Positions 1 to 64,000 of a stretch of 64,000 bases of DNA are shown here, piece by piece. The notes below the pieces were generated by a model. It saw nothing but the letters and a program-made list of their open reading frames with translations. It was not told the origin of the DNA and ran no database searches. Position numbers and translations under genes: made by a program. The stretch is from a phage, in assembly GCA_018027755.1 (NCBI GenBank), contig GCA_018027755.1_4098.1. One strand, given 5' to 3'. Every line of letters begins with the position of its first letter. Within the stretch, counting starts at the first letter, position 1.

Positions 1-2
1 AA

Positions 3-344
3 CTACAAGCAAATAAAGCGGCAGAAATTGAAGCGGCAAAGGCGGCCCGTGAAGCAGAACTACAAGCAACAATTGAAAGTATTCAGGCGGCAGTAGTTGG
101 ATTGGATCTGGAAGTAGTTACAGAGATGGCACAAAAAGCCCTGGCGAAAAAGTACGGTGAAGATAAGCCAGAAGTAAAAGCTAAAAAATGGATTCAAGAA
201 CGTGTAGCGGTAGTACTTGATAACGGGGAAGAATATCTGATTCCGGTGCGTGGTAACTGCATTGCGGTAGTACTGGATGCGATTAACTCCAGTGGTATGA
301 CTCGCGAGGAATGGATCGAAGCTCATCGCAAAGTTGAAGCATAA
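3..344 (+). CDS. hypothetical protein, 5' end outside window
   Basis: frame open from window edge to stop at 342-344; terminator follows. Confidence 0.55.
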   Translation, partial: LQANKAAEIEAAKAAREAELQATIESIQAAVVGLDLEVVTEMAQKALAKKYGEDKPEVKAKKWIQERVAVVLDNGEEYLIPVRGNCIAVVLDAINSSGMTREEWIEAHRKVEA

Positions 345-365
345 CAATTAAAGTACTGAATCACT

Positions 366-392
366 AGCCCACCTTAAACAGTGGGCTTTTTT
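366..392 (+). terminator. rho-independent terminator
   Basis: stem AGCCCAC/GTGGGCT, 8-nt loop, T-run. Confidence 0.8.
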
Positions 393-545
393 GTGTCTAT
401 CGTTTACCAGGCCACCAGCACCGCCTAGAAACGATTCTAACGCATTAAACTGATTATCTGATGCATTGCCCTAGCTGGTGGCGTTAAAGTCGTTAGAATG
501 CGATTGAGAGCGTTTAAAGTATTTTGCAAAAAGTAATAAAAAGTA

Positions 546-574
546 CTTGCACGATTAAGAGATTAGCGTATAAT
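546..574 (+). promoter_or_regulatory. sigma70-like promoter
   Basis: CTTGCA, 17-nt spacer, TATAAT. Confidence 0.6.
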
Positions 575-619
575 TAATTACATCAAGGTAAGACACCTTA
601 ACTAACTGAGGATATAAAG

Positions 620-772
620 ATGAATACTTATGACCTGGATTGTTTTACTTTACAAGTAATGTCAGTATGCAGTAAGAAAGATTGGTCATCAAAGGAATTT
701 AAAGCAGTTATCGCGTGTGCAAAACACGGCAAGACTATCAATGAAACGGCATCAATCATTGATAAACTTTAA
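620..772 (+). CDS. hypothetical small protein (50 aa)
   Basis: ATG 8 nt after GAGGAT SD, downstream of promoter; below ORF-track cutoff. Confidence 0.5.
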   Translation: MNTYDLDCFTLQVMSVCSKKDWSSKEFKAVIACAKHGKTINETASIIDKL

Positions 773-780
773 AAAATAGT

Positions 781-809
781 TTGACAATAGTTTTAAGTAC
801 TGGCATAAT
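781..809 (+). promoter_or_regulatory. sigma70-like promoter
   Basis: TTGACA, 17-nt spacer with AGTACTGG, CATAAT. Confidence 0.65.
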
Positions 810-842
810 ACATACATCAACTACTGAATAGGAATCAAAACA

Positions 843-1070
843 ATGGCTATCGTAATCGCTTATGTAACTGGTACTACTGGCACTTCTTCTACTGTTGCTG
901 TAATTACCAACAAGAAAGGTGCGGAATTACATTCTGCAATGGATACCTGGGCGGTAAATGAGTTCGGTCAGTGGGCAAGTGTAGCATATGTTGAAACCTA
1001 TCAAGTGCCAACCATTAGCTTAACGGATCTCGGTGTAGATCGTATCCTTTGCCTGGATGAATTAAATTAA
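843..1070 (+). CDS. hypothetical protein (75 aa)
   Basis: track ORF; promoter upstream; SD AGGAA. Confidence 0.65.
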   Translation: MAIVIAYVTGTTGTSSTVAVITNKKGAELHSAMDTWAVNEFGQWASVAYVETYQVPTISLTDLGVDRILCLDELN

Positions 1071-1077
1071 AAAAGTA

Positions 1078-1139
1078 CTTGCAAAGTAAGTTGGATAAAG
1101 TATAATACATTACATCAAGGGGAGAAAATGGTTCTCCCC
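1078..1139 (+). promoter_or_regulatory. promoter plus conserved 5' leader hairpin
   Basis: CTTGCA-17-TATAAT, then GGGGAGAA-loop-TTCTCCCC hairpin at 1119-1139. Confidence 0.65.
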
Positions 1140-1157
1140 ACTAAGAGGAAACTAAAA

Positions 1158-1301
1158 ATGAAAACTTGTCAATGTGGTAAAAAATCTATTACTGGTTTGA
1201 AACGGGGCGTTGCTCTTTGTCAGTATCACTATAACGCTCAGGTATGGGGTAAAGAGTGGGCCGACCAGGTGGAAGCAGTAAAGAAAGCAAAAAGTAAGTA
1301 A
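1158..1301 (+). CDS. hypothetical small Cys-rich protein (47 aa)
   Basis: ATG after AAGAGGAA SD; CxC...C pattern; below track cutoff. Confidence 0.5.
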   Translation: MKTCQCGKKSITGLKRGVALCQYHYNAQVWGKEWADQVEAVKKAKSK

Positions 1302-1320
1302 AATTATTATCACAGTACTA

Positions 1321-1349
1321 TTGACATAGATTGATAGTACTGGCATAAT
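1321..1349 (+). promoter_or_regulatory. sigma70-like promoter (repeated promoter type)
   Basis: TTGACA-17-CATAAT with AGTACTGG; near-identical copies at 1615, 4474, 12669. Confidence 0.65.
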
Positions 1350-1382
1350 AGATTTTATCAAGACAACTAAGAGGAAACAATA

Positions 1383-1595
1383 ATGGCTATCATCACAAAA
1401 ATCAAAGTAAACAAATCACTGGTTAAGCTGGAAGAAGTGAAAGAAGGTTATAAAGTATCGTGGTGCGGCATGTATCGGATTTTTACAGATGTTGACGATG
1501 CAATCAATTACTACACTGACACGGTAAAAAACTTTGTTCGTGCTGATGTGGTTATGGCAGTGGCAACACACAAAGCATCGAAAGAAAGTAAGTAA
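1383..1595 (+). CDS. hypothetical protein (70 aa), MAII-start paralog
   Basis: track ORF; SD AAGAGGAA; N-terminus resembles 4530 gene. Confidence 0.7.
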   Translation: MAIITKIKVNKSLVKLEEVKEGYKVSWCGMYRIFTDVDDAINYYTDTVKNFVRADVVMAVATHKASKESK

Positions 1596-1614
1596 AAATA
1601 TTATCACAGTACTA

Positions 1615-1643
1615 TTGACATAGTTTGATAGTACTGGCATAAT
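1615..1643 (+). promoter_or_regulatory. sigma70-like promoter
   Basis: TTGACA-17-CATAAT, AGTACTGG before -10. Confidence 0.65.
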
Positions 1644-1676
1644 AGATTTTATCAAGACAACTAAGAGGAAATTAAA

Positions 1677-2021
1677 ATGGCTAATATCAACACTATCGCA
1701 AAACAAAATATCAACCTGTCTTCTGTTGAAGTTGTACATATTGCCGCTCGGCGTTGGTTCCAGGCTTCATATGGTAACACTTATTTCTCTTTAAGTGTAG
1801 ACGTAGAAATTGATGGTAATTTTATTGAAGTAGTAAACGTGCCGTTCCAATATGGATACGGGGATCACTTTGACACTGTAGCAATGGAAGAATTTAGCAA
1901 GGTTATTAATATGGAAGATAAAGAGTTTTTACGCGGTTCTTATCTTTCCCGTTTTTGCCGTGACAATAATATCACTGTTTACAGTTCGGTAACTGATGTT
2001 AAACGCAAAAAAGATCTTTAA
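1677..2021 (+). CDS. hypothetical protein (114 aa), paralog of 8202 gene
   Basis: track ORF; SD AAGAGGAA; shares GNTY...YGYG and C-terminal DVKRKKD with 8202-8525. Confidence 0.7.
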   Translation: MANINTIAKQNINLSSVEVVHIAARRWFQASYGNTYFSLSVDVEIDGNFIEVVNVPFQYGYGDHFDTVAMEEFSKVINMEDKEFLRGSYLSRFCRDNNITVYSSVTDVKRKKDL

Positions 2022-2101
2022 TTAGCTTTACTTTATGCAGATACTTTGATATAGTGTCTGCATAGGGGAAAGAAATTAAATTAACTTAAGAGGATCGTAT
2101 A

Positions 2102-2371
2102 ATGAAAAATATCAGTACTTTAATCGATGCAGGTACTCATGTTCGTCGGTCTATGGTTGCAACCAGTACTACAAAACAAGTAGCGAGCGGTTATCTTGTA
2201 TTTGTGCACGATGGTAAACTCCTGGAACGTTCAATCAATTTTGATGTTAAAAACAATTGCCGTTTTATTATCTTTCGCCGTGAACAATATAAGATCGACA
2301 TTCCAGCGAAGCCCATTAGCGGTGCGTACAACGTGCAATCATTGTTTGAACGTCAACCATACACCTATTAA
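2102..2371 (+). CDS. hypothetical protein (89 aa)
   Basis: track ORF; SD AAGAGGA. Confidence 0.65.
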   Translation: MKNISTLIDAGTHVRRSMVATSTTKQVASGYLVFVHDGKLLERSINFDVKNNCRFIIFRREQYKIDIPAKPISGAYNVQSLFERQPYTY

Positions 2372-2422
2372 TCAAAACATCGTTAGCGGTCGATTTAGGC
2401 CGCTTATATTGGGGATTATACC

Positions 2423-2695
2423 ATGAACGTTAATCAAGTACTGAATGAGATCGAAAGCATCATTAAACCGATGAAGCGTACTGATGCTATGTTAACACCG
2501 GAAGAATGCCGCCTTTATGAGCGTTACAGCGTCGAACAAGTCCAGGCAATGGCTATGGCTACCCCAGCCGTTAAACAGCCTGAGAACGCGTTACAGGACG
2601 TTACAGGGGATTATATCATCAATCCAGTACTAGGGAAGATGGCTGCAATCACCGAAGATCAACAAGACTACTTAAGCCAGTACTTAAAAGGTTAA
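2423..2695 (+). CDS. hypothetical protein (90 aa)
   Basis: track ORF; weak SD. Confidence 0.55.
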   Translation: MNVNQVLNEIESIIKPMKRTDAMLTPEECRLYERYSVEQVQAMAMATPAVKQPENALQDVTGDYIINPVLGKMAAITEDQQDYLSQYLKG

Positions 2696-2700
2696 TTAAT

Positions 2701-2910
2701 ATGCTTACTGTACAGGATAAGATCGACATCTTAAAGGTTAATATGTATGTGATTGATGCAGTACCTGGTAAAGTATTTGCATACGATGACAGTACTGTAA
2801 GCGATTTCTACTATAGCCAGGACGTGGGGGATCTTTCTGTACAGTCGGTTATTGAAAACGTAGTTAATGCAGCGTATGAGCATTTACTTTCAAATAGTAC
2901 TTGCAATTAG
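2701..2910 (+). CDS. hypothetical protein (69 aa)
   Basis: track ORF; 5 nt after upstream stop. Confidence 0.55.
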   Translation: MLTVQDKIDILKVNMYVIDAVPGKVFAYDDSTVSDFYYSQDVGDLSVQSVIENVVNAAYEHLLSNSTCN

Positions 2911-2960
2911 TTTTTAAACGCGTATAATGTTTTACATGAAGGGGAGAAATGATTCTCCCC
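2900..2960 (+). promoter_or_regulatory. promoter plus 5' leader hairpin
   Basis: CTTGCA-17-TATAAT; GGGGAGAAATGATTCTCCCC hairpin. Confidence 0.65.
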
Positions 2961-2979
2961 ACTAATTAAGGAATATGAA

Positions 2980-3126
2980 ATGAAAGCATCAAAAAAGAGT
3001 AATACTAAGAAAGCACGTTCAACCTTAGATGGGGTATTCCCTTTACGTTTCGTTGATGAAGTAGTTTCCTACCCGCCGGGCCTTACTCCTGAGATGGTAG
3101 AAAGTTTGCGTAAATCTAAAAAATAG
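2980..3126 (+). CDS. hypothetical small basic protein (48 aa)
   Basis: ATG after AAGGAA SD downstream of hairpin; below track cutoff. Confidence 0.5.
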   Translation: MKASKKSNTKKARSTLDGVFPLRFVDEVVSYPPGLTPEMVESLRKSKK

Positions 3127-3128
3127 TA

Positions 3129-3189
3129 CTTGCAATTAGTTTTCAGTACTGTATAATAGTTTACATGAAGGGGAGAAATGATTCTCCCC
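3129..3189 (+). promoter_or_regulatory. promoter plus 5' leader hairpin
   Basis: CTTGCA-17-TATAAT; GGGGAGAAATGATTCTCCCC hairpin. Confidence 0.65.
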
Positions 3190-3207
3190 AATAACAGGAG
3201 AAACAAA

Positions 3208-3360
3208 ATGAAACAATACAACGCTCGGTTTGATGTTACTATCGGTAACGGCAAAGGTCAATTCTCTTTCAGTACTCGCCGCAGTTATACAGAAAACTTC
3301 CTGCGTAATTGTGCACTGACCGCCGCACAAATTAAACATTACTTCCAGGCTAAAAAATGA
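3208..3360 (+). CDS. hypothetical protein (50 aa)
   Basis: ATG 7 nt after AGGAGA SD; track ORF 3178-3360 trimmed because its 5' part runs through the hairpin. Confidence 0.6.
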   Translation: MKQYNARFDVTIGNGKGQFSFSTRRSYTENFLRNCALTAAQIKHYFQAKK

Positions 3361-3446
3361 AATCATTAGCTTATTACAGTTCAGCGGTGATCGGTGCATT
3401 GATCGCGGCATTGTTAGTAACCTATCTATTCTTTATGGTGATTTAA
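3357..3446 (+). CDS. small hydrophobic peptide (29 aa), single predicted TM helix
   Basis: ATGA overlap with upstream stop; hydrophobic sequence. Confidence 0.4.
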   Translation: MKSLAYYSSAVIGALIAALLVTYLFFMVI

Positions 3447-3581
3447 ATGAATCCTAACGGTTTAATTTACAGTACTCCTAAAACGAAAGCAGATAAAGCG
3501 AAAGCACGTAAAGCGAAAGTAAAGGAGTACATTAAGCAAGGCATGACGCGAAAGGCGGCAGTACTGAAAGCTAAAAAATAA
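3447..3581 (+). CDS. hypothetical small basic protein (44 aa)
   Basis: ATG immediately after upstream stop; Lys/Ala-rich. Confidence 0.4.
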   Translation: MNPNGLIYSTPKTKADKAKARKAKVKEYIKQGMTRKAAVLKAKK

Positions 3582-3589
3582 ATGAAAAA

Positions 3590-3676
3590 AGTGGTTGACT
3601 TCGGTCAGCCATTTTGCTATTATATATTCATTGAGAGATAGCTCACTAGCCCACCGGGTGCATAAGTGTATCTATT
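3590..3676 (+). repeat. repeated intergenic element, copy 1 (embedded promoter)
   Basis: TTGACT-17-TATTAT, then conserved core AGCCCACCGGGTGCATAAGTGTATC. Confidence 0.6.
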
Positions 3677-3795
3677 ATATAAGTATTGAGTACTGAAAAC
3701 TATTTTTAAAAAGTACTTGCAAACTATCTCAATTGGCGTATAATGTTTTACATCGCAAGGGGAAACGGTTTCCCCTGGTAATAAGGAAACAAATC

Positions 3796-4137
3796 ATGAC
3801 TATCTCAATTGCTCAATCTAACTTTGAAAATGAAATCATCGCCCAGGCACTGCGTTTAAATGATGGTCGGGCCGAAATTAATTACGGTTTCAATTCAGGC
3901 GGTTGTGAAAACTATCAGTACTTTGTAACGGCTGATGGCGGTGTCCTGGGTATCAATACAGTTATTGTAAACATCCAAAAAATTAATTTCAATGATCCAG
4001 ACGATAGCCAGTTTTACATTGTAGGCGTAGACGTGAACTATGAGGATGACTCACTAACTGATGATCACACTGGCGAGCGGTTAGAAAGTGCATACGGTGA
4101 AGATGATTATCAGTCCGGTCCAGAAGATTTCGAATAA
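3796..4137 (+). CDS. hypothetical acidic protein (113 aa)
   Basis: ATG after AAGGAAA SD downstream of hairpin; track ORF trimmed. Confidence 0.65.
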   Translation: MTISIAQSNFENEIIAQALRLNDGRAEINYGFNSGGCENYQYFVTADGGVLGINTVIVNIQKINFNDPDDSQFYIVGVDVNYEDDSLTDDHTGERLESAYGEDDYQSGPEDFE

Positions 4138-4151
4138 TATAAAAAAATAGT

Positions 4152-4211
4152 TTGACAATAGATTATAGTACTGTATAATAGTTTACATCAAGGGGAGAAA
4201 AACTTCTCCCC
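4152..4211 (+). promoter_or_regulatory. promoter plus 5' leader hairpin
   Basis: TTGACA-16-TATAAT; GGGGAGAA...TTCTCCCC hairpin. Confidence 0.65.
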
Positions 4212-4233
4212 ACTAACAGAGAGAGAAAACAAA

Positions 4234-4446
4234 ATGGCTAATATCCGGTCGAAATTAAAAAATGCAAAACAAGTTTTATTTTCAGATCATGAATACTTTA
4301 ATAAAGATATTACAGGAGTTACAAGTATCAAGGAAGTAAAAGAAAAAACCGGTGTTTTGTGTGATGTGCGATTAGTTGGGACATTTGGGAATAACGTGCT
4401 ATATCGCTGCGGTGATTACAATTTTACACTGACTATCATTAACTAA
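4234..4446 (+). CDS. hypothetical protein (70 aa)
   Basis: track ORF; purine-rich SD. Confidence 0.65.
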   Translation: MANIRSKLKNAKQVLFSDHEYFNKDITGVTSIKEVKEKTGVLCDVRLVGTFGNNVLYRCGDYNFTLTIIN

Positions 4447-4529
4447 AAATATTATCACAGTACTATTGACATAGTTTGATAGTACTGACATAATAACTTT
4501 TATCAACTACACTACTAAGGAATTAAAAA

Positions 4530-4709
4530 ATGGCTATCATCGCAAAAACTGAAATCGTTGGTCTGGATTCTATCATCATGACGTTTGAAGATCAAAAAGG
4601 TATGTATGTAGTTTCCTATGGTGATTATGTTCGGGAGTATGAAACGGTAGACGAAGCCTTTGAAAGTTATATTCGCCAGGTGAATAAAGCATACGACGAC
4701 TACCGCTAA
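4530..4709 (+). CDS. hypothetical protein (59 aa), MAII-start paralog
   Basis: ATG after TAAGGAA SD; promoter repeat upstream; resembles 1383 gene; below track cutoff. Confidence 0.55.
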   Translation: MAIIAKTEIVGLDSIIMTFEDQKGMYVVSYGDYVREYETVDEAFESYIRQVNKAYDDYR

Positions 4710-4801
4710 AATATATTACCAGTACTATTAAATCTATTGACAACGTTTGATAGTACTGTATAATAAGTTTTATAAACAGTAATTAACTTAACCTAAGAGA
4801 G

Positions 4802-4954
4802 AGAAACAAAATGATCGCACTGGATTCATTCATCGACGCAGTACTGGCAAAAACTGGCGAGGATCTGACCGCAGAACAATACGCGATGATCGAGCAATGT
4901 CAGCAAAACGGTAAATCGGTGAAAGATACTGTTAAGATTATCCGCAAGATGTAA
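4802..4954 (+). CDS. hypothetical protein (50 aa)
   Basis: ATG after AGAGAGAGAAA; promoter upstream; E. coli-like codons. Confidence 0.5.
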   Translation, partial: RNKMIALDSFIDAVLAKTGEDLTAEQYAMIEQCQQNGKSVKDTVKIIRKM

Positions 4955-4960
4955 TATTAT

Positions 4961-4988
4961 AGCCCACTGGTTAACGCTGGTGGGCTTT
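4961..4988 (+). terminator. terminator-like hairpin
   Basis: stem AGCCCAC/GTGGGCT then short T-run. Confidence 0.45.
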
Positions 4989-5059
4989 AATCATTTACCC
5001 TATACAATGCCAGTACTAAACCGTTTATCTCGTTAGAATGCGTTACAGGACGTTTAACA

Positions 5060-5257
5060 ATGATTAGCATGAAATCAGTACAAAAACAAATAGAAACATT
5101 ATCAAAAATTAAACGTAAACAGTACTCCTTAGAATATACAATCAATGGTAACTATCATCTAATGAAAGAAAATAATTTTATAGTCATTGATGAATCATTG
5201 CAAATCATTAGTATAGTACTGAAAGCATTAATCAATGACAGAAAAAAATTAAAATAA
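5060..5257 (+). CDS. hypothetical protein (65 aa), doubtful
   Basis: track ORF; no clear SD; AT-rich. Confidence 0.3.
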   Translation: MISMKSVQKQIETLSKIKRKQYSLEYTINGNYHLMKENNFIVIDESLQIISIVLKALINDRKKLK

Positions 5258-5363
5258 TCTATTGACAATATCATCCAGTACTGGCATAATACTTACATCA
5301 AGACGAGAACGTCACTAACCCATAGGGTGCACAAATGTAACTATATAATATCGTTCAATAAAT

Positions 5364-5423
5364 GATCAAAAAAGTACTGGATCAATTTAACATAAGGAGT
5401 ATAATTCTGATCAATTCTTGATC
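5364..5423 (+). promoter_or_regulatory. cluster of four GATC sites in TGATCAA context
   Basis: GATC at 5364, 5380, 5409, 5420; upstream of TraR-like gene. Confidence 0.4.
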
Positions 5424-5586
5424 AAAGGCAATATACGCAGTTGAATTTATATAGACAATACAAAGGCGTTACTATCCGTGGTAATGCTGGTGGATATGTA
5501 GTATCATATGGTTTGAATAAGATTAGCACTAGTAGTATTATTGTAGCATTACAGTACTATAGTATTTTTATAATGAGGTTAAAATA

Positions 5587-5844
5587 ATGGCAGTAGGATA
5601 CGCGAAAGACGGGGCCGAACAAGACGAGATTCACGCAGTGATTCAGGCCGCCGTTAACCACGCTAGAAAGCAAATTAACGCACAAAGAGAATCACTGGTA
5701 CATTGCCTCGACTGCGGCGATAAAATCCCTGAGAATCGACGCCAGGCCGTTATAGGGTGCATGTATTGTATTACTTGCCAGGAGGATCATGATAGTACTT
5801 TTAAAAGAGATCCGCGTAATTGTTGGCATAGATCTATGAGATAA
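5587..5844 (+). CDS. TraR/DksA-family C4 zinc-finger protein
   Basis: CLDCGDKIPENRR...CMYCITCQ matches TraR/DksA zinc-finger signature. Confidence 0.7.
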   Translation: MAVGYAKDGAEQDEIHAVIQAAVNHARKQINAQRESLVHCLDCGDKIPENRRQAVIGCMYCITCQEDHDSTFKRDPRNCWHRSMR

Positions 5845-5907
5845 AAAGTATTGACAGTACTGAAAGATAGTGTATAATGTTTTATATCTTAACTGAGGAT
5901 AGTAATC

Positions 5908-6264
5908 ATGGGAATACAACATATCACGCGTACTACTGACAATGGAGAGATCACTGGTTATCAGGTACAGGGCAAAGTAGCACAATTGCAGTACTGGTTT
6001 GTTAAACGTGGAATCATTGCACCGGATCTTGATTATGACCGTGTAGCGTTTATTGATTCTCTTTATGTTGATCCTGATAGTCGGGGCAATGGTGAAGGTA
6101 ACGAATTAATGAATGCCTTTATTGATGCCGCCGGTGATTCAGATTGTATCATCTTAGAATGCGATACGGGAGAAGATAACGCCTTTAATCTTAAAGAATG
6201 GTACGAAGGTTTCGGATTCGAGGTATTGATAGATAGTGAATATCCTATCATGATTTTATCATAG
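5908..6264 (+). CDS. small GNAT-like acetyltransferase (tentative)
   Basis: LYVDPDSRGNGEGNELM resembles GNAT motif A; SD GAGGA. Confidence 0.45.
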   Translation: MGIQHITRTTDNGEITGYQVQGKVAQLQYWFVKRGIIAPDLDYDRVAFIDSLYVDPDSRGNGEGNELMNAFIDAAGDSDCIILECDTGEDNAFNLKEWYEGFGFEVLIDSEYPIMILS

Positions 6265-6342
6265 TACTTGCATTTAGTTTTCAGTACTGTTATAGTACTT
6301 ACATCAAGGGGAAACGTCTTCCCCTACTAAGAGGAAATGAAA

Positions 6343-6531
6343 ATGGAAAACTTATCAAGTATTTTAGTACAAGATGATTTTGGCAATCCTGGTAGTGCTA
6401 TCATTGTTCGGGGTAATAAAGCAACGTTTGTTATTGCTGGTGGGCCAGTACAGCGTAGCATTAAAAATAATGCTGTTACCATTAATAATGTACGCTATCG
6501 CTTAGATAAAGAATTGATTCATAAACTTTAA
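6343..6531 (+). CDS. hypothetical protein (62 aa)
   Basis: second ATG chosen for SD spacing (track start 6337). Confidence 0.6.
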   Translation: MENLSSILVQDDFGNPGSAIIVRGNKATFVIAGGPVQRSIKNNAVTINNVRYRLDKELIHKL

Positions 6532-6538
6532 AAAGTAT

Positions 6539-6598
6539 TTGACAATAGATTATAGTGCTGTATAATAAGTTACATGAAGGGGTGAAATGATTCTCCCC
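6539..6598 (+). promoter_or_regulatory. promoter plus 5' leader hairpin
   Basis: TTGACA-16-TATAAT; GGGGTGAAATGATTCTCCCC hairpin. Confidence 0.65.
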
Positions 6599-6615
6599 AC
6601 TAAGAGGAAAGAAAA

Positions 6616-6828
6616 ATGCAAGGTCAACTAATCGTTCGTAAATGGTCTGATACTAACGAAAAACCGTGGGATGTACAATACATCGGACCGGATGGGGTAT
6701 CACGTTATCAGCCTGGCGTAACGCATAGTACTGAGCAATTCGCAAACGCTCACCGCGAACGCCTGTTAGAATCCATGAAACAGGGATTCTGTGAAAAATT
6801 CATTCAAGATCATTGGCTGAAAGATTAA
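6616..6828 (+). CDS. hypothetical protein (70 aa)
   Basis: track ORF; SD AAGAGGAAA. Confidence 0.7.
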   Translation: MQGQLIVRKWSDTNEKPWDVQYIGPDGVSRYQPGVTHSTEQFANAHRERLLESMKQGFCEKFIQDHWLKD

Positions 6829-6845
6829 TATAAGGAGTACAGCTT

Positions 6846-6938
6846 ATGCAAATGAATCCGATGATTATTGTTTTAGCTGTACTTATGATCATTCATGCAA
6901 TAGTAGAAGTATTAACGCAATCAGGAGTAATAAAATGA
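6846..6938 (+). CDS. small hydrophobic peptide (30 aa)
   Basis: ATG after TAAGGAG SD; hydrophobic; first of three coupled small ORFs. Confidence 0.45.
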   Translation: MQMNPMIIVLAVLMIIHAIVEVLTQSGVIK

Positions 6939-7108
6939 TTCAAGTAGAATTATCAGTACTGAAAGATCTGTTTTATCGGTTAGGTACTACTGGCGAGTAT
7001 CCTAAAAGTGATACCGCAAAACTTTTTGTATCACTCGACTTATGGCAACGCGAACAATTAGTAATGTCCTGGCGTAAAGGTAAAGCAGATAGCGAGGTGA
7101 AAGCATGA
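6935..7108 (+). CDS. hypothetical protein (57 aa)
   Basis: ATGA overlap with upstream ORF. Confidence 0.45.
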   Translation: MIQVELSVLKDLFYRLGTTGEYPKSDTAKLFVSLDLWQREQLVMSWRKGKADSEVKA

Positions 7109-7254
7109 AAGAATTCTTATTCGAAGTAGTGTTTCAAGGTGTCGGTAGTAACCAACTGATTCGCTCAAGTGGTTACAATGTTAACCAGGCATGGAATAAC
7201 ATTAAACAAATGTACCCGAACGCTATCACCTATCGCAACCCGAAACAAGTTTAA
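7105..7254 (+). CDS. hypothetical protein (49 aa)
   Basis: ATGA overlap with upstream ORF. Confidence 0.45.
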   Translation: MKEFLFEVVFQGVGSNQLIRSSGYNVNQAWNNIKQMYPNAITYRNPKQV

Positions 7255-7261
7255 AAATAAT

Positions 7262-7346
7262 TGAAAAAGGGATTGACACCGGTCAGTCCCTTTGCTATTA
7301 TATACGCATAGAAACAAATCAGCCCACAGGGTGCATAAATGTATCT
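7262..7346 (+). repeat. repeated intergenic element, copy 2
   Basis: TTGACA-17-TATTAT plus core AGCCCACAGGGTGCATAAATGTATC. Confidence 0.6.
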
Positions 7347-7569
7347 ATTGTTTGCTGGTGGCTAGTACTGAAAACTATTTTTAAAAAAGTACTTGCATTG
7401 TACTTAGAATCAAGTATAATGTTTTACATCAGGACGGGGAACGAAACAAGTAACCCCGTTAAGTAGTCCAGGAGTAAGACATACGAAAAACTCCCCTGAT
7501 AAAATAGTTTGACAATAGAAATTAAACGAGTATAATACTTACATCAACCACTGATAAGGAAACATAAAA

Positions 7570-7845
7570 ATGCGGATTCTACTGACAGCTAACGAAATCG
7601 AACAAGTACTGACTACTAACCTGGAAGACTGGAAACGTGAAGCAGATATCCAGGCGGTTCAATGGCTTAACGATAAGTTAACGCCGGATGACTTAAGCAA
7701 GATTGTAGATCCTCAATTCTACGAAGATATTCACGACACCGCGTTAAGCGTCGAGGATGTACTTGATAAGCACTACATTGATACTGATTTACATGTTTAC
7801 GGTCGTAAAAACTTTATCACTATTCACGACATTTACAATACTTAA
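7570..7845 (+). CDS. hypothetical protein (91 aa)
   Basis: track ORF; SD TAAGGAAA; promoter upstream. Confidence 0.7.
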   Translation: MRILLTANEIEQVLTTNLEDWKREADIQAVQWLNDKLTPDDLSKIVDPQFYEDIHDTALSVEDVLDKHYIDTDLHVYGRKNFITIHDIYNT

Positions 7846-7932
7846 GTATTGACAAAGTATCTTAGTACTGTATAATAGTTTACATCAAGGCGGGGAAATG
7901 GTTCCCCTCCTAACTAAAAGAGAGAAATTAAA

Positions 7933-8115
7933 ATGGCTAAGTGCACTATCTGTAAGAAAGAAATCGTATTAGTTCCAAGTGCCCGTGAACGTGCCGCTCG
8001 GTTCGGTGGCAAAGCGTCAGACTATACAAAAATGTTTACTGCCCATGCAGATTGCCAGGTAGCAAAACGTTCACAAGAAAGCGTAGAATTAATGCGTAAA
8101 CTTTCCAAAAAATAA
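7933..8115 (+). CDS. hypothetical small Cys-containing protein (60 aa)
   Basis: track ORF; promoter and hairpin upstream. Confidence 0.65.
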   Translation: MAKCTICKKEIVLVPSARERAARFGGKASDYTKMFTAHADCQVAKRSQESVELMRKLSKK

Positions 8116-8201
8116 GTATTGACAAAGTATCTTAGTACTGTATAATAGTTTACATCAAGTGAGGGGAAACGGTTCCCCTCCTAACAGAGAGAGAAATAAA
8201 A

Positions 8202-8525
8202 ATGGCTATGATCCTTACCCAGAAAGTGGAATTGAAAATTGTAACCTCCTTTGACATTAAAGTTAATCGCTGGACTGATCGGAACGGCAATACTTACCAC
8301 TCTTGCTACGTGTCTGCATTGATTGGTGATCGTTGGGAAGACCTGGGACACGAAACTTTTACATACGGTTACGGTACGCAAGGCGAATACACGGGCTTGG
8401 AGATCATTAAAGAAACCGTTATAGGTTTCAACCCGAAAGAAAAAGTTATTCACCGCATCGAAAAAGAGATTAACAAAGAAATAACAGTTCGCTACTACGA
8501 TGTAAAACGTAAGAAAGACATGTAA
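8202..8525 (+). CDS. hypothetical protein (107 aa), paralog of 1677 gene
   Basis: track ORF; shares GNTY...YGYG and DVKRKKD with 1677-2021. Confidence 0.7.
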   Translation: MAMILTQKVELKIVTSFDIKVNRWTDRNGNTYHSCYVSALIGDRWEDLGHETFTYGYGTQGEYTGLEIIKETVIGFNPKEKVIHRIEKEINKEITVRYYDVKRKKDM

Positions 8526-8620
8526 TAGAATCCATTTAAAGTACTATTTGACATTACACAGATAGTACTTTATAATAGACTCTAACTTGTAGTACTAACT
8601 CAACTAATAGGATGTATACC

Positions 8621-9016
8621 ATGATTACTAAATTCTACGCTACCCGTGAAGCTGCCCGTATTGTTGCACGCGAGGAAGGAGCAGCATTTAAAGACATGGG
8701 AACGACAGCACCGAAAGGTCAACGCTGGGCCGTACAGTTCAAAGAAATCTCTGATATTGTGAATTCACCTGAGCCAGTACTGACAGCAGCAGAACTAAAA
8801 CGAGCGGATATGCTGGCGGCAATACTTGACGCTCAAGATGAATTTATCGCTGATTCTGATATCAAAGTACAGGTAAACCACACCGCATGGACTCACGCGG
8901 ATCACCTGGCAAACCTTAAGCGTCCAAGTGAACTGATTCGCAACCAGAAAGAGATCCGACACGACCGTAAGGGTAATCGTGTAACAGTATACAGTAAACG
9001 CCGCCAGGTTATCTAA
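8621..9016 (+). CDS. hypothetical protein (131 aa)
   Basis: ATG with AGGA 8 nt upstream; track start 8612 alternative. Confidence 0.65.
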   Translation: MITKFYATREAARIVAREEGAAFKDMGTTAPKGQRWAVQFKEISDIVNSPEPVLTAAELKRADMLAAILDAQDEFIADSDIKVQVNHTAWTHADHLANLKRPSELIRNQKEIRHDRKGNRVTVYSKRRQVI

Positions 9017-9038
9017 TAACTTGCAGTACTAACAACAC

Positions 9039-9063
9039 GGCGGGATCAGTTCCCGCCTTTTTT
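9039..9063 (+). terminator. rho-independent terminator
   Basis: stem GGCGGGA/TCCCGCC then T-run. Confidence 0.8.
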
Positions 9064-9077
9064 ATAGGACAAACAAA

Positions 9078-9332
9078 ATGATTAAGGTTCAACTATATAA
9101 AGATAACATCTTACGGGTACACTATAAAGCACCGAAGAGAATCATCACAAAGGCCGTACAGCTTGCTAATGAGTTTATTAATGGTAACCTATTACCAAGG
9201 AAGTTAAGCAACGGGAAACTGCGTGTAATCGACGTGGACACTAACAACAGGATAGTAATCGAGAACACAGGAAAAATAAACCTTTATGAACACCAACAAT
9301 ATAATAAGAAAATAAAACTAATATCACGTTGA
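9078..9332 (+). CDS. hypothetical basic protein (84 aa)
   Basis: track ORF; weak SD. Confidence 0.5.
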   Translation: MIKVQLYKDNILRVHYKAPKRIITKAVQLANEFINGNLLPRKLSNGKLRVIDVDTNNRIVIENTGKINLYEHQQYNKKIKLISR

Positions 9333-9385
9333 CAGTACTCAAATGTTTTAGTACTATGTACACATACCAACACGGGAGAAACAAA

Positions 9386-9604
9386 ATGAAATTATCTAAA
9401 ATCGAAAAAACAACTATTGATGTAGCAGTTAAGCACGGTTATACCTTTCGTAATGATTCACATTTTACCAATTTTCAACAAGGACAGAGAACTATTAAAA
9501 AACTAATTGACAAAGGCTTATTAGTTAAAGTAGATAACGGTAACGGTGTGGAGTATCAACCAACACAGGACGCATTTTATTTTAAGAAATATAATATTAT
9601 CTAA
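9386..9604 (+). CDS. hypothetical protein (72 aa)
   Basis: ATG after GGGAGAAACAAA; promoter TTGACA-17-TACTAT at 9331; track ORF trimmed. Confidence 0.6.
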   Translation: MKLSKIEKTTIDVAVKHGYTFRNDSHFTNFQQGQRTIKKLIDKGLLVKVDNGNGVEYQPTQDAFYFKKYNII

Positions 9605-9662
9605 TTGACAGTACTCAAATGTTTTAGTACTATATGTACATACCAACACGGGGAAAAACAAA

Positions 9663-9905
9663 ATGATTACTTTAGAAAAACGTATCAAAGAAACTACATC
9701 GCTGGTGGAATTGTTAACAGTACTCAAATGTAAAACAACACCATTCAGCACGCCGGACTTTATTAATATGGTTGATGTTAATGGTCGCTATCGTATCACG
9801 GTCGAACAAGGAGCGGCGAAAGTATTCAGTACTAAAAACACTAAGGAAGTGATCCACGCCGTTAATGTTAAAAAAGTAGTTGCCATTGATAGTAAAGTAC
9901 TGTAA
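9663..9905 (+). CDS. hypothetical protein (80 aa)
   Basis: track ORF; duplicated copy of the 9331 promoter at 9604. Confidence 0.6.
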   Translation: MITLEKRIKETTSLVELLTVLKCKTTPFSTPDFINMVDVNGRYRITVEQGAAKVFSTKNTKEVIHAVNVKKVVAIDSKVL

Positions 9906-9936
9906 GATAGTTTCATTAACTCAAGGAGTAAATGCA

Positions 9937-10521
9937 ATGCGTAATTATACTAAATTCATCCGTACACTGTCAGAAATGGAAACCAACAAAGAGATCCTTT
10001 CAGCTTGTCGGTTAGCTGGCCTGGAGATCATCGGTGCTGGTTCTTCCCGTATAGTATTCGCTTTAAATGATCGGTTAGTGATTAAGGTCGCGAATTGTGA
10101 TGCGGGTGTCGAACAAAATGAAACTGAATGTAAGGTATGGAATTTTTTAGACTATGACCGCCCTCAGTTGAAACAGTACTTTGCAAAGGTGCATATGCAT
10201 TTATGCGATCCTGATAATATGTTTATCGTTATGGATCGGTTGAGTACTGCAAGCAAAGGCAGTGTGAAGCACGTTAACGCGTGCAATGAATTAAAGTACA
10301 ATATTAAACGTAATGCAATCGAACGCCAGCACCGCTTTGCTGATGCACTACAACACGTTGATGATACATTATCAACACTAACGATAAGAGATATCAGAAA
10401 ACAGAATATCGGCCAGGATCGTAATGGCCTTATTAAAGTACTTGATTACGGTTTAACCCGCAATATCTGGAATCAGTACTATAAAAAGCGTGATGTGGCA
10501 GCAAGTAAGGTAACACGATAA
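9937..10521 (+). CDS. Ser/Thr protein-kinase-like protein
   Basis: IGAGSSRIVF Gly-loop, VIKVA lysine, IRDIRKQNIG catalytic loop, LDYG (DFG-like); SD AAGGAG. Confidence 0.55.
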   Translation: MRNYTKFIRTLSEMETNKEILSACRLAGLEIIGAGSSRIVFALNDRLVIKVANCDAGVEQNETECKVWNFLDYDRPQLKQYFAKVHMHLCDPDNMFIVMDRLSTASKGSVKHVNACNELKYNIKRNAIERQHRFADALQHVDDTLSTLTIRDIRKQNIGQDRNGLIKVLDYGLTRNIWNQYYKKRDVAASKVTR

Positions 10522-10529
10522 AAAAGATT

Positions 10530-10620
10530 AAAAAAGGGATTGACTCCGGTCAGTCCCTTTGCTATTATATATCCATTGAGAGATAACTCACTGACCCATA
10601 GGGTGCGGAAGTGTATCTAT
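10530..10620 (+). repeat. repeated intergenic element, copy 3
   Basis: TTGACT-17-TATTAT plus conserved core. Confidence 0.6.
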
Positions 10621-10742
10621 TATATAAGTATTCAGTACTGAAAACTATTTTTAAAAAAGTACTTGCATTGTACTTAGAATCAAGTATAATGTTTTATATC
10701 GAGAGGGGGAAATGGTTCTCCCTGGCAATAAGGAATAAAATC

Positions 10743-10964
10743 ATGACTACAATGACTTGCATTTACGCTTCCAATCGTCTGAATGATGCGGCCTTTAATG
10801 TTGATTCAGAATATCAATGTTATCGGGATGAAAATAAAAAAGTTTTTGTAGTTGATAATAATGGTTTCCATATTGAATTACAATCCGGCTTCACTGGTGT
10901 TGATGGTAAATCAGTATGGGGCGTACAGGATGATAAAGGTACATATCATTTTAAACGTAATTAA
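10743..10964 (+). CDS. hypothetical protein (73 aa)
   Basis: ATG after TAAGGAATAAAATC; track ORF trimmed past hairpin. Confidence 0.65.
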   Translation: MTTMTCIYASNRLNDAAFNVDSEYQCYRDENKKVFVVDNNGFHIELQSGFTGVDGKSVWGVQDDKGTYHFKRN

Positions 10965-11048
10965 GTATTTGACAAAGTATCTTAGTACTGTATAATAGTT
11001 TACATCAAGGGGAGAATAGTTCTCCCCGATACTAAAAGGAATAAAATC

Positions 11049-11456
11049 ATGACTACTACCAATCAAGCTCGGAACATCACCAACGATAAAAATCATGCTG
11101 CAATGGTCGCTGGTTACATTGAAGCTATGCAATTCAGTACTGTACACAATGAGAACGGCGAATACCTGGAAGATTATGAATTATCAGAGCAAGCCCATCA
11201 AGCGGCAGTGATTGCATGTTCACGTTTCCTTGCTGTACATGGTGAAGATATGGAAACAGTACAAAAACACCATAATCCTGATTATACTTATAGTCATGCA
11301 GGTCATGATCTCTTTCTTACTCGCGAAGGTCACGGCACTGGTTTTTGGGATCGTGATATCGGTCACTATGATGATATATTCACTAAGTACTGCGAAGAAA
11401 TCAACGTTTGCGATCCCTATGTAGGCGATGATAATCTAATCTATATGGGCGAATAA
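11049..11456 (+). CDS. hypothetical protein (135 aa)
   Basis: track ORF; SD AAAGGAA; promoter and hairpin upstream. Confidence 0.7.
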   Translation: MTTTNQARNITNDKNHAAMVAGYIEAMQFSTVHNENGEYLEDYELSEQAHQAAVIACSRFLAVHGEDMETVQKHHNPDYTYSHAGHDLFLTREGHGTGFWDRDIGHYDDIFTKYCEEINVCDPYVGDDNLIYMGE

Positions 11457-11544
11457 AAGTATTTGACAAAGTATATCAGTACTGTATAATAGTTTACATC
11501 AAGGGGAGAATAGTTCTCCCCCACCAATAAAAGGAAACAAAATT

Positions 11545-11817
11545 ATGTCCAGCTACTCCGCTACTATGATCATTAAAGATATGAACGGTAATCCTACTTC
11601 TGCTGGTGGATCATTTGGAAACATTAATTTAGATGGGCGGTTATCCATGCAATCAGCCATCGATACAGCGAAAGAAGTTTTTAAGAATGAATGTACTGTA
11701 AGCAAGCTGGATTATATGGGATTCGCTATCGAGAAAACTAATCGTTTTGTGAACTACAAAAATCCACTGATGATTGATACTAACCTGAAAGCTAACGAAG
11801 TGGAATACTTATTATGA
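11545..11817 (+). CDS. hypothetical protein (90 aa)
   Basis: track ORF; SD AAAGGAAA. Confidence 0.7.
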   Translation: MSSYSATMIIKDMNGNPTSAGGSFGNINLDGRLSMQSAIDTAKEVFKNECTVSKLDYMGFAIEKTNRFVNYKNPLMIDTNLKANEVEYLL

Positions 11818-12005
11818 CAGTTGAAGAAGTTAAAAAAGTACTGGCAGTACTACGCTATCATAATCATTGCAAGGTGAAGAATGATCCTGATTATCTCGAT
11901 TCATCCCTGGAAGAGGATACACTACAAGCAATAAGCCATATGCAAAAAATGCTTAAGCGTATGACCGAAAAGAATAGACCGGACTATATCGGAAATAAAA
12001 TTTAA
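11814..12005 (+). CDS. hypothetical protein (63 aa)
   Basis: track ORF; ATGA overlap with upstream gene. Confidence 0.6.
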   Translation: MTVEEVKKVLAVLRYHNHCKVKNDPDYLDSSLEEDTLQAISHMQKMLKRMTEKNRPDYIGNKI

Positions 12006-12091
12006 AAAGTACTTGCATTGTAGTTAGATTAACGTATAATGTTTTATATCGAGAGGGGAAATGGTTTCCCCTCAAGTCCAGGAGATACACC

Positions 12092-12355
12092 ATGAACACT
12101 ATCGAAATCACTATCAATGCACACGTATACGACAACGTAGTACTGCAAACTACTATGACCGCTAATGATACCAGTACTTTGCGGAATACTGTTATTAGTG
12201 CCGTATGTGCTGCAATCGGTGATGTTGCCCTGGAAAATGCAGAACATATCAACAACGGTTTCACTATGTGCAAACGTGATAACGCAAAACATATCATCGT
12301 GGAAGGTTACGGCGGTGTAGAATTTAATGTTTATATGAAAAAAGTATTTGCATAA
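12092..12355 (+). CDS. hypothetical protein (87 aa)
   Basis: track ORF; SD CAGGAGA. Confidence 0.7.
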   Translation: MNTIEITINAHVYDNVVLQTTMTANDTSTLRNTVISAVCAAIGDVALENAEHINNGFTMCKRDNAKHIIVEGYGGVEFNVYMKKVFA

Positions 12356-12422
12356 TAACTAAAACAAAGTATAATGTTTTGCATAGGGGGAGATATCCTC
12401 CCCCACTAAAAGGAGTAATAAA

Positions 12423-12647
12423 ATGGCTAACTTTGATGAACTGATGCGGGAAGTAGCTACCCTGGCAGAAGAGAAGAAATCATTCGATTCTATCTATAAC
12501 ACCTCTTACCGTGATTCAGTACTGGCATGTACTCAGGATCAAAAAGATGAACTAATCGCCACATATCATGAAGCATGGAAGTACTACCGCCAATGGGAGA
12601 AAGAAGAAAGCGAGTCTACCATCAACGGCATCAATAATCTAATCTAA
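12423..12647 (+). CDS. hypothetical protein (74 aa)
   Basis: track ORF; SD AAAGGAG. Confidence 0.7.
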   Translation: MANFDELMREVATLAEEKKSFDSIYNTSYRDSVLACTQDQKDELIATYHEAWKYYRQWEKEESESTINGINNLI

Positions 12648-12723
12648 AAGTTTTATTTCAGTACTATTGACATAGCTTGATAGTACTGATGTAATAACTT
12701 TACTAACTACAAGGGGAAACATA

Positions 12724-12981
12724 ATGGAACAGTTCACACAATATCGGGTAAATCCTCAAGCTATGGCCTACGTAGAAGACCATAAAACGTTACCAGTACT
12801 GCAACCAGTTAAAGGCCATATCTATCGTGCAATGTCGTGGAGTACGGCCCAGGATGGCTATAAAACCGTAGCTGTCGGTATGTACTGCGGTAATGGTGAA
12901 TGGTTTGATCCAAATAATCCGGTCGCCGTTGACAGTACTGAAAAAATGAAATGGGCCGACTACATCGAAGATATTTCATAA
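12724..12981 (+). CDS. hypothetical protein (85 aa)
   Basis: track ORF; repeated promoter type upstream. Confidence 0.65.
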   Translation: MEQFTQYRVNPQAMAYVEDHKTLPVLQPVKGHIYRAMSWSTAQDGYKTVAVGMYCGNGEWFDPNNPVAVDSTEKMKWADYIEDIS

Positions 12982-13071
12982 AAACTATTTGACAGTACTA
13001 ACCAGTAATGTATAATGTTTTACATAGAGCGGGGGAATAGTTCTCCCGCCAATAGTTTGGAGTAAAACATT

Positions 13072-13272
13072 ATGTCTATCGCTATCGCCCTGGTTGAAGT
13101 ACTGAAAGAAGCTAAAGCCAACCTTATCGATGTACAGATTAAGGAATTGCAAAACGGCTTAATCGGCTGCACTTGTACCGCTGGCGGTGCGGCAGACTAT
13201 CGAGAACACGAATCACTCGAATCACTGGTTCGGTATCTTACCATGATCGTTGATGATTGGAGAATCATCTAA
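13072..13272 (+). CDS. hypothetical protein (66 aa)
   Basis: track ORF; SD TGGAGT. Confidence 0.65.
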   Translation: MSIAIALVEVLKEAKANLIDVQIKELQNGLIGCTCTAGGAADYREHESLESLVRYLTMIVDDWRII

Positions 13273-13284
13273 CAAAAAAAGAAT

Positions 13285-13370
13285 AAAAAAAGGGATTGAC
13301 TCCGGTCAGTCCCTTTGCTATTATATACGCATAGACAAAAACTAGCCCACAGGGTGCATAAGTGTATCCA
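13285..13370 (+). repeat. repeated intergenic element, copy 4
   Basis: TTGACT-17-TATTAT plus core AGCCCACAGGGTGCATAAGTGTATC. Confidence 0.6.
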
Positions 13371-13519
13371 AAATATATAGTTAATAACGGTGAGTAACTA
13401 TCTGCTGGTGGAGTGAAAACTATTAATAAAAAAAGTATTGACAAAGTATATCAGTACTGCGATAATGTATCTCGTAGGGCGGCAATGGTGCGACGGCCCA
13501 CAAAGTTAGGAGATTCAAA

Positions 13520-13852
13520 ATGACTACTTCAATCGCTATCGTTAAAGCTTTCATCCGTACTAATGTTTCCTCTGTATTCATCGACGGCCTCGACCGTAAC
13601 GTAGAATACTCAATCATTATCGCACAAACGGCAAACGGTTCTCGGTACATCCTTAATGATAGTGAAGCAAATCACTACTACTTCACTAAAGCCACTGGCT
13701 TTAAACGCATCGATGCTGATGTAGTATACGCTAAGATGAATAAGCTGGTAGATAAGATTAACGCTAAAGGTACTATAGATTTACAGTACTGGACCGAAAC
13801 CGATCCAGAATATGGATCTCACCGCTACCTGAATCCAGGTATTAAAATGTAA
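13520..13852 (+). CDS. hypothetical protein (110 aa)
   Basis: track ORF; SD TAGGAGA. Confidence 0.7.
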   Translation: MTTSIAIVKAFIRTNVSSVFIDGLDRNVEYSIIIAQTANGSRYILNDSEANHYYFTKATGFKRIDADVVYAKMNKLVDKINAKGTIDLQYWTETDPEYGSHRYLNPGIKM

Positions 13853-13941
13853 AAAGTACTTGCATAGTACTTAGAATCAAGTATAATGTTTTACATAGAG
13901 AGGGGGAAATGGTTCTCCCTCCTAAATTAAGGAGTTTTATC

Positions 13942-14343
13942 ATGACCTTCTCAATCAATTCCTTCGCTGACGTTTTAGTACTGGCTCGGACTTTCGGTAA
14001 AGATGCACTGGAGTACGCTGTAAGTAATGGTACTATCCAACCGGAACAGTGCCGCATCATTGGAAACTGCAAACGTTGGGCGGTATCCAATACTATTGCA
14101 CTGGAAAACTTCCACGATGGCAACAATGAATATTCTGTTGATGTAGTATTCGAAGCCGTTGATCTCGGCGGTATCTATAATACTAACCTGAATGATGTGC
14201 GTATCGTTCGCACGGGGTTCGGTGCTTATGATGTATCTATTCGTGAAGCTATGAACACCGGATACATTAGCAAGGACTTACTTGCTCACATCATGCAGCT
14301 GTGTACGGAACGTAACGAAGCACGTACTATCTTAGGGCTGTAA
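13942..14343 (+). CDS. hypothetical protein (133 aa)
   Basis: ATG after TAAGGAG SD; track ORF trimmed. Confidence 0.7.
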   Translation: MTFSINSFADVLVLARTFGKDALEYAVSNGTIQPEQCRIIGNCKRWAVSNTIALENFHDGNNEYSVDVVFEAVDLGGIYNTNLNDVRIVRTGFGAYDVSIREAMNTGYISKDLLAHIMQLCTERNEARTILGL

Positions 14344-14368
14344 GCAATACACATCACCAAACATCATA

Positions 14369-14388
14369 GGCCGCTCTCTAGCGGCCTT
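14369..14388 (+). terminator. terminator-like hairpin
   Basis: stem GGCCGC/GCGGCC; weak U-tract. Confidence 0.4.
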
Positions 14389-14411
14389 AACTATATCAGG
14401 AGGGCATACAT

Positions 14412-14621
14412 ATGTTCTATACAGTATACAGCGTTCTAGGCACTATTGCAGGCGTACATGATAACGTCAATGATGCTATGCGTACAGTACTGCAACAGGT
14501 TCCACTAAAGCCTAAGACCATTAAGCAGATGACAGCACGACTAACCAGGGCGACCGATGGCGTGGAAGTATGGCAGGACTACGGGGATACACAGATAATC
14601 GTAAGCGTAACGAAGGATTAA
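14412..14621 (+). CDS. hypothetical protein (69 aa)
   Basis: track ORF; SD AGGAGG. Confidence 0.7.
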   Translation: MFYTVYSVLGTIAGVHDNVNDAMRTVLQQVPLKPKTIKQMTARLTRATDGVEVWQDYGDTQIIVSVTKD

Positions 14622-14655
14622 TGCGTAAAGGGATCTAGTACTGATTCAGAAAAAA

Positions 14656-14721
14656 GTCAAGGCGTTTTTAAAATTATGCGTTAAAAAAATGCATAGGTAA
14701 TCCCTTGACTTTTTTGAAATA
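14656..14721. repeat. 13-bp inverted repeat with 40-nt loop at module boundary
   Basis: AAAAAAGTCAAGG...CCTTGACTTTTTT; lies at compositional shift. Confidence 0.5.
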
Positions 14722-14871
14722 AAAGGGATTGGACTATGGCAAAATGCGTAGGGGGCTAAAGGGCGGGTAACCTTAGCGACTTCGATAAAGGGGTATTACG
14801 AATAAAATGTTATTGATTTTTTATACGAATCGTATATTATAGGATTGATATTATTTTTTAATGGAGTCCCT

Positions 14872-15069
14872 ATGCGTATTTTAACTAAAGAACAGCACCA
14901 CGAAAGACTTATCAATAACATGGCTATGATAATGTATAAGTCCCATGACCGTGGTATTGCCTATAAGCGTGAATTAATTATGGCACTATTCATTGGAACT
15001 AACTTTCAGGAAAGGTATGTCAACGATTGGATTTGGTATTTAATTGAAGATATAACGAGTAAACTATGA
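14872..15069 (+). CDS. Fam-A paralog 1
   Basis: C-terminal IGTNFQERYV motif; SD GGAG; first gene of array. Confidence 0.65.
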   Translation: MRILTKEQHHERLINNMAMIMYKSHDRGIAYKRELIMALFIGTNFQERYVNDWIWYLIEDITSKL

Positions 15070-15266
15070 AAATGCGTATTTTAAATAAAGAAGAATATCA
15101 ATCACTGTTACGTAAAAACTTCACAAAGATTTATAATACAGACACACACGTAGAACGAATGGAGTTATACCTTTTGATTACTTTGGGAACTAACTATCAG
15201 GAAAGATGGGTGATTCAATATATGGATACATTGAAAAATAAAATATTGTCCACGAGGAAACAATGA
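15066..15266 (+). CDS. Fam-A paralog 2
   Basis: LGTNYQERWV motif; ATGA overlap. Confidence 0.65.
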   Translation: MKMRILNKEEYQSLLRKNFTKIYNTDTHVERMELYLLITLGTNYQERWVIQYMDTLKNKILSTRKQ

Positions 15267-15472
15267 AAACTATAACACGAACCCAATCATACGGTCTTAT
15301 CTTGAAATACATGGACTTAATGGTGGATATCAGCAAAGACCTTCCTAAAACTGAAATTGAAGTTGCAAGAGCAGAGATCCGCATGTTGGCTGTACTGAAC
15401 ACAAACCATCAGGAAGATTATGTTGAAGAATGGATTCGATTTTTAATTCAAGATATAAAGAGTAAATTATGA
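15263..15472 (+). CDS. Fam-A paralog 3
   Basis: LNTNHQEDYV motif; ATGA overlap. Confidence 0.65.
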   Translation: MKTITRTQSYGLILKYMDLMVDISKDLPKTEIEVARAEIRMLAVLNTNHQEDYVEEWIRFLIQDIKSKL

Positions 15473-15684
15473 TTATTATAGAAAACTCATATCAATATAC
15501 TGAACGCATCGCTGCCAGACAACTTGAAATCCTCATAATATACGAAGAGACTTCTGATTTAAACTTAGCCGAGGTATTGGAAAATGATATACTATTGGGT
15601 GCATTCTTAGGAACAGACTATCAGAAGTATTATGAGGAAAAGTATTTGTCATCTCTTGAGAAATATATCAGGAGCAAATTATGA
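15469..15684 (+). CDS. Fam-A paralog 4
   Basis: LGTDYQKYYE motif; ATGA overlap. Confidence 0.65.
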   Translation: MIIIENSYQYTERIAARQLEILIIYEETSDLNLAEVLENDILLGAFLGTDYQKYYEEKYLSSLEKYIRSKL

Positions 15685-15893
15685 TTTTTTTAACACCAGA
15701 AGAATATAAGAAACGTTTCAATTCCGCACAGGGTGAAATCTTACTTATATACCTTTCAAATGCAGACCTTAACTTATCAAGGGTATTAGAAAAAGATTTA
15801 CTTATGGGTGCATTCCTTGATACAGACTTTCAGGTGTATTATGTAGGGGAATACTTAATTGCACTTCAGAATTATATCAGGAGTAAACTATGA
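15681..15893 (+). CDS. Fam-A paralog 5
   Basis: LDTDFQVYYV motif; ATGA overlap. Confidence 0.65.
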   Translation: MIFLTPEEYKKRFNSAQGEILLIYLSNADLNLSRVLEKDLLMGAFLDTDFQVYYVGEYLIALQNYIRSKL

Positions 15894-16117
15894 AACATTT
15901 AAGTAACTCCGAGAAGAATAAAATTATCGTTGCTGCAATAAACAAATATTTTACACTTCCTCACAAAGAAGGTTTATGTGTAAGGGAACACAGGATAAAC
16001 ACCACCGATAAACGCATGATGGCTGTACTGGGGACGAACTTCCAGGAAGAGTATGTTATTGCACACATAGTTGCACTCAAGAATTACATTATGGACAAAT
16101 GTAATGAACATCATTAA
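15890..16117 (+). CDS. Fam-A paralog 6
   Basis: LGTNFQEEYV motif; ATGA overlap. Confidence 0.65.
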   Translation: MKHLSNSEKNKIIVAAINKYFTLPHKEGLCVREHRINTTDKRMMAVLGTNFQEEYVIAHIVALKNYIMDKCNEHH

Positions 16118-16328
16118 TAACTTTGAATACGAGGCCCGTGCTAAGAGTGCCAGAAAAAAAGAGAACACCATTTACTTCACTATGATGTACTTACAATGGA
16201 CTGAAATTGAAGAAAAGGTTGCTGAAGTATGGATGTTGGAATTCATGGGGACGCAGTATCAGAATAGGTTTGCGGGTGAGTATATCAATGTTCTTATGAA
16301 ACAAATAGAAAGAAAGGAAAAGAACTAA
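16104..16328 (+). CDS. Fam-A paralog 7
   Basis: MGTQYQNRFA motif; internal ATG chosen (track start 16071). Confidence 0.6.
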   Translation: MNIINNFEYEARAKSARKKENTIYFTMMYLQWTEIEEKVAEVWMLEFMGTQYQNRFAGEYINVLMKQIERKEKN

Positions 16329-16486
16329 TGGTTTTCATTAACATATCTGACCAACTCGATACTAAACTAGAAGTCGAGCAGAGTGAGGGAGGGATGTTGT
16401 ACTTTCTTGGAACTTCTCATCAGAATTTTTATATCCATGAACACATAGTTGCACTCACAAATCTAATAAGGGATAAATGTAAATGA
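16328..16486 (+). CDS. Fam-A paralog 8 (52 aa)
   Basis: LGTSHQNFYI motif; below track cutoff; overlaps neighbours by 1 and 4 nt. Confidence 0.55.
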   Translation: MVFINISDQLDTKLEVEQSEGGMLYFLGTSHQNFYIHEHIVALTNLIRDKCK

Positions 16487-16740
16487 AACACTTGACGAAC
16501 GATGAATATTCACTTAGAATTCGAAAGCTCACCCCAGAAGCAAGAGTAATCTACGATGACGATGCACTTTCATGGAACGAGATGAAAGTTAAAGTTCATG
16601 AGCTATGGTTGCTGTACTTTGTGGGAACCCAATATCAAGAGAAATATTGTACCGATTATCTTGAACAACTAATGGATCTTATACAGATAAAACTAAATGA
16701 ACGAATTGTGGAAAAATATGAAAACTTTATCAAGCACTGA
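16483..16740 (+). CDS. Fam-A paralog 9
   Basis: VGTQYQEKYC motif; ATGA overlap. Confidence 0.65.
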   Translation: MKHLTNDEYSLRIRKLTPEARVIYDDDALSWNEMKVKVHELWLLYFVGTQYQEKYCTDYLEQLMDLIQIKLNERIVEKYENFIKH

Positions 16741-16969
16741 GTATCAAACTGCCCTCTTCTCCCTTCTAAACACCCTCCGCACGAACAATAAACTTTATAA
16801 TTCCCGTGAAGCTGATATCGTCAACGCTGATGTATATCTTAATAAATTCATAGGGACTAACTATCAAGAACTGTTCACTCTACGATATATCGCTGCATTG
16901 AGAAACGAAATATCAGATAAAACCCGTCAAGCCAGAAGAGAATGGAATAAACAATGCGACACAGACTAA
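16718..16969 (+). CDS. Fam-A paralog 10
   Basis: IGTNYQELFT motif; internal ATG chosen (track 16697). Confidence 0.6.
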   Translation: MKTLSSTEYQTALFSLLNTLRTNNKLYNSREADIVNADVYLNKFIGTNYQELFTLRYIAALRNEISDKTRQARREWNKQCDTD

Positions 16970-17205
16970 ATCACAAAATGTATTGTAAACTATTACAGAC
17001 ACTGGCACAGAAACACTATGACACGGTATCTGGAATATTACCCTATGATATCATGCGTTTACTTCACTGTGAGGCCGAGATGCTTGTACTGATGACTGGC
17101 ACAGATAAAAACGCAATTGCCAAATCTATAGATATGTTCATCGATGCACACTGCCAACACATTAGAACCGAGATATGGAGACGTGAGAATGAAAATCCTG
17201 ACTGA
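16954..17205 (+). CDS. Fam-A paralog 11 (divergent)
   Basis: MTGTDKNAIA in motif position; overlaps neighbour. Confidence 0.55.
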   Translation: MRHRLNHKMYCKLLQTLAQKHYDTVSGILPYDIMRLLHCEAEMLVLMTGTDKNAIAKSIDMFIDAHCQHIRTEIWRRENENPD

Positions 17206-17404
17206 GCATGAGTATTACAATAGGTTAAGAACTATACAAGGAAAAGTCTCGTGGACTTTTTTAGATAATTCTATTGCAGAAGCGGACCGATGTGTTATAA
17301 TAGCTGAAATGAAGCTATTACTCTTCATTGGGACAAACTATCAAAGTATCTACATAGACGCATGGTTAAGCAGCTTACGTCTGAAGTCGGTGAGTTTAAA
17401 ATGA
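17189..17404 (+). CDS. Fam-A paralog 12
   Basis: IGTNYQSIYI motif; internal ATG chosen (track 17144). Confidence 0.6.
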   Translation: MKILTEHEYYNRLRTIQGKVSWTFLDNSIAEADRCVIIAEMKLLLFIGTNYQSIYIDAWLSSLRLKSVSLK

Positions 17405-17619
17405 GAAAATTAATAGGTTTCGAATATGTTAAGCTTCTACAAACCTGTGGAATCAGAAGGAGAATGATTCAAAAGGATAAAAAAATTGCCGAAGAACGAA
17501 AGTATATAATGATAACTGAACTTTATGTCTTAACACTCTTAGGCACAAACTATCAACACACTTATGTAGACCTATGGATCGATGCACTACAGAAAGAGGT
17601 TAAAAGTAAATGCAAATGA
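17401..17619 (+). CDS. Fam-A paralog 13
   Basis: LGTNYQHTYV motif; ATGA overlap (track 17362). Confidence 0.6.
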   Translation: MRKLIGFEYVKLLQTCGIRRRMIQKDKKIAEERKYIMITELYVLTLLGTNYQHTYVDLWIDALQKEVKSKCK

Positions 17620-17828
17620 TTAATTTAAGTAAAGATGAATATTATGAACGTCTTGCAAAAACTTATCCAGCACGTAACGCCGTTTATAATAGTAACATTA
17701 TTGAACGCTCAAAGAAGTTGATTGTAGTAAATGAGATTAAGATGCTTTCAGTCTTAGGAACAAACTATCAAGAGAATGCTGTACTGTTGTTAATTGATGC
17801 CCTCCAGAGAGAGATACAAAGTAAATGA
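17610..17828 (+). CDS. Fam-A paralog 14
   Basis: LGTNYQENAV motif; N-terminus MQMINLSKDEY. Confidence 0.65.
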   Translation: MQMINLSKDEYYERLAKTYPARNAVYNSNIIERSKKLIVVNEIKMLSVLGTNYQENAVLLLIDALQREIQSK

Positions 17829-18073
17829 TTCATTTATCTTACCATGATTATCAAAAACGTTTAAATGCATCAAGGGATATAAGGATTCAAATCTTCAATA
17901 ACAAAAAATTGAAACCTGACACCAGAAGAATCAAAATGATAGAAGCAGAGTTATGCAACTTCCTGGGGACGAACTATCAGGCAGGTAAGGTAAAAAACTA
18001 TCTTAGAGAACTAATGATTTGTATCGAAAATAAATGTGAGGTTGATGAACATGCAAATGATCAATTTAAGTAA
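17825..18073 (+). CDS. Fam-A paralog 15
   Basis: LGTNYQAGKV motif; ATGA overlap. Confidence 0.65.
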   Translation: MIHLSYHDYQKRLNASRDIRIQIFNNKKLKPDTRRIKMIEAELCNFLGTNYQAGKVKNYLRELMICIENKCEVDEHANDQFK

Positions 18074-18314
18074 AGATGAATATACCGAGCGTATGACAAA
18101 AATTACGCACAAACGTAATACAATCTATCACAACCCAGAAATCCAACACAGTAAGAAAATGATTATGATGCGTGAGTTAAAGATGGGTGTATTCTTAGGA
18201 ACAAACTATCAAGATACAGAAGTAAATCGCTTAATCGCGGAGTTACTACTGGAAATCAGAGGTAAGCTGTACTTTCATCAAATGACCCAACCACTGAGGT
18301 GTACTGATCGATGA
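18051..18314 (+). CDS. Fam-A paralog 16
   Basis: LGTNYQDTEV motif; N-terminus MQMINLSKDEY; start uncertain (track 18036). Confidence 0.6.
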   Translation: MQMINLSKDEYTERMTKITHKRNTIYHNPEIQHSKKMIMMRELKMGVFLGTNYQDTEVNRLIAELLLEIRGKLYFHQMTQPLRCTDR

Positions 18315-18562
18315 ATGCGATGAATATTGTGAATAACATCAGATTAGCAGAAAGATTTGATAGAATTGGGGAAGCACTGAGAAGATACGATAAAGAATAT
18401 GGTCATTTGAGCTTTTCTATAGAAAAGAGATATGAACTTGAAGCAGAGTTTAAAATGCAGAGTCTCTTAGGCACACAGTATCAAAACCAATATATTCAAA
18501 CTTGGATTGATTGTTTAATCCAGACAATTTACGTAAGAAACATTAAATGCAAAATGAAATGA
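18311..18562 (+). CDS. Fam-A paralog 17
   Basis: LGTQYQNQYI motif; ATGA overlap. Confidence 0.65.
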   Translation: MNAMNIVNNIRLAERFDRIGEALRRYDKEYGHLSFSIEKRYELEAEFKMQSLLGTQYQNQYIQTWIDCLIQTIYVRNIKCKMK

Positions 18563-18807
18563 TATACTTAACCTATAATGAATACGTCGAGAGATTAGTT
18601 CGTGCCAAGAGATATACCAATAAACGTCCAATTGACCTAAACCAAACCCCAGCAGAAAGGAGTGCAGAAGTATTATTCCAATCACTACCATATCTTCTGG
18701 GAACTGATAGACAAGAGGAATATGTTGCACGTATGATTAGATATCTTAAAATCACTATTAAGGAAAAAGTAAATGCAAATGCAAATGAAATACTTAACAG
18801 ACGATGA
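18559..18807 (+). CDS. Fam-A paralog 18
   Basis: LGTDRQEEYV motif; ATGA overlap (track 18547). Confidence 0.6.
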   Translation: MIYLTYNEYVERLVRAKRYTNKRPIDLNQTPAERSAEVLFQSLPYLLGTDRQEEYVARMIRYLKITIKEKVNANANEILNRR

Positions 18808-19030
18808 GTTAAAAGAACGACTAATTAAATCCAGAAAACTTACAAATCAACTTCCAAACGACACAAACAAGTCACATGCCGAAAGGAGTGCAGAAGTTTT
18901 ATACATTCAACTCATGTACTTTCTTGGAACTGACAGACAAGAGTATTACATTGAAAGTATGCTTCGATATCTTAAATTCTCTATAAAGGAAAAGATACAT
19001 GCTCAAGAATTTAAAAATCCTAACAGTTAA
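18785..19030 (+). CDS. Fam-A paralog 19
   Basis: LGTDRQEYYI motif; start uncertain (track 18773). Confidence 0.6.
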   Translation: MKYLTDDELKERLIKSRKLTNQLPNDTNKSHAERSAEVLYIQLMYFLGTDRQEYYIESMLRYLKFSIKEKIHAQEFKNPNS

Positions 19031-19256
19031 TGAATATCATACGATTGTAATGAAAACTAATAGTGAAATTTCTAAAAAATCAAACCCAAAGTACATACTG
19101 GAACACACATTCGAAGAACGCCAATTAGCTCTAGTTGAAGCAAAACTTCTTGCACTCCTAGGAACAAACTATCAGGAAGAATACATCAGAAAACTAATAT
19201 ACCTTTTAACTAAACACATCAGGAAAAGAAAAAAGCATGAAGCACTTGACAGATGA
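18999..19256 (+). CDS. Fam-A paralog 20
   Basis: LGTNYQEEYI motif; overlaps upstream gene. Confidence 0.6.
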   Translation: MLKNLKILTVNEYHTIVMKTNSEISKKSNPKYILEHTFEERQLALVEAKLLALLGTNYQEEYIRKLIYLLTKHIRKRKKHEALDR

Positions 19257-19467
19257 TGAACATGGGCTTATAGTAATGGATGTAATCAACATCGAATACA
19301 AAAAGTTGATACGCTACCGTTGTTATGAAGATAAGCAACTCGTTCTAGCAGAACAGAAGTTGTTTCGACTCTTAAACACAAACTTCCAAGCACAATACGA
19401 AGAATCGTATATGTACCTTTTGGCGAGGAAAGCAAAAAGAGATTATGAAAATTTTAAGCAAAGGTGA
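19237..19467 (+). CDS. Fam-A paralog 21
   Basis: LNTNFQAQYE motif; overlaps upstream gene. Confidence 0.6.
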   Translation: MKHLTDDEHGLIVMDVINIEYKKLIRYRCYEDKQLVLAEQKLFRLLNTNFQAQYEESYMYLLARKAKRDYENFKQR

Positions 19468-19660
19468 TTCAGTAATATTACTTATAGAGAGTTCAAGTAA
19501 ATTCTTAAACATAACACTGTCTGATATAGATGAAGATGACAAAGAAGTACTGAGAGCAGATTTAAGAGTACTGTTACATATCGGAACAAACCTACAAGAA
19601 GAATATGTAGAGTGCTACATCAATGAACTTAAAGAATTAGTACTGAGAAAATGCAAATGA
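19445..19660 (+). CDS. Fam-A paralog 22
   Basis: IGTNLQEEYV motif; overlaps upstream gene. Confidence 0.6.
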   Translation: MKILSKGDSVILLIESSSKFLNITLSDIDEDDKEVLRADLRVLLHIGTNLQEEYVECYINELKELVLRKCK

Positions 19661-19878
19661 AAATCATTACCGATGCAGAATACCTAACAATCATAAATGG
19701 ACTGTTTTTGAAGCTCTTCGTCATTAACACATCAGATATACCAGATATGGATAAAATTATTAAGAGAAATGAAGTCTATGTTCTAGCTACCCTTGGAACG
19801 AACTATCAAGAACACGACATTAAAGATTATATTAATACACTTAAACGAGCGATTGAACTAAAATGCCAAAACCACTAG
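19657..19878 (+). CDS. Fam-A paralog 23
   Basis: LGTNYQEHDI motif; ATGA overlap (track 19651). Confidence 0.6.
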   Translation: MKIITDAEYLTIINGLFLKLFVINTSDIPDMDKIIKRNEVYVLATLGTNYQEHDIKDYINTLKRAIELKCQNH

Positions 19879-20078
19879 GAACAGCAGAATACATTGAACT
19901 AATGGGATTACACTTCTCATCCTTTCAGAAACTTATGCGAGAATCAAAGAATGATTTAGAATATACCATCAGAGGTTCCGATTTAAGAATGCTTCTCACC
20001 CTAGACACAGATTCCCAAGAGCGATTTGTCAATGAGCATATTAGAGCACTTTTAATGGAAATTCAAAGTAAACTATGA
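19863..20078 (+). CDS. Fam-A paralog 24
   Basis: LDTDSQERFV motif; overlaps upstream gene. Confidence 0.6.
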   Translation: MPKPLGTAEYIELMGLHFSSFQKLMRESKNDLEYTIRGSDLRMLLTLDTDSQERFVNEHIRALLMEIQSKL

Positions 20079-20290
20079 AGGTAATATCAAATCAAGAGTA
20101 CTTGGCACTATTCAGGAAGAATAATCACAAATATATGGCACTTGATTCAAGAACTGATATAAGTGAACTTGAAAAAAATCTTTTGCGTTCAGATATGATA
20201 GTACTGACACTCTTAGGAACACAGCATCAAGAGAGAACTGTTAATTCACACATAGAAATACTTAAGAAGCTTATACAGGAAAAGTTATGA
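20075..20290 (+). CDS. Fam-A paralog 25
   Basis: LGTQHQERTV motif; ATGA overlap. Confidence 0.65.
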   Translation: MKVISNQEYLALFRKNNHKYMALDSRTDISELEKNLLRSDMIVLTLLGTQHQERTVNSHIEILKKLIQEKL

Positions 20291-20508
20291 GAATCATAAC
20301 ACAACAAGATATTCTTAAGTTCACAAGGGTTCATGCATCTGAATTTGATGCTATATTATCAAAAAGTTACAACAACCCTTATACACAAGATGTACACTAC
20401 AATGAATTATGGGTGTATATACTTTTAGGTACAGATCATCAAGAGCAAGCAGTACAGAAGTATTTGTTAGCTTTACGTGATGCTACTGCTAATGGAGTAC
20501 GTGTTTAA
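20287..20508 (+). CDS. Fam-A paralog 26
   Basis: LGTDHQEQAV motif; ATGA overlap. Confidence 0.65.
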   Translation: MRIITQQDILKFTRVHASEFDAILSKSYNNPYTQDVHYNELWVYILLGTDHQEQAVQKYLLALRDATANGVRV

Positions 20509-20509
20509 T

Positions 20510-20752
20510 ATGAAAGTACTGACAGAACTAGAAATGTATCATAGATTTAATAAGTACTATCATTTACTTAAGCCTATACAGAGGATTAAATGTCCATTTG
20601 AAGAGAAACAGGTTTTAATCTATGAGCACAAGTTCTTTGTATCATTAGGTACAGATCAACAAGAGTACTATTTGACGTTGTACTTGATTACATTAATAGA
20701 TTTAATTTACTATAAAACCAAACAAGCTAATAAAGAGAAATATGAAAACTAA
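20510..20752 (+). CDS. Fam-A paralog 27
   Basis: LGTDQQEYYL motif; ATG 2 nt after upstream stop (track 20477). Confidence 0.6.
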   Translation: MKVLTELEMYHRFNKYYHLLKPIQRIKCPFEEKQVLIYEHKFFVSLGTDQQEYYLTLYLITLIDLIYYKTKQANKEKYEN

Positions 20753-21086
20753 TATACAACTCAAGGTATATAAATCATTTGAACATACATATATCAAAAG
20801 TAGTCTATGTAGAGATGTAATGGATTACAAGGGTAAGCCATTCACAATTACTTATGATTCTTATGTTGATGATTTATATATATCATTTGTTAATTACGAA
20901 AATAAAATATACAAGCACGTTGATATTAAAGATTTAAGTACTTTATCTGAAGAGGAATACTTTCAGGAATCATTAGTATGGGATTTAGAGTTTCCTATGC
21001 CATTAGTACATAAGATGATAGTACTAATGAAAGAATCTAAACAGGAGCCTAATGGTGATTATGAAGAACACACAGTTGAGTATTAA
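20742..21086 (+). CDS. Fam-B paralog
   Basis: motif EEEYFQESLVWD; overlaps upstream gene. Confidence 0.65.
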   Translation: MKTNIQLKVYKSFEHTYIKSSLCRDVMDYKGKPFTITYDSYVDDLYISFVNYENKIYKHVDIKDLSTLSEEEYFQESLVWDLEFPMPLVHKMIVLMKESKQEPNGDYEEHTVEY

Positions 21087-21456
21087 AAGTACTGATAATA
21101 TTAAGAGTTATACAAGCTCAAGTACTGTGACAATCGAAGTGAATTCTATTAATGCTGGTAATGCAGTAGATAAGTTCTTTATTGCTCAAGGGTACAGGAA
21201 AGATATTCATCAATATTGTTCAGTATATGGGGAGTACAATAGTACTGAAGATATAATTTATTGGTCAACACATCAAGATTATCTAACTAAAATTGGAGTC
21301 CCAGATGTTAGTACTTTATCTGAAGAAGAATACTTTCAGTACAGCTTAATATGTGATGTACCTATACCTTTAGGGTTAATCAAGGGTATACAGGAAGAGG
21401 TTCATAAGCTTAAATCCATGAGTAAAGGTACTTTCATTAGAACAGTGCAATACTAG
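21061..21456 (+). CDS. Fam-B paralog
   Basis: motif EEEYFQYSLICD; start approximate (track 21052). Confidence 0.6.
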   Translation: MKNTQLSIKSTDNIKSYTSSSTVTIEVNSINAGNAVDKFFIAQGYRKDIHQYCSVYGEYNSTEDIIYWSTHQDYLTKIGVPDVSTLSEEEYFQYSLICDVPIPLGLIKGIQEEVHKLKSMSKGTFIRTVQY

Positions 21457-21515
21457 CTTGACAGTACTTTTCATTACTGATATAGTACACTAACGTTAAT
21501 CATAGGGTAAAAATT

Positions 21516-21761
21516 ATGTTAAATTTTTTAAATTTCCTTATCGTTTTGTGTATTGTTCTTGGGATTGCACCATTTGTATTGTATTTCATGGATTCAGATG
21601 AAATGCAGAAGATGAATTGCACAAGGACAGGACAGAGTAGAGAAGAGACGATTCTTATGCCTGTTACGGTTATTGTTAACAACATGCCCATTACAAACAT
21701 GGTCCCTACCCTAACGACAACGTACCAGTACTCTTGTGCTGACGGAGAGAGGTGGAGATGA
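21516..21761 (+). CDS. hypothetical protein with N-terminal TM helix (81 aa)
   Basis: track ORF; TTGACA-17-TATAGT promoter upstream. Confidence 0.5.
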   Translation: MLNFLNFLIVLCIVLGIAPFVLYFMDSDEMQKMNCTRTGQSREETILMPVTVIVNNMPITNMVPTLTTTYQYSCADGERWR

Positions 21762-22078
21762 AATTTAATATAGCAAAAACATCGAGTATATGTATTTTTG
21801 GTTATGCAGAAGAGTTAGGTGATATTGACATTCTTTTGTACAAAAAGGATGGTGTTATGCATTTCAAGTACCAGGATGAAGAGGCAGACAATTATCTTTT
21901 ACCTAATTTAGTACAAATGCAGGAAGAGGAATTATTCCAGTACAGCTTAGTATACGACATTGATATTTGCACGATGCCAGTACTAATTAGTATTCAAAAA
22001 GTGATGCTCGATATGTATGATAAGCTAATACAAGGTACATCAGGGAGAATCATTGAAATCGATATACAAGACAATTAA
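21752..22078 (+). CDS. Fam-B paralog
   Basis: motif EEELFQYSLVYD. Confidence 0.6.
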   Translation: MEMKFNIAKTSSICIFGYAEELGDIDILLYKKDGVMHFKYQDEEADNYLLPNLVQMQEEELFQYSLVYDIDICTMPVLISIQKVMLDMYDKLIQGTSGRIIEIDIQDN

Positions 22079-22271
22079 TCAAGAATGGAAGACCCAAAAG
22101 TACAGGGAATTCAACAGGAATTTTACAAAAGATGCATTGAATTTAAAAACAACAGAGTTTGATATGTTTATTTTTCTTGGAACACGTTCACAAGAACAAT
22201 TTGTTCATTATTATATAAATTCGTTGCGAACGGAGATAGTATGCAAAACACAGGGTATTATAAAAAGGTAA
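22053..22271 (+). CDS. Fam-A-like gene inside Fam-B array
   Basis: FLGTRSQEQFV motif; track start is TTG, start uncertain. Confidence 0.5.
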   Translation: MKSIYKTINQEWKTQKYREFNRNFTKDALNLKTTEFDMFIFLGTRSQEQFVHYYINSLRTEIVCKTQGIIKR

Positions 22272-22507
22272 ACCAATATTTGTACGCTACAAAGTACAGG
22301 GATTTTTGTTTAAAGGGTGGTGATGAAGATTTTTCTTTGCGATTATCAGAATTTAATCTGTTATTTTATCTTGGTACAAAAGAACAAGAAGAAATGGCAC
22401 AGAAATTTATCAAGCACCTTTTACAAAAAATTAATATGCAAATTTTGATGCTTAAGTTACAGAATGAGATAAATGAATATGAATCCAGAAATAGTTCAGG
22501 ATCTTAA
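22241..22507 (+). CDS. Fam-A-like gene inside Fam-B array
   Basis: YLGTKEQEEMA motif; ATG start. Confidence 0.55.
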   Translation: MQNTGYYKKVNQYLYATKYRDFCLKGGDEDFSLRLSEFNLLFYLGTKEQEEMAQKFIKHLLQKINMQILMLKLQNEINEYESRNSSGS

Positions 22508-22865
22508 AAAAGTAATATTTCTTTTGAATACCAGAAGTGAATTGTATACAGAGTTAAAAGAGATTAATGCATTTTATCAGAATTTTGTAATCCAAGAGTT
22601 CAGTGATTTAATTACAGATGCATTATTTGAATTCTCGGAGAAATACAAAGGAACAGAGTTCAGTGTTAAGAATGTTATTCGTCCAAGTACAAGGAAAATT
22701 ATATTATCACATTTTACATTTGACAATAAAGATTTATTCAGTCATAATCCAAGTACAGCTTTATATTTTATTCCTGATTCAGACAAAAATCATCCTATTC
22801 ATTACGGATGGATTTTGTCATATATAGTACAAGGAAAGGAGTATCCTATTAAATGGAAAGATTAG
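22473..22865 (+). CDS. hypothetical protein (130 aa)
   Basis: track ORF; no clear family motif. Confidence 0.5.
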   Translation: MNMNPEIVQDLKKVIFLLNTRSELYTELKEINAFYQNFVIQEFSDLITDALFEFSEKYKGTEFSVKNVIRPSTRKIILSHFTFDNKDLFSHNPSTALYFIPDSDKNHPIHYGWILSYIVQGKEYPIKWKD

Positions 22866-23013
22866 GGCGATTAGATTATTACACAATTAATACAAATTAT
22901 TTGTTGAGTAATATAAAATCCGATTACAAAATATGGATAAAGAACAGAGATAGCATGTGTTATGAATTTTATTTAGATTATGCTATCAAACGATTTTTAA
23001 GAGAAGAACATTA

Positions 23014-23217
23014 ATGCAAAAGATTAATACGATAACATTAAATGCATTACAGGATTCATTATTAGATAGTATTAAGATGTATTACAATATACATTTGAAG
23101 GGTGGTATTGATAATTACGATTATTATTTGAGTTTAATTACATTTGAGCACCTTTCAGTACAGGACAGGATTATACATCCTACAAATCCTAGGTATCCAT
23201 CGATAGGTAAATTATGA
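23014..23217 (+). CDS. hypothetical protein (67 aa)
   Basis: track ORF; ATGA overlap with next gene. Confidence 0.5.
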   Translation: MQKINTITLNALQDSLLDSIKMYYNIHLKGGIDNYDYYLSLITFEHLSVQDRIIHPTNPRYPSIGKL

Positions 23218-23762
23218 ATGAGATAGATTTATTAGCACACAAGATAAGTACAATAATGCTTATCCTCAATAACAACCATCCTATATCGCAGATAGATGGA
23301 ATCCTGAGTCAGAGGACAGGTGGTAGTTTATATTTGTCCATAAACGCAGATATCGCAAGGAAATACATTGATATTGATGTTGAAATCGAATATGATACAA
23401 CGGGGATTGTTGATGTAGGAGCATTAATCAGTTCAAATCCAGTATCAGCATCCCCATTGACCAAAGATGTTAGTACAGGATTCGAAGGATATTTGTGGTA
23501 CAATACCAATGATGATTATTTTATATATCAGCATTCCAATACAAATTATGATGAAGACAAATTTCAGTTCATAGACCCTTATGATGAAGCTGAAGTATTT
23601 CAAAAATCATTAATCACAAAACCGCATGAGATGATGTATCTAATGTTATTCAGTACAATGCATTTGAATCCATTAATTAAAGGTTTAAAATTTTATATTC
23701 AATTAAATTTAGTCCATGTAGTTTATGATTTATTAATGCAAGGATATAGTTATGAAGTATAA
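23214..23762 (+). CDS. Fam-B paralog
   Basis: motif EAEVFQKSLITK; ATGA overlap. Confidence 0.6.
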   Translation: MNEIDLLAHKISTIMLILNNNHPISQIDGILSQRTGGSLYLSINADIARKYIDIDVEIEYDTTGIVDVGALISSNPVSASPLTKDVSTGFEGYLWYNTNDDYFIYQHSNTNYDEDKFQFIDPYDEAEVFQKSLITKPHEMMYLMLFSTMHLNPLIKGLKFYIQLNLVHVVYDLLMQGYSYEV

Positions 23763-24063
23763 AATGATGTATACCCCAGATATGATTTATGTTGAATTAG
23801 AAGATGATGACGATGGGTGGAATTTGATTTATTCAAGAAGTTCAGGTTGGTACATGGCACATTTAAATGATTCGATAGTTACAGATTATTTTGTAGATTT
23901 CAATACATTATCCGATGAAGAATTGTTCCAACAGCAATTAGTGATTGACACGGGTGGTTATGATGTCTTATTATTAAAAAAGATACAAAAAGCTGTTATT
24001 GATTTTAAGCCCATGATATGGCAAAGGAAATATTATGACCTCGAAGTACCATACCAGCAATGA
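23752..24063 (+). CDS. Fam-B paralog
   Basis: motif DEELFQQQLVID. Confidence 0.6.
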   Translation: MKYKMMYTPDMIYVELEDDDDGWNLIYSRSSGWYMAHLNDSIVTDYFVDFNTLSDEELFQQQLVIDTGGYDVLLLKKIQKAVIDFKPMIWQRKYYDLEVPYQQ

Positions 24064-24601
24064 AATTCAGTACACCTACGCTAATGCAATCCTTATGGGA
24101 CAAAAGTTAGCTTGTATTGTTGCAGCCTTATATAATGCCCAGAAAGATTACAAGCGTCATATCCACAAATGTATTGGTATTATTCCATCGAAGTACAATA
24201 CATATATTGCGTGCACGAGTCATTTTGATAAACGATTCAATACACCTGATACCCCAAATGCCAGTAGTGTTATTGGTCTTTTGGATTTCGCACCTGGTGC
24301 TGTTATTGGAAAGAATGATTTAGAGTACACATGGTATAATAAAAATGCCCCGTTAGTAATGGGAAAATATGATACAGAAACGAATAAAACAATAGAGTAC
24401 AATACATATAAATCAGAGGAAGAATTTTTCCAAGGTTCATTGCTTGTACCAGTGCGTTTGTTGTTTTATAATGTCCTTATTAGTACAGTACACAATAGTC
24501 CATTACACAAGAATCACAAAATTAATTTCAATTTTTGTGCTTATGCGATTGATGGTGTGTATGAGTGTTTAATGGAGGTATTGAGTTATGAAGCTGAATA
24601 A
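24035..24601 (+). CDS. Fam-B paralog
   Basis: motif EEEFFQGSLLVP. Confidence 0.6.
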   Translation: MTSKYHTSNEIQYTYANAILMGQKLACIVAALYNAQKDYKRHIHKCIGIIPSKYNTYIACTSHFDKRFNTPDTPNASSVIGLLDFAPGAVIGKNDLEYTWYNKNAPLVMGKYDTETNKTIEYNTYKSEEEFFQGSLLVPVRLLFYNVLISTVHNSPLHKNHKINFNFCAYAIDGVYECLMEVLSYEAE

Positions 24602-24929
24602 TACATTTGATATTAATAAGTTAAGAGAATGGTTTTATAGTATTGAAATTGAAGCCATCCCGTATCATAGATATGAACAATATAATTTAACCAGTATTGA
24701 TATCCGTGAGTTGTACGCGTATTATCAAAGTGCATTAGAGATGCATAAGTTATTTTTGAGTACAGATTTTGTTATAAATTACAATTTTGAGGAATTTAAT
24801 AATTATAATTTAGTACAGAAATATGTAGTAGCAAAGTACATGTACCTTCAAGGAATTACAAGTAATTTGGAATTCAATACAGTCCTGGCTTTAGTTGAGG
24901 TAATTTTATGCAGTACATGTATGATTTAG
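24588..24929 (+). CDS. Fam-B-like paralog (divergent)
   Basis: degenerate motif ELYAYYQSALEM. Confidence 0.5.
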   Translation: MKLNNTFDINKLREWFYSIEIEAIPYHRYEQYNLTSIDIRELYAYYQSALEMHKLFLSTDFVINYNFEEFNNYNLVQKYVVAKYMYLQGITSNLEFNTVLALVEVILCSTCMI

Positions 24930-25414
24930 AGTTTAGTTTAGATGCTGCCTTTAAATTTGTTCACAAGATAGAAACAATATACAGTACATTATGTGCAATA
25001 CAATCAGTATCATCTGAGTTTGATGTTGGTGAAAAATATCAGGTATGGAATAATACATTTCTAAACAAAGAACGTTGCTCTACGGGGTTTAATATTTTAA
25101 CATTTAATCCCAGCAATTGTTACCCAGAGAAGCATGAACGTTATCCGAATGACGACATGTGGTTTGATTACACAAAAGATGGTGATATGTCATCCCTTGT
25201 AGTTCCTGATGATTTTAATGCCGAAGATTTAACGAAAGAGTGGTGGTTTCAACAGAATTTAGTACACGATGATATTGATTTATTTTTTTATGTAGTATTT
25301 AAAATGCTTTACCACAACAATATATTAAAAGATAGTGTGTTTTTTTCATGTCTATATATTGATGATTTGTACAATGAAATCCAAATCAACATGCCCAGAA
25401 CGCCTGTATCGTAA
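24908..25414 (+). CDS. Fam-B paralog
   Basis: motif KEWWFQQNLVHD. Confidence 0.6.
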   Translation: MQYMYDLEFSLDAAFKFVHKIETIYSTLCAIQSVSSEFDVGEKYQVWNNTFLNKERCSTGFNILTFNPSNCYPEKHERYPNDDMWFDYTKDGDMSSLVVPDDFNAEDLTKEWWFQQNLVHDDIDLFFYVVFKMLYHNNILKDSVFFSCLYIDDLYNEIQINMPRTPVS

Positions 25415-25439
25415 GATATGGGCTTTTTTCGTTTTGGTA

Positions 25440-25468
25440 TTGACAAAGAAGTGCAAAGCTGTTATCAT
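25440..25468 (+). promoter_or_regulatory. internal sigma70-like promoter within array
   Basis: TTGACA-17-TATCAT, then AAAGGAG SD and GTG start. Confidence 0.5.
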
Positions 25469-25496
25469 GTGTAATCATTTTAAAGGAGAACATATA

Positions 25497-26009
25497 GTGA
25501 GTTTCATAATCCCTAGTACATACGAAGATGCATCAAGTGCAGTTCATAAGATTCATTATATTTTTAATTTAATTATTAGATCTGCAAAAATTAAAATGTA
25601 TGCACCTCTTGTGACAAATAATCGAAATGAAGAAATTTTTATTAGCACAGACAAAATTATTTTTCCATATTTCAATGAAGATATATTGTGGTTCATACAT
25701 TTAGCTGCATTACAAAAATATAAAATGTCAATTCGTAATAATTTGGATATACCGTTATATCATCCTGATATTGGAGAGGATGAATATTTTCAGTACAGTA
25801 CAGTACACCGCCATGAAGATATCTTTGTTGCTATGCTTATTGCTAAATTGAACACCGTTGATTTGGAGTACCACAAATACAATAATAAATCATGTAAGAT
25901 CATAATCCCTGCATTCATAGCTCTTTATGATTATGTGGTGCATAACAAAAAAGATGATACATATGCTTTCAATGAAGAGTATTTGAATTTTTTTAAGGAG
26001 AACATATGA
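25497..26009 (+). CDS. Fam-B paralog
   Basis: motif EDEYFQYSTVHR; GTG start after AAAGGAG (track 25335). Confidence 0.55.
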   Translation: MSFIIPSTYEDASSAVHKIHYIFNLIIRSAKIKMYAPLVTNNRNEEIFISTDKIIFPYFNEDILWFIHLAALQKYKMSIRNNLDIPLYHPDIGEDEYFQYSTVHRHEDIFVAMLIAKLNTVDLEYHKYNNKSCKIIIPAFIALYDYVVHNKKDDTYAFNEEYLNFFKENI

Positions 26010-26533
26010 GCAGTGAAGTGCAGAAATCAATGACATTCAATGAAATTGGTGCATTTAAAGATAAGATCATTGATTGCATTGAATACATGATTTGTAGTAA
26101 TATCGAAAGTATCGAGATATTTAACAAGACAAATCGCTCTTACCATATGATGTACATTGCAAACAATAATGGTATCATTCCATTTATTTCGGATAGTACA
26201 ATATGGTACGCATGTGATACGAAAAAAACCACAATAGGTTTACATTCATTTGAGACACATTATGATCTAATTATTCCTGAACATTGTATGCAAGAAGAAG
26301 AATATTTTCAAATGCAATGTATACATTCACCATTAGTGTTGTTTAGTTTATATATTATACCTTATATCACCAAATGTGTTCATGAGAATAAAGCTCCGTG
26401 GAATCATGAATTTGTATCGTTGAAGTTATTGTATAATGTATTAGTAGAATATTATGATTACAGGCACAATGGTACAATCAGTGATGTATGGGATTTTGAA
26501 TCGCTAAGGGTGAAAACATACACAGGTGAATGA
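26006..26533 (+). CDS. Fam-B paralog
   Basis: motif EEEYFQMQCIHS; ATGA overlap. Confidence 0.6.
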   Translation: MSSEVQKSMTFNEIGAFKDKIIDCIEYMICSNIESIEIFNKTNRSYHMMYIANNNGIIPFISDSTIWYACDTKKTTIGLHSFETHYDLIIPEHCMQEEEYFQMQCIHSPLVLFSLYIIPYITKCVHENKAPWNHEFVSLKLLYNVLVEYYDYRHNGTISDVWDFESLRVKTYTGE

Positions 26534-26534
26534 T

Positions 26535-27149
26535 ATGACCAGAATTAAAATGTATGATTTGATGCAGTACAGTAAAATTGCCATTCCAGTGCTTAATAAA
26601 GTGCTGGATGCATTCATTGCCAAATACCCTGAGAATTCAGTGTTATGTATTCCATTTAGTGTTCCAGATAAAGATGATATATTCCAAGTGAATGTCAGTA
26701 CACGTGGTATTACATTGCAGCAGAAATATATGGATACGGAATATTATGGAATAAAGTTGGATTCAGTACAGGGTTCTAAATCAGCCTATGATTTTTTTGT
26801 TCCTAATAACATCGAGTCATGGGAAACAAACATTTCAAAGAAAGATGAAAATGATGTTCCTATTAGTGGTGTGTTCAACAATAAAGTTTTTTATTATTAC
26901 GAAACCGACAAATTCCCTGAAGAGTTATATTACAATTCAGAAATGAATGAAGATGTAGATGCATTCATGTTTCAATTATCTTTAGTACATGATATCATTG
27001 ATGTTCAAGAGTTAAGAGCAGAAATCAATTTAGCTAAAGAGTTATCGGACATGCTGCCACCGTTTAGTATGCTTTTTTGTGAAGGAGGTTATTTTTCAAA
27101 AGAAGTGTTTGAACATTTCGTAGATGTTGTAAAAGGGTTGGATATATAG
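26535..27149 (+). CDS. Fam-B paralog
   Basis: motif DAFMFQLSLVHD; first ATG (track GTG at 26526). Confidence 0.6.
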   Translation: MTRIKMYDLMQYSKIAIPVLNKVLDAFIAKYPENSVLCIPFSVPDKDDIFQVNVSTRGITLQQKYMDTEYYGIKLDSVQGSKSAYDFFVPNNIESWETNISKKDENDVPISGVFNNKVFYYYETDKFPEELYYNSEMNEDVDAFMFQLSLVHDIIDVQELRAEINLAKELSDMLPPFSMLFCEGGYFSKEVFEHFVDVVKGLDI

Positions 27150-27150
27150 T

Positions 27151-27345
27151 ATGCTTATAATTGATATTAAACAAAAATACCGTAAGTTTGATTGGTTCAC
27201 CGATAGTTTCCAGCTTGAATTATTACATATGAATATCAGTGAAACATTATGTGCAGAAACACAAGATGAATTTGATGATAGAGTGATGAACATAGTAATG
27301 CTTTCTTGCTTTAAACATTTTGGTTATTTTTTCGGACAGAATTGA
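27151..27345 (+). CDS. hypothetical protein (64 aa)
   Basis: track ORF; no clear family motif. Confidence 0.45.
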   Translation: MLIIDIKQKYRKFDWFTDSFQLELLHMNISETLCAETQDEFDDRVMNIVMLSCFKHFGYFFGQN

Positions 27346-27353
27346 GGTAAAAA

Positions 27354-27872
27354 ATGCATCAACACAAGCATCATTCATATGATTTTGCAATTAACATTAT
27401 GAAGTTTATTCGAGCGTTGGAGGATGGGAAGCTTAGTCATAAGTACACCAAAGTAGGTGACAATTGGTTCAGAAATGATGATGATGAGTTCAGAAGTCAT
27501 AAGATTGTTTACAGCAATAATTACAGTGCCAATTACCTACAAGATGTAGTGATGTGTTTTGAATACGTGTTGCAGTTCAGGGGTTCAATCCAAGATGAGT
27601 TGATGGAGAACATGTACATCCGATACCTTCCAATGCTCAAAGATGAAAATGTATTATTAAATTCAATATACCAACGAGTTCGTGAAATTGAGTGCAGGGA
27701 TATATTAGATACAGAAGAATCGTATTTCCAGCAATCCCTGATTTATGCACCTGATTTATTACAGGTACATAATTTGTTTAATACATTACGTCAGAACATC
27801 AGTACAGACATATTTTTGTCATTATCGGATTATGATACATTTGTCAAAGATTTAGAGGAAATAGGTTTATGA
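27354..27872 (+). CDS. Fam-B paralog
   Basis: motif EESYFQQSLIYA. Confidence 0.6.
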   Translation: MHQHKHHSYDFAINIMKFIRALEDGKLSHKYTKVGDNWFRNDDDEFRSHKIVYSNNYSANYLQDVVMCFEYVLQFRGSIQDELMENMYIRYLPMLKDENVLLNSIYQRVREIECRDILDTEESYFQQSLIYAPDLLQVHNLFNTLRQNISTDIFLSLSDYDTFVKDLEEIGL

Positions 27873-28213
27873 GTCGATTTTCGGTTTATATAGTAAACGT
27901 CAGTAAAGATGGTAGTTTAATTGAATTTGATGTAGTTGATAACAATGATAATTCATATGGTATTAAGGTACAGGACAATAATGTACAGTTCAGTACAAGG
28001 ACAAATTTTGAGAATCCAGTCCAAGTTCCGAATTTCATAGAAGATGAAGCTGCACGATTCCAATACGAAACGGCCTTTGATAATATGCATATGCATATTA
28101 TTATGCAACAAAGTTTAGTTCAATTGCTTCAGGTATTCAGACAAAATATATATGTACATGAAGTGTCGATTAATGGCATTCAAAGTTCCGTTTTGTTCGG
28201 TACAAATATGTAA
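27869..28213 (+). CDS. Fam-B-like paralog (divergent)
   Basis: degenerate motif EAARFQYETAFD; ATGA overlap. Confidence 0.5.
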   Translation: MSRFSVYIVNVSKDGSLIEFDVVDNNDNSYGIKVQDNNVQFSTRTNFENPVQVPNFIEDEAARFQYETAFDNMHMHIIMQQSLVQLLQVFRQNIYVHEVSINGIQSSVLFGTNM

Positions 28214-28223
28214 GGAAAGTACA

Positions 28224-28775
28224 ATGAGTTCAATGAGTTTATTAGATACATTAGAAAAAGACAGAAGTGCAATTAAGCGTTTAAAAGAGCAAGTACAAAA
28301 GATTGTATACAACGTTGATAAGTTTGAGGTTCCCGGAAGATTTGGTGATATTTCCCATACGGAGATCAAATCCCTTAAGTCAGATTTGTTGATTAAAAAT
28401 AAAAATGGGTTGATTTTAGTTTTGAGTTCAGATATGATGGGGGCAACACATAGTTATAATGCCGTATCGGTGCGTTCCGAGTGTGAAGGTATATATCTAT
28501 CACAGGGTTTCAATAGCGAGACACAGGTTTGTTTTTGTGATGCAGTACATGACCCTATGAAGTTCACGAGAAGTGAAGCCCAAGCGTTATTAGAGCTATC
28601 AGACGAGAGTTTGTTTCAGTACAGTACAATGTATGACAATGATAAGCTTCGTTGTATGTACGCTGTAAAGCATTATACACAGGAGTTTTCTGGATTTGCA
28701 TACCTTTTAGTTAGAACCAATACCAGATATATTGATATGTTAGAAGATTACATCGATAAAGTTGTTAATGTATGA
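28224..28775 (+). CDS. Fam-B paralog
   Basis: motif DESLFQYSTMYD; internal ATG (track 28152). Confidence 0.6.
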   Translation: MSSMSLLDTLEKDRSAIKRLKEQVQKIVYNVDKFEVPGRFGDISHTEIKSLKSDLLIKNKNGLILVLSSDMMGATHSYNAVSVRSECEGIYLSQGFNSETQVCFCDAVHDPMKFTRSEAQALLELSDESLFQYSTMYDNDKLRCMYAVKHYTQEFSGFAYLLVRTNTRYIDMLEDYIDKVVNV

Positions 28776-28965
28776 TGTATTATTATGTGATGGGATAATG
28801 CTGATGAAAGAGTTATTTGAAGATCAGTTCAATACATATGTGGATAATATTCTTTATTCCAGCCGTGCTAGTCAACGAGGAAATCGTGCTTACAATATTG
28901 ATTACCTATTAGTGGTGCTGAGTTCACAGTACACCTACGCTGTACAGAGGACATATTATGAATAA
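28762..28965 (+). CDS. hypothetical protein (67 aa)
   Basis: track ORF; start uncertain. Confidence 0.45.
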   Translation: MLMYDVLLCDGIMLMKELFEDQFNTYVDNILYSSRASQRGNRAYNIDYLLVVLSSQYTYAVQRTYYE

Positions 28966-29161
28966 TTTTAGAGATGTTGCTAAGGAGAAGTTCAAGTGCA
29001 GTTTAGATTTTGGGTTAAATGATTTTCTGACATGCACAATGTACAGGAATGATGATTATGAGCAATCCGTAATTTCGTTGCACAGATATTTCGAAATAAT
29101 TTACGCAAGATATCTTAGAAGGTTAGAGGGAATAGGGGATTGGTATAATGATTACGTTTGA
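28958..29161 (+). CDS. hypothetical protein (67 aa)
   Basis: track ORF. Confidence 0.45.
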   Translation: MNNFRDVAKEKFKCSLDFGLNDFLTCTMYRNDDYEQSVISLHRYFEIIYARYLRRLEGIGDWYNDYV

Positions 29162-29384
29162 AGAACCAGAAACAATGAGTCCATATACGATGAAAGGTTT
29201 TGAATTCATGATGGATTCAATTTTGAAGAGTTCGTGTTTAGTACACAATCCTGAGCGTGCAACAGTGAGGGAATATCAGGACAATGCATTACAGCGTGTA
29301 ATGAATATGTACAGGAATACGAGTCGCAAGCTTTGTGCGTTGAAAAGGATTGAAGAAATCAAGGTTTCTAGGCTGAATAAATAG
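29148..29384 (+). CDS. hypothetical protein (78 aa)
   Basis: track ORF. Confidence 0.45.
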   Translation: MITFEEPETMSPYTMKGFEFMMDSILKSSCLVHNPERATVREYQDNALQRVMNMYRNTSRKLCALKRIEEIKVSRLNK

Positions 29385-29581
29385 AGACGTTTCATTTTGA
29401 CAGGCCGCAGGGGGGGTCAAAAAAATTTCCGCTGAAAAACATGCTAAGGTATATGTTTAATATAAAGTTTTATATTGTGTTTTTCAGAGTACAGTTCATG
29501 TTTCCTGAAACAAAAAATACCCCGCCGCCGAACGTTCTCCTTATATTGGAGTTTACCTTATTAATTATAGTAGAGATTAAG

Positions 29582-29959
29582 ATGGAAATAAAATATAATG
29601 AATTTTGTGCAAGGACATGGATGTACACTGGTGAGTTAGTTACGCACTCTAACTTATACAAGGGTGATTTAAACTACGCTAGGGACAAGATTTTAAAGTA
29701 CTGGAATGCTGACTTTTATTTGATGGATTTTAGTACTGGGTTTAGGGGTAAAGCAACCGAGATGTTGGACTATACAGTACTTGATGATGCTGCACTGTTT
29801 CAGGAGGCATTAGTATTTGATAAGAAGTACATCTGTACATTAGAAGAGATGATTGAATTACAGCGTAGTATTAAATGTATTCACAGGGAATGTATAGATA
29901 TCTGGTGCAGTACTGGTGAAGATAATTTTTGTAATCATTTCAATCTAGGGGAAGTGTGA
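29582..29959 (+). CDS. Fam-B paralog (three-copy sub-cluster)
   Basis: motif DAALFQEALVFDKKY; internal ATG (track 29441). Confidence 0.6.
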   Translation: MEIKYNEFCARTWMYTGELVTHSNLYKGDLNYARDKILKYWNADFYLMDFSTGFRGKATEMLDYTVLDDAALFQEALVFDKKYICTLEEMIELQRSIKCIHRECIDIWCSTGEDNFCNHFNLGEV

Positions 29960-30315
29960 TGGAATTTGATTTTTTAATATCAGTACATACTTTCAAGCAC
30001 AGTTATCAGTACTTTTGTAATTTAAACAAAGGTGATTTAATGCACAGTGCAAATGAGTATATTCATTACACTCAGGGTAAATTTACATTCATTGATTACA
30101 GTTCATTACAGTATCCACACCAAGATATGCCGGACTATACATTAATGGATACCGCAGAACTATTCCAAGAATCATTAGTATTTGATAAGAAGTACTTGTG
30201 TACATTTGAAGAAGTTATTGCAATACAAAATGAAATGAAAGAGTATGCTGCTTTGCATAAACCCAATGCAAGTATTAATCAAGAATACAAATTCAATTTA
30301 GGAATTCAAGAATGA
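29959..30315 (+). CDS. Fam-B paralog (three-copy sub-cluster)
   Basis: motif TAELFQESLVFDKKY; ATG overlaps upstream stop. Confidence 0.6.
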   Translation: MEFDFLISVHTFKHSYQYFCNLNKGDLMHSANEYIHYTQGKFTFIDYSSLQYPHQDMPDYTLMDTAELFQESLVFDKKYLCTFEEVIAIQNEMKEYAALHKPNASINQEYKFNLGIQE

Positions 30316-30671
30316 CATATGATTATTCTATGTACTATTATAAGTTACCTAAAGGATGGGACTTGTGCTGTAATCTTATTAAGGGCGACTCGGAACATGA
30401 GTTGAGTTTATATATGCATTACAAAGATTCTTGTTTTAAATTTATTCATGTATCACATGACGACTATGACTATGAATCTGAGAGTCTTATAGATTATACA
30501 GTACTGGACGATGGTGAACTATTTCAGGCTGCATTAGTGTTTGATAAGAATAAGTACTCCTGTACATTTGAAGAAATGGTTTCTTTGCAAAATGAAATGA
30601 AGAGATTTGAAAAAGAAAACGTATTTAATCCATCCCCATCAAGAACGAATAATTATTATTTCAATATATGA
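30312..30671 (+). CDS. Fam-B paralog (three-copy sub-cluster)
   Basis: motif DGELFQAALVFDKNKY; ATGA overlap. Confidence 0.6.
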   Translation: MTYDYSMYYYKLPKGWDLCCNLIKGDSEHELSLYMHYKDSCFKFIHVSHDDYDYESESLIDYTVLDDGELFQAALVFDKNKYSCTFEEMVSLQNEMKRFEKENVFNPSPSRTNNYYFNI

Positions 30672-30680
30672 GATTATAAA

Positions 30681-31175
30681 ATGACATTACAGAGTTCATT
30701 GGAAAAAGCAAAGAAGATTCATGAGTACATGAATATGGCAAAAGAAGGTTCAGTTTACGGTGTTTTCAAAGACACAAGTACTCAATATTATGTGCCAGAT
30801 AACCTCCTTTATAATGACTGCTCAGATACAGAAACGTGCGTACTGGATACAGAAACGTGCATACTAGATACCGACCCTAATGATTATGAATGTTTCATTG
30901 ATATGCATAATGAGTACATGGTCTATATTAATGATGCAGATATTACCATATACAGTACTGACTGCGATTCCGATGACATTATAATTCCGAGTGAAGTACT
31001 AGAAGGTCAGTGGGATAGTGAAGAGTATTACTTCCAACAAAGTACTGTATACGATGATGAAGTACTTGAAGTATTAGTTATTATGTGGTACTTTAAAAGT
31101 ATTGGTTCTGGGAACTTCTATTTCGATTACAGATACGTAACGAAAACTGTAGATAACGGTATTAACAGGGGTTGA
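30681..31175 (+). CDS. Fam-B paralog (MSLQS sub-cluster, copy 1)
   Basis: motif EEYYFQQSTVYD; N-terminus MTLQSSLEKAKKIHEY. Confidence 0.65.
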   Translation: MTLQSSLEKAKKIHEYMNMAKEGSVYGVFKDTSTQYYVPDNLLYNDCSDTETCVLDTETCILDTDPNDYECFIDMHNEYMVYINDADITIYSTDCDSDDIIIPSEVLEGQWDSEEYYFQQSTVYDDEVLEVLVIMWYFKSIGSGNFYFDYRYVTKTVDNGINRG

Positions 31176-31176
31176 A

Positions 31177-31647
31177 ATGAGTTTAGAAAGAGCATTAGAG
31201 ATTGCGAAGTTAATTGATTTATGCAGCAAAGAAATTGTAGCAAATTGTCTTAATGGATATCTATTCAAGGAAGGTAAATCATATTGTCGAATGAGATACG
31301 ATGACAGTAGTGAGTACATTCACATGTATGAAGAAAACTTAGATTCTTCTGAAACAACACTCAATGGGTGTGATGTTAATTTGGAAGATAATTACATGTA
31401 CTTCTGTCGTGATGCTGATATTTTAATACAAGATTCTGACATTATATCTGGTGCAGCAGAGAAACATCTTCCGTATTCAGTACTGGATAATGACTGGGGA
31501 AGTGAAGAGTACTACTTCCAGCAGAATACTATCTACGAGGAAGATGTACTTGACAAGCTTGTCATTCTGTGGTACTTTAATAATACAGATTGTCCTAGCT
31601 TCTATTTGGACTTGGATCTACTACGAGTTATTAAAGAGGATATATGA
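31177..31647 (+). CDS. Fam-B paralog (MSLQS sub-cluster, copy 2)
   Basis: motif EEYYFQQNTIYE. Confidence 0.65.
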   Translation: MSLERALEIAKLIDLCSKEIVANCLNGYLFKEGKSYCRMRYDDSSEYIHMYEENLDSSETTLNGCDVNLEDNYMYFCRDADILIQDSDIISGAAEKHLPYSVLDNDWGSEEYYFQQNTIYEEDVLDKLVILWYFNNTDCPSFYLDLDLLRVIKEDI

Positions 31648-32087
31648 GTTTAGCAAGTGCACTTGAACTAGCACACAGAATACATCACTTCCACGATAAC
31701 ATAAAAAGTGGGTTCTATGGTGATAAAGTAAGTGCATTTGGTGATGAGTATTATCTATCAGGTATAAAGACATACTCTGATGATATTTTACTTATGGGAC
31801 AGGATAAAGACAATACTATACAGTACTCTTCATGTAGTCAATATACTAATTTTTTTGTATATATTCCAGGTACTAAGATTACTTTTGACACAACAAATAC
31901 ACCTGTTGACTTCGGGGTACTTGATGGCCCGTGGGGTACTGAAGAGTATTACTTCCAACAGAGTCTCATTTTTAACCAAGAAATTCTTGATTCCTTGGTT
32001 GTGTTGTGGTACTTTAAGGAATTGAATTTTGAACCATTCTTTCTTGACTGGGGAGCATGTGAATATTTAAGTACAGGGGATTTGTAA
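31644..32087 (+). CDS. Fam-B paralog (MSLQS sub-cluster, copy 3)
   Basis: motif EEYYFQQSLIFN; ATGA overlap. Confidence 0.65.
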   Translation: MSLASALELAHRIHHFHDNIKSGFYGDKVSAFGDEYYLSGIKTYSDDILLMGQDKDNTIQYSSCSQYTNFFVYIPGTKITFDTTNTPVDFGVLDGPWGTEEYYFQQSLIFNQEILDSLVVLWYFKELNFEPFFLDWGACEYLSTGDL

Positions 32088-32575
32088 TGTCATTACAAAG
32101 TGCATTGAAAGAAGCAAAGAAGATTCATGAGTACATGATTATGGTACAGGAAGGTTCAGTACCAGGTGTATATAAAACATCTGATACTGAATTTTTTGTA
32201 AAAGACCGTGACGATTATGACGAGTCCGAGATATGTGCAGAAACATTAGTACTGCACACTGATACTGGTGACAGTGATAACTGTGAATATCATATGTACA
32301 ATCAGTACATTAGTTATTGTCGTAATGAAGATATTACCATCTACAACACAGATAGTGATGCTGATGACACTATCATTCCTTATTCAGTACTGGAAGGTCA
32401 GTGGGATAGTGAAGAATATTACTTCCAGAATAGTACTATCTACAATGAAGAAGAACTGGATGTTATTGTGATTATGTGGTATTTCAAAAGTATTGACTCC
32501 AGTAGTTTCTATTTTGATTATGAATATGTAGAGAATACAGTAGGAGAAGGTAATGTCATTACAAAGTGCTCTTGA
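32087..32575 (+). CDS. Fam-B paralog (MSLQS sub-cluster, copy 4)
   Basis: motif EEYYFQNSTIYN; N-terminus close to copy 1. Confidence 0.65.
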   Translation: MSLQSALKEAKKIHEYMIMVQEGSVPGVYKTSDTEFFVKDRDDYDESEICAETLVLHTDTGDSDNCEYHMYNQYISYCRNEDITIYNTDSDADDTIIPYSVLEGQWDSEEYYFQNSTIYNEEELDVIVIMWYFKSIDSSSFYFDYEYVENTVGEGNVITKCS

Positions 32576-33005
32576 AAAAGCAAAAGAACTACATGGATAC
32601 TTTGAAGATATAAAGGCCGGAAAGTTCAAAGAAGTGTACAAAGCCGAGAACGGTAACTACTACAAAGATGAAATGTATAATAACTCCGTTGGTGTAAGGG
32701 TTATTCTTGGGTTGAATTCCAATAGCCCAGTGTCGTATTCGGAATACAATAGAGATGCAGAATTCATTAGTTATGTTGAAAATGGTAGCATTCGTTTTAT
32801 TAATAGACAAAAACCATTAATTTTGAATTATGAAGTGCTGGATGGTCCGTGGGATAGTAAAGAGTATTACTTCCAAAACAGTACTGTATACGATGATGAA
32901 GTACTTGAAGCATTAGTTATTATGTGGTACTTCAAGAGTGTTAGCTGCCCTCGATTTTATTTGGATTTCGAAGAACTTCGTAAAGATCCAGAAGGTATAG
33001 AATGA
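32553..33005 (+). CDS. Fam-B paralog (MSLQS sub-cluster, copy 5)
   Basis: motif KEYYFQNSTVYD. Confidence 0.65.
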   Translation: MSLQSALEKAKELHGYFEDIKAGKFKEVYKAENGNYYKDEMYNNSVGVRVILGLNSNSPVSYSEYNRDAEFISYVENGSIRFINRQKPLILNYEVLDGPWDSKEYYFQNSTVYDDEVLEALVIMWYFKSVSCPRFYLDFEELRKDPEGIE

Positions 33006-33316
33006 AAAACTTATTCAGTGTTCAGTACGTTCCTGGTGAAATTGGTTTATTGTATCTATTTGACCATGATAATTCATTATTACTAGTAGTGAAGAAATGC
33101 CAAGCTAGTTCGTTTGTTGAATACATTCACGATAGTGAATACATTCCTGATTTCCTAGAGTGTGATTATCACGATGAACATGAATCATTTATTTTTCAGG
33201 AATCACTCGTTTGGGATAAGTCTATTAACTTCTTTACGTTAATTGAATTACAAAAGCAGGTGAAGTATCATTGGGATTACTTAATTACACAGGATTACAT
33301 TGAGATAGAAATATAA
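33002..33316 (+). CDS. Fam-B paralog
   Basis: motif ESFIFQESLVWD; ATGA overlap. Confidence 0.6.
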   Translation: MKNLFSVQYVPGEIGLLYLFDHDNSLLLVVKKCQASSFVEYIHDSEYIPDFLECDYHDEHESFIFQESLVWDKSINFFTLIELQKQVKYHWDYLITQDYIEIEI

Positions 33317-33624
33317 TGACTAAAAATGAATTTGATTCACTTTGTACGGTTTATAATTCATTGACAGAAATACCTGACTTTATTAATTACATTTCAGCTT
33401 TAAATCAAATTATGCATAGTTTTGAACAATCGTTTGAAGAGAAATATGCAGGTAGAAAAGTTCTATGTCATATGTCAATGTACTTGGGAGATGGTGAGCC
33501 TTACACTACCAGTACTACATGTGAAATAAAAAAATATAATATATTATTGGGCACAATAGAATTCACAGTATCCAATGGTGGTAGTTATATGTACTTTAGA
33601 GATGGAGTGGTTGAATTATTATGA
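33316..33624 (+). CDS. hypothetical protein (102 aa)
   Basis: track ORF; no clear family motif. Confidence 0.5.
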   Translation: MTKNEFDSLCTVYNSLTEIPDFINYISALNQIMHSFEQSFEEKYAGRKVLCHMSMYLGDGEPYTTSTTCEIKKYNILLGTIEFTVSNGGSYMYFRDGVVELL

Positions 33625-34070
33625 GTTACGAAAGTGCAATCAAGAAAGCAAATGATATTCTAAAAGTTGTTCAGTTCTTCAAAGAAAATCCTGAATACTT
33701 AGCTGATGAAAACCATGATCACGATGAGAGATTGAGACGAAAAATTGTCGCTTTATTTGACACTAATGCGGATAATTATAGTCTAATTGAGTTAGCATAC
33801 GATTATATTTCATTGAACCGAAACGGACATTTAGTTAATATAGAAAGACATGCGACTGAAGAATCTTTTAAAATTTCAGACATTTTATCCCTGAGTACTG
33901 AAGAAGGGTACTTCCAGGGTAGTACTGTTTATGAACAAGGAACGCTTGACAATCTATGCACATTCAGTGTAATATATCAGAAATCAGTACTGGATGTATT
34001 TTATCTTGACACTGCTGAACTGGATACACTAACCAATTTTGTTACTACTGAAGAGGCCACATTCGAGTGA
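33621..34070 (+). CDS. Fam-B paralog
   Basis: motif EEGYFQGSTVYE; ATGA overlap. Confidence 0.6.
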   Translation: MSYESAIKKANDILKVVQFFKENPEYLADENHDHDERLRRKIVALFDTNADNYSLIELAYDYISLNRNGHLVNIERHATEESFKISDILSLSTEEGYFQGSTVYEQGTLDNLCTFSVIYQKSVLDVFYLDTAELDTLTNFVTTEEATFE

Positions 34071-34603
34071 TGAAAGTTAACATCAATGACTTTGATGCAT
34101 TACAAGATTTATCAAAAAAGATTCGTATCATCGTACCAGTACTAAAAAAATGCAGTACTGGTTTAATTGATCCTAGTACTGTTGTTAATGAGAAGTACAA
34201 TTTTCATCGTGTATTACAGGGTACAGGTGCATTTCAGAAGTGTGATGTACGTGAGACACACGTAATTGATACATCATTGTTTTCTATTGGTGCACCTGTG
34301 TCGAATAATTCTATTTTCCTGGATAACGCAGGAAATATTCAACAATTAACATTTAAGAAAAGGAAAAAGAACAATAACATTGGTGTGTACGCGATGAAGT
34401 GGGGGCAACCTGATTTGAAGCGTGAAATTCACATCCCTAAGTACAATTACAATGCATTCGACGAACAGTGTTTTCAACTATCGTGTACTGACCCTGACTA
34501 TGCAATCATTCAGTTCTATATGGAATTGCAGATAGCATTTAACAGTAATTTGTATATTAACTTATTGGCAATGAACATCGATGAAGTATTCAAAAACATT
34601 TAA
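34070..34603 (+). CDS. Fam-B paralog
   Basis: motif DEQCFQLSCTDP; first ATG (track GTG at 34067). Confidence 0.55.
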   Translation: MKVNINDFDALQDLSKKIRIIVPVLKKCSTGLIDPSTVVNEKYNFHRVLQGTGAFQKCDVRETHVIDTSLFSIGAPVSNNSIFLDNAGNIQQLTFKKRKKNNNIGVYAMKWGQPDLKREIHIPKYNYNAFDEQCFQLSCTDPDYAIIQFYMELQIAFNSNLYINLLAMNIDEVFKNI

Positions 34604-34799
34604 TCGAATTGAATACATGAGAACTGTGAGTGCAGTGTGGGACATATGGTTCACTACTAAACCAAAAATGGATTACCATGACTTTAAGCTCTTGTTCTTC
34701 GTTGGCTCTAACAAACAGGATGTTGCAATGAAGGGTTATATTCAGCACTTACAGGAACTAATACAGAAGAGGGTTAATGAAAATAATAGACCAAGATGA
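34581..34799 (+). CDS. Fam-A-like gene inside Fam-B array
   Basis: FVGSNKQDVAM in motif position; start uncertain. Confidence 0.5.
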   Translation: MKYSKTFNRIEYMRTVSAVWDIWFTTKPKMDYHDFKLLFFVGSNKQDVAMKGYIQHLQELIQKRVNENNRPR

Positions 34800-34968
34800 T
34801 ATTGCTAAACTATTCAATATATATTCTACTAGAATGATGCAAACAGACTCATATAGTACTGAATTCAAAGAGTTGAAAGTACTGATGTACTTGGGAACCC
34901 AATATCAGGAACAAGTTATTTTGGAATATATTAATTCGTTGAAGAAGGATATCCGTTATGTACGATGA
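34777..34968 (+). CDS. Fam-A-like gene inside Fam-B array
   Basis: LGTQYQEQVI motif. Confidence 0.55.
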   Translation: MKIIDQDDIAKLFNIYSTRMMQTDSYSTEFKELKVLMYLGTQYQEQVILEYINSLKKDIRYVR

Positions 34969-35518
34969 TTTAGATCTTGCGTTTGAACGTATGGTAATTT
35001 TAATGCAATGTGCAGAAATGCATGAAACAATCCGTCGCACCAAAGGGATTGAATATACAAGTAAACTATTCTCATACGAAAGTCGTCGAGGGATGGATCA
35101 TTTTTACTGCACTGATTGTTCAAAGTTTTCAGTACTGAAATATTATCATCCTACTGTTTCCAATAATAGTTTAATATCCACATATGACGGTGATCTGTTT
35201 AGTGTAATGTATGACACATTACATCCATCAATTTCAATCTATAAAGATTGCGATAGTAGTTTATCGTATATAATTGAAGATTACTTATCTCCTAATACTG
35301 AAGAGAATATTTTTCAGAACAGTGTGTTGCATGATGAATTAAGTATAAAATGCATCTATATGTTCAATAAGTTAAAACAGTACGCCGATAATAATTACTT
35401 AATTGATAAGTTAGCAGTATTGTCTGTTTCCGTTTTTATTACAAATGACATTGATATGAAATACTATAATGAGATTTGTAAAGTACATCATATGTATAAG
35501 GAACTATTATGTCAATAA
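34958..35518 (+). CDS. Fam-B paralog
   Basis: motif EENIFQNSVLHD. Confidence 0.6.
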   Translation: MYDDLDLAFERMVILMQCAEMHETIRRTKGIEYTSKLFSYESRRGMDHFYCTDCSKFSVLKYYHPTVSNNSLISTYDGDLFSVMYDTLHPSISIYKDCDSSLSYIIEDYLSPNTEENIFQNSVLHDELSIKCIYMFNKLKQYADNNYLIDKLAVLSVSVFITNDIDMKYYNEICKVHHMYKELLCQ

Positions 35519-36111
35519 ATGCAAATAAATGTTGTAGTGCAGATGTGCATTTGTTTTTTAAGAAATTAGCAAATGATATTATATATATGCAGGAAATGAT
35601 TTATCACAAACGAGCGGATTTAGAAAAAGCATTAGTACAGTTCTCATTTATGCTTGATGGTGATATATTTCTAGAGAGTGATGCATTGCGAATAGTATTA
35701 GACAAAAATGCTAAAAGATTTTTATTTCATATAGATAATAAATTATGTTCCTCCGTATGTCGTACTTTTTATAATCGTGATTCGGACTTATATCAATTCC
35801 TTTATTCCAAAGGTGCAGTAGAAGCATCATATGGTGATGGTTATGCCCTAGGAAAGAGTATTCCATTTATGAAATCATTTAAAATAGAACACATCAGTAC
35901 TGATGAAGATGCAATGTTCACAAATGATATAACTATGGGACGTGAAGATGCAATGCGATATATTACAAATTCTATGCATACATTCTTTCAACGAACAGAA
36001 TTTGATAATGTATATATATCAAATGTAAATATTTTCAATGACCTGTGTCAGTACTTGAGAAGTGTTTGTGACTTCGATGAAAGTTATTGTAAGCTATACA
36101 CTGAGGTATAA
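35509..36111 (+). CDS. hypothetical protein (200 aa), possible divergent Fam-B
   Basis: weak motif HTFFQRTEFD. Confidence 0.5.
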   Translation: MSINANKCCSADVHLFFKKLANDIIYMQEMIYHKRADLEKALVQFSFMLDGDIFLESDALRIVLDKNAKRFLFHIDNKLCSSVCRTFYNRDSDLYQFLYSKGAVEASYGDGYALGKSIPFMKSFKIEHISTDEDAMFTNDITMGREDAMRYITNSMHTFFQRTEFDNVYISNVNIFNDLCQYLRSVCDFDESYCKLYTEV

Positions 36112-36116
36112 AACAA

Positions 36117-36479
36117 ATGAACACATTAAGTATTACATACTATACAACTAAAAAATTAGTTACTTGTTTAATATCTTTGAAGACAAACCATGATGATATG
36201 TTTGATATGGCTGCATATGAATTAGAATTATCAGAAGATGGCTTCAAGAGCTATGAAGTATATAGCTATGTCCGTGAAGATGTAATTGACACTACACTAA
36301 TGCAAGAGGATGAGTTATTCCAAGAAAGTTTAGTATGGGATAATAAGTACGATTGTAACTTTGATTTCTTATGTTTAATCCAGAAAGAAATGAAAAGAAT
36401 CTTTGATAATTATCCAATCAAACGTTTCAGTACTGCACCTGAGCAATATAAAAGGATTATATTCACCTATGAAGATTGA
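36117..36479 (+). CDS. Fam-B paralog
   Basis: motif EDELFQESLVWD. Confidence 0.6.
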   Translation: MNTLSITYYTTKKLVTCLISLKTNHDDMFDMAAYELELSEDGFKSYEVYSYVREDVIDTTLMQEDELFQESLVWDNKYDCNFDFLCLIQKEMKRIFDNYPIKRFSTAPEQYKRIIFTYED

Positions 36480-36846
36480 ATTTGAAGTTATTACATATAG
36501 TATAGGTGATGGTATCCGTTGCTATGTACAAGCAAGGCATATGGTTCCTGATGATAAACTGTCACCCAAAAGCTTCTGTATCACACAAGATCTCTTAGAT
36601 ATCAACGGAGAGTACAAGTACATATATTATCTTACTAAGGGTTATTGTAGTACACGTGGTTTTAATATTGTAGCTGTTTCTAGAGATGAAATTGACGATT
36701 TAACTGAGTACGGGGAAGAAGAGATGTTCCAGTACAGTACTGTTTTTAATGAACTGGATGTGTTTCTGTTACGAAAAATACAACACATTATGCAAGAATG
36801 TTTGCATCATAAGAGAGGTATTGTATGCGACGTGAATCTGAATTAG
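36469..36846 (+). CDS. Fam-B paralog
   Basis: motif EEEMFQYSTVFN; internal ATG (track 36403). Confidence 0.6.
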   Translation: MKIEFEVITYSIGDGIRCYVQARHMVPDDKLSPKSFCITQDLLDINGEYKYIYYLTKGYCSTRGFNIVAVSRDEIDDLTEYGEEEMFQYSTVFNELDVFLLRKIQHIMQECLHHKRGIVCDVNLN

Positions 36847-37166
36847 TTAAAGTAATGTACGCTACTCATATTAAACTACTACTTGTTAAATTTGATTATA
36901 ATAAAAAACATAATGATTTCTATACTTTAATTCGTGATGAAAATACATTCTCCTTGCGATGCAACAATATACCCTTGAAGATAAATGATTTTACTTCACT
37001 TGACGAGGGGGAATTATTTCAAGAATCATTAGTTTTTAATAGTAATATAAAAATTGATATAGAAGTTATTAAAAAATACCAGATTCTATTGAACAAAATT
37101 ATGAATTGTTATCCATGTGAAATAGGTGGTCATATGCAGTTCAAATCAAAAATGTATGAATTATGA
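36825..37166 (+). CDS. Fam-B paralog
   Basis: motif EGELFQESLVFN. Confidence 0.6.
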   Translation: MRRESELVKVMYATHIKLLLVKFDYNKKHNDFYTLIRDENTFSLRCNNIPLKINDFTSLDEGELFQESLVFNSNIKIDIEVIKKYQILLNKIMNCYPCEIGGHMQFKSKMYEL

Positions 37167-37173
37167 GGTTTAT

Positions 37174-37710
37174 ATGTTAGATAAAAAAATGAACTCTGGA
37201 ACCCAATATAATCATCTTAAGTTGGATACATTCGAATCAGCTATCAGTACAGCACAAGATATAATTGATATTATCAAGTTCATTAAAGAAGATAAGTTCA
37301 AATGTTTGAAAATACTAAATCGTTCAATGTACCGTGATAAAAATATTCATGTATCAGTACGTAGACCGAAAGATCAAGAAAGTGGGAGAGATTTCTATAA
37401 CAACAGTGAGCAGTTCGAATGTGAATATGATCCAGAATTTAGAGGTGGTTTCATGTGTTACAGTATGAAGGATACCTCACACATTGAGATACGTTCATCG
37501 AAAGGTGGCATACGTACATTAGAGTTTATTGATATAGTTTTAAATCAGGAATACTACTTTCAACTATCATTATTGTTTCCTGCATACGATTTAGGAGTTC
37601 TATTCATGTATAAGTACTTTCATGAGCACTGGAATGAAGACTTCTATCTGGACTTAGAAGATTACCAATTAGTTTGGGAAGAAATGGTAGAACTTCGCAA
37701 CCACTCTTGA
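37174..37710 (+). CDS. Fam-B paralog
   Basis: motif NQEYYFQLSLLF; internal ATG (track 37126). Confidence 0.6.
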   Translation: MLDKKMNSGTQYNHLKLDTFESAISTAQDIIDIIKFIKEDKFKCLKILNRSMYRDKNIHVSVRRPKDQESGRDFYNNSEQFECEYDPEFRGGFMCYSMKDTSHIEIRSSKGGIRTLEFIDIVLNQEYYFQLSLLFPAYDLGVLFMYKYFHEHWNEDFYLDLEDYQLVWEEMVELRNHS

Positions 37711-37736
37711 CACCCACCGATTTTTTGTGATATAAT
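37707..37736 (+). promoter_or_regulatory. internal promoter with extended -10
   Basis: TTGACA-18-TGaTATAAT; stem-loop CCCTTTA/TAAAGGG follows. Confidence 0.5.
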
Positions 37737-37769
37737 CCCTTTATATTAATTGTAAAGGGTTATAACACA

Positions 37770-38246
37770 ATGTCCAAAGACCTATCATTTAGCAATGCAC
37801 AAAAAATAGCAAAAGACATTATCAGGGTTTATAAATTCCTTGCGAATGTTACTGAAGATTTTTCCGTGGGCAAACATACAGTCAAAAAACGAAATGGATA
37901 CCTTTCCTTTATGGATGGGTTACTCTATAGTTCAGATGAATCAACTTGTAGTATTAGAGTGCTTGATGAAGTACCAAGTGGTGATTTTATTTCATACCAT
38001 TTCCCAAGTTCAGATAATTTCAAATACTACAATCATCTTCTTATAAATGAAGCATTTGATACGATTGTAATTAACACTGAAGAAGAGTTCTTCCAGTACA
38101 ATACTGTGTATCCAGAGAGGATTGTTTTCAGTTCAGTGATTTTAACAGCCCTTAAAAATGAACTAAATTCCGATAGTGATCATTTCTACTTGGACCTGAA
38201 CAATGTCGATTGTATTATTGAGTACCTGGAGAAAAATGGTTTATGA
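37770..38246 (+). CDS. Fam-B paralog
   Basis: motif EEEFFQYNTVYP. Confidence 0.6.
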   Translation: MSKDLSFSNAQKIAKDIIRVYKFLANVTEDFSVGKHTVKKRNGYLSFMDGLLYSSDESTCSIRVLDEVPSGDFISYHFPSSDNFKYYNHLLINEAFDTIVINTEEEFFQYNTVYPERIVFSSVILTALKNELNSDSDHFYLDLNNVDCIIEYLEKNGL

Positions 38247-38737
38247 TTACTACAGAATATGATTACGATGGTGTTTTAGAATTTGCAGAAAATATCTATC
38301 GCATTGCAAAGGAGTTCAGAAGTCCTAAACCTTTTGGTGGTATGTTTCAATACGATGAGTTCAGTTCATCTAAAGGAAGACTAGCATTTACTAATGGTAG
38401 AGGTAATCAAATCTACGCGGAGTACTTTGATGATAATGACTTTCATTACAAAGCAGAATACATTTCATATTGCCCTGGGTCTGATTTGAAGATTAATATT
38501 GATACATTTAGAGAAGCAGTATTTGTTCCGTATAATGATTTAGTATTCATGTCAGAGGAAATGTACTTTCAGGGTTCTTGTATTCATGATGTAAAAGTAC
38601 TTAATGCTATGTTATTTTATGGTGCACTACTTCATCATTACAAATACAAACAACGATTCTTTTTAGATTTAGCAGTATACTATAAATGCGTGGATTATTT
38701 GAATGCAAAATACGACAACAATTCAGTACATGACTGA
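38243..38737 (+). CDS. Fam-B paralog
   Basis: motif EEMYFQGSCIHD; ATGA overlap. Confidence 0.6.
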   Translation: MITTEYDYDGVLEFAENIYRIAKEFRSPKPFGGMFQYDEFSSSKGRLAFTNGRGNQIYAEYFDDNDFHYKAEYISYCPGSDLKINIDTFREAVFVPYNDLVFMSEEMYFQGSCIHDVKVLNAMLFYGALLHHYKYKQRFFLDLAVYYKCVDYLNAKYDNNSVHD

Positions 38738-39065
38738 TGGTACTGAATACTTTGTTTCAAGATATGTAATCAACCACAACCATTATGTAACCTATATTCC
38801 AGAATACAATCAATTTTATATCCAGATTTATCAATATAATGGAAAGATAAATGATATATATTCAGAAATAAAAATCCCTGATTATAGTACTTTATCAGAA
38901 GAGGAATTATTTCAGGAGAGCACTATAAGTACTGAAGATGTGTACGAAATAATGGAATACCAGAAGGTACTTAAACATTTTCATGAAGCAAATGATATAC
39001 AAATCGATATTGTTAAACCGTGGTGTTACAATACATATGAGGTAAATTATGTTAGAAATGATTAA
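38703..39065 (+). CDS. Fam-B paralog
   Basis: motif EEELFQESTIST. Confidence 0.6.
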   Translation: MQNTTTIQYMTDGTEYFVSRYVINHNHYVTYIPEYNQFYIQIYQYNGKINDIYSEIKIPDYSTLSEEELFQESTISTEDVYEIMEYQKVLKHFHEANDIQIDIVKPWCYNTYEVNYVRND

Positions 39066-39462
39066 AATTATGCAACGTTGTGTTGTTGACCAACACGGGA
39101 TATATGGATATCGTTTAAGTGCTCCTATTGACAAAAATAAAACAACCTATGTAAGCTATAATGCTGTACAAGGATTTGATATATTCATTAGTACTAATTA
39201 TCAAATCAAACAAGCTAAAGATGTGTCTATAATGACCCCTGATGAGTTATTTCAGTACAGCTTAGTCTTTCCTACATGTATCGATTTACAACGTCTAGGA
39301 GCGATACAGAAGGTTTTACGCGAACATAAAGTACAACCCAATAAAGTCACACACATTCCAGAAACAATCTTCAAAACCATAGAAGTAGAAACTCCTGATT
39401 ATATGTTAAGTGATGATGAGTACTACGAGAAACACTTCCCTGGTAAAGTTTGGAGAGACTAA
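39049..39462 (+). CDS. Fam-B paralog
   Basis: motif PDELFQYSLVFP. Confidence 0.6.
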   Translation: MLEMIKIMQRCVVDQHGIYGYRLSAPIDKNKTTYVSYNAVQGFDIFISTNYQIKQAKDVSIMTPDELFQYSLVFPTCIDLQRLGAIQKVLREHKVQPNKVTHIPETIFKTIEVETPDYMLSDDEYYEKHFPGKVWRD

Positions 39463-39953
39463 TGAACCGAAAGTACAGAGAAACTATGAAGTTCGCTAGG
39501 GAGTGTTTAGAAGTGTTTGAGTTCATCAATGCTCATAAAGATTTACTCCATAGATACATTGCAATCAGTGAGACAGATGACCATAGGTACATATGTTCTC
39601 GAATTCAAGATAAGATATATAAGATTGTGTTCTCGGAAACATACACAGATACATCTAATTCACTATATGATTTTGCACGTACTGATTACGTTTCATACAA
39701 ATCTTGGTCTGATAGTATTAAAATTGTGCACAAGCAAAATACATTTTATTCTTTTCTTACGGACATTTCCGAAGAAAGTTACTTTCAAAACAGTTTAATT
39801 TATACAGAAAAAGAACTCAAAATGTTATATATTATGTCGTACTTTAAAAAGTACTGCAAATTTAATACATTATCTTTTGAGATTTCTGCAATGAAAGTAT
39901 TCATTAAAAATGTAAAAGAATTAAAGAGGGCTTTTAATGTACATAGAAAATGA
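39462..39953 (+). CDS. Fam-B paralog
   Basis: motif EESYFQNSLIYT; internal ATG (track 39450). Confidence 0.6.
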   Translation: MNRKYRETMKFARECLEVFEFINAHKDLLHRYIAISETDDHRYICSRIQDKIYKIVFSETYTDTSNSLYDFARTDYVSYKSWSDSIKIVHKQNTFYSFLTDISEESYFQNSLIYTEKELKMLYIMSYFKKYCKFNTLSFEISAMKVFIKNVKELKRAFNVHRK

Positions 39954-40479
39954 GAATGTAAAATGCATTACTGACATTTGTATAAAATTAATGAAAATTT
40001 TCATTAATCCAAAATACAAAAAACGTTCATTACATCATAATATTGATGAGCATTGTACCATTAATATACTAGGTAGTATTCTTGATGTAAAATATGATGG
40101 TAAAATGTTATTCGGTATAAGAGAAGAGAAAATAGATGATGCATTCTTTTCCTGTAAAGATAAATTTGAACCTTCTGATTATAAAGTAATTATTCGTGAT
40201 GATAGCATCTACATTAGTAGTGATTATTCAAATTACTTCGATAAAATATACACTGAAAACGTTGACTACCATTATGAAATGATAGATTTACCAGTAACAG
40301 ACATTGATATGGAGAGAATCAAATTTTCATTATCAGATAATGAGTACTTAGGTATACAAACATATTATTCACTACAAGGAAAGATTCCACCTGCTATGTA
40401 TATAAGGATTGAGATTGGTAATGTATTCAATGATAAGGTTATATCAATTGCTGATAAAATATTGAGGGTTGAATTATGA
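39937..40479 (+). CDS. hypothetical protein (180 aa)
   Basis: track ORF; no clear family motif. Confidence 0.5.
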   Translation: MYIENENVKCITDICIKLMKIFINPKYKKRSLHHNIDEHCTINILGSILDVKYDGKMLFGIREEKIDDAFFSCKDKFEPSDYKVIIRDDSIYISSDYSNYFDKIYTENVDYHYEMIDLPVTDIDMERIKFSLSDNEYLGIQTYYSLQGKIPPAMYIRIEIGNVFNDKVISIADKILRVEL

Positions 40480-41039
40480 ATATCAATGATTACCAATTTC
40501 ATAGGCTTGAATTTCGTCATTGTGTTGCATTTGCAAAAACATTGATGTGCATCATTGACACTCTTTCATCCAAACAATTTCGTAAGGATAATGATTTATT
40601 TCTGAAAAAAGGTCGTGTAACATCAACCGATATCGGTATTGAACTATTTGTTGATATCAGTGTTGATACCGGAGACAGTACAAGGGTTGGTTGTATAGGT
40701 CATATTGGTACACATTGCTTCACATGGAATCCAAATACAAGTCAAGTGCGAATTGATTATAGAAATTCACGTTGGGTTGATCTTAGTACTGAATCAGATT
40801 TAGAATCAGCTATGTTCCAGCTAAGTTTAATTCATAATCCTAATGAACTTCTTTACATTATTACTTTCAGTTATCTGTTACAAAACTACGATAATCCATC
40901 AGGGTTTTTCATGGAATCGGATATAGAAGAAATTATGGCAGTGTTTCCTAGTTTAAAGGATATTCTGGAAGAAAAAGATTTCTATGAAGACTTCAGAGAT
41001 TTATACGACATGCACTTGGAGTTATTTAAGAATGGATAA
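40476..41039 (+). CDS. Fam-B paralog
   Basis: motif ESAMFQLSLIHN; ATGA overlap. Confidence 0.6.
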   Translation: MNINDYQFHRLEFRHCVAFAKTLMCIIDTLSSKQFRKDNDLFLKKGRVTSTDIGIELFVDISVDTGDSTRVGCIGHIGTHCFTWNPNTSQVRIDYRNSRWVDLSTESDLESAMFQLSLIHNPNELLYIITFSYLLQNYDNPSGFFMESDIEEIMAVFPSLKDILEEKDFYEDFRDLYDMHLELFKNG

Positions 41040-41550
41040 AGATGATATTCTAATTAGACTAATTAATAGTTTAATAAAGTTCTCAAATAATGATGTCGAT
41101 ACATACAAAGTAGGGGATATTGAATTTAAATCATTTGGTATGTACGGTGAGGATAAAACATATTATGCGTCAATGAAATTTCAAGATTTTCACGAGATGT
41201 TAATATCGTTATCATATGAAGATGTTGATCCAAGATGGAGTTCCAGTATTTCACTATCGAGAATGGTAATTCGTAGTAAGCATCGTTATATTTCGTCAAA
41301 GAATACTCCTAACTTGATTAATATTGTGTTGAATGAAAATACAAATCCCCTATCTAAACATGATATCGTACCGTTAACCGATGAAGTTCTTTTTCAATTG
41401 AGTACCATTTGTGATGAAGATGTGATATCATGTATGAAAATTTATGAGAAGGTTGGGAGTGATATTCCCATGAACTATTACCTAACTATAGATGGAACGT
41501 ACCTTCGAGATGAGGTTCTAGCGTACATTGACAGTGTTTTACCCAAATAA
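41032..41550 (+). CDS. Fam-B paralog
   Basis: motif DEVLFQLSTICD; internal ATG (track 40984). Confidence 0.6.
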   Translation: MDKDDILIRLINSLIKFSNNDVDTYKVGDIEFKSFGMYGEDKTYYASMKFQDFHEMLISLSYEDVDPRWSSSISLSRMVIRSKHRYISSKNTPNLINIVLNENTNPLSKHDIVPLTDEVLFQLSTICDEDVISCMKIYEKVGSDIPMNYYLTIDGTYLRDEVLAYIDSVLPK

Positions 41551-41570
41551 AGACCCGTATGGGTCTTTTT
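41551..41570 (+). terminator. rho-independent terminator
   Basis: stem AGACCC/GGGTCT then T-run. Confidence 0.75.
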
Positions 41571-41637
41571 GTGTTTATGGCTTTACAAGAGCATTCAGGT
41601 GTGTTATACTTGATTTTAAATAGAGTTGGAGGAATCT

Positions 41638-42204
41638 ATGAGTACTGAATTAATTAAAGAAGTCACATTACTTCTGAAGCATTGTTTTAAGTTCATTCCT
41701 GATACTGGTTCCCGCCAGTACATTAAAGTTAATGAGAAATATAACATCAATATCCTTGTATCTGAAACTGCGAGCAGTTATGCTAACATTGAGTTGGATT
41801 CTGAAGAAAAATATACAGTATTACAAATCATAGCAGATGTACAACGTAAACAAGATTATCGTTCTTCATTTTACAACGATCATCTGTGTGTTTGCTCAAA
41901 CTTCAGTGAGAATAAAATTGTGTATAAGAATTTATACACACATGAAGTGATTGATACATATAATTATAAAATTTCATCTGATGAATACAATGTTCTAATG
42001 TTCAACGCAAACCTTTTGTATGATGCCAGTACTGTACGCTGTTTAGAGTTAGCATATAAAATTCCAAAGATCATGGAAAGAAAAGATTTGATTCACTTTA
42101 AAACTATTTTAAAATACAGTACAAAAGAATTAGAGGATTTAGTACAGGCTCTTAAGAATTTCATTAATGAACATGTACCTGTTAAATTCGAGGATGCACA
42201 ATGA
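41638..42204 (+). CDS. Fam-B-like paralog (divergent)
   Basis: SD GGAGG; degenerate motif region YNVLMFNANLLYD. Confidence 0.55.
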   Translation: MSTELIKEVTLLLKHCFKFIPDTGSRQYIKVNEKYNINILVSETASSYANIELDSEEKYTVLQIIADVQRKQDYRSSFYNDHLCVCSNFSENKIVYKNLYTHEVIDTYNYKISSDEYNVLMFNANLLYDASTVRCLELAYKIPKIMERKDLIHFKTILKYSTKELEDLVQALKNFINEHVPVKFEDAQ

Positions 42205-42785
42205 ACCATATCAGAACTAAAATTTTGAGACTCATGCATGACATTGCAGAACTTTCAGAGATTCATGACATTACGGAAATTGTTGAATTTGATAATTATC
42301 GACTGAAAATTGAAAACAAATCCAAACATCGTTTTGGTTCAGTTCAGTTGGATGTATATAAAACTTATGAATTTTCTAAAAAAATTAAAAGTTCATGGGA
42401 TACGATTACTATGTACATTCGCACATCCAGAAATCGTGAACGTATTGGTTCTATTTCTTATAATATGGTATTTGCGAATGCATTACATGAAAAAATGAAT
42501 AAAATTGTAGAATCTAATTTCAGTGAAGATGATGGTTTTATTGGGTTGGATGTTCCACCAGAATTAGACCAAAGTGAAGATATTCGAGATGCATTCATTT
42601 TCCAGAAATCATTGTTGGACAATTACAAAGAATTCGAGTACTTAATGCTTTGTTACGATACTGCAAAAGTTCTTGATTGTGGTGAACTAGTTATGTACAA
42701 TGATTTTATCAATTACAAGACTGATGTTCTGAATACACTACTTCAAAATATAGAATCGGTTAAGGAAAAATATGAACGCTTATAG
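42201..42785 (+). CDS. Fam-B paralog
   Basis: motif RDAFIFQKSLLD; ATGA overlap. Confidence 0.6.
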   Translation: MNHIRTKILRLMHDIAELSEIHDITEIVEFDNYRLKIENKSKHRFGSVQLDVYKTYEFSKKIKSSWDTITMYIRTSRNRERIGSISYNMVFANALHEKMNKIVESNFSEDDGFIGLDVPPELDQSEDIRDAFIFQKSLLDNYKEFEYLMLCYDTAKVLDCGELVMYNDFINYKTDVLNTLLQNIESVKEKYERL

Positions 42786-43350
42786 TTATATGACAGAACG
42801 CCATCAGTTATTATATGATATCAGTACAAAAATGTTATCAATTGTTAGTAGTGCAAAAGAAATTGAAAAACAATACCTCATCCGTGATGTAGCAATTTCA
42901 TCTAAATGTTGGTCCAATGAATATTACGATCACGGTATTCTTACTATTTCTGGGGCCAGAAATATTTGTATTGTAAAAAATAAAAGTAAAAGTAATGAAG
43001 AGTGTGAGATTAGAACCGATATACAAATTAAGGATGATGGAAGTTTTTCACATCACCCATTCCATATTAGTACTGTTGGTGTTTTATATAATATTAAAGT
43101 TCTATTCGGTGATGAAGAGTATGTGTTAAAAGCTATCAATCCAGATTCAAGTACAGTTGAAGAAGAACTGTTCCAGATGAGCACTGTTATACCTGAAGAG
43201 GTTCTTAGTACTGTTATTTTTTGTAGTTTAATTTATCATGAATACAAAAAGTACCAGTTCGATTTCCACATGTTAGGAACATACATCTTCAATAATTTGA
43301 ATGTAGATCGTTTAAAAGCATTAAATGCAGCAATGGATAAGGTGCTATAA
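42772..43350 (+). CDS. Fam-B paralog
   Basis: motif EEELFQMSTVIP. Confidence 0.6.
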   Translation: MNAYSYMTERHQLLYDISTKMLSIVSSAKEIEKQYLIRDVAISSKCWSNEYYDHGILTISGARNICIVKNKSKSNEECEIRTDIQIKDDGSFSHHPFHISTVGVLYNIKVLFGDEEYVLKAINPDSSTVEEELFQMSTVIPEEVLSTVIFCSLIYHEYKKYQFDFHMLGTYIFNNLNVDRLKALNAAMDKVL

Positions 43351-43778
43351 TGACAAGAGATGATTGTTTGTACATATGGGATATAATTGAAACTACACTT
43401 TCAAATCCAGAAAATTATAAAACAAAAAAAAGACAACGACACAAAATATGGATAGATTTGTTCGTTGAGGGCATACACGCAGTAACTATTTGGGATTCAC
43501 CGAGGGCATCATCATCTACTCTGTTGGACAATGAATGCATTGATTGCATTAATTCCACTTTTCATCTCCACGGTACTACAATTTTTGGTACATTTCTGGA
43601 TATTGAAAGTAAAGATGATATTGATTCACTTGCGTTACAATACCAAGTACTGTATAATACTAAATTAATTTACGATTTAGTACTAGCTTCTTATGTGTAT
43701 AAATTAATGATGAAATATAATCATATTTCTGTTTCAGTTTATACTAAGGATATTCTTTCATTAAGAGACAAAACATGA
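43350..43778 (+). CDS. Fam-B-like paralog (divergent)
   Basis: degenerate motif ALQYQVLYNT; ATG overlaps upstream stop. Confidence 0.5.
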   Translation: MTRDDCLYIWDIIETTLSNPENYKTKKRQRHKIWIDLFVEGIHAVTIWDSPRASSSTLLDNECIDCINSTFHLHGTTIFGTFLDIESKDDIDSLALQYQVLYNTKLIYDLVLASYVYKLMMKYNHISVSVYTKDILSLRDKT

Positions 43779-44284
43779 GTTTATTAAATGCACGCGAATT
43801 GGTTGAGATGTATGAGATTTTGTCTTCATATAAAAATTCTCATGGAGATGTGATTCTCGACAAAAAGTTCCATGTCAGTGTTGAACATATATCAAATATA
43901 GATATGATTTCTTTGGTGGAAAGTAATAAGTCAGGTCTTGAACGCGATATCATGCGTTTGATTTATATTCCCAAACCATCATATACTAATGATAGTTCAA
44001 TTAGTAATGAGACATTCATGTATAGTCCCGGTACGGATTCTACTATAGTATCGCTGTCCAATAAATCAATGGATACTTTCCAATTCATATATACCAGTAC
44101 TGATAACATTGAAGAAATTGAATTTCAAAACAATACATTAAGTCCATGTAGTAGTGTTATAACCTTTATGTCATATCTATGGTCAACTAAAACAAGTGCT
44201 GTTGTATATAGTTCAAATTATACACAAGATAGTATTGTTGAATCATATAAAGTTCTAAAGGAATACTATGAAAATAACAAATGA
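43775..44284 (+). CDS. Fam-B-like paralog (divergent)
   Basis: degenerate motif EEIEFQNNTLSP. Confidence 0.5.
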   Translation: MSLLNARELVEMYEILSSYKNSHGDVILDKKFHVSVEHISNIDMISLVESNKSGLERDIMRLIYIPKPSYTNDSSISNETFMYSPGTDSTIVSLSNKSMDTFQFIYTSTDNIEEIEFQNNTLSPCSSVITFMSYLWSTKTSAVVYSSNYTQDSIVESYKVLKEYYENNK

Positions 44285-44849
44285 TTTTATTAAAAGTGTA
44301 GTACACCCTATGCTTAGTATTATGAAAAAAATACAGAATCTACCGGAAGATAACGATTACAAGTTTAATCGTTTTGATTCAGATGTGTTTTGTATTGAAA
44401 TTGAAATTAATAACAATCGCAATTTACATTTAAAATTCAAAGAATCTTCGAGTCCGTACTACAACTTTGATATGAATTTTAAAATAGATACTGACATTGA
44501 AGAAAACATAATATCAAATCATACTAGCAAAAATGGTTTTATGCATAGAACTACTATGTACAATAATAAAAATAGTATTATATCTAAATGGAATCAACAA
44601 TTCACTAAAATTTGTGAAATTGAATATAATGATTTTGGTGAAGAGAATTACTTTCAGTTAAGTACAATTCATGAACTTCCACCGTATGATTATGTTAAAA
44701 CATGGTTTGATATTCATAATATAATTGATGATGCAATCAAACTTCCATTTGGTGTGTCAATATCATATACTGCTCCTAAAACATTTGTTTTTACTGAAGA
44801 TATGATTATGAAAAAGATATGGGCAATTATCCCACTTATGATGGATTAA
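44268..44849 (+). CDS. Fam-B paralog
   Basis: motif EENYFQLSTIHE. Confidence 0.6.
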   Translation: MKITNDFIKSVVHPMLSIMKKIQNLPEDNDYKFNRFDSDVFCIEIEINNNRNLHLKFKESSSPYYNFDMNFKIDTDIEENIISNHTSKNGFMHRTTMYNNKNSIISKWNQQFTKICEIEYNDFGEENYFQLSTIHELPPYDYVKTWFDIHNIIDDAIKLPFGVSISYTAPKTFVFTEDMIMKKIWAIIPLMMD

Positions 44850-44854
44850 ATTCG

Positions 44855-44880
44855 TACCAGGGGTTGACTCTGGTATTTTT
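44855..44880 (+). terminator. terminator-like hairpin
   Basis: stem TACCAG/CTGGTA then T-run. Confidence 0.5.
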
Positions 44881-44910
44881 GTATGATACATTGTCCTAAA
44901 GGAGAATTTT

Positions 44911-45462
44911 ATGAACTACAATCATGATCTTTTTACATTATGTGCATCCAAATGTGTTGATGGATGGACAGATAAAATCAATACCATAATTCATCGATAT
45001 CTGGTCTTTAGTTCTCGTGCACGAAGTGAGGGGGCTATGGATTTCAAATATACACTATCTATTGATGGTGTAACTATCCATGCAGACGAAGAACGTCTGA
45101 GCATTAATTTGTATGATTCCTGTGTATTTGCTATTCACCAAAAGATGGGGAAAGGATGGGGTTGTAATAACATTAACTCAAAAGCTATCTTTTGGGTTGG
45201 TCACCACCAGACAGTACTTGATCCTTCAATCAAATCTAATCTTTTATCCGATAATATGGTTTATGATTTATTGTACTCCGAAGAACAACATTTTCAGTTA
45301 AGTACATTACATGATCTGGCACAGTACGAGGATTGTTACAAAACTTTAGAACTATGCCATTCCCTTGAACTTAAAGATAAATTGATACAAGTTTACCCTT
45401 CATTCTTTCATGAAGAAGTACAAAGTACACTAGATCATATTTTATATGGATACGATAAATGA
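44911..45462 (+). CDS. Fam-B paralog
   Basis: motif EEQHFQLSTLHD; SD AAAGGAGA. Confidence 0.65.
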   Translation: MNYNHDLFTLCASKCVDGWTDKINTIIHRYLVFSSRARSEGAMDFKYTLSIDGVTIHADEERLSINLYDSCVFAIHQKMGKGWGCNNINSKAIFWVGHHQTVLDPSIKSNLLSDNMVYDLLYSEEQHFQLSTLHDLAQYEDCYKTLELCHSLELKDKLIQVYPSFFHEEVQSTLDHILYGYDK

Positions 45463-46061
45463 GAAAAAGTTATCAAGAAGCTATTGACTTAATTCGTGAA
45501 GTTATCAAGGTGGCTCCTGCTGCTATTGAGTTCAAGAAGTCCATATACAAGAAGTATGGTCCAATGTCGAGTATGTGCTTTCAAAAGAAACGTAGTGCAT
45601 ATACTACACAGTACTGGAATGATTCTATCATCCTGAGCAATGAGACTCAGCGTATTTTATCTCTAGAATCTGAACCTACTGATTACGGGGAAGGGAACAT
45701 TTGTGCACCTGATTATGATGAAATTAACTTCAACTGCGGTGATTTTGAAACAACATTATTACTTCATGAGGGTTATCCAGAAGGTGATGTATTAGCTGAG
45801 TACAATCCAAAAACTAAAATTCTCAAAAGAGGAATCCAGTTCACTATTAATAACAAAGATGATGTTCAAGCAGCACTGATGCAACTGAGTACAAGTGAAC
45901 CTATCACTATTAGTGTAGAAGAGTTATGGGGAATTATTTCAGTACTCAATGAGTGCTATAAAGTAAAATCATTGCGTAAACACAGCATTATATTACATAC
46001 CAATATGGCAAATATAAAATGTAAGCACATTCAAGAAATGGTGGTTCCAGATGGACTTTAA
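45459..46061 (+). CDS. Fam-B-like paralog (divergent)
   Basis: degenerate motif AALMQLSTSE; ATGA overlap. Confidence 0.5.
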   Translation: MRKSYQEAIDLIREVIKVAPAAIEFKKSIYKKYGPMSSMCFQKKRSAYTTQYWNDSIILSNETQRILSLESEPTDYGEGNICAPDYDEINFNCGDFETTLLLHEGYPEGDVLAEYNPKTKILKRGIQFTINNKDDVQAALMQLSTSEPITISVEELWGIISVLNECYKVKSLRKHSIILHTNMANIKCKHIQEMVVPDGL

Positions 46062-46635
46062 AGAAATTGAAAGTAAATTAAAGTACTTCAAAGATATCAA
46101 ACTTCTTTGGGAAAAGTATAAAGTTGATTACAATTTCAGTGATGATGACACTGTAAAAACAATTGAGATTAATATCAAAATCAAGTTCAAGAATAATAAT
46201 TATGGTGAAGTAACCTTAAATCATACTGGTATATCACTCAAGGACTATGATGGTTCAACACTCGCATATTTTGACTTCACACCAGAACCAGGTGAAACAC
46301 TACTTAGTGAGATAAATTCCTATGACATGGAAGTGTTCGGCGGGAATCCGTTACTGTTCCGACTTTCTGAAGATTGGAGTGAAGAATACTACACTTACAA
46401 AGATGGTGTAGTACTTGACATTAATGGTGAAGTTGTGAATGACTTGGAAGAACGCTTGTTCCAAGAATTGTGTGTTTCAAATACTTCATATGCATACAAT
46501 CATATCCTTGACATGTTTGATTTATATAGTAAAATAGATGCTGAAATGAATGCACATGGTATTCATTATCTTACAATCAACGACTATGCTCAACTTGAAA
46601 CTGTAGTGAAAGCATTGACTAAAGTACTGAAATAG
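46051..46635 (+). CDS. Fam-B paralog
   Basis: motif EERLFQELCVSN. Confidence 0.6.
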   Translation: MDFKEIESKLKYFKDIKLLWEKYKVDYNFSDDDTVKTIEINIKIKFKNNNYGEVTLNHTGISLKDYDGSTLAYFDFTPEPGETLLSEINSYDMEVFGGNPLLFRLSEDWSEEYYTYKDGVVLDINGEVVNDLEERLFQELCVSNTSYAYNHILDMFDLYSKIDAEMNAHGIHYLTINDYAQLETVVKALTKVLK

Positions 46636-46644
46636 GAATGAAAT

Positions 46645-47058
46645 ATGAAACTGTATCATGCGAGTACTGTAAAAATTGATAACTTTTATATCCCGTATGG
46701 TGGTCTTCATATGGGAGGTAAACACAGTGCTTTGGAAGCTGCATTACGCAAGCTGAGAAGCCCACTGAACGTAGTAGACGCATGTACAGTATACTTGCAT
46801 ACCTTAGAAGTTGATGTTGATAACGTGCTTCTGTGTGAAGATTTAGGCAGTGATGATGAGTGGCGTTCACTTATTGAGAATTGCACTGCTCAAGGTTATG
46901 ATGCTGTTCAGTACAAAAATGATTACGAGCCAGACAATGTTCCTAGCTTTATGATTTGGGATGCATCTAAAGTTCGCATCATTGAAGTTGATGCTATGCA
47001 TATGGATGAAGCTGAAATGATTATCGAAGATTTTCTTGATGAATATGAAGGTGTATAA
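46645..47058 (+). CDS. hypothetical protein (137 aa)
   Basis: track ORF; no family motif; higher GC than neighbours. Confidence 0.55.
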   Translation: MKLYHASTVKIDNFYIPYGGLHMGGKHSALEAALRKLRSPLNVVDACTVYLHTLEVDVDNVLLCEDLGSDDEWRSLIENCTAQGYDAVQYKNDYEPDNVPSFMIWDASKVRIIEVDAMHMDEAEMIIEDFLDEYEGV

Positions 47059-47594
47059 TGACTGACCCGATGGTAGCACTGGCACGTACTAAGTTACTAT
47101 TAAAGATTGGTGAGATTTTTACGGTTCTTCTGTCCAATAATATTGATATTACTGAGCTAGATATTAAGCAACCGTGGGAAGTGACTATGTTCTCGGCGTT
47201 CCACCGATTGTCATATAAAGGTGAAAGTGTTCTTGATTTTAACCCTAAAGCAAAATTCATAGATTATGCTGCGTTGTACAGAGAGTTGCACCGAAATATT
47301 TATTCCGGTTGTATAACCAATAACTTCAAAGAAATTAAAGTTCAAACTGCATCACATGAGTTCAATGATTTACTTTATCCAGAATTTAATCTAACGGAAG
47401 AATTACTCTTTCAGTACTCGTTAATTCTCACAAATCTCGAAACGCTAGAGTACTACAAAGAGTTAGTAGATATTTTTATGAATACACGACTTTCAAAAGA
47501 TATTGTGATATTCTGGTATACAGAGCATGTTACGGAGGAATTGCTTACTGAATTTCTTCTAAATATGACAGCTATAAAGGAGAAGTTATGTTAG
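47058..47594 (+). CDS. Fam-B paralog
   Basis: motif EELLFQYSLILT. Confidence 0.6.
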   Translation: MTDPMVALARTKLLLKIGEIFTVLLSNNIDITELDIKQPWEVTMFSAFHRLSYKGESVLDFNPKAKFIDYAALYRELHRNIYSGCITNNFKEIKVQTASHEFNDLLYPEFNLTEELLFQYSLILTNLETLEYYKELVDIFMNTRLSKDIVIFWYTEHVTEELLTEFLLNMTAIKEKLC

Positions 47595-48061
47595 ATATTT
47601 TAGGAAACATCGATACTGCAAATTATTTTATCCAGGACGCACTGTTCAATACAGTTCAACAAGGATTAGAAGTTCGTCATAACGTTTACCAAGGTGATGG
47701 TTATTTCGTTGATATTGTTGAGGCACGAAAGAATACGTTTAATGTTAACATTACAACACTGGGTAGACAGAACATTGCACGAATTTTAGTAAGTAAAGAT
47801 GAAATTGTATTGAGATACAGTGCTAAGTTTATGTTGACTTATAAGAAAAAAACTGATATGTTCAGTACTAATTTATTTGATGAGCCATTTGACCTTGAAG
47901 ATATTGAAGCTACTTTCTTTACTCAAAGTACTATGGTAAAATACACTGATGTTCAATTTTCATCAGACGTTATGTCTGAAACATTACAAATGATCAAGGT
48001 ATTATTTTATGCATTTGAGCAATTCAGAGAAGAAAGAAATAAGGTTAACAACCACAGATGA
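47588..48061 (+). CDS. Fam-B-like paralog (divergent)
   Basis: degenerate motif ATFFTQSTMV. Confidence 0.5.
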   Translation: MLDILGNIDTANYFIQDALFNTVQQGLEVRHNVYQGDGYFVDIVEARKNTFNVNITTLGRQNIARILVSKDEIVLRYSAKFMLTYKKKTDMFSTNLFDEPFDLEDIEATFFTQSTMVKYTDVQFSSDVMSETLQMIKVLFYAFEQFREERNKVNNHR

Positions 48062-48422
48062 ACTAATAGAGGCGATCACTAAGGATTCAAAATACCATAA
48101 AGGTATTCGTCTATACTTTATAGATACTGGTTCGATGGAAGGTACATACATTTATGGTTCACAATCGTTGTCTTATGATGCAATGCCAAATAAACATGTT
48201 AAAATCTTTTTAGGTTCAAGTAATAAAACTTTCTTGACAATTAATGATAACAGTGTTATTATGAATTCGTTGGGTCATGATAAGGTGGAAATTGATCTAA
48301 ACACGCTGGAGGATATTGATTTTTTTCAATACGAGTGTTTAGGTGTTGACTTACATGGCATTAGTAGCGATATGATAAAATCATTAATCAAATATTTCGA
48401 AGGTGTTCATAAATGTATCTAA
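48009..48422 (+). CDS. Fam-B paralog
   Basis: motif DIDFFQYECLGV; start uncertain, overlaps upstream gene. Confidence 0.5.
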   Translation: MHLSNSEKKEIRLTTTDELIEAITKDSKYHKGIRLYFIDTGSMEGTYIYGSQSLSYDAMPNKHVKIFLGSSNKTFLTINDNSVIMNSLGHDKVEIDLNTLEDIDFFQYECLGVDLHGISSDMIKSLIKYFEGVHKCI

Positions 48423-48910
48423 CTAAATCAATGAAAAATTCATTTGATAAAATCAAGAGTTGTCTTGATGGAGATAATATTACAAGTGTTACACAAACCG
48501 CTGACCAAATTCAAAGCAGTTCAAGTGATTGCACTGTTATTTTTGGTTTACATAGTCTGCGTTTATCAATAGTAAATAATATTGACAACACTGCTATTGT
48601 AATCACACCATGCAATATTCAAAATGAGAATGGTGTATATCTTCATCACATGGGAACAGTATTTCACATTTTCAATTCAAACGAAAACATTGTTAAGGAA
48701 TACAATACTCTTAATATTGATTCAGGTGAATTATTTCAAATGAGTACTTTGTACTCATGTAATTTTACAGATACTTCATGTATTTTGCCATTTTTCTTGG
48801 AAATTATTAAGAAAATGGAAAATTTAAAACGTGAATACAATAAAGAAATGGTTCCTGAAGCTATATTAAATATTACTAATGCTATAGAGAAGTATAATGC
48901 AGTGACTTAA
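48413..48910 (+). CDS. Fam-B paralog
   Basis: motif SGELFQMSTLYS. Confidence 0.6.
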   Translation: MYLTKSMKNSFDKIKSCLDGDNITSVTQTADQIQSSSSDCTVIFGLHSLRLSIVNNIDNTAIVITPCNIQNENGVYLHHMGTVFHIFNSNENIVKEYNTLNIDSGELFQMSTLYSCNFTDTSCILPFFLEIIKKMENLKREYNKEMVPEAILNITNAIEKYNAVT

Positions 48911-48952
48911 TAAAAACGCACATGGAGTGCATTAGAAGATCAAGGATAGATC

Positions 48953-49426
48953 ATGGAGATTAAAACTGTTGAAAATGGGAAAATTGATGACATTTTAGAG
49001 TTGGACGCATTCAAAGTTCATGATATAATGTTTAATGTGAAGGACATTATTCAATGTCTATTTTTGTGTAGCAAGACAATGCATGATTTTTTTCACAACC
49101 CAAATACTAACGTTTTTATACTAACAATCAGTACTGAAAACTCGTTTATCATGGGTATGCCTATGAGTACAAATGAACAATATATTGATTGTGTTATTCG
49201 TAATAACGATAGTATTACGCCACAATCTGAAGTACGTAAAAAGAAAAACACCTACACAATCAAAGATGATAAAATTATGATGTGCTGTAGTAAAGGGTTT
49301 ATATTAGATAATTTTATCGTAAAAGACAGTTATCACGACTTTAAAGTATCTGAAAATCAATCCAATGTAGTTCTTTATGCGAGTGACATAGAAAGTCTAA
49401 CAGTTAAAGATCCCAGTTTGGAGTAA
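48953..49426 (+). CDS. hypothetical protein (157 aa)
   Basis: track ORF; no family motif. Confidence 0.5.
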   Translation: MEIKTVENGKIDDILELDAFKVHDIMFNVKDIIQCLFLCSKTMHDFFHNPNTNVFILTISTENSFIMGMPMSTNEQYIDCVIRNNDSITPQSEVRKKKNTYTIKDDKIMMCCSKGFILDNFIVKDSYHDFKVSENQSNVVLYASDIESLTVKDPSLE

Positions 49427-49428
49427 GT

Positions 49429-49560
49429 ATGGCTAAGAAAGTAAACAATTTCGTACAGAAACACATGAATGAGTTTAACAAGCCTCAGACACATGTGGAT
49501 CGTAAAAAAGAAATGAAAAATGGTAAAGTAAAACACAAGTCGAGATTTATTCTCGACTAA
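49429..49560 (+). CDS. hypothetical small basic protein (43 aa)
   Basis: ATG 5 nt after GGAG; Lys-rich; below track cutoff. Confidence 0.35.
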   Translation: MAKKVNNFVQKHMNEFNKPQTHVDRKKEMKNGKVKHKSRFILD

Positions 49561-49589
49561 TTTTTTGTATAAATTTATGAGGATTGTAT

Positions 49590-50438
49590 ATGTTAGACAT
49601 TTCAGATTTTCTTAATTTTAAAAAGTATTCAGTACTTGAACATATCAACGAATTTCTGAATTCTACTACACCATTTGGTATCAGTACATCAAATGCATAC
49701 GATGGATATACAATCTTCCCATACAATGACTTTCAAATTTCCGTCAAAAAAGGTTTTACAAAAGAAGTTGCAATTCGTGATGTAGTAATGTATAGCGATT
49801 CTTCTATTTCTTACTGTCATGACGTGAACAAGTTTGAATCTCTTTCAACACCTAATTGTTCATACTACAAATCCCATGACACGATGATGTATAAAGAACA
49901 ACATATCAATGGTGTTTCGTTCTATAAAACTAGCAGTGATAAATCATATACATCTAGAGATGATTTTGGAAAATACACATGTACTATGCACACGGATAAT
50001 GAAAAAACAAATTACACTCATTCATTCGAGTCCAAATTCCAAGAGAGTGAAGTTTCAAATATCACTATACAAGAACAGGTTTCAGAAGGCATTGTATATC
50101 GTAGTACTGCATTCTTTCGCATGAAAGATATTGCCACAGGCAGACCAATGATGTACAATATTGACATATACATGAAAGGTGATATATCCGAAGTAGTGAT
50201 TAGTACTGGTTATCGTGAAAAATATACAGTTACAATGGAATCACCAGATGCATCATTAGTTCACCTCTTTAACAATTTATATACATTCCAATTCGAACTT
50301 AGTTTCGATCCAAATGAATATCAAATATTTGATATATTAAAAAGTAATATTATTAATAAGTTAGAATATTACTACAAGTTAGGTGGTAAGATGTGCATAG
50401 TTAATACTATGTTACATAACATAAAAGAAACATTATAA
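49590..50438 (+). CDS. hypothetical protein (282 aa), possible divergent Fam-B
   Basis: ATG after GAGGA SD (track TTG at 49584); C-terminal YTFQFELSFD. Confidence 0.55.
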   Translation: MLDISDFLNFKKYSVLEHINEFLNSTTPFGISTSNAYDGYTIFPYNDFQISVKKGFTKEVAIRDVVMYSDSSISYCHDVNKFESLSTPNCSYYKSHDTMMYKEQHINGVSFYKTSSDKSYTSRDDFGKYTCTMHTDNEKTNYTHSFESKFQESEVSNITIQEQVSEGIVYRSTAFFRMKDIATGRPMMYNIDIYMKGDISEVVISTGYREKYTVTMESPDASLVHLFNNLYTFQFELSFDPNEYQIFDILKSNIINKLEYYYKLGGKMCIVNTMLHNIKETL

Positions 50439-50454
50439 ATCTGGAGGATTTGGT

Positions 50455-50748
50455 ATGGATACTAAATTCAAAATTATTTTTAAAACTAAGCCGTATATTC
50501 CACATACAGCAGAACGTTTTATACCACATGGTGCTGAGGAAATTATTCACCAAGATGGTACTAAGTTATACCTTGTTCCTTGTTCTTATGAACGTGCAGT
50601 AGAAATGTTACTAATGAATGCTAGACTATGCAAAAACAAGTACATTAGTTACCTATACAATGAACATATTTTAGATTTCAATGATGAAAATATGTTCATT
50701 CTAGCAATTGAGGATTTTGATAACTGGTACAATATTATTAAAATCTAA
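50455..50748 (+). CDS. hypothetical protein (97 aa)
   Basis: track ORF; SD GGAGGA. Confidence 0.6.
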   Translation: MDTKFKIIFKTKPYIPHTAERFIPHGAEEIIHQDGTKLYLVPCSYERAVEMLLMNARLCKNKYISYLYNEHILDFNDENMFILAIEDFDNWYNIIKI

Positions 50749-50819
50749 TGAAAATAATGTGAACATATTAGATTCTTGTGATATAATGTTCACATCTTTT
50801 TTTGATAACGGAGATATAG

Positions 50820-51206
50820 ATGAATACAAGTTCAATCCTAAAAGCAATTGGTGGTGTTTTACTCATTGAAGTAAAAGGTGAGCCAAAGCTATGCTGTTTA
50901 GAAGATATGAAGAATACAAAACACTTCAGTACTGGTCAGATTTTCAATGCCATTCGTATTCTAAATGACAAATCCATTGCTGATTATGGAAAAGTTTGGC
51001 CTGTATATCAAAATGCTGATGGTGATATCAGTACTGATTGGAAAACAATTGAGGCGGTACGACAAAGTTGTGAGAGTGATTGGGACTTCATTGTTGAAGT
51101 TTGTGATCAACTACAAGAAGATGTTCCAGAAATTGTTGAACGAAAAGAAGTTCTAGCACGACTTGAAAAATTCCGTCACGGAACACTACAGTATGACACA
51201 ATCTAA
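50820..51206 (+). CDS. hypothetical protein (128 aa)
   Basis: track ORF; extended -10 promoter TGaTATAAT upstream. Confidence 0.6.
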   Translation: MNTSSILKAIGGVLLIEVKGEPKLCCLEDMKNTKHFSTGQIFNAIRILNDKSIADYGKVWPVYQNADGDISTDWKTIEAVRQSCESDWDFIVEVCDQLQEDVPEIVERKEVLARLEKFRHGTLQYDTI

Positions 51207-51255
51207 TCTGCTTATTAAAAATATCTAATTAACATTATATAAAAGGAATTTAAAA

Positions 51256-51561
51256 ATGGAAGACAATGGAATGAAATTTGATATGTTTGAAGGTGTACCA
51301 GAGTTCGATTTCAACAAACTTGAAGAAGGTGAGGAATCAGAACTAGTTAGTGTTACACTTAAAGCAGATTCTAAAAAGAAATATTCATCATCAGTACGTT
51401 CACGTTCACAAGAAGAATACGAAACATTTATTGAAAGTATTCATTATGAAACATTCCATCACGCAGATGGAACTCCATATGAAGTACGTGTAACAGTACT
51501 GAAGCCTGAAGTAAATCCAATGGAAAATCTACGTCCTGTTTACTGCTGGGCAAGTCACTAA
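51256..51561 (+). CDS. hypothetical acidic protein (101 aa)
   Basis: track ORF; SD AAAGGAA. Confidence 0.6.
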   Translation: MEDNGMKFDMFEGVPEFDFNKLEEGEESELVSVTLKADSKKKYSSSVRSRSQEEYETFIESIHYETFHHADGTPYEVRVTVLKPEVNPMENLRPVYCWASH

Positions 51562-51570
51562 TAAACCAAA

Positions 51571-51601
51571 GGACGGGATTTGTTATCTCGTCCTTTTTTT
51601 T
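51571..51601 (+). terminator. rho-independent terminator
   Basis: stem GGACGGGAT/ATCTCGTCC then 8-nt T-run. Confidence 0.8.
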
Positions 51602-51613
51602 GTCTGGAGATGT

Positions 51614-52468
51614 ATGAAACTTTATCTAATCGTTGACTACAATAAGGATTATGCTGGTAACTTCACCGAAGATTCGGATGGATATTGCACATCGACTAAT
51701 GTCAATGTACGTAGCAGTAGTGCTCATGAACATGAATCTTGTAAAAATCTAAAAGATTTTATCGCATACCGAGCATTTGAAAAGAACTTCTGCCGCAGTA
51801 GATATTCGAAGTTTGAGTACCCGTTAATTGATGTTCCTGATGATTTAATGTTCCAGTTAATGCTGACTGGAGTTCAAGATTATGATTACATAGCGTATAA
51901 TCATATTACTAAGAAAATTTATATTGGTACATCATCACATGACACTTCTATGTATGCATCATGCCCAGATGATCGAATGAATGATAGAAAATCATACTAT
52001 AGTGGGTCAGTTGGTTTAAATGATTCATTAAATAAAAATTCATTCTTTGAGTATGTTTATGATTACCATCATGAGAAAAAAGAACGTGAAGATTACTGTA
52101 TAGCAATTGATAGTACTAATGGTTATGAAGACGTGAAAGAAGCACTTATGCCGTACATTATTGAAAAGTACTACAAAGATTTTCAGTACTGTAGTAATTT
52201 TCTAATCAGAAATTCTATTATAATCGGTCGCCAATCTAGTGCATACTCTCAGTACTATAATGATTCACCAGTAGCATCGGCAAATGAAATGTGTGATATT
52301 TTACAAATTCCACGTGAAGATATGGCATTCATTTTTACATCTTTTATTGAAGATGATGAGTTGTATATTAAAAATAAACACCGTTTCATGCCAAGCAAGA
52401 TTGAGGTTATTCGAAGTTTTAGTGTTGATATACTAACAAATTTCACAGAAAAAACCGAATATAACTGA
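51614..52468 (+). CDS. hypothetical protein (284 aa), possible divergent Fam-B
   Basis: track ORF; N-terminal region DLMFQLMLTG. Confidence 0.55.
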   Translation: MKLYLIVDYNKDYAGNFTEDSDGYCTSTNVNVRSSSAHEHESCKNLKDFIAYRAFEKNFCRSRYSKFEYPLIDVPDDLMFQLMLTGVQDYDYIAYNHITKKIYIGTSSHDTSMYASCPDDRMNDRKSYYSGSVGLNDSLNKNSFFEYVYDYHHEKKEREDYCIAIDSTNGYEDVKEALMPYIIEKYYKDFQYCSNFLIRNSIIIGRQSSAYSQYYNDSPVASANEMCDILQIPREDMAFIFTSFIEDDELYIKNKHRFMPSKIEVIRSFSVDILTNFTEKTEYN

Positions 52469-52497
52469 GACAAATGATAAGTTAATGATATAATATA

Positions 52498-52530
52498 AGG
52501 TGACAACATAATATGTTAGTCACCTTTTTT
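52498..52530 (+). terminator. rho-independent terminator
   Basis: long stem AGGTGACAACATA/TATGTTAGTCACCT then T-run. Confidence 0.75.
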
Positions 52531-53070
52531 AATCCTGAAAGGTTCCCATAAGGAAATGATTAAAAGCCTAATCCACTCGAAAATGTAGAGGGTAGATGAG
52601 TAGTCCTTTCAGTACGAACAGCAGATGAAACCCGTTAGATGATGGCATAGTTTGAACCACTCACGGCAATGCGGCTGTATAAAGAACTCCAATAGGATAA
52701 AGAGAGTTCCTCGATAGACATATAAGGATCGCACCTTACCAATTATCTAAGGGAGATTTCATAAGAAATATGCGGTCGGAATTATACAATATAGTTGCGT
52801 CCAAATTTTGTGAAATCAAATACAAGTACTGGTCATATGGTATTTGTATTATGTGTCGGGATGTTTAAGACCGACGACCGTTGCTACAAGAACCGCGATA
52901 GAGAGAAACAGAGCAACCCGCTTTCGTCTCGTAAGAGAATTCGTGATATGAACTATGTGAAGGCCACCAGCGTCAAATTTTTTTGTTCTTTCCCCTGCGG
53001 GGGGATGAAATATGCTCAAGCAAACCCCGTCAATATTAATTAAAAGAAAATAGTACTTGTAGAATTAGAC

Positions 53071-53691
53071 ATGCGTAGCATGATAATTCTACTGATGTTG
53101 ATGCAATCAACGTCACGTATATTCATTGATGTTTCCATAGGAATAATGATGGCATTTATTAGAAAAGAAAAAACTGTTACTTATAAAACTTTGAATTTTG
53201 ATGATTGCATTAATCAATCACAAGACGAAGATATCTTTACTGGATATGTGGTTATTAAAGAAAAAGGATGCATTTCTTATATAAAGGAATTACAAAATGG
53301 AATTGAAGTGACTTCAGTTAAATTACTTCCTACTCAAAAACCAACAATATCAAAAGCCCAGTATGGTAATTATTTTGAAGAAAGATATAGTAATAATTCA
53401 ATAAGTGTTAAGGCTCATATTATTAAAGGAGAACTAGAAGGAGAATATAGAAAATACAACCCACAAGGAAAATGTGTTTGGGTTAAATACTTCAATTCAG
53501 GATATGATGTAACATCTGAAATTATAGAATTCTTGGGTTTAAAATGTACCCCTGAGACTATTCATGATTACAAGTTCAATACTGAAGAAGAGTTTAATCT
53601 GATGATGCGTTACGGTTCACATTTTAAATTTTTATATGAATATAACATTGACAGTAGTACTTTTGATAAGATAGTACACAACTGTCTCTAA
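53071..53691 (+). CDS. MORN/YwqK-like repeat protein (tentative)
   Basis: G-x-Y/W repeat units such as GEYRKYNPQGKCVWVKYFNSG; start uncertain. Confidence 0.4.
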   Translation: MRSMIILLMLMQSTSRIFIDVSIGIMMAFIRKEKTVTYKTLNFDDCINQSQDEDIFTGYVVIKEKGCISYIKELQNGIEVTSVKLLPTQKPTISKAQYGNYFEERYSNNSISVKAHIIKGELEGEYRKYNPQGKCVWVKYFNSGYDVTSEIIEFLGLKCTPETIHDYKFNTEEEFNLMMRYGSHFKFLYEYNIDSSTFDKIVHNCL

Positions 53692-53707
53692 CAAAAGGAA
53701 TTATATA

Positions 53708-54229
53708 ATGTCGAAGAAGGATGCTTCGAAAAAACATTCAGTACATTTCAGTACTGGAAAGGACAACTGGACAACTCCCAAAGATTTCTTTGAAGATTTG
53801 GATGAGTTATGGGGATTTACACTTGATGCTGCTTGTGTTGATGAGACTGCATTATGTGAGAATTATTTTACACCAAATGATGATTCTCTTTCACAGGATT
53901 GGGGAAAGAATATAGTTTGGTTGAACCCTCCATATAGTGATTTGAAAACATGGTTATCTAAAGCAGTAGATGCGTATAATAAAGGGGCAACTGTATTAAT
54001 TCTTGTACCATCAAGAACGGATACTATAGCCTTTCAGGATTATGCTGCGAAAGTTTGTGATTGTATTTGTTTTATTAAGGGAAGGTTACGATTTGGTATC
54101 CCAGAAGAACCAGAGAAGAAAACAGATTCAGCACCATTTCCTTCGTGTCTGATAGTACTGGATAAGTACTTAACCACTGCTAAAATCAATTATCTTAAAT
54201 CTCTTGGATTGGTGATGAAGAATTTATGA
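53708..54229 (+). CDS. dam: phage Dam-like DNA N6-adenine methyltransferase
   Basis: NWTTPKDFFEDLDELWGFTLDAACVD and LNPPYS motif; SD AAAGGAA. Confidence 0.85.
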   Translation: MSKKDASKKHSVHFSTGKDNWTTPKDFFEDLDELWGFTLDAACVDETALCENYFTPNDDSLSQDWGKNIVWLNPPYSDLKTWLSKAVDAYNKGATVLILVPSRTDTIAFQDYAAKVCDCICFIKGRLRFGIPEEPEKKTDSAPFPSCLIVLDKYLTTAKINYLKSLGLVMKNL

Positions 54230-55011
54230 CAAAATACATTGATATCAACACAGTTTCTATGATAGGAAAACCACCAAATGCTCTACACCCACGTGTTTAT
54301 GCTAGTAGAATAAATGATAAACTAAAAGCACCTAAGCTATCAAATATTAAATTTAATGGCTTTGTTGGTGAATGGAATGGACACGGAACTTATTGTGAAA
54401 TGGAATGTTCTGAACATGGGACATGGAAATGTACAATTGGTAATTTTACACATCAAACAGTCGGTTGTCCTGTATGTGTTGGCTGCAAAAAACATACCAA
54501 AGAATCAATAAGTGAAAATGTAAAATCAATTATCGCAAATGATTCAGAAAGAAATATGTATACATTTCATGGCATACATAAATTTTCTGGTAAAGATTCA
54601 ATACTATCATTGGAATGCCCAACACATGGTATATGGAACACTACCAGTTATAATAATTTCAAAGTTCATGGCTATGGTTGTCCAGAATGCTCAACCTATA
54701 ATTTAAAGCATGATGTTAAATCTGATGATGAGCTTTATTTTTATATCCTGAAAGCTGAAGACCATTTCAAATTAGGTGTTTCTAAAGATATCACTCGCAG
54801 AAAATATGATATTGAAAATACTTCCAAACAAAAGTATGAGTTATATCTTCATGAATATATTGGATATACTAATGAAATTGAAAAGTATATAAAAAGTATG
54901 GGTTATCATACATTCTTTACAAAAGAAGAATATGGTAGTGGATACACCGAAACTGTTGGGATTGATAAGCTGGATGAAGTTGTGAGAATTGTAAGAGAGT
55001 ACCTTAAATGA
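54226..55011 (+). CDS. Cys-repeat protein with GIY-YIG-like (T5orf172-type) C-terminal domain; possible endonuclease
   Basis: repeated CxxC zinc-ribbon-like units; C-terminal YFYILK...KLGVSKDITRR...GSGYTET. Confidence 0.4.
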   Translation: MTKYIDINTVSMIGKPPNALHPRVYASRINDKLKAPKLSNIKFNGFVGEWNGHGTYCEMECSEHGTWKCTIGNFTHQTVGCPVCVGCKKHTKESISENVKSIIANDSERNMYTFHGIHKFSGKDSILSLECPTHGIWNTTSYNNFKVHGYGCPECSTYNLKHDVKSDDELYFYILKAEDHFKLGVSKDITRRKYDIENTSKQKYELYLHEYIGYTNEIEKYIKSMGYHTFFTKEEYGSGYTETVGIDKLDEVVRIVREYLK

Positions 55012-55541
55012 AAGAAACATGTATACTATCATTCATGAGATGTAACCCAATACATAATGGACATGGGTTTGTATTCAACAGTGCATTGGAATTGAAAGAA
55101 CAGTACAATGCTGATTTAAAAATATATCTAAGCACCAGTACTGACAATATAAAAAACCCACTCCCACCTGAACTAAAAATGTATTATACAGAGGGATTCT
55201 ATCCTTCAGTGCAAGAGAACATCTACACAGAAGACAATCTATTTGATATAATGAGAGAACTGGATGGAAAGTACTTAGATGTTCTTTTCATTTGTGGTTC
55301 TGACCGTATTGATTCTTTTCAAAAAACTCTTGACATGTACAATGGTAAGTTGTATAATTTTTGTAGTATAAAAGCAATTCAGGCAGGTATTGACCGTAAT
55401 GTAAGTCAATATAGCTCAACACAAATGCGTAACTTCGCAAAAAATGAAGATTTTGATAGTTTTCGTGAGTTTTTACCTGGAAATGACGAGGACTTAAAAA
55501 TACAATTATTTGAAGACGTTATAAAATACATGAGGAAATAA
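55008..55541 (+). CDS. NMN-adenylyltransferase-like nucleotidyltransferase
   Basis: N-terminal FMRCNPIHNGH matches the nucleotidyltransferase H-x-G-H motif; C-terminal SSTQMR; ATGA overlap. Confidence 0.55.
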   Translation: MKETCILSFMRCNPIHNGHGFVFNSALELKEQYNADLKIYLSTSTDNIKNPLPPELKMYYTEGFYPSVQENIYTEDNLFDIMRELDGKYLDVLFICGSDRIDSFQKTLDMYNGKLYNFCSIKAIQAGIDRNVSQYSSTQMRNFAKNEDFDSFREFLPGNDEDLKIQLFEDVIKYMRK

Positions 55542-55543
55542 TT

Positions 55544-55837
55544 ATGTCAGTACTGTTCAAAACCAATCCAGTACTTTGGGATCAAAATGAGCAATCAGGA
55601 TTTCGTTCCATCCATGTTGAATACAAAGGTAATACTGTAGTTGCAATTATTGCTAACAAAACTCTAGGAAACTGGACTGCACAGGTTGTTCCTATGGGAT
55701 ATTCTTACACATCTGATGAGGTACAATTTCTGGCTGAACTATATCGCCAAGTGCCGTTTATCATTAATGTACTAGAAGGTAATGATACATTATCACATGC
55801 AGATGTGATTAATTTTCTTGGAAACTTGCATGTGTGA
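55544..55837 (+). CDS. hypothetical protein (97 aa)
   Basis: track ORF; 2 nt after upstream stop. Confidence 0.55.
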   Translation: MSVLFKTNPVLWDQNEQSGFRSIHVEYKGNTVVAIIANKTLGNWTAQVVPMGYSYTSDEVQFLAELYRQVPFIINVLEGNDTLSHADVINFLGNLHV

Positions 55838-56117
55838 TGAAATAAATCTTACAGGATATTTTTTACAAGAATCAATGATTAAATTTAGTGATAAATTTTC
55901 AGTACTGGATGGTATCGAAATGTGGCATGTCAAACCACTGTTCCACACTTTCAGTAAAGAGCACAAAATGTTATTGACTGAAGCCAGTAAATCAAATAAC
56001 ATATGTGAAATCAAAATTGGTGTAAATGTCTATAAAGGGATGGTTATCTTTTTTGACAATAACAGCAACTACTTTTATATTGTTAAGGAGCATTACGTTG
56101 ACAAATACAAATACTAA
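55830..56117 (+). CDS. hypothetical protein (95 aa)
   Basis: first ATG in frame (track TTG at 55818). Confidence 0.5.
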   Translation: MCDEINLTGYFLQESMIKFSDKFSVLDGIEMWHVKPLFHTFSKEHKMLLTEASKSNNICEIKIGVNVYKGMVIFFDNNSNYFYIVKEHYVDKYKY

Positions 56118-56712
56118 TACATATTTCCGTTATCTTCGCTTAGGTCTTTCCCTACGTCCGATCCGTGGAAAGTGCGATTCACTCGCTGACCTTGACTATG
56201 CATATGCATTACATCATGAAGGTGTACAGTATGTATTGGGTGATTATGGTGAATTTGAAGAAACAAATGACAGTACTGGAATTAATGCTGGTGTAGAAAA
56301 TCTTAACAACATTGCTAACAGTTCTCGCCATGACATTGTGTTACAGATTCAAAACTTTATTGAGCAGCACACAGGTAAACGTGTTTGGTGCTATGTCGGT
56401 ACTGATGCACAAATGTCAATTTCATTCGGTAACGATGAAGGATATGTTGCACAGCTTATTATGGATTTTGAATCTGAAGAGAAGTTTTTAGAATTCAAAG
56501 AAAAGATTATTCAGTCACTTGTTGATATGGGTATCCCCGAAGATAAAATGCCAGAAGTTCAAAACATTGATGAATTTGTTTTGATTCCATCTGATGAGAA
56601 ATATGATGCAATGTTTACTGCCCTTAATATTCCAGGAGTTATTGTGGAGTACTTTGATGATGGTGATGATAGTATCTATATCGATCTAGATGACGATGAC
56701 GACGATGAATAA
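56026..56712 (+). CDS. hypothetical protein with poly-Asp C-terminal tail
   Basis: track ORF; ends DLDDDDDDE; start uncertain (possible TTG at 56098 after AAGGAG). Confidence 0.5.
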   Translation: MSIKGWLSFLTITATTFILLRSITLTNTNTNTYFRYLRLGLSLRPIRGKCDSLADLDYAYALHHEGVQYVLGDYGEFEETNDSTGINAGVENLNNIANSSRHDIVLQIQNFIEQHTGKRVWCYVGTDAQMSISFGNDEGYVAQLIMDFESEEKFLEFKEKIIQSLVDMGIPEDKMPEVQNIDEFVLIPSDEKYDAMFTALNIPGVIVEYFDDGDDSIYIDLDDDDDDE

Positions 56713-56719
56713 TGTACAT

Positions 56720-56746
56720 AGCCCGACATAAGTTCGGGCTATTTTT
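56720..56746 (+). terminator. rho-independent terminator
   Basis: stem AGCCCGA/TCGGGCT then T-run. Confidence 0.75.
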
Positions 56747-56758
56747 GTAAGGGGATAT

Positions 56759-57034
56759 ATGAATTATAAAGTTCTACAATATACATACAGTGTTTTGTTT
56801 GATTTACATCACAATGGAAGATATCTCAATACAATACGAGAAAACACATTCACTCATACTATCTGGATTAATCACTTAATAATGATACGTGAATATTTTG
56901 TTAATAGTGAGATAATCATTCGTGGTAAAAAACAGAAGATAGAACAAGTTAATAGTTTTGGTGGTAAATTAGTACTATCATTTATAGATAGTAATACTAA
57001 TGAAAGATATAGTATAGATTTGGTGGACATATGA
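56759..57034 (+). CDS. Fam-D paralog 1
   Basis: N-terminus MNYKVLQYTYSVLFDL; SD AAGGGGA. Confidence 0.6.
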   Translation: MNYKVLQYTYSVLFDLHHNGRYLNTIRENTFTHTIWINHLIMIREYFVNSEIIIRGKKQKIEQVNSFGGKLVLSFIDSNTNERYSIDLVDI

Positions 57035-57297
57035 ATTATAAAGATTTCCTACTAACATACAAGATTATTCGAGATTTAGCACACGACAATGATAGCCCTA
57101 GTCTAGAAGACACATGCACTGAAATGATTCATACAATTCGTGGTAAGATTAAAAAAAAATTCAGTACTGTTATTATTGGTGATGACCATGCAGAATTTTC
57201 TGATATAATCATTAGACGTGATGGTAAAGTTGAGGTTCAGTACTACACTGATTTTGGATTTACCAGTATTCCGTTGGAGATATTCCCTTGGGATTAA
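57031..57297 (+). CDS. Fam-D paralog 2
   Basis: N-terminus MNYKDFLLTYKIIRDL; ATGA overlap. Confidence 0.6.
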   Translation: MNYKDFLLTYKIIRDLAHDNDSPSLEDTCTEMIHTIRGKIKKKFSTVIIGDDHAEFSDIIIRRDGKVEVQYYTDFGFTSIPLEIFPWD

Positions 57298-57599
57298 ATT
57301 TAAATGATATACAATTCACTTATAAGATCCTATATGATTTGTATGATGTATACCTTGTTAGTAACAAAATAGGTTCACATAACCCATACAAAGAACAACC
57401 ATTTATTGATTTATATATTGAGTACTTAGATTCAGTAGGTGAATATATAAAAAAGAATTACAGTACTTTTATCGACGGAAATGATATATTCGAGTTCTCT
57501 GGAGTTAAATCATACAATGGGATTATCCATGTTGAATTTCTTGAAATAACCGATAGGGGATTTATCGAGATTAAAGTTGTGAAGTTGGTGAATTTATAA
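57288..57599 (+). CDS. Fam-D paralog 3
   Basis: LNDIQFTYKILYDL; non-ATG (TTG) start, uncertain. Confidence 0.5.
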   Translation: MGLNLNDIQFTYKILYDLYDVYLVSNKIGSHNPYKEQPFIDLYIEYLDSVGEYIKKNYSTFIDGNDIFEFSGVKSYNGIIHVEFLEITDRGFIEIKVVKLVNL

Positions 57600-57609
57600 G
57601 AGGTTACAT

Positions 57610-57921
57610 ATGTTATTAAATGATATACAATTCACATACAAATTTTTGTATATCCAATACGCTACGGTTGATGCTGGAGAATATCTCTACGGTGAAATCT
57701 ATCGTTCGGTATGGATAAAGTTTTTGGATGAATTACATGAATATTACCATGATTTGTGTATAGTTCGTGATAATAAAATATACAAATTCCGCGATATTGT
57801 TAGTCATAGCGGTAAGCTACGATTGGAATTAAGTACTGATAGTGATGTTGATTGGATTGGTGTAAATTTACTGGAGTTGGAGAATGAAAAACAACTTAAA
57901 GGAAATACAAGTATTTTATAA
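57610..57921 (+). CDS. Fam-D paralog 4
   Basis: LNDIQFTYKFLYIQ; SD AAGAGG. Confidence 0.65.
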   Translation: MLLNDIQFTYKFLYIQYATVDAGEYLYGEIYRSVWIKFLDELHEYYHDLCIVRDNKIYKFRDIVSHSGKLRLELSTDSDVDWIGVNLLELENEKQLKGNTSIL

Positions 57922-58168
57922 ATTCTTATACTTGTCATATGTAAAAGATGAGTACTATGAAAGTGTGTATTATTTTTTATGGCAACATTACCGTACTATA
58001 GTAAGAGATTTATATATAGGAAAATCTATCATATCCAATGGTGAAAAATGTATATGTACTGATGTTGTTAGTTTTAATGGTTCTTTAACACTGTGTTTCA
58101 GATGCGATAATAATAATGGGTCATTTTCATTAAACGTATATCAGTTAGAAGGAATAAATTTTGAATAA
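57884..58168 (+). CDS. Fam-D paralog 5
   Basis: LKEIQVFYKFLYLS; overlaps upstream gene. Confidence 0.55.
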   Translation: MKNNLKEIQVFYKFLYLSYVKDEYYESVYYFLWQHYRTIVRDLYIGKSIISNGEKCICTDVVSFNGSLTLCFRCDNNNGSFSLNVYQLEGINFE

Positions 58169-58361
58169 ATGTCCATATTGTAACAGTACTCAATTAGCTC
58201 GTTTCCGTTTAGATTCAGACTGGGCGACTGGTGCTGGTGATTTCTTCCCTATTAATGATGATGCAGAATACACCGAAGAACAGCACAAAGATTTTGATAA
58301 ATCATGGCGACCTGACATTGAGTGCATTTATTGCCTTAATTGTGAGCGTGTTCATGACTAA
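58161..58361 (+). CDS. small zinc-ribbon-like protein (66 aa)
   Basis: CPYC ... CIYCLNC Cys pairs. Confidence 0.55.
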   Translation: MNKCPYCNSTQLARFRLDSDWATGAGDFFPINDDAEYTEEQHKDFDKSWRPDIECIYCLNCERVHD

Positions 58362-58617
58362 AGCTGAACTAATAGTTCATACATATAAAATGATATCAAG
58401 TACTGAGTTATCATATAGTGCAGATAATCCAGTACTGGATTATTTTGTTGAATTATTGAAAGAGCATTATATTGGTAAATCACTGATTCTTAATAATATT
58501 AATTTCACGGTAAAGGATGTAGCACCTGGAAAAAACGTACTAATAGTATGTGTTACTTCATCTGATAACCCAGTATACCCAATATCAATAATTTTTGAGA
58601 TATTAGGAGATTTATGA
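58354..58617 (+). CDS. Fam-D paralog 6
   Basis: internal ATG with ATGA overlap (track 58231); same size class as Fam-D. Confidence 0.5.
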   Translation: MTKAELIVHTYKMISSTELSYSADNPVLDYFVELLKEHYIGKSLILNNINFTVKDVAPGKNVLIVCVTSSDNPVYPISIIFEILGDL

Positions 58618-58904
58618 ATATCATTTTAATGCAGAAAACATATGCTATATTGGTGAAAGATTATTCCATTACTTTCGATTCACAAGAAAGTGCTCTACAT
58701 AACCTATACAAAAACGTAACACAAGAATACAGAAATATGTTTTCTGACTTAGTAGTAGGAAGGTATTTCAGTACTAGAAAATACCCAAAACTTCAAATAG
58801 TTGATGTTTCTTTTTATTTCAATGGTCATATTACTATTCATAGTTTAGACCAAGATTCAACAACGTACTTAAACTTTTCATTTGATGAGGTAACATTTTT
58901 ATGA
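58614..58904 (+). CDS. Fam-D paralog 7
   Basis: N-terminus MNIILMQKTYAILVKDY; ATGA overlap. Confidence 0.55.
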   Translation: MNIILMQKTYAILVKDYSITFDSQESALHNLYKNVTQEYRNMFSDLVVGRYFSTRKYPKLQIVDVSFYFNGHITIHSLDQDSTTYLNFSFDEVTFL

Positions 58905-59074
58905 GAACAGTATTTTTTATCTGGAGTCTTTTTTCATTGGCAGTACTGACAGTATGTGGGATTTGTTTACTTTCGACAATGAATGTCTGGTACATTAATT
59001 TACTATTCCCATTCGTAGGTGTAGGTTTAGGATTTACTTTACATAGTGTTTGTAAGGATTTTAATGGCAAATAA
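58901..59074 (+). CDS. small membrane protein (57 aa), two predicted TM helices
   Basis: ATGA overlap; hydrophobic; below track cutoff. Confidence 0.45.
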   Translation: MRTVFFIWSLFSLAVLTVCGICLLSTMNVWYINLLFPFVGVGLGFTLHSVCKDFNGK

Positions 59075-59348
59075 ATCGAATGAAGTACTTGTTGCTGAAA
59101 CAATGAAGATGGTTTATGCCATAACAACTAGTAATGATTTGTCTTACCCAATTAAGTCCAAGTTGAGGGATATAACTCTTCAGGTTATACAGCAGTACTA
59201 CAAATCTAAACACAAAAGTATTATTAATGTTTATCGTGACTATGAAAGGATTCGCATTTTGTTCTGGAACAAGAATCGAGTTCGTTCGGAATGTGATATA
59301 GAAAACTTTAAATTTGAGAATCTTTATTGTTACAAAGCGGGACAATAG
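59064..59348 (+). CDS. hypothetical protein (94 aa)
   Basis: internal ATG (track 59046); overlaps upstream small ORF. Confidence 0.5.
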   Translation: MANKSNEVLVAETMKMVYAITTSNDLSYPIKSKLRDITLQVIQQYYKSKHKSIINVYRDYERIRILFWNKNRVRSECDIENFKFENLYCYKAGQ

Positions 59349-59397
59349 CTCAAGTAGTGATATAATATTGGATGAGGAACAATAACTAACACAAGGA

Positions 59398-60330
59398 GTG
59401 TGTAAAGTGCCAAGTAAAAAGCCAGATTCTGAAGTATTCAGACTGGTTGATGAAAAATTGAGTTCAATTGGTTCATCGGTAAAAATGGATAGAACAACAT
59501 ACACTACTATATCAAACAAATCAACTTTTTTCTGTGATGAATGTGGGTTTAGTAAAAATATCATAGTTAGGAATGTGTACAAAAATGGAATATTTTGTCA
59601 CTGTCCCACATTTAAAACTTTATATAATAAATTGGGTGAAATTAATTCAAAATTAAAATTAGATATTTCCACATTCACAACTACAAAAAACAAATCTAGA
59701 TTTTATTGTGACGATTGTGCGTTTGAAAGATATATGACGGTGCATGATGTTAAGTCTAGAGGTTCATATTGTAAATGTCATTCATCATATTGTATGCCGT
59801 TAGATATCGACGAAGCATATAACACTATTATGAATAAAATAAAAGATTACTCAAATACAATATATATGGATAAATCTACATACCGTGGTACACAATATAA
59901 GGTTAGATTTTATTGTACAGCGTGTAATTTTGACAAATATATTAATTATAGTAGAGTTAAATGTGGATCTCTTAACTGCAATTGTATCAGACCAATCCCA
60001 GAAGAAAGTAAATTATATATTTTAGGAATATATGAACAAAATATTTTAATAAAATATAAAGTTGGTATTTCTACAAAGATTGATAAATCAAGACTAATTA
60101 GTATTAGGTCAAAAACTAATTTTATAGTAGAGGAATTATATTATTTTACTGGAAATACCGAAGTTATTAAAAGTGTAGAATATAATATTTTAAATCTGCT
60201 TAAAAATAGTAGTAAATTGCCAAAGGATTATTTTGGTGATGGGTATACTGAAACATTTGATTTACAAGACATAAATCTTGTTATTGATTATGTATGTAAA
60301 TGTTTACTCGAAAATAAATTAAAAATATGA
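59398..60330 (+). CDS. Cys-repeat protein with GIY-YIG-like (T5orf172-type) C-terminal domain; paralog of 54226 gene
   Basis: three FxCDxCxF...CxC repeats; C-terminal KLYILGIY...KVGISTKIDKSR...DGYTET; SD AAGGAG; GTG start. Confidence 0.4.
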   Translation: MCKVPSKKPDSEVFRLVDEKLSSIGSSVKMDRTTYTTISNKSTFFCDECGFSKNIIVRNVYKNGIFCHCPTFKTLYNKLGEINSKLKLDISTFTTTKNKSRFYCDDCAFERYMTVHDVKSRGSYCKCHSSYCMPLDIDEAYNTIMNKIKDYSNTIYMDKSTYRGTQYKVRFYCTACNFDKYINYSRVKCGSLNCNCIRPIPEESKLYILGIYEQNILIKYKVGISTKIDKSRLISIRSKTNFIVEELYYFTGNTEVIKSVEYNILNLLKNSSKLPKDYFGDGYTETFDLQDINLVIDYVCKCLLENKLKI

Positions 60331-60355
60331 AAATCATAAACACAAGGAATGTGAA

Positions 60356-61084
60356 ATGATAGATAATATAAAATTTGCAACAGAAATGGCGAATCAACTC
60401 AATATTGCAAATTTCCAAATGTTAACATCTGTTATGGCTGAACATGCTGCGGCATATTCATCTAGCGGTATACAATGTGGACAAGCTAACATGTTAGCTG
60501 ATGTTTATAGTGAAGTTCAAAGCAAACAATATAGCGTAAAGACATACAAGGATAAGTTCGTAAGTCTTTATATGAATGAAGATATTTCAGAAGACCGCAA
60601 ATTCACCGATTTTATTATTGAACGCCGTATTAGTGGGGTTTCAGACCCAAATGCAGCAAGTGATATTGTATTCGATGAGGTATTAAAAGATATATATGAA
60701 AATGAATTGAAAAGTAAGAATCATTACAATGTACGTGAAACTAACACAGTGCTAGTTGGATATGATGAAGACGACCAATATTTCTATTTTCGTATAACAG
60801 AAGTTCCATTTGAATATAAAAAACCATCCACTACATCGGTAAAAGAATTCACTGAGAAGAGTAAAAACTTCAAGAAACACGAAGGAAACCGTTGTAGTAT
60901 TAATGGTTATGATGAAAATGGTGTTCATGTTTATGAATGGGTTTCACCTAATTGCCAAACATACACTCGTTGCTTGAAAAAACGTTATAATTTAGAAGAG
61001 CATGAATCATTCTATTTTAAAGTTAAGAAGCAAGGTTACACTCGCCCCGCCGATTCTGAATTGATGGGTATGATATATTTCTAA
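60356..61084 (+). CDS. hypothetical protein (242 aa)
   Basis: track ORF; SD AAGGAA. Confidence 0.6.
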   Translation: MIDNIKFATEMANQLNIANFQMLTSVMAEHAAAYSSSGIQCGQANMLADVYSEVQSKQYSVKTYKDKFVSLYMNEDISEDRKFTDFIIERRISGVSDPNAASDIVFDEVLKDIYENELKSKNHYNVRETNTVLVGYDEDDQYFYFRITEVPFEYKKPSTTSVKEFTEKSKNFKKHEGNRCSINGYDENGVHVYEWVSPNCQTYTRCLKKRYNLEEHESFYFKVKKQGYTRPADSELMGMIYF

Positions 61085-61094
61085 GGAAACTTCT

Positions 61095-61376
61095 ATGGAT
61101 TTTTATCTACACACATGGACATACGAACAATATATTACATTATATCTTGAAATTATTAACACAGAACCTAGGTGTGGTTGTTGGTTCGCAGATATCATAA
61201 AAGAGTATGCTGACGAGTTCGAGTTTGTGTATCTTGGGTCTGATATATTTGTAAAAAGTGTAGGTAAAACCGGACGAATCACTGATATAGATTACGACAC
61301 TGTTAGTGTGAATTTCTATGTTGATTTTCCTGATGCTGGCGTTGATGGTGTATATTGTCTATATGAAATAATTTAA
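61095..61376 (+). CDS. hypothetical protein (93 aa)
   Basis: track ORF; terminator follows. Confidence 0.55.
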   Translation: MDFYLHTWTYEQYITLYLEIINTEPRCGCWFADIIKEYADEFEFVYLGSDIFVKSVGKTGRITDIDYDTVSVNFYVDFPDAGVDGVYCLYEII

Positions 61377-61384
61377 ATTTTAAG

Positions 61385-61407
61385 GCCAGCGTTTGCTGGT
61401 CTTTTTT
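61385..61407 (+). terminator. rho-independent terminator
   Basis: stem GCCAGC/GCTGGT then T-run. Confidence 0.6.
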
Positions 61408-61420
61408 CGCAGGTACAAAG

Positions 61421-61723
61421 ATGCTCAGTATAGATTTAATTAACAGTACTATCAAAATGTTGGCTGATTTGGTGAGACAATCAAATGGAACTTTATATTC
61501 TGCAATGTATAAAATGTTTGACCGATATATCAAGGATTGTAACATATCATTATATGGACTTGCTGTTGATATAGACGATTACTATGGAATTAATACTTCA
61601 TATAAAACAGGAATTTTAATTGGTATTAATATAAAGATGGGGTATTTCCCTTATTACTGTATAGGATTACCAGATAATACTTTGGTAGAATATCCAGCCA
61701 GTACTATTAAATTAAGAGGATAA
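61421..61723 (+). CDS. hypothetical protein (100 aa)
   Basis: track ORF. Confidence 0.55.
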   Translation: MLSIDLINSTIKMLADLVRQSNGTLYSAMYKMFDRYIKDCNISLYGLAVDIDDYYGINTSYKTGILIGINIKMGYFPYYCIGLPDNTLVEYPASTIKLRG

Positions 61724-61730
61724 AACTAAA

Positions 61731-62309
61731 ATGAATGTATTAGAATTAAGTACTAAGCTGATTAGTATGCGTAATGAGTGGTACGATTGGTTTTATAATG
61801 GTACTGATATGGATTTTTCAAAATATCCATTTATGGAATCAGGATGTGATGCAAGATACCGCTGGTTGAGCAAAGATTGTTCTGGTTTACATATTCTAGT
61901 TGACGATAGTGGTCAGGGAATTATAAAAGATTTACTTCAAGTTGAACAACTCGTCCATGATAATTGGTGTGATAACGATCCATACCTTGGAAATATGATT
62001 TATGTAAGTGAAGATGATTGCATATTCGTTATCCAGCGTCATGGTAATTCTATGTTTTATGTAGCAGACAGCAGTACTCCAGAAGGTGCAGCAGCCGATG
62101 GTCTTATGCCTAAGATTGATATATTGGAATTTGGATTACCTGAGCACTTCCAGATTAGTACTTTATACGATATTCCACCACTTGAGTTCTTTGAAGAATT
62201 TAAATTGTACTACAATGATCTTCAAAAATTGAGTACTGATCGACGCATTGAAATAACTGTTAAGTACATGGACGGAACGAAATTAACTGATACGGGGATA
62301 GAATTTTGA
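61731..62309 (+). CDS. Fam-B paralog
   Basis: motif LPEHFQISTLYD. Confidence 0.6.
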   Translation: MNVLELSTKLISMRNEWYDWFYNGTDMDFSKYPFMESGCDARYRWLSKDCSGLHILVDDSGQGIIKDLLQVEQLVHDNWCDNDPYLGNMIYVSEDDCIFVIQRHGNSMFYVADSSTPEGAAADGLMPKIDILEFGLPEHFQISTLYDIPPLEFFEEFKLYYNDLQKLSTDRRIEITVKYMDGTKLTDTGIEF

Positions 62310-62995
62310 TTAAAGATTTAGATAGAATTTTATATGTACTAAGGGGTGTAATTACATTACATCCACAAATCAATCGAATTGAAAGTACATTTCAGTTGGA
62401 GTCAAGAGAAACTCCATATTCACATATATCAAATGTAGTTGGTTCACTCAGTACTGAAGACTCGCCTTACGATATTTGTGTATGTGAAGTACAACCAAGT
62501 TCGGATCTTGGATTTGCTATTTTTGATAAAAATCAAAATCTCATTAGTATGTTTCAGTGCAATAATCCTTTTTGGAAAACATGCCTGTATCCAGAGTGGG
62601 CGATGCTTGATCCAACCAAGAGTACCATTAAAGTTTATGACTCTAAAAATGATGAAGTCGTTATTGATTTGGATGAGTCAATGTCAGAGGAAGAACACTT
62701 TCAGCTAATGATGATGCGTGCTATGCCTGAGTACAATGCAATGATTAACACTGTGCAATACATTAAGGATACTATGCCATCATTGCGTACACATGAGTTT
62801 TGTCATCCTGTATTGTATGAACATTTGGATTTAGATTTCAGTACTATTAAATTTAAAGATAGTGTTATTAGATATATCCAAGAGGTTACTAAATTTGATT
62901 TTATTAGTACTATGAACAATAATCCAAAAACTAATTTTAGGCATCAGTACAATGAATCTTTGTCCGGTGGACGCGATACAAGTTGGTGGAAATAA
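62306..62995 (+). CDS. Fam-B paralog
   Basis: motif EEEHFQLMMMRA; ATGA overlap. Confidence 0.6.
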   Translation: MIKDLDRILYVLRGVITLHPQINRIESTFQLESRETPYSHISNVVGSLSTEDSPYDICVCEVQPSSDLGFAIFDKNQNLISMFQCNNPFWKTCLYPEWAMLDPTKSTIKVYDSKNDEVVIDLDESMSEEEHFQLMMMRAMPEYNAMINTVQYIKDTMPSLRTHEFCHPVLYEHLDLDFSTIKFKDSVIRYIQEVTKFDFISTMNNNPKTNFRHQYNESLSGGRDTSWWK

Positions 62996-62996
62996 T

Positions 62997-63260
62997 ATGA
63001 ATATTAAAGATAGATTACAATTACTATACACTATTGAACAGGCTGCTTTTGAACTTGTTAATAAAATCTCCGAAGAACTTCCCAAAGGAACTATAGTTCG
63101 TGTAATTGAGAGGGATTATGAATCTGGAGAAATTGAAGAACTAGTACTAACCGTGAATAAAGTAACATACTATGAATCTGAGTTGGCTATCCAATGTATA
63201 TCGGAAGATGGTAAAATATACTATTATGACACTGGTGTAGATATAGAGGTAATAAAATGA
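62997..63260 (+). CDS. hypothetical protein (87 aa)
   Basis: internal ATG (track 62952); ATGA overlap with rnlA start. Confidence 0.55.
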   Translation: MNIKDRLQLLYTIEQAAFELVNKISEELPKGTIVRVIERDYESGEIEELVLTVNKVTYYESELAIQCISEDGKIYYYDTGVDIEVIK

Positions 63261-64000
63261 CCCTTTTACAAATATATGAAGATTTAATGCACTTATGTAA
63301 TACAAACGATGCGTTTTTTTATGTGGATCATAAAAGTCCTGCTGGTGGTACGTATCGTGTATTCAGTTATCGTCTAGCATCATACACTGATTTCATGCAA
63401 CCAAATGCGTTGGAAACCCGTGGCTCTATGTGGGAAATTGATGAAGAAGGTGACATGATACGTTGTGCAGCACGTACAATGAAAAAGTTCTTCAATGCTT
63501 ACGAGAATCCTGCTACAATGTTCCCTGCTAACACCACATGCGATGACATTGCGGTAGTGATGCCTAAGTTGGATGGTTCGATTATCAGTACTTATCGTGA
63601 TAATGATGGTGAGATTCGTTGTAAATCACATACTGCATTGTATTCTGACCATGCGATTAACAGTACTCGACTTATTAACGAGAACCAGAATTTGTACCAG
63701 TACATCGACGAAGCGGAACGTTTAGGTTACACAGTTAATATGGAGTATACAAGCCCAGAGTACCGAATTGTATTACCATATCAGGTAGAACAACTGTTTG
63801 TACTGAACGTTCGACATCGTGTGAGTGGTGAGTTGCTATGTGGTAAAGCACTACGTGATAAGTTTCCATGTCTTGCACAGTACAGTACTAATATGACTGG
63901 AAAAGATATTCATCACACTTTTCCGGTACGAAATACCTTCCGTGAAAGCGTGGAGGAAGTTCATAAAATGCTTGATATTGAGGGTTTTGTGTGCATCCTA
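63257..64000 (+). CDS. rnlA: RNA ligase 1 (T4 gp63/RnlA-like), 3' end outside window
   Basis: recalled similarity to T4 RnlA N-terminal domain: FFYVD...GGTYRVFSY, ALETRG, KFFN..ENP, lysine motif KLDGS. Confidence 0.85.
   Translation, partial: MTLLQIYEDLMHLCNTNDAFFYVDHKSPAGGTYRVFSYRLASYTDFMQPNALETRGSMWEIDEEGDMIRCAARTMKKFFNAYENPATMFPANTTCDDIAVVMPKLDGSIISTYRDNDGEIRCKSHTALYSDHAINSTRLINENQNLYQYIDEAERLGYTVNMEYTSPEYRIVLPYQVEQLFVLNVRHRVSGELLCGKALRDKFPCLAQYSTNMTGKDIHHTFPVRNTFRESVEEVHKMLDIEGFVCIL

Follow-up and report, generated by a model that had tools for sequence, protein, structure and literature searches.

A drastically shortened protein-kinase-like protein encoded in the presumed early region of Asteriusvirus jumbo phages

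The window analysed here, a stretch of 64,000 nt of phage DNA (NCBI GenBank assembly GCA_018027755.1, contig GCA_018027755.1_4098.1), carries an intact ORF of 194 codons with an ATG start on its plus strand (Table 1). It is the sole ORF of at least 150 aa within the first 23 kb; in the window as a whole, ORFs of at least this size are found nearly exclusively on the plus strand. Comparison of six Asteriusvirus orthologues yielded dN/dS values of 0.02-0.18, which identifies the ORF as a real gene under purifying selection. The initial annotation had read the product as a Ser/Thr-kinase-like protein, based on four motifs that follow one another in the order of a kinase domain, and all four are present in that order. 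The Gly-rich loop reads GAGSSR and carries an invariant Arg (R38) at the position of the third Gly of GxGxxG. E64, located inside a helix of the predicted model (residues 55-73), is presumed to represent the αC glutamate. The catalytic loop, IRDIRKQN, exhibits the canonical spacing between Asp and Asn, with Ile in place of His and with Arg instead of Lys at D+2, a variable position. N157 is present in this protein and in all but one of 11 close relatives; it varies across the wider family, and its conservation is limited to the Asteriusvirus/RaK2 clade.

Table 1. Features at and around the kinase gene (positions refer to the 64,000-nt window).
Feature	Position	Strand	Basis
Equivalent of the direct terminal repeat, inner ~14.8 kb	1..14770	.	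Collinearity with vB_Ec-M-J; boundary approximate
ParE-like toxin-domain gene, 84 aa, conserved neighbour on the upstream side of the kinase gene	9078..9332	+	PF24732, E 4.6e-11
Nearest upstream sigma-70-like promoter, TTGACA-17-TACTAT	9605..9633	+	Consensus scan only
80-aa ORF immediately 5' of the kinase gene	9663..9905	+	ORF list
Shine-Dalgarno sequence AAGGAG, 8 nt before the ATG of the kinase gene	9923..9928	+	Read from sequence
CDS, minimal protein-kinase-like protein, 194 aa, 22.4 kDa, pI 9.3	9937..10521	+	ORF, dN/dS, PHROG 4301, AF2 model
Gly-rich loop IIGAGSSRIVF (G33, G35, S36, R38), residues 31-41	10027..10059	+	Sequence, alignment; strands β1/β2 in model
VIKVA, residues 48-52; β3 lysine K50 invariant	10078..10092	+	Alignment
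Family signature G57-x-x-Q60-N61-x-x-E64	10105..10128	+	Alignment; same stretch aligns with SteC N-lobe
Catalytic loop IRDIRKQNIG, residues 150-159; D152 and G159 invariant, N157 at D+5	10384..10413	+	Alignment
LDYG, DFG equivalent, residues 169-172; D170 and G172 invariant	10441..10452	+	Alignment, model
Terminator-like hairpin, 12 nt past the kinase stop codon	10533..10560	+	Sequence; equivalent site annotated as terminator in G17

Over its first ~14 kb, the window contains dozens of ORFs of 40-140 aa, all on the plus strand, which are interspersed with repeated promoter cassettes; seven perfect TTGACA-N16/17-TATAAT promoters occur within 6.5 kb, together with hairpin terminators. Such a combination of dense sigma-70 promoters, small plus-strand ORFs and terminators is the layout of an early region that depends on host RNA polymerase, and we infer from it that the kinase is expressed early. 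A literature search for a transcriptome of an Asteriusvirus or a RaK2-like phage returned none. The nearest upstream promoter, of which a near-identical copy is found at 9329-9357, is presumed to start a unit of two genes, in which the 80-aa ORF (without match in the family search) is presumably co-transcribed with the kinase gene. The hairpin downstream of the kinase gene also embeds the -35 box of the next promoter. Across window positions 1-14000 (plus strand), near-identical TTGACA-16/17-TATAAT cassettes reach an extreme density, with leaders that often form a GGGGAGAA..TTCTCCCC hairpin, and direct-repeat families of 14-16 copies are present. An intergenic cassette of ~130 nt recurs at 3575-3720, 7253-7400, 10520-10670 and 13276-13420, with a partial copy near 5240-5390. 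It consists of, in this order, a terminator hairpin AAAGGGATTGACTCCGGTCAGTCCCTTT (with a -35 box in loop and stem), TATTAT, a conserved CCCAYAGGGTGCAYAAGTGTATCTAT block and a second promoter, and could represent promoters arranged in tandem or specify a short non-coding RNA. The cassette has no match in Rfam, and Rfam and tRNA scans of the entire window were likewise empty.

Upstream of the two-gene unit, in the presumed early region of what is a lytic phage, lies the gene for a ParE-like protein. The gene is syntenic in phage Muenster (64% identity) and in a metagenomic contig (84% identity), where it adjoins the kinase gene; it is thus located upstream of the kinase in all three lineages, and its product has diverged far less than the kinase. 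A gene for an obvious antitoxin was not seen. This neighbour fits a host-takeover module and proves nothing about the kinase itself.

Searches with megablast and tblastn assigned the window to the genus Asteriusvirus (PBECO4, 121Q, G17, Sharanji, vB_Ec-M-J), whose members are jumbo myoviruses of E. coli with genomes of about 350-385 kb. Orthologues of the kinase with 91-100% identity were found in 35 phage records, and homologues of the same length with 36-40% identity in jumbo phages of Klebsiella (RaK2, K64-1, Muenster), Salmonella (Munch, SE_PL, 7t3) and Erwinia. Two copies deviate in their records: the CDS in the PBECO4 RefSeq entry (NC_027364, 136219-136803) is called at 147 aa although the full 194-codon ORF is intact, and the copy in MH494197 (CMSTMSU, 116446-117023) is unannotated and matches in two pieces with 78.7% identity, so that it may be disrupted or mis-sequenced. 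In vB_Ec-M-J, the orthologue (16,690-17,274) is located inside the annotated direct terminal repeat (DTR; 1-21,525), and the Muenster homologue (17,325-17,909) inside a terminal repeat spanning 1-20,030. Records that contain both repeats carry the kinase gene twice. For phage fEgEco12, restriction digests have verified a repeat of ~21 kb (PMC13070987). Collinearity with vB_Ec-M-J positions the inner repeat boundary of the window at ~14,770 and therefore the kinase gene ~4.3 kb inside the repeat. Given this position, with dozens of other small genes and their consensus sigma-70 promoters around it, the gene is most likely transcribed by the RNA polymerase of the host as soon as the DNA has entered the cell.

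Several sets of paralogous genes were observed in the remainder of the window. Twenty-four small ORFs (about 65-90 aa), arranged back to back in a tandem array on the plus strand (14872-20508), start almost exactly at the expected inner repeat boundary, and two further copies of these paralogues occur at 34581-34968. Additional sets were found at 30681-39953, 29441-36479 and 56759-58168 (plus strand); in them, eight ORFs measure about 150-165 aa, a further four about 120-170 aa, and another four, with LNDIQFTYK-like N-termini, about 90-100 aa.

In sequence searches, the protein was consistently linked to protein kinases, each time with low scores. Its two best Pfam matches are Pkinase and PK_Tyr_Ser-Thr, and the former (PF00069; E 0.0022) reaches 17.9 bits, which is below the curated gathering threshold of 31.7 that Pfam sets for a Hanks-type kinase; only two of 90 family members attain Pkinase at E<=0.01. 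All 60 matches listed in a sequence search of the PDB are protein kinases, each of them weak, the best being MKK4 (E 0.008) with an alignment that passes through RDI(K/R)xxNI...DFG/DYG. PADLOC gave weak matches to the kinase-containing PD-T4-6 system and NCBIfam similarly weak, generic kinase matches, those of NCBIfam scoring under the curated thresholds. The APH, choline-kinase, Kdo and RIO families were without match even at E<=10 in the Pfam, PDB-sequence and NCBIfam searches. In PHROGs, the protein was assigned to phrog_4301 (E 8e-42), labelled as of unknown function. An exhaustive profile search of cluster representatives retrieved 2087 sequences at E<=1e-3, of which 253 reached E<=1e-10; the best of those listed are mostly 160-300 aa long. 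A second homologue search retrieved 534 proteins, none with a Pfam domain and many from contigs of 100-346 kb. Close relatives all measure 191-212 aa. Three longer proteins, P0021 (693 aa), P0022 (923 aa) and P0027 (468 aa), consist of two to four complete minimal kinase-like domains in tandem on one polypeptide, each of which carries GxGSSR, K, QN..E, D and DYG. On these sequence data, the protein belongs to what appears to be a large, uncurated jumbo-phage family of minimal kinase domains that is distinct in sequence from both T7 gp0.7 (T7K) and canonical kinases.

Conservation within the family was evaluated in an alignment of 90 relatives with a mean identity of 25%. Thirteen columns are invariant (G35, S36, R38, K50, A52, G57, Q60, N61, E64, D152, G159, D170 and G172); they cover the Gly loop, the β3 lysine, the αC glutamate, the catalytic aspartate and the aspartate and glycine of DFG, and include the motif residues singled out in the initial annotation. 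Other invariant positions are specific to the family, namely R38 and G57, Q60 and N61 just ahead of E64, and Y182 is nearly invariant.

The fold was predicted with AF2. A model built on 11 close homologues was poor (pLDDT 50) and was discarded, and a wider alignment was therefore assembled from the representative search and the second homologue search. The model based on the resulting 90 sequences is confident (pLDDT 92.8, pTM 0.90) and exhibits, from N- to C-terminus, two helices, β1-β3, αC (55-73), β4/β5, αD, αE, the catalytic loop, β7/β8, DYG and a short helix (175-182). It is bilobal, with a five-stranded sheet and αC in the predicted N-lobe and a helical C-lobe that contains the catalytic loop and the DFG strand pair, and the catalytic residues K50, E64, D152 and D170 are invariant in the 90 sequences, with N157 present here. 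Foldseek matched the model with a probability of 1.00 to OSR1, Lpg2603, MEK1 and APH(2''), and superposition on solved kinases covered ~120-137 of the 194 residues at 3.2-3.8 Å (TM 0.37-0.47). The annotators of Muenster had independently obtained an HHpred probability of 99.9% for their homologue to a kinase chain of 6J5T. Taken together, the confident model, the Foldseek matches, the conserved residues and the independent HHpred result indicate a protein-kinase-like fold, predicted with high confidence, with a complete catalytic inventory. The structure prediction and the comparison with kinase folds that had been proposed as a check thus support the kinase-like identity, as do the exclusively kinase matches listed from the PDB and the two leading Pfam families. 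A coincidental occurrence of the motifs in a protein of another fold, to which the sub-threshold Pfam and NCBIfam matches and the poor first model could be taken to point, is effectively refuted by the quality of the second model and its match to kinase folds, by the presence of all kinase catalytic residues among the invariant columns of the 90-sequence family and by the HHpred result.

The protein is unusual in what follows the core. Only 22 residues separate DYG from the C-terminus, and an activation segment with APE, a P+1 pocket and helices αF-αI (subdomains VIII-XI) are absent from both the sequence and the model. With a chain that ends at this point and a sub-threshold Pfam score, the protein falls outside the Hanks-type kinase domain in two defining respects, the Pfam threshold and subdomains VIII-XI. 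The gene encodes a real, drastically shortened protein-kinase-like enzyme with all catalytic residues intact. The αF helix normally anchors the catalytic and regulatory spines of kinases. In view of the missing αF and the short tail, the domain might be nearly or entirely inactive on its own, either because a host or phage partner has to complete the C-lobe or because it serves mainly as an ATP-binding regulator or pseudokinase. Regulation of this type is seen in two other minimal kinases, as SteC requires phosphorylation and OspG an E2~ubiquitin conjugate for activity (PMC13395416). Further hints in this direction are the three to four tandem domains per chain of P0021 and P0022, among which domain-domain contacts may matter, and the conserved ParE-like neighbour as a possible partner. 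We nevertheless regard this scenario as quite improbable: the catalytic residues are all invariant under strong purifying selection, which is unlike the pattern of pseudokinases, T7K is hyperactive although similarly short on its sequence, and no partner gene consistently adjoins the kinase across the family.

Analysis of the genomic context of distant homologues revealed no universally conserved partner gene; RNA-repair or tRNA genes recur in some cases. In three metagenomic jumbo-phage contigs (L004, 6717-9967; L010, 7556-9679; L016, 6574-10190), distant members adjoin RNA-repair or tRNA-maturation genes, coding either for a Pnkp-like AAA_33 protein, a NUDIX protein and T4 RNA ligase 1, or for a CCA-adding enzyme, an HD protein and a NUDIX protein. 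Aminoglycoside phosphotransferases and the archaeal tRNA 2'-kinase Ark1 are equally small enzymes of the kinase fold that act on non-protein substrates. The protein could accordingly be an active phosphotransferase whose substrate is RNA or tRNA, a (signalling) nucleotide or another small molecule, as small-molecule and RNA kinases superpose on the model equally well and the peptide-binding half of the kinase fold is missing. Such a substrate is considered unlikely, if somewhat easier to envisage than an inactive domain. Sequence matches are restricted to protein kinases, RDIRKQN and DYGL resemble the HRDLKxxN and DFGL of Ser/Thr kinases, and T7K, with a kinase domain equally short on its sequence, is a bona fide protein kinase. 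Moreover, the RNA-gene contexts stem from a small number of metagenomic jumbo phages that may be related to one another. Neither the gene studied here nor its close relatives have such neighbours, and other contexts, a distant one among them, lack RNA genes.

A putative kinase annotation of this protein already exists in GenBank for ph0011, Turkey3, fEgEco12, Munch, SE_PL, Muenster, K64-1 and fENko-Kae01, as well as in one paper; a literature search for functional or biochemical work on the kinase or its family retrieved none. As its kinase-like nature had been annotated before, the interest of the protein lies in what it does rather than in its recognition. The reading we favour, and hold to be reasonably likely, is that of a catalytically competent, ultra-minimal protein-kinase-like enzyme that is made early and phosphorylates host proteins in the course of takeover or counter-defence. 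By analogy with T7K, the kinase probably phosphorylates host proteins soon after infection. In this model, a normal N-lobe with the Gly-rich loop, K50 and αC with E64 would be combined with a C-lobe in which αD, αE, the catalytic loop with D152 and N157, DYG with D170 and a single short helix at the C-terminus are all that is left. The enzyme would be produced early from two gene copies per genome and would constitutively phosphorylate host, and perhaps phage, proteins in an ATP-dependent manner, which may redirect host machinery or disarm defence systems, possibly in parallel with a T7K-like enzyme of the same phages.

This second enzyme is encoded elsewhere in the genome. Sharanji gp144 (224 aa; locus L012, 14183-14857) is of the T7K type (LGMGMYS...AFKV...PDIHSSN...ITDP) and aligns with T7K, and in Asteriusviruses the gp144-type gene is located ~46 kb from the kinase gene described here. 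Members of the T7K family carry DP(V) in place of DFG (PMC13645617), and the Sharanji paper enters the orthologue of the present kinase (WNN14351.1) separately as "another protein kinase, function unknown." From the DP versus DYG motifs and the Sharanji paper, we infer that the T7K homologue reported for these jumbo phages is a different gene. Judged by their sequences, Asteriusviruses thus encode two putative minimal kinases that are unrelated in sequence. A second, T7K-like kinase was not found inside the 64-kb window; a weak tblastn match at 58007-58147 was rejected, as it falls into a family of small paralogues. Depletion of Ser, Thr and Tyr, a signature reported for T7K phages, amounted to only 16.6% versus 19.5% for the proteins of the repeat region, a difference that is based on crude gene calls and not attributable to this kinase.

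A more far-reaching proposal, which we put forward as speculative and would not rate as probable, concerns the family in its entirety. Its members, typically 180-230 aa long, assigned to PHROG 4301 and to no Pfam family, would form at least 253 clusters at 50% identity. Most would reside on contigs as large as those of jumbo phages, and some are fusions of three to four domains; the family would have converged on the architecture of T7K with signatures of their own (GxGSSR, GxxQNxxE and a C-terminal YY). They might constitute a second, independent phosphorylation weapon of phages, either a broad anti-defence kinase or one directed at a new class of substrate (RNA or a signalling nucleotide), carried beside a T7K-like kinase in the same genome. 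Recent work has demonstrated that the kinase of T7 disables several defence systems of bacteria through mass phosphorylation (PMC13645617). If the kinase described here acts comparably, takeover by phosphorylation would be widespread among jumbo phages, and two such enzymes would be carried by Asteriusviruses, which are under consideration for therapy. In addition, a kinase without αF helix or activation loop would illustrate, in nature, how small a part of the fold may suffice for catalysis.

Several known kinases resemble the protein in part. Hanks-type kinases such as M. tuberculosis PknB, MKK4 and MEK1 possess the subdomains VIII-XI that are missing here, and their "HRD" motif and third Gly-loop glycine are replaced by "IRD" and Arg, respectively. 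Bud32, Rio1/Rio2, Ark1/TkArkI and APH(2'') have more structure after the DFG equivalent, act on other substrates and in other cellular contexts, and showed no sequence-family match to this kinase in Pfam and NCBIfam. The effector kinases SteC, OspG and NleH share with it a small domain, a depleted C-lobe and, on the reading favoured here, an action inside a foreign cell that is thereby rewired. When the PDB was searched with the family profile, the N-lobe of SteC scored best (8JBI; E 6e-4), with a common G-S-G-S...V-x-K-I-x-x-N-E-x-G-I pattern; active SteC, however, requires an activation segment and αF (PMC13395416), both of which this kinase lacks. In superpositions, OspG, NleH, Bud32, Rio and Ark1 were similar in kind and no closer structurally.

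The functional model for the protein is T7K, an early, hyperpromiscuous and hyperactive kinase that disarms Retron-Eco9 and DarTG1 (PMC13645617). Sequence homology between the two was not detectable: BLASTP gave an E value of 4.8, hhalign a probability of 0.1-0.4% with an alignment out of register, and all three hhalign comparisons, including that with gp144, were negative. The families are also classified separately, as PHROG 4301 and as PHROG 2828/PF27024 for T7K; DYG with an invariant Gly is opposed to DPV/DP, the signatures GxGSSR and GxxQNxxE are missing from T7K, and the present protein ends after the core, without the C-terminal shut-off/DNA-binding domain of T7K members in Autographiviridae. 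In a structural search of BFVD, by contrast, T7K-type proteins were among the best non-orthologous matches, with TM values of 0.51-0.58 compared to 0.37-0.47 for solved kinases. Both kinases are encoded by phages in early regions, presumed as such for the present kinase, that the RNA polymerase of the host transcribes, and their sequences have a very similar layout: a helix ending in A-G-L/F precedes the Gly loop, about 137-140 residues extend from this loop to the DFG equivalent, the spacings from D to N (+5) and from N to D (+13) are identical, and both end 20-30 residues later without αF-αI.

Follow-up and report, generated by a model that had tools for sequence, protein, structure and literature searches.

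Near one end of a giant phage genome, some 40–50 diverged copies of one gene, here called Fam-B, stand in tandem over about 28 kb, which is 8% of the genome. What kind of protein do these genes encode, and what might the phage use so many versions of it for? The window, that is, the whole stretch of 64,000 nucleotides that was analysed (contig GCA_018027755.1_4098.1), comes from an Asteriusvirus jumbo coliphage and is 98.7% identical to phAPEC6. Asteriusvirus phages are giant E. coli phages, with 121Q and RaK2 as relatives.

Extent and gene content of the array

Full-length iterated HMMs (inclusion threshold E<0.001) recruit 40 robust members within 20,742–48,910 and none from shuffled controls (Table 1). 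About ten further array genes show a degenerate motif when their translations are read by eye, and several of those within 41626..48422 are collinear with RaK2 ORFs. The original prediction had counted at least 47 members, of up to 285 aa and reaching position 52,468, and these figures have to be reduced. The robust members of the array stop at 48,910, no member is detectable in the last 3.5 kb of that range, and the six genes at 48,953–52,468, both 284-aa proteins included, are not recruited by the Fam-B HMM. Robust members measure 103–224 aa with longest-ORF starts and at most about 207 aa with corrected starts; the member at 25335..26009 probably begins near 25,497, past the terminator and promoter of the gap. 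Nor is the array pure, since 4 of the 67 + strand genes in 20,742–49,426 belong to Fam-A (LGTNYQE) while about 13 others fall outside both families. The overlaps of 1–4 nt that had been described as general are found at 19 of the 66 junctions, whereas another 25 overlap by 7–53 nt with our start calls.

Some 6 kb separate the end of the ~20-kb terminal repeat from the Fam-B array downstream of it. The array follows immediately on that of Fam-A, and its genes are all transcribed away from the repeat, which occupies window coordinates up to 14,773; the linear record of G17 has it at both ends. The neighbouring Fam-A array has 30 members.

Table 1. Fam-B members, candidate members and sites of expression control in the window.
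Feature	Position	Strand	Evidence or remark
Boundary of ~20-kb direct terminal repeat	14773	.	Base 1 of linear G17 record maps there; PMC6563267
Fam-B array, 40 robust members among 67 tightly packed genes	20742..48910	+	Iterated HMMs, shuffle controls, gene chain
Short type, 114 aa, LSEEEYFQESLVWD	20742..21086	+	HMM E 3.8e-14
134 aa, LSEEEYFQYSLICD	21052..21456	+	HMM; no ortholog in UE-S1
Promoter, σ70-type, TTGACA-17-TATAGT with TG, intergenic gap	21458..21486	+
108 aa, MQEEELFQYSLVYD	21752..22078	+	HMM
182 aa, DEAEVFQKSLIT	23214..23762	+	HMM
103 aa, LSDEELFQQQLVID	23752..24063	+	HMM
188 aa, SEEEFFQGSLLV	24035..24601	+	HMM; missing in UE-S1
168 aa, LTKEWWFQQNLVHD	24908..25414	+	HMM
Terminator hairpin with T-run, then promoter TTGACA-17-TATCAT with TG	25402..25468	+
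Longest ORF 224 aa, GEDEYFQYSTVH	25335..26009	+	HMM
175 aa, MQEEEYFQMQCIH	26006..26533	+	HMM
Divergent, 207 aa, AFMFQLSLVHD	26526..27149	+	Full-length HMM E 1.3e-8
172 aa, DTEESYFQQSLIY	27354..27872	+	HMM
Divergent, 114 aa, AARFQYETAFD	27869..28213	+	Full-length HMM E 5.7e-7
207 aa, LSDESLFQYSTMYD	28152..28775	+	HMM
Recent triplet, LDDAALFQEALVFDKKY type: 29441-29959, 29956-30315, 30312-30671	29441..30671	+	HMM
Recent quintet, SEEYYFQQSTVYD type: 30681-31175, 31177-31647, 31644-32087, 32087-32575, 32553-33005	30681..33005	+	HMM
104 aa, HESFIFQESLVWD	33002..33316	+	HMM
149 aa, STEEGYFQGSTVYE	33621..34070	+	HMM
186 aa, NTEENIFQNSVLHD	34958..35518	+	HMM
Four neighbours: 36117-36479, 36403-36846, 36825-37166, 37126-37710	36117..37710	+	HMM
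Perfect σ70 promoter TTGACA-18-TATAAT, extended -10 TG	37707..37736	+
Five neighbours behind the perfect promoter: 37770-38246, 38243-38737, 38703-39065, 39049-39462, 39450-39953	37770..39953	+	HMM
Two members: 40476-41039, 40984-41550	40476..41550	+	HMM; 40476 collinear with RaK2 ORF424
Terminator hairpin, then promoter TTTACA-17-TATACT with TG	41549..41610	+
192 aa, VEEELFQMSTVIP	42772..43350	+	HMM
Two members: 44268-44849, 44911-45462	44268..45462	+	HMM
Terminator-like hairpin, embedded TTGACT box	44854..44876	+	Gap before 44911
178 aa, LTEELLFQYSLIL	47058..47594	+	HMM; collinear with RaK2 ORF436
Last robust member, 165 aa, SGELFQMSTLY	48413..48910	+	HMM; collinear with RaK2 ORF439
Outlying member, 192 aa, PEHFQISTLYD, 13 kb downstream of array	61731..62309	+	Full-length HMM E 1.6e-8
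Eight candidate divergent members	41626..48422	+	Recruited by no HMM; translations only
Candidates, first four	41626-42204 (LMFNANLLYD), 42201-42785 (AFIFQKSLLD), 43350-43778, 43775-44284 (EIEFQNNTLS)	+
Candidates, last four	45459-46061, 46051-46635 (ERLFQELCVS), 47588-48061, 48009-48422 (DIDFFQYECLG)	+
Two upstream candidate divergent members	27151-27345, 34067-34603		Translations only

Motif and fold

The Fam-B consensus is L-[ST]-E-E-E-[YL]-F-Q-x-S-[LT]-[VI]-[YWH]-D. The regular expression E[ED]..[FY]Q.[ST] matches 20 times on the + strand and never in the three reverse frames, with 0.06 matches expected from 500 residue shuffles, and FQ.[ST][LTVIC][VILM] matches 34 times with 0.30 expected. 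An iterated core HMM collects 38 proteins at E<0.01, compared to about 0.1 per shuffled proteome. The large + strand tandem family that had been predicted, whose members share the core E-E-x-[YF/L]-F-Q-x-S, is confirmed at these coordinates. F and Q are invariant (38/38 window members, 112/113 database sequences), and E-E is present in about 80–90% of family sequences. The motif is conserved at the protein level and not at the DNA level: within it, TTT alternates freely with TTC and CAA with CAG, and serine codons come from both families, TCN and AGY. Variation among the sequences is concentrated in the N-terminal β-region.

The AF2 model of the member at 30681-31175 (pLDDT 90, pTM 0.84) has the motif in helix 114–121, within the blocks of highest confidence, and in the model of a short-type member (36117-36479, pLDDT 70) the confidence again peaks at the motif helix. 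According to these models, each member is predicted to be a single α/β domain, in which a sequence-variable antiparallel β-meander is followed by the short motif helix, a tight turn, a longer hydrophobic helix and a closing β-strand; the long subfamily would have an extra N-terminal and an extra C-terminal helix. The short and long subfamilies align profile to profile from the last β-strands through the motif into the next helix (hhalign 94%, E 1.3e-7), and on these profiles they are homologous; Foldseek aligns whole Fam-B models to RaK2 and GAP32 proteins. The claim that the N-terminal two thirds cannot be aligned is right for sequences across subfamilies, but it gives a wrong impression. No match to the family was found in Pfam, NCBIfam, PADLOC or PDB, in agreement with the very large, unrecognised and non-housekeeping paralog expansion that had been proposed; this is a protein of unmatched fold and an unrecognised family. 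The proteins are small (about 100–205 aa), soluble and mostly acidic (median pI 4.95), and no transmembrane segments were seen in them.

Does the motif lie in a linker or in the fold? Its peak pLDDT in both models places it inside the conserved fold, neither in a linker nor as a tag attached to unrelated N-termini, and it reads as the folding core of the domain, not as a detachable tag. It would comprise an N-cap S/T, a first turn of acidic residues, Y/L and F in buried positions, and a further cap (S...D) at which the next helix opens; we infer the burial of F and the exposure of E-E from the sequence pattern and pLDDT. A processing or targeting tag, cut after Q or directing the proteins to the capsid or inner body, is suggested by the TEV/NIa protease site, which is ENLYFQ followed by the cut and S or G. 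Many members have E-x-x-Y-F-Q, resembling E-N-L-Y-F-Q-S, and EEGYFQGS and EEMYFQGS are full matches; E-x-x-Y-x-Q occurs in about 40% of family sequences, with Y at position -2 in 48/112, and both 121Q and phAPEC6 possess an inner body. However, the Fam-B string is predicted to form a buried, well-packed helix with pLDDT >90 inside a compact domain, and the conserved fold continues beyond Q. Residues at P1' are far more often Y, E, L or Q than G or S, and L occupies position -2 in 31/112. Moreover, the Fam-B proteins are non-virion: none of gp404c–gp466c of phAPEC6 is among its 62 virion proteins by MS (PMC7247149). The match to the TEV site is most likely a coincidence, and the suggestion of packaged, tagged proteins in the original prediction is disfavoured; we consider such a tag very improbable.

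F-Q invariance and E-E near-invariance go above structural need, and therefore the helix may be a shared functional site. All members would then use it (E-E...F-Q...S...D), as an interaction or active site, on one host or phage machine, e.g. a protease, RNA polymerase or a phage hub, while the variable β-sheet picks different cargo; they would be adaptors and not independent inhibitors. Motif conservation above the rest of the fold, the low motif ω given below and the N-terminal concentration of variation agree with such docking. Nonetheless, the pattern is the one expected from a helix cap plus hydrophobic core (N-cap, acidic turn, two buried aromatics, second cap), the motif is the best-packed part of both models and the partner is hypothetical, so we consider docking rather unlikely.

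Distribution and evolution

A search of 1.84 billion proteins gave 102 clusters at 50% identity, with lengths of 49–202 aa except for one of 348 aa. The tblastn matches are limited to Escherichia and Salmonella jumbo phages, and the motif is found in RaK2 gp116 and K64-1 gp546. In BFVD, every fold match is an uncharacterised protein of a RaK2-like jumbo phage (121Q, SP27, RaK2, GAP32, Serratia BF and Yersinia fHe-Yen9). In PHROGs, window members match phrog_9317, 12674, 13866, 15629, 19795, 30978, 35776, 38467, 34636 and 35972 (E 1e-49 to 1e-135, with weak cross-matches among groups); the family is scattered over many groups of "unknown function", and no group unites it.

The Klebsiella phage RaK2 has 29 members at the same syntenic position. 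The distal half of the array is collinear with RaK2 gene for gene, and recent expansions are found only in the proximal half, where the members of the triplet are each other's best matches (38–39% identity) and those of the quintet reach 57%. Fam-B proteins are 22–40% identical to their RaK2 counterparts, compared to 50–64% for most neighbouring non-family genes, and about 20% identical to one another; the motif is retained across genera despite 20–30% overall identity. Three phages have about 41, 37 and 29 copies. The family is older than the Asteriusvirus–Alcyoneusvirus split and has evolved by birth and death; one half of the array is old and collinear, the other has expanded recently, and the family is best read as ancient yet still expanding. 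Hence "lineage-specific", as it had been called, suits the recent proximal expansions but not a family shared with RaK2 in the same slot.

Is the array merely neutral filler, functionless tandem duplicates occupying an enlarged capsid, as the ratchet proposed by Hua et al. 2017 (PMC5646251) would have it? The tandem arrays of 121Q and phAPEC6 have been taken as genome growth by duplication (Hua et al., Wagemans et al.). However, every ORF is uninterrupted among the 34–36 orthologs compared with phage UE-S1, and their pooled ω is 0.25 (0.175 for flanking genes), with 0.12 in the motif, 0.27 in the N-terminal part and 0.23 in the C-terminal part. Judged from these comparisons, the genes are under purifying selection, and ω shows constraint, not an arms race. 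Because ω is well below 1, neutral filler is largely refuted, and the motif kept across genera and the conserved RaK2 synteny make it still harder to defend; we think that it is highly improbable. Earlier published remarks concern the same genomes and the same tandem duplication in one sentence, without family definition, motif, structure or distribution, and their wording "very similar" fits the Fam-A array better than Fam-B.

Purifying selection on every member and the distal half kept gene for gene between genera are also what phage-internal functions would give, with the proteins as regulators, chaperones or accessory factors of assembly or replication, not aimed at the host. The half kept since the RaK2 split could have such fixed roles. 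Against this, core developmental functions are not usually forty-fold redundant, nor do they usually vary in copy number between close relatives or diverge very fast; the proteins are absent from virions, and the array lies at the early, small-gene genome end, away from replication and morphogenesis modules. Such functions seem to us about as unlikely as docking.

Expression context and possible function

As had been predicted, promoter-like and terminator-like sites are few inside the array, and they are located at its rare intergenic gaps. Promoters of σ70 type, with extended -10 elements, divide the array into five operons or more. As a class, σ70-like hexamers are not enriched in this AT-rich region (91 found vs 111 expected; 127 vs 126); what makes them suggestive is only that they lie in the gaps. 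The upstream genes have 10 perfect σ70 promoters. In the related phage PA5oct, the terminal-repeat genes are the early class by RNA-seq (PMC7318152).

We think that the best explanation, with a probability of about one half, is a repertoire of binders for host takeover or anti-defence: early cytoplasmic proteins with a constant scaffold and diversified surfaces. Host RNA polymerase would probably transcribe the array early in infection, the scaffold would probably present different surfaces across members, and each surface would probably bind and neutralise a target of its own among host proteins or defence variants. Both "early" and "binder" are what we infer. The context fits the diversified arsenal of the original prediction, as one used early (σ70-type promoters at operon starts, repeat nearby, acidic soluble proteins, divergence faster than in neighbouring genes, varying copy number), whereas the function is a reading of that context.

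Host-takeover blocks are known at phage genome ends, such as the SPO1 module in the terminal redundancy and the T5 pre-early genes. These blocks, that of PA5oct and the Fam-B array all have many small genes of unknown function at or near a long terminal repeat, with host-type promoters and transcription inward from the end, the timing of Fam-B being presumed. The blocks consist of unrelated genes, whereas Fam-B is some 40 copies of a single fold, and it lies outside the repeat, behind Fam-A. Large eukaryotic DNA viruses have terminal multigene families, namely ASFV MGF360/505 and the poxvirus ankyrin, BCL-2-like and K3L "genomic accordions". By analogy, these are similar to Fam-B in their dozens of diverged, non-structural tandem paralogs near a genome end, and in birth and death with old and recent copies and strain copy-number variation. 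The likeness is one of organisation only: neither sequences nor folds are related, and Fam-B has a bacterial host. If the binder explanation is true, the Fam-B array would be a broad host-takeover or anti-defence repertoire.

Membership and extent of the Fam-B array

The tandem array of Fam-B, the plus-strand paralogs encoding small acidic proteins with an E-E-x-[YF/L]-F-Q-x-S core, is real and highly non-random. By megablast, positions 30,000-40,000 align along their whole length with Escherichia phage vB_EcoM_phAPEC6 (phAPEC6) at 98.7% identity, and identity to G17, Sharanji, SHEFM2K and 121Q is 97-98.6%; because of these identities the window is assigned to an Asteriusvirus, a RaK2-like jumbo myovirus of ~350 kb. 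The region has a GC content of 30-35% and carries nearly all its genes on the + strand, and its counterpart in phAPEC6 is gp466c-gp404c, in which every gene is labelled 'hypothetical protein'. The + strand frames contain 20 matches to the strict pattern E[ED]..[FY]Q.[ST] and the three reverse frames contain none, compared with 0.06 ± 0.23 in residue shuffles of the same proteins, while the looser core FQ.[ST][LTVIC][VILM] is observed 34 times versus 0.30 expected from residue shuffles.

A core profile that spans the motif and the 40 residues behind it was iterated over the proteins encoded in the window and converged at 38 members at E<0.01, compared with ~0.1 per shuffled proteome. A full-length profile, iterated at an inclusion threshold of E<0.001 with orthologs from the related phage UE-S1, from the Klebsiella jumbo phage RaK2 and with database representatives, recruits 41 members, 40 of them within 20,742-48,910 and one at 61,731-62,309. 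The large tandem motif family of the original prediction is thus borne out, but its size was overstated: instead of at least 47 members, 40 in the array are statistically supported, and ~10 more genes, mostly at 41.6-48.4 kb and with degenerate motifs (e.g. AFIFQKSLLD, ERLFQELCVS, EIEFQNNTLS), remain candidates that iterated HMMs never recruited, even including RaK2 and UE-S1 orthologs. The 3' boundary at 52,468 and the size range up to 285 aa were also too generous; robust members of the array end at 48,910, and the six genes in 48,953-52,468, both 284-aa proteins among them, belong to Fam-B by no test. The interval 20,742-49,426 holds 67 + strand genes, four of which belong to Fam-A, the LGTNYQE family, and ~13 to neither family. 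Packing by 1-4 nt overlaps describes only part of the array, since genes overlap by 1 or 4 nt at 19 of the 66 junctions and by more at 25; gaps of >40 nt are rare.

Fam-A counts 30 basic proteins (52-92 aa, median pI 8.7) with an invariant-like h-L-G-T-N-Y-Q-E-x-Y core, located in an upstream array and in the four copies inside Fam-B. A [YF]-Q core with a helix behind it is common to both families, but homology was rejected at an hhalign probability of 0.2%; as judged from sequence, they are two separate families, though interspersed. By BLASTP clustering, at least five adjacent paralogs of 88-103 aa form another family, Fam-C, with no Pfam match; neighbours of like size show similar C-terminal patterns.

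Conserved motif and predicted fold

Of all columns, just F and Q are invariant across the 38 window members, and the consensus over 112 database sequences is L-[ST]-E-E-E-[YL]-F-Q-x-S-[LT]-[VI]-[YWH]-D. Phe is encoded by TTT in 22 cases and TTC in 16, Gln by CAA in 15 and CAG in 23, and for the Ser at +2 both TCN and AGY codons are used, which are two nucleotide changes apart. Because synonymous positions and both Ser codon families vary freely, the motif is conserved at the protein level and a DNA-level signal is excluded, which also rules out a DNA recombination or binding site.

An AlphaFold2 model of the long-type member 30681-31175, built with 14 paralogs as alignment, reached a pLDDT of 90 and a pTM of 0.84, with 96-97 in the 10-residue blocks containing the motif (see Table for the elements). 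The model of the short-type member 36117-36479 is weaker (pLDDT 70), with its confidence peak at the motif (94 in block 61-70). As in the long type, a β-meander leads into the motif helix, behind which come a second helix and a closing strand. Profile-profile comparison shows that the two subfamilies, short and long, are homologous (94%, E 1.3e-7). Models and homology together therefore indicate that the motif is part of a conserved fold, neither a linker nor an appended tag. The N-terminal two thirds, previously described as unalignable, are indeed divergent, but in the models they belong to the domain that holds the motif. The residue pattern may be read as a structural core, with an N-cap S/T, first-turn acidics, two buried hydrophobics and then an S...D that would cap the next helix.

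The motif resembles the TEV site, ENLYFQ|S, and a shared targeting or processing tag, or a signal for packaging, had been considered for it. A TEV-like site would be E-x-x-Y-x-Q followed by G/S in an exposed extended segment. In Fam-B the context is a predicted helix with pLDDT >90 within the conserved fold, position -2 is Y in just 48 of 112 sequences, and the P1' spectrum at +1 after the Q consists of Y, E, L, Q or N in 94/112 and of G in 6/112; taken with the virion proteome discussed below, this makes a cleavage or packaging tag most unlikely. The β-clamp-binding motif, QL[SD]LF, resembles Q-x-S-L-V of Fam-B, but such a role seems improbable in view of the variable position 2 and of the predicted location in a folded internal helix with no disordered tail.

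The conserved residues could also form a shared docking or active site, making Fam-B a set of adaptors for one machine. We consider this unlikely, as the pattern of the motif is that of a structural core and no partner came to light. In an elaborate version, the invariant acidic helix would dock onto a single machine, of the cell or of the phage, and the hypervariable β-sheet would select different host proteins. The array would then consist of ~40 substrate adaptors that bring host factors, defence proteins among them, to a common end, for instance degradation or sequestration. This version seems quite unlikely; if true, Fam-B would be the bacterial-virus counterpart of the F-box, BTB and ankyrin adaptor families of large eukaryotic viruses, built on a fold without known relative.

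Relatives in databases and in other phages

None of 10 Fam-B members scored above cut-off in Pfam-A (best 14.5 bits vs 28.9), NCBIfam gave no match near cut-off, and neither the PADLOC models of defence systems nor profile searches of PDB sequences returned a match. Full-length matches to PHROGs were found (E 1e-49 to 1e-135; phrog_9317, 12674, 13866 and others), but this resource spreads Fam-B over 10 or more groups, each annotated 'unknown function', and membership is therefore functionally uninformative. Foldseek against BFVD retrieved only uncharacterised proteins of 121Q, SP27, RaK2, GAP32, Serratia phage BF and Yersinia phages fHe-Yen9-03/04. Profile HMM and structure searches thus lead to no well-characterised family, in agreement with the original prediction. 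DUF2283 was discarded (13.9 bits vs a cut-off of 23), a label coming from one source, on P0010. This 87-aa protein is 87% identical to Fam-B 20742-21086 and filed under 'Actinomadura adrarensis'; its contig, of 1,057 bp, is probably coliphage contamination of that assembly.

Searched against 1.84 billion representatives, the core profile yields 102 clusters (50% identity), all of 49-202 aa save one (348 aa), with the motif in the C-terminal third; ~60 of them are <50% identical to every window protein. A homolog search with the core alignment gave only 13 close orthologs of its first sequence and is uninformative on breadth. One member used in tblastn matched 36 phage records, all of Escherichia or Salmonella jumbo phages. 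RaK2 gp116 (= K64-1 gp546) is a divergent representative. It lies in a locus syntenic with the window, where an array of ORFs of 100-200 aa stops immediately ahead of the dam methyltransferase and cytidylyltransferase genes that the window also has; 29 robust members in this array carry TEE-x-YFQ-x-ST-x-Y.

In the window, these two genes flank a 261-aa ORF whose CapR homology/DUF723 domain (E 1e-16) suggests a homing endonuclease; the two are adjacent in phAPEC6 and RaK2, so the ORF looks like a lineage-specific mobile insertion. Upstream of them, ~600 nt without a convincing ORF, starting with a promoter-like TG-TATAAT and a hairpin, could hold a non-coding RNA or regulatory region; the Rfam scan of the whole window, this stretch included, gave no matches.

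Selection and turnover

In comparison with UE-S1 (locus L003, ~92% nucleotide identity), 34-36 Fam-B members could be paired, all uninterrupted ORFs. The dN/dS ratio ω (Nei-Gojobori, window vs UE-S1) is 0.25 for pooled Fam-B, 0.20 for other genes inside the array, 0.175 for flanking genes and 0.38 for Fam-A; within Fam-B it is 0.12 for the motif (-7 to +6), 0.27 for the N-terminal part and 0.23 for the C-terminal part. Fam-B genes are clearly under purifying selection. A neutral-filler view of tandem duplicates has been raised for 121Q (PMC5646251), in which Fam-B would be functionless; ω well below 1 is a strong argument against it, and we regard it as very improbable. Two non-family genes, one in the array (100% identical to UE-S1, dS 0; 60% to RaK2) and one next to it (64% identical to RaK2, ω 0.01), are conserved far above their neighbours and have no family match.

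From ~39.9 kb on, window and RaK2 genes are mutual best matches and collinear; in this half Fam-B members are 22-40% identical to RaK2, while most embedded or flanking non-family genes reach 50-64%. In the proximal half the best matches lie within the own genome, in a quintet (30,681-33,005) and a triplet (29,441-30,671), and for recent paralogs, at 35-57% identity, dS is saturated. Copy number is ~41 in phAPEC6, 37 in UE-S1 and 29 in RaK2, and UE-S1 is missing two of the window's members and has replaced a third. Fam-B thus follows a birth-and-death evolution of an old family, and is therefore not simply lineage-specific: the proposed lineage-specific expansion holds for the recent triplet and quintet, but not for the collinear distal half or for the family as a whole, which is shared with RaK2. 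Phage-internal roles are also rather unlikely, as forty-fold redundancy and copy-number differences are unusual in core functions.

Genomic position, predicted promoters and absence from the virion proteome

In the linear record of G17 (370,817 bp) one sequence stands at either end, and base 1 of the record corresponds to window 14,773. Terminal redundancies of ~20 kb were inferred from coverage by the authors of G17 (PMC6563267), and a direct terminal repeat of 20,668 bp was reported for Sharanji (PMC11895373). On the basis of the G17 ends and these reports, window 1-14,773 is taken as the inner part of a ~20-kb direct terminal repeat. It contains small genes, most preceded by their own promoter, with 10 perfect TTGACA-16/17-TATAAT sites and 7 more at 11/12, all on the + strand, and 79 promoter-like sites versus 48 ± 8 expected. 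The Fam-A array begins 72 bp past the repeat boundary, with Fam-B directly behind. A ~38-nt element, AAAGGGATTGAC(A/T)CCGGTCAGTCCCTTTGCTATTATAT, recurs in the repeat; it combines a hairpin of 12-bp stem, whose 5' arm holds a TTGAC -35 box, with a TATTAT -10 behind the hairpin, and resembles a terminator and promoter joined in one unit and used repeatedly between early genes. In the Sharanji record OR545507.1, window 30,000 maps to position 72 and to 349,545; the record therefore seems to hold ~600 bp at both ends (window ~29466-30071), probably a circularisation overlap, and its start differs from the physical genome end.

Pattern matching places σ70-type promoters in the few Fam-B intergenic gaps (21458, 25440, 37707, 41582 and 44866), in line with the promoter upstream of each transcription unit that is expected of early genes read by the host RNA polymerase. 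Since the AT-rich array is not enriched in hexamer matches as a class, promoter placement is the sole evidence. Early timing is argued by analogy with the related phage PA5oct, in which RNA-seq assigned the terminal-repeat genes to the early class, with dependence on the host RNA polymerase (PMC7318152); published RNA-seq for Asteriusvirus or Alcyoneusvirus was not found in the literature searched.

Features in and around the Fam-B array (window positions unless residues are indicated)
Feature	Position	Remark
~38-nt elements	3588-3625, 7266-7303, 10533-10570, 13289-13326	terminal repeat
Fam-A array	14845-20752	
Interspersed Fam-A copies	22053-22271, 22241-22507, 34581-34799, 34777-34968	inside Fam-B array
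σ70-type promoter, extended -10 TG	21,458	Fam-B intergenic gap
Terminator, then promoter	25,402 / 25,440	Fam-B intergenic gap
Promoter, 12/12 + TG	37,707	Fam-B intergenic gap
Terminator, then promoter	41,549 / 41,582	Fam-B intergenic gap
Terminator-like hairpin with embedded TTGACT (44866)	44,854	Fam-B gap; 44854-44893 is a variant of the ~38-nt element
Conserved non-family gene	46645-47058	in array
Conserved non-family gene	48953-49426	next to array
Stretch without convincing ORF	52468-53071	
dam methyltransferase	53708-54229	
261-aa ORF	54226-55011	
Cytidylyltransferase	55008-55541	
Fam-C	56759-58904	possibly also 61095-61723
Helix	residues 3-22	model of 30681-31175
Six-strand β-meander	residues 35-102	model of 30681-31175
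Short helix	residues 104-108	model of 30681-31175
Motif helix	residues 114-121	model of 30681-31175; E-E-Y-Y-F-Q-Q-S
Turn, four residues		model of 30681-31175; T-V-Y-D, after motif helix
Helix	residues 126-140	model of 30681-31175
Strand	residues 146-149	model of 30681-31175
Helix	residues 150-159	model of 30681-31175

With a median pI of 4.95 and net charges as low as -26, the proteins are acidic, and no transmembrane segments were seen in the members. Zero of the 62 proteins detected by ESI-MS/MS in phAPEC6 virions lie between gp347 and gp549, a range that includes the Fam-B genes gp404c-gp466c, in one published data set that possibly missed small or processed proteins; the suggestion of packaged proteins thus finds no support.

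Proposed role and outlook

We are highly confident that Fam-B is one homologous, selected, non-virion and acidic single-domain family of ~40 members with an unmatched fold, placed behind Fam-A just downstream of the terminal repeat, shared with RaK2 and still turning over. Beyond this, we think that the host polymerase would transcribe the array early in infection, and that the proteins may constitute a repertoire of binders, with variable surfaces on a constant scaffold, neutralising host factors or defences. To the complete statement, description and proposed role together, we give a probability of about 0.5.

Tandem paralog arrays in genomes of the Asteriusvirus type have received single-sentence remarks (PMC5646251, PMC7247149, PMC3622015), and no description of the Fam-B family, its motif, fold, distribution, context or expression was found in the literature searched. 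It is best filed among viral terminal multigene families or early accessory gene blocks. The definition now available (motif, profile, model, syntenic position and member list) makes the question of function directly testable.

Some 40 copies of one uncharacterised domain take up ~8% of a 350-kb phage genome, and selection has preserved them in at least two genera of jumbo phages now in development as therapeutic agents targeting E. coli, Salmonella and Klebsiella. Should the proteins be host-takeover or anti-defence binders, the array would be a natural inhibitor library on a common, compact and apparently new scaffold, and it could help determine the broad host range. Regarding the growth of jumbo genomes, tandem duplication has here led to constrained, diversifying genes and not to filler.

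Follow-up and report, generated by a model that had tools for sequence, protein, structure and literature searches.

Do the eight adjacent genes at positions 29,582 to 33,005 of this 64,000-nucleotide stretch of phage DNA (the whole stretch analysed, hereafter the window) represent near-identical copies left by recent and ongoing duplication, as a preliminary description held, or long-separated members of an old gene family? The adjacent groups of three and five on which that description drew do exist at these coordinates and are tandem paralogs, forming eight head-to-tail ORFs on the + strand with spacings of -23 to +9 nt (Table 1). Judged by its sequence, the window is Asteriusvirus DNA (the PBECO4/121Q/BF17 type of E. 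coli jumbo phage), with 98% nucleotide identity to BF17 and others.

Results

The eight genes lie within a large tandem array

An iterative HMM converged at 35 members among the 146 ORFs of the window. The members come in two sizes, 145-215 aa (long forms) and 103-137 aa (short forms), and a few small unrelated ORFs are scattered among them. The encoded proteins are small and mostly have a pI of 4-5. The array spans ~28 kb, and about 8% of the 350-kb phage genome is given over to this one protein family. It is positioned just inside the left direct terminal repeat (annotated as 1-21,525 in vB_Ec-M-J, its inner boundary corresponding to window position about 14,770) with all genes reading inward; the remaining surroundings consist of small ORFs without assigned function, and the structural modules are far away. 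From position 29582 to 37710 there is hardly any spacing between genes. Predicted sigma70-like consensus sites, for instance at 37707-37736, occupy the few gaps between genes of the array, without overall enrichment, and neither the Rfam nor the tRNA scan of the window gave a match.

At near-full coverage the five genes match the PHROG profile phrog_9317 (E about 1e-55 to 1e-66) and the three genes phrog_15629 (E about 1e-56 to 1e-60), while cross-matches tie both groups to phrog_12674 and phrog_13866; all four PHROGs are recorded as 'unknown function'. The first ORF of the group of three is open from 29441, and its start is annotated at the equivalent of 29582 in PBECO4 or of 29621 in BF17 and 121Q. 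Beyond the eight genes, the next short form (33002-33316) and long form (33621-34070) have an unrelated 102-aa ORF between them, in place of which Ecwhy_1 and WPEC5 have another long-form member.

Table 1. Positions of the eight genes, the array and associated sequence features in the window
Feature	Position	Strand	Remarks
Whole superfamily tandem array	20742-48910	+	About 35 of 146 window ORFs
Upstream intergenic gap	29385-29581	+	Promoter-like TTGACA-18-AAAAAT at 29397-29426 (consensus match only)
Short-form member 1, group of three	29582-29959	+	phrog_15629 at E 9e-59
Single copy of 82-85-nt segment, 5' end of gene 29959	29957-30038	+	
Short-form member 2	29959-30315	+	phrog_15629 at E 3e-56
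Short-form member 3	30312-30671	+	phrog_15629 at E 8e-60
Long-form member	30681-31175	+	Nearest paralog 32087-32575 (57% aa)
In-frame 21-nt tandem repeat inside gene 30681	30824-30871	+	2.3 copies, DTETCVL/DTETCIL
112-nt block, 90.2% identical to 32831-32942	30992-31103	+	Covers EEYYFQ..WYFKS core
Micro gene-conversion patch in gene 30681	31070-31079	+	Equals paralog 32553
Long-form member	31177-31647	+	phrog_9317 at E 6e-59
Long-form member	31644-32087	+	phrog_9317 at E 2e-55
Long-form member	32087-32575	+	Taken for structure model
Long-form member	32553-33005	+	Donor-type sequence of the conversion patch
Next array members	33002-34070	+	Short form, then long form

Neighbouring copies are well diverged

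Chance cannot account for the similarity inside either group (pairwise BLASTP E of 1e-14 to 4e-58 against a database of the 146 ORFs). Scores among the three and the five are also much above those against any member in the related phage RaK2, and neighbours are, as the view of them as duplicates implies, each other's closest relatives. Near-identity, however, is not what the alignments give. The best pair of the five-gene group (30681/32087) reaches 57% at the protein level and 70% over 501 nt, while the remaining pairs of that group fall at 29-43% and those of the three-gene group at 35-45% protein identity. Nowhere does DNA identity across a unit attain 95%, the best matches being those 501 nt and a single 112-nt block at 90%, and none of the 13 within-group pairs has a Nei-Gojobori dS below 0.93, the upper end being saturated. 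The amino acid strings quoted earlier as shared turn out to be partly accurate: FYFDY is exact in two genes, and a 31-residue and a 26-residue string are each exact in one gene, but the other four of the five genes carry 4-14 mismatches to the former, the remaining two of the three carry 7-10 to the latter, and MSLQSALEKAKKIHEYM is exact in no gene (the closest being two genes with 2 mismatches each). These long stretches are for the most part conserved structural core, also retained in RaK2, with local gene conversion as a smaller contributor.

One-to-one orthologs date the duplications

All eight genes have positional one-to-one orthologs (69-100% aa identity) in BF17, 121Q, PBECO4, G17 and Ecwhy_1. 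In the sixth genome compared, WPEC5, only gene 30681 is lacking, as it is from about six other relatives, and another short-form paralog occupies its place. Since each copy has its own ortholog in five of six genomes, the duplications are older than the radiation of the genus. Paralogs within a genome reach at most 56-58% identity in all four genomes examined and are thus far less alike than orthologs, a pattern opposite to concerted evolution; homogenisation of paralogs within a genome was not seen. With paralog dS of at least 0.93, identities no higher than 58% and orthologs elsewhere, the duplication can be called neither recent nor ongoing. The idea that younger duplicates sit beside older ones survives in part, in that the groups of three and five are the relatively youngest parts of the array, but none of them is recent. 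The sole truly recent duplication in the region is the 21-nt repeat of gene 30681, which all orthologs aligned carry.

Each retained copy is under purifying selection, with ortholog dN/dS of 0.04-0.72 (pooled about 0.30). Ortholog dS varies from 0.015 to 0.82 in a mosaic from gene to gene, pointing to allele exchange between phages. An arms-race role might predict diversifying selection, and the orthologs carry no such signal: in the variable middle of the long forms dN/dS is 0.25, and N-terminal, middle and C-terminal parts all fall at 0.24-0.26.

Whole-gene indels and direct repeats

The same HMM recovers 38 members in BF17, 35 in 121Q and 37 in Ecwhy_1, and four whole-gene indels distinguish the window from BF17 and 121Q. 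Two of the whole-gene indels by which relatives differ are bounded by direct repeats of 82-173 nt (one repeat measuring 173 nt), the junctions coinciding exactly with direct repeats composed of paralogous gene ends. Because the genes that come and go are old and diverged (at most 43% identity to their neighbours), the differences in copy number represent losses or replacements rather than new duplicates.

The segment of 82-85 nt that is single in the window occurs twice in BF17, 121Q, G17, CRJP21 and others, where it flanks a unit of 529-589 bp containing a decayed short ORF and one additional family member. The relic ORF retains 'KEFQNS' in 121Q and is a further 63 nt shorter in BF17. Thirteen records carry the 529-bp unit; the window does not, though its closest haplotypes do. 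The junction in the window is an exact recombinant between the 82-85-nt repeats, over 631 nt downstream its flank matches insert-bearing BF17 at 100.00% identity, and CRJP21, the only record with the window's derived 30681 haplotype, retains the insert. These features suggest a deletion in the lineage of this phage; as the unit is also missing from the most divergent lineages (Ecwhy_1 and WPEC5), it could instead have been inserted long ago and then exchanged laterally. An S/T site within the 85-nt repeat varies among genomes in each of its two copies and gives no guide to the crossover point or to the direction of the 529-bp event.

Short tracts match a neighbouring paralog

Six of the eight substitutions private to gene 30681 of the window fall within the 10 nt of the conversion patch, all six agreeing with the state in 32553, and among 33 records this patch is common only to the window and CRJP21. 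By our own arithmetic, which considers clustering alone, six private sites would gather in 10 nt with a chance of order 1e-6. The 112-nt block shared by genes 30681 and 32553 is the longest high-identity stretch among the eight genes, and within it identical codons are used at 23 of 27 shared degenerate residues, where the other pairs give 112 of 177 (Fisher p=0.018), codon bias alone giving about 60% identical codons; this makes a modest case for a longer conversion tract. The patch and the repeat-bounded indels together show that non-allelic copies recombine, and to this extent bear out the earlier interpretation.

Motif, predicted fold and distribution of the superfamily

The superfamily is marked by the motif EExYFQxS(T/L), in which F-Q is invariant. 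Profile similarity makes a common origin of the three and the five probable, a grade set by the weakness of the direct profile-profile comparison (hhalign, E 0.032); a profile built exclusively from long forms matches only one of the three (29959-30315), at E 1.4e-4. AF2 models of 32087-32575 (pLDDT 90) and 29959-30315 (pLDDT 86, pTM 0.82) have their secondary-structure elements in matching order, and it is this order, rather than a superposition, that suggests a shared fold. Pfam, NCBIfam and PDB sequence searches gave no meaningful match, and the predicted fold has none among solved structures. The resemblance of EExYFQ(G/S) to the TEV protease site is regarded as coincidental: the motif falls within a stretch modelled as helix (residues 109-115 of the model), Q is followed immediately by G or S in only a minority of members, and nothing linked the family to a protease.

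In RaK2 the motif recurs in at least 26 members, which form a syntenic array whose distal members have collinear best matches. With a cut-off of E<=1e-3, an exhaustive profile search returned 116 cluster representatives, of which nearly all have EExYFQxS; the ones looked up belonged to RaK2-type phages, to genomes of the Asteriusvirus type or to uncultured contigs. When distant representatives were compared with GenBank phages by tblastn, two gave no match and a third led to RaK2-type phages. Our literature search turned up no individual description of the family; the nearest is a general statement about RaK2 paralogues, which very probably covers it. The PHROGs split the superfamily into many families, and the FQ motif, the shared fold and the roughly 35 copies go unrecorded there.

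Discussion

The eight genes are best explained as old, well-diverged members of a roughly 35-copy family that behaves as an ordinary birth-and-death multigene family, and we regard this explanation as likely when taken whole, that is, with an ancient array, birth and death, single-gene loss and micro-conversion together. The contrary proposal, that the copies are near-identical and that recent unequal crossing-over still makes new ones in the manner of a genomic accordion, draws on the tandem head-to-tail layout, the variation in copy number between isolates and the one 112-nt block at 90% identity; it is very unlikely in view of the best pair (only 57% protein and 70% nucleotide identity, with dS of at least 0.93 throughout), the one-to-one orthologs in five of six genomes with a single gene missing in the sixth, the ceiling of 58% in four genomes, and the age and divergence of the polymorphic units. 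A second alternative would attribute the shared stretches to purifying selection on a structural core only, with no exchange between paralogs and with isolate differences arising from phage-phage recombination. The retention of the EExYFQxS core in RaK2 and the 116 distant representatives fits this account, as does the mosaic divergence of orthologs (dS from about 0.02 to 0.82), but it leaves unexplained the six clustered private substitutions in 10 nt that all equal the paralog state, the indel junctions placed exactly at repeats of paralogous gene ends and the surplus of identical codons in the 30681/32553 block, and we consider it improbable.

Tandem paralog sets comparable to the present one are found among phiKZ-like phages and the internal proteins of T4, and the family might likewise be packaged in the virion as internal head or inner-body proteins, a reading to which the small, acidic, paralogous products and the inner body of phAPEC6 lend some appeal. 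It is most unlikely in the light of the proteomes published for relatives, phAPEC6 and RaK2, in which the family was not detected. None of the 62 virion proteins in Table 1 of the phAPEC6 study lies between gp347 and gp549, and the phAPEC6 homolog of the five-gene group, gp442c, falls inside this gap. The detected RaK2 structural proteins all belong to two clusters, for which the paper states just the sizes (about 82 kb and about 20 kb), and the structural ORFs listed from bioinformatic annotation (038-139 and 527-533) fall outside the RaK2 array. The position beside the terminal repeat, distant from the structural modules, also speaks against packaging. That the repeats might be an assembly artefact, the one outcome named beforehand as fatal to the duplication claim, or that the ORFs are spurious, found no support and has a negligible probability: the arrangement recurs in at least 31 independent records from different laboratories, the copies are too diverged for assembler collapse or chimerism, dN/dS is about 0.3 and the AF2 models are confident.

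Under the birth-and-death explanation, the array would have been built long ago by serial tandem duplication, presumably through unequal crossing-over. The three- and five-gene sub-clusters would have formed after the split from RaK2-type phages and before the sampled Asteriusvirus genomes diverged, and each copy would since have been kept as a separate gene under purifying selection, a pattern of birth-and-death evolution with subfunctionalisation. Gene ends and the FQ core would still be similar enough for non-allelic homologous recombination, with two present-day outcomes: single gene units deleted or replaced by way of direct repeats of 82-173 nt, and very short gene-conversion patches. 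New near-identical copies would not be produced.

As to function, the position of the array and its consensus promoters hint at early expression. It is plausible, though we would put it at somewhat under even chances, that the products are small acidic, non-virion, probably early proteins that each bind a different host or defence target through a common new alpha/beta scaffold. A bolder version, which we hold to be rather unlikely, makes the FQ family a diversified early arsenal of new fold, in which each paralog neutralises or hijacks another host or defence protein, gene ends and FQ core serve as recombination handles, and array content tracks the defence repertoire; were such handles real, single cassettes could be lost, swapped or rebuilt by phages.

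With the claim of duplication in the act gone, the region is no model for watching gene amplification. What it offers is a clean natural case in a virulent phage of what appear to be repeat-mediated gene loss and micro-conversion, in a family whose arrangement as an array is conserved in two or more genera of jumbo phages (Asteriusvirus and Alcyoneusvirus) and which varies in whole-gene presence or absence even among 98%-identical isolates. The array also provides defined targets for deletion and host-range experiments in therapy-candidate phages.

Jumbo phages are known for carrying large paralog families; the FQ-motif family is no zinc ribbon and has no recognisable domain. The plastic and hyperplastic regions of T4-type phages likewise hold small, probably early genes that vary between close relatives beside a conserved core; those genes are mostly unrelated ORFans, whereas the present array is one family expanded about 35-fold. 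In the genomic accordion of poxviruses (K3L amplification), near-identical copies arise within a few passages. Both systems have tandem copies whose number changes through recombination, but the copies of the array are at most 58% identical, with dS of 0.93 to saturated. The MGF360/505/110 families of African swine fever virus and the terminal host-range families of poxviruses are diverged, same-orientation tandem paralogs near a genome end; they are shaped by birth and death, isolates differ in which whole genes have been gained or lost, and the products are non-structural. The array resembles them in layout, in its position at the genome end, in birth and death and, probably, in the non-structural nature of its products; it differs in that those families belong to eukaryotic viruses, encode unrelated proteins and have a demonstrated role in host range or immune evasion, the counterpart of which we infer for the phage family.

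The tandem genes are diverged paralogs

The block at 29582-33005 consists of eight ORFs, at the positions given in the preliminary description, spaced by -23 to +9 nt and related within two groups, three adjacent short-form genes (the three) and five adjacent long-form genes (the five), with pairwise BLASTP E values of 1e-14 to 4e-58; single genes are named here by their start coordinate. The copies are not the near-identical neighbors they had been taken for: the highest protein identity is 57% (30681/32087), the other pairs within the five have 29-43%, and the three are 35-45% identical to one another. Comparing the entire window with itself by BLASTN returned no long high-identity repeat: within the block, one match runs over 501 nt at 70% and another, of 112 nt, reaches 90.2%. 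Among the four peptides quoted as shared, FYFDY is exact in two genes, two others are exact in one gene each and the last is a composite present exactly in none. An assembly artefact is ruled out, because more than 30 independent assemblies show the same arrangement. Gene 30681 also carries an in-frame tandem repeat that is kept in all aligned orthologs.

Nei-Gojobori dS between copies ranges from 0.93 to saturated (closest pair 1.2), compared with 0.015-0.82 for orthologs of these genes in 121Q and Ecwhy_1. All eight genes have positional one-to-one orthologs in BF17, 121Q, PBECO4, G17 and Ecwhy_1 (69-100% protein identity), and in WPEC5 gene 30681 is the only one missing. Across the whole family, the top within-genome paralog pair reaches 56-58% identity in each of four genomes. 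The high paralog dS, the one-to-one orthology and the paralog identity of at most 58% thus indicate that the duplications took place before the sampled genus radiated.

Coordinates of the genes, repeats and other features in the window
Feature	Position	Remark
Short-form genes (the three)	29582-29959, 29959-30315, 30312-30671	+ strand
Long-form genes (the five)	30681-31175, 31177-31647, 31644-32087, 32087-32575, 32553-33005	+ strand
Tandem repeat in gene 30681	30824-30871	21-nt unit, 2.3 copies, 88% matches; encodes DTETCVL/DTETCIL
Extra BF17 gene, not in window		bounded by 173-nt repeat
Window gene absent from BF17	36469-36846
Window gene absent from 121Q	21052-21456
Dispersed repeat copies, terminal repeat	3575-3802, 7252-7441, 10520-10749, 13276-13368; also 1291-1395, 1585-1689, 4440-4548	90-230 nt, 75-93% identity
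Second paralog family	14872-20752, 34581-34968	25 tandem ORFs, 63-90 aa, BLASTP-linked
Candidate sigma70 promoter	37707-37736	TTGACA-18-TATAAT, 12/12 consensus, upstream TG
Candidate sigma70 promoter	21458-21486	11/12 consensus
ORF with sub-threshold protein-kinase match	9937-10521	Ser/Thr kinase annotated there in relatives
ORF with CapR-homology domain	54226-55011	E 1e-16

A wider FQ-motif family

All-against-all BLASTP links 21 window ORFs, and iterating an HMM search raises this to 35 of the 146 at convergence, spanning 20742-48910. An invariant F-Q, set in the motif [ST]-E-E-x-[YF]-F-Q-x-S-[TL]-[IVL], is common to all members, which fall into a long form (145-215 aa, including the five) and a short form (103-137 aa, including the three). 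A profile built from long forms alone matches several short members at E 7e-9 to 4e-5, a solid link. For the three the link is weaker, with one match to this profile (E 1.4e-4) and a direct hhalign comparison with the five at E 0.032 in the correct register. In member 33621-34070 the motif reads STEEGYFQGS, which agrees with the recognition consensus of TEV protease, E-x-x-Y-x-Q-(G/S); the agreement is probably a coincidence, and is a practical caveat for the use of TEV-cleavable tags.

The family HMM finds 38 members in BF17, 35 in 121Q, 37 in Ecwhy_1 and 26, all with the motif, across 50 kb of Klebsiella phage RaK2, which belongs to a different genus. The distal window members 42772, 44268, 47058 and 48413 have collinear best matches in RaK2; no RaK2 protein comes near the scores that the three and the five reach against each other. 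The array is thus ancient and syntenic, with its relatively youngest sub-clusters, formed after the Asteriusvirus/Alcyoneusvirus split, in the block. The RaK2 paper puts paralogues at nearly 10% of RaK2 gene products and notes nothing further on them. An exhaustive search by profile, covering 1.8 billion representatives, gave 116 clusters at E<=1e-3, nearly all with the motif; of ten looked up, eight hold metagenomic or Logan sequences only, and the other two represent RaK2-type Klebsiella phages and Asteriusvirus-type genomes (phage A4, E. coli assemblies).

Gene loss, replacement and conversion

A unit of 529-589 bp lies between genes 29582 and 29959 in BF17, 121Q, G17, CRJP21 and nine further records. 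It contains one extra diverged family member and a decayed short ORF whose first 27 residues are the same as those of gene 29959; KEFQNS is retained in the 121Q version, and that of BF17 is shorter by 63 nt. An 82-85-nt direct repeat (82/85 identical) flanks the BF17 unit, and the window sequence is the exact recombinant junction. Within 30 kb, the window differs from BF17 and 121Q in the presence or absence of three further whole genes (see table). The 173-nt repeat at one of them represents the near-identical ends of two neighbors only 43% identical overall. The neighboring BF17 paralogs 9605-10159 and 10243-10749, 43% identical overall, are conserved at their ends (19/22 N-terminal and 13/14 C-terminal residues identical) and diverged in the middle. 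Gene 30681 is missing in WPEC5 and about six other records, its place in WPEC5 being occupied by a further short-form paralog. Because every polymorphic unit is an old gene, these differences are losses or replacements and not new duplicates, which, together with the dS values, contradicts the recent, ongoing duplication previously proposed.

Similarity between paralogs is itself mosaic. Genes 30681 and 32553 share 91-96% nucleotide identity over codons 104-140 and ~45% elsewhere, and 30681 and 32087 share 89% across the first 25 codons. The 30681/32553 block has a modest excess of identical codons (23/27 vs 112/177, p=0.018), codon bias accounting for much of the similarity. A clearer signal of conversion comes from the eight substitutions that set the window copy of gene 30681 apart from five orthologs: six fall within 31070-31079 and all six match 32553, showing one micro-conversion. 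Among 33 records, CRJP21 alone has the same haplotype, and it still carries the 529-bp unit, which suggests that deletion of the unit in the window phage's lineage was recent and later than the conversion.

Alternatively, the 529-bp difference may go back to an old insertion with lateral exchange afterwards, given that Ecwhy_1 and WPEC5 lack the unit too. In the 631-nt flank downstream of the unit's site, the window shares 100.00% identity with insert-bearing BF17 and 99.84% with G17, compared with 98.57% for insert-less PBECO4. We favor a deletion in the window phage's lineage. The array itself would have been built by unequal crossing-over, and non-allelic recombination likely acts on the FQ core and the conserved ends of the genes. 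Over 28800-33005, nucleotide identity to any single one of six relatives shifts gene by gene (for BF17, 100%, then 95.6%, then 99.9%), which shows fine-scale mosaic recombination among Asteriusvirus genomes.

Genome setting

A nucleotide search with 29400-33100 found matches in 36 phage records, 31 of which cover at least 80% of that stretch; the closest (BF17, Salmonella SD phages, EC22.5-2, CRJP21 and PBECO4) are 97-98% identical, by which the window is assigned to Asteriusvirus, 121Q/PBECO4-type jumbo myoviruses of ~350 kb. The direct terminal repeat annotated at 1-21,525 in phage vB_Ec-M-J has its inner boundary at window position ~14,770, placing the window start ~7 kb from a physical genome end, window 1 to ~14770 within the repeat, and the block ~15-18 kb inside the boundary. 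A terminal repeat of 20,668 bp is reported for Sharanji (PMC11895373). GC skew is positive across the entire window, and 142 of 146 ORFs lie on the inward-reading + strand. The second paralog family begins directly at the inner boundary. Most dispersed repeats within the terminal repeat fall, by coordinates, between called ORFs and may be reiterated regulatory elements. Some 190 nt at ~11811-12005 are 88-90% identical to the otherwise unrelated E. coli phages EduardKellenberger, ECP26 and S127 BCL3, and query 9000-13000 also matched six Campylobacter phage records.

Predicted fold and possible role

Searches of Pfam, NCBIfam and PDB sequences with the family proteins gave no matches, and in PHROGs they fall into several families of unknown function. 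The AlphaFold2 models are confident. In the long form (pLDDT 90.0, pTM 0.85), an N-terminal helix leads into a beta region of seven strands, which is followed by the FQ-motif helix, a long helix, one further strand and a last helix at the C terminus; the short form (pLDDT 86.3, pTM 0.82) is predicted to keep this order without the terminal helices. BFVD matches are confined to uncharacterised proteins from 121Q, RaK2, Serratia BF, Yersinia Yen9-03/04 and GAP32. The family is uncharacterised, and its predicted fold is without counterpart among solved structures. Ortholog dN/dS is ~0.30 pooled and uniform along the protein (0.24-0.26), indicating real genes under purifying selection.

None of the 62 virion proteins of phAPEC6 is numbered between gp347 and gp549, and gp442c is a homolog of the five. 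In the RaK2 paper all detected structural proteins lie in two clusters, and the structural ORFs given there by number, 038-139 and 527-533, fall outside the RaK2 array. By these data the family proteins are not virion components in these relatives. Both candidate promoters lie in the array's rare intergenic gaps, and most members are acidic (pI 4-5). The adjoining terminal repeat, the consensus promoters in gaps, the small acidic products and their absence from virion proteomes together lead us to favor, at somewhat under even confidence, early, non-virion host-interaction proteins diversified by subfunctionalisation.

Both the observation and the interpretation in the preliminary description were thus partly right. 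Large DNA viruses are well known to carry birth-and-death multigene families, and this is an ordinary one.
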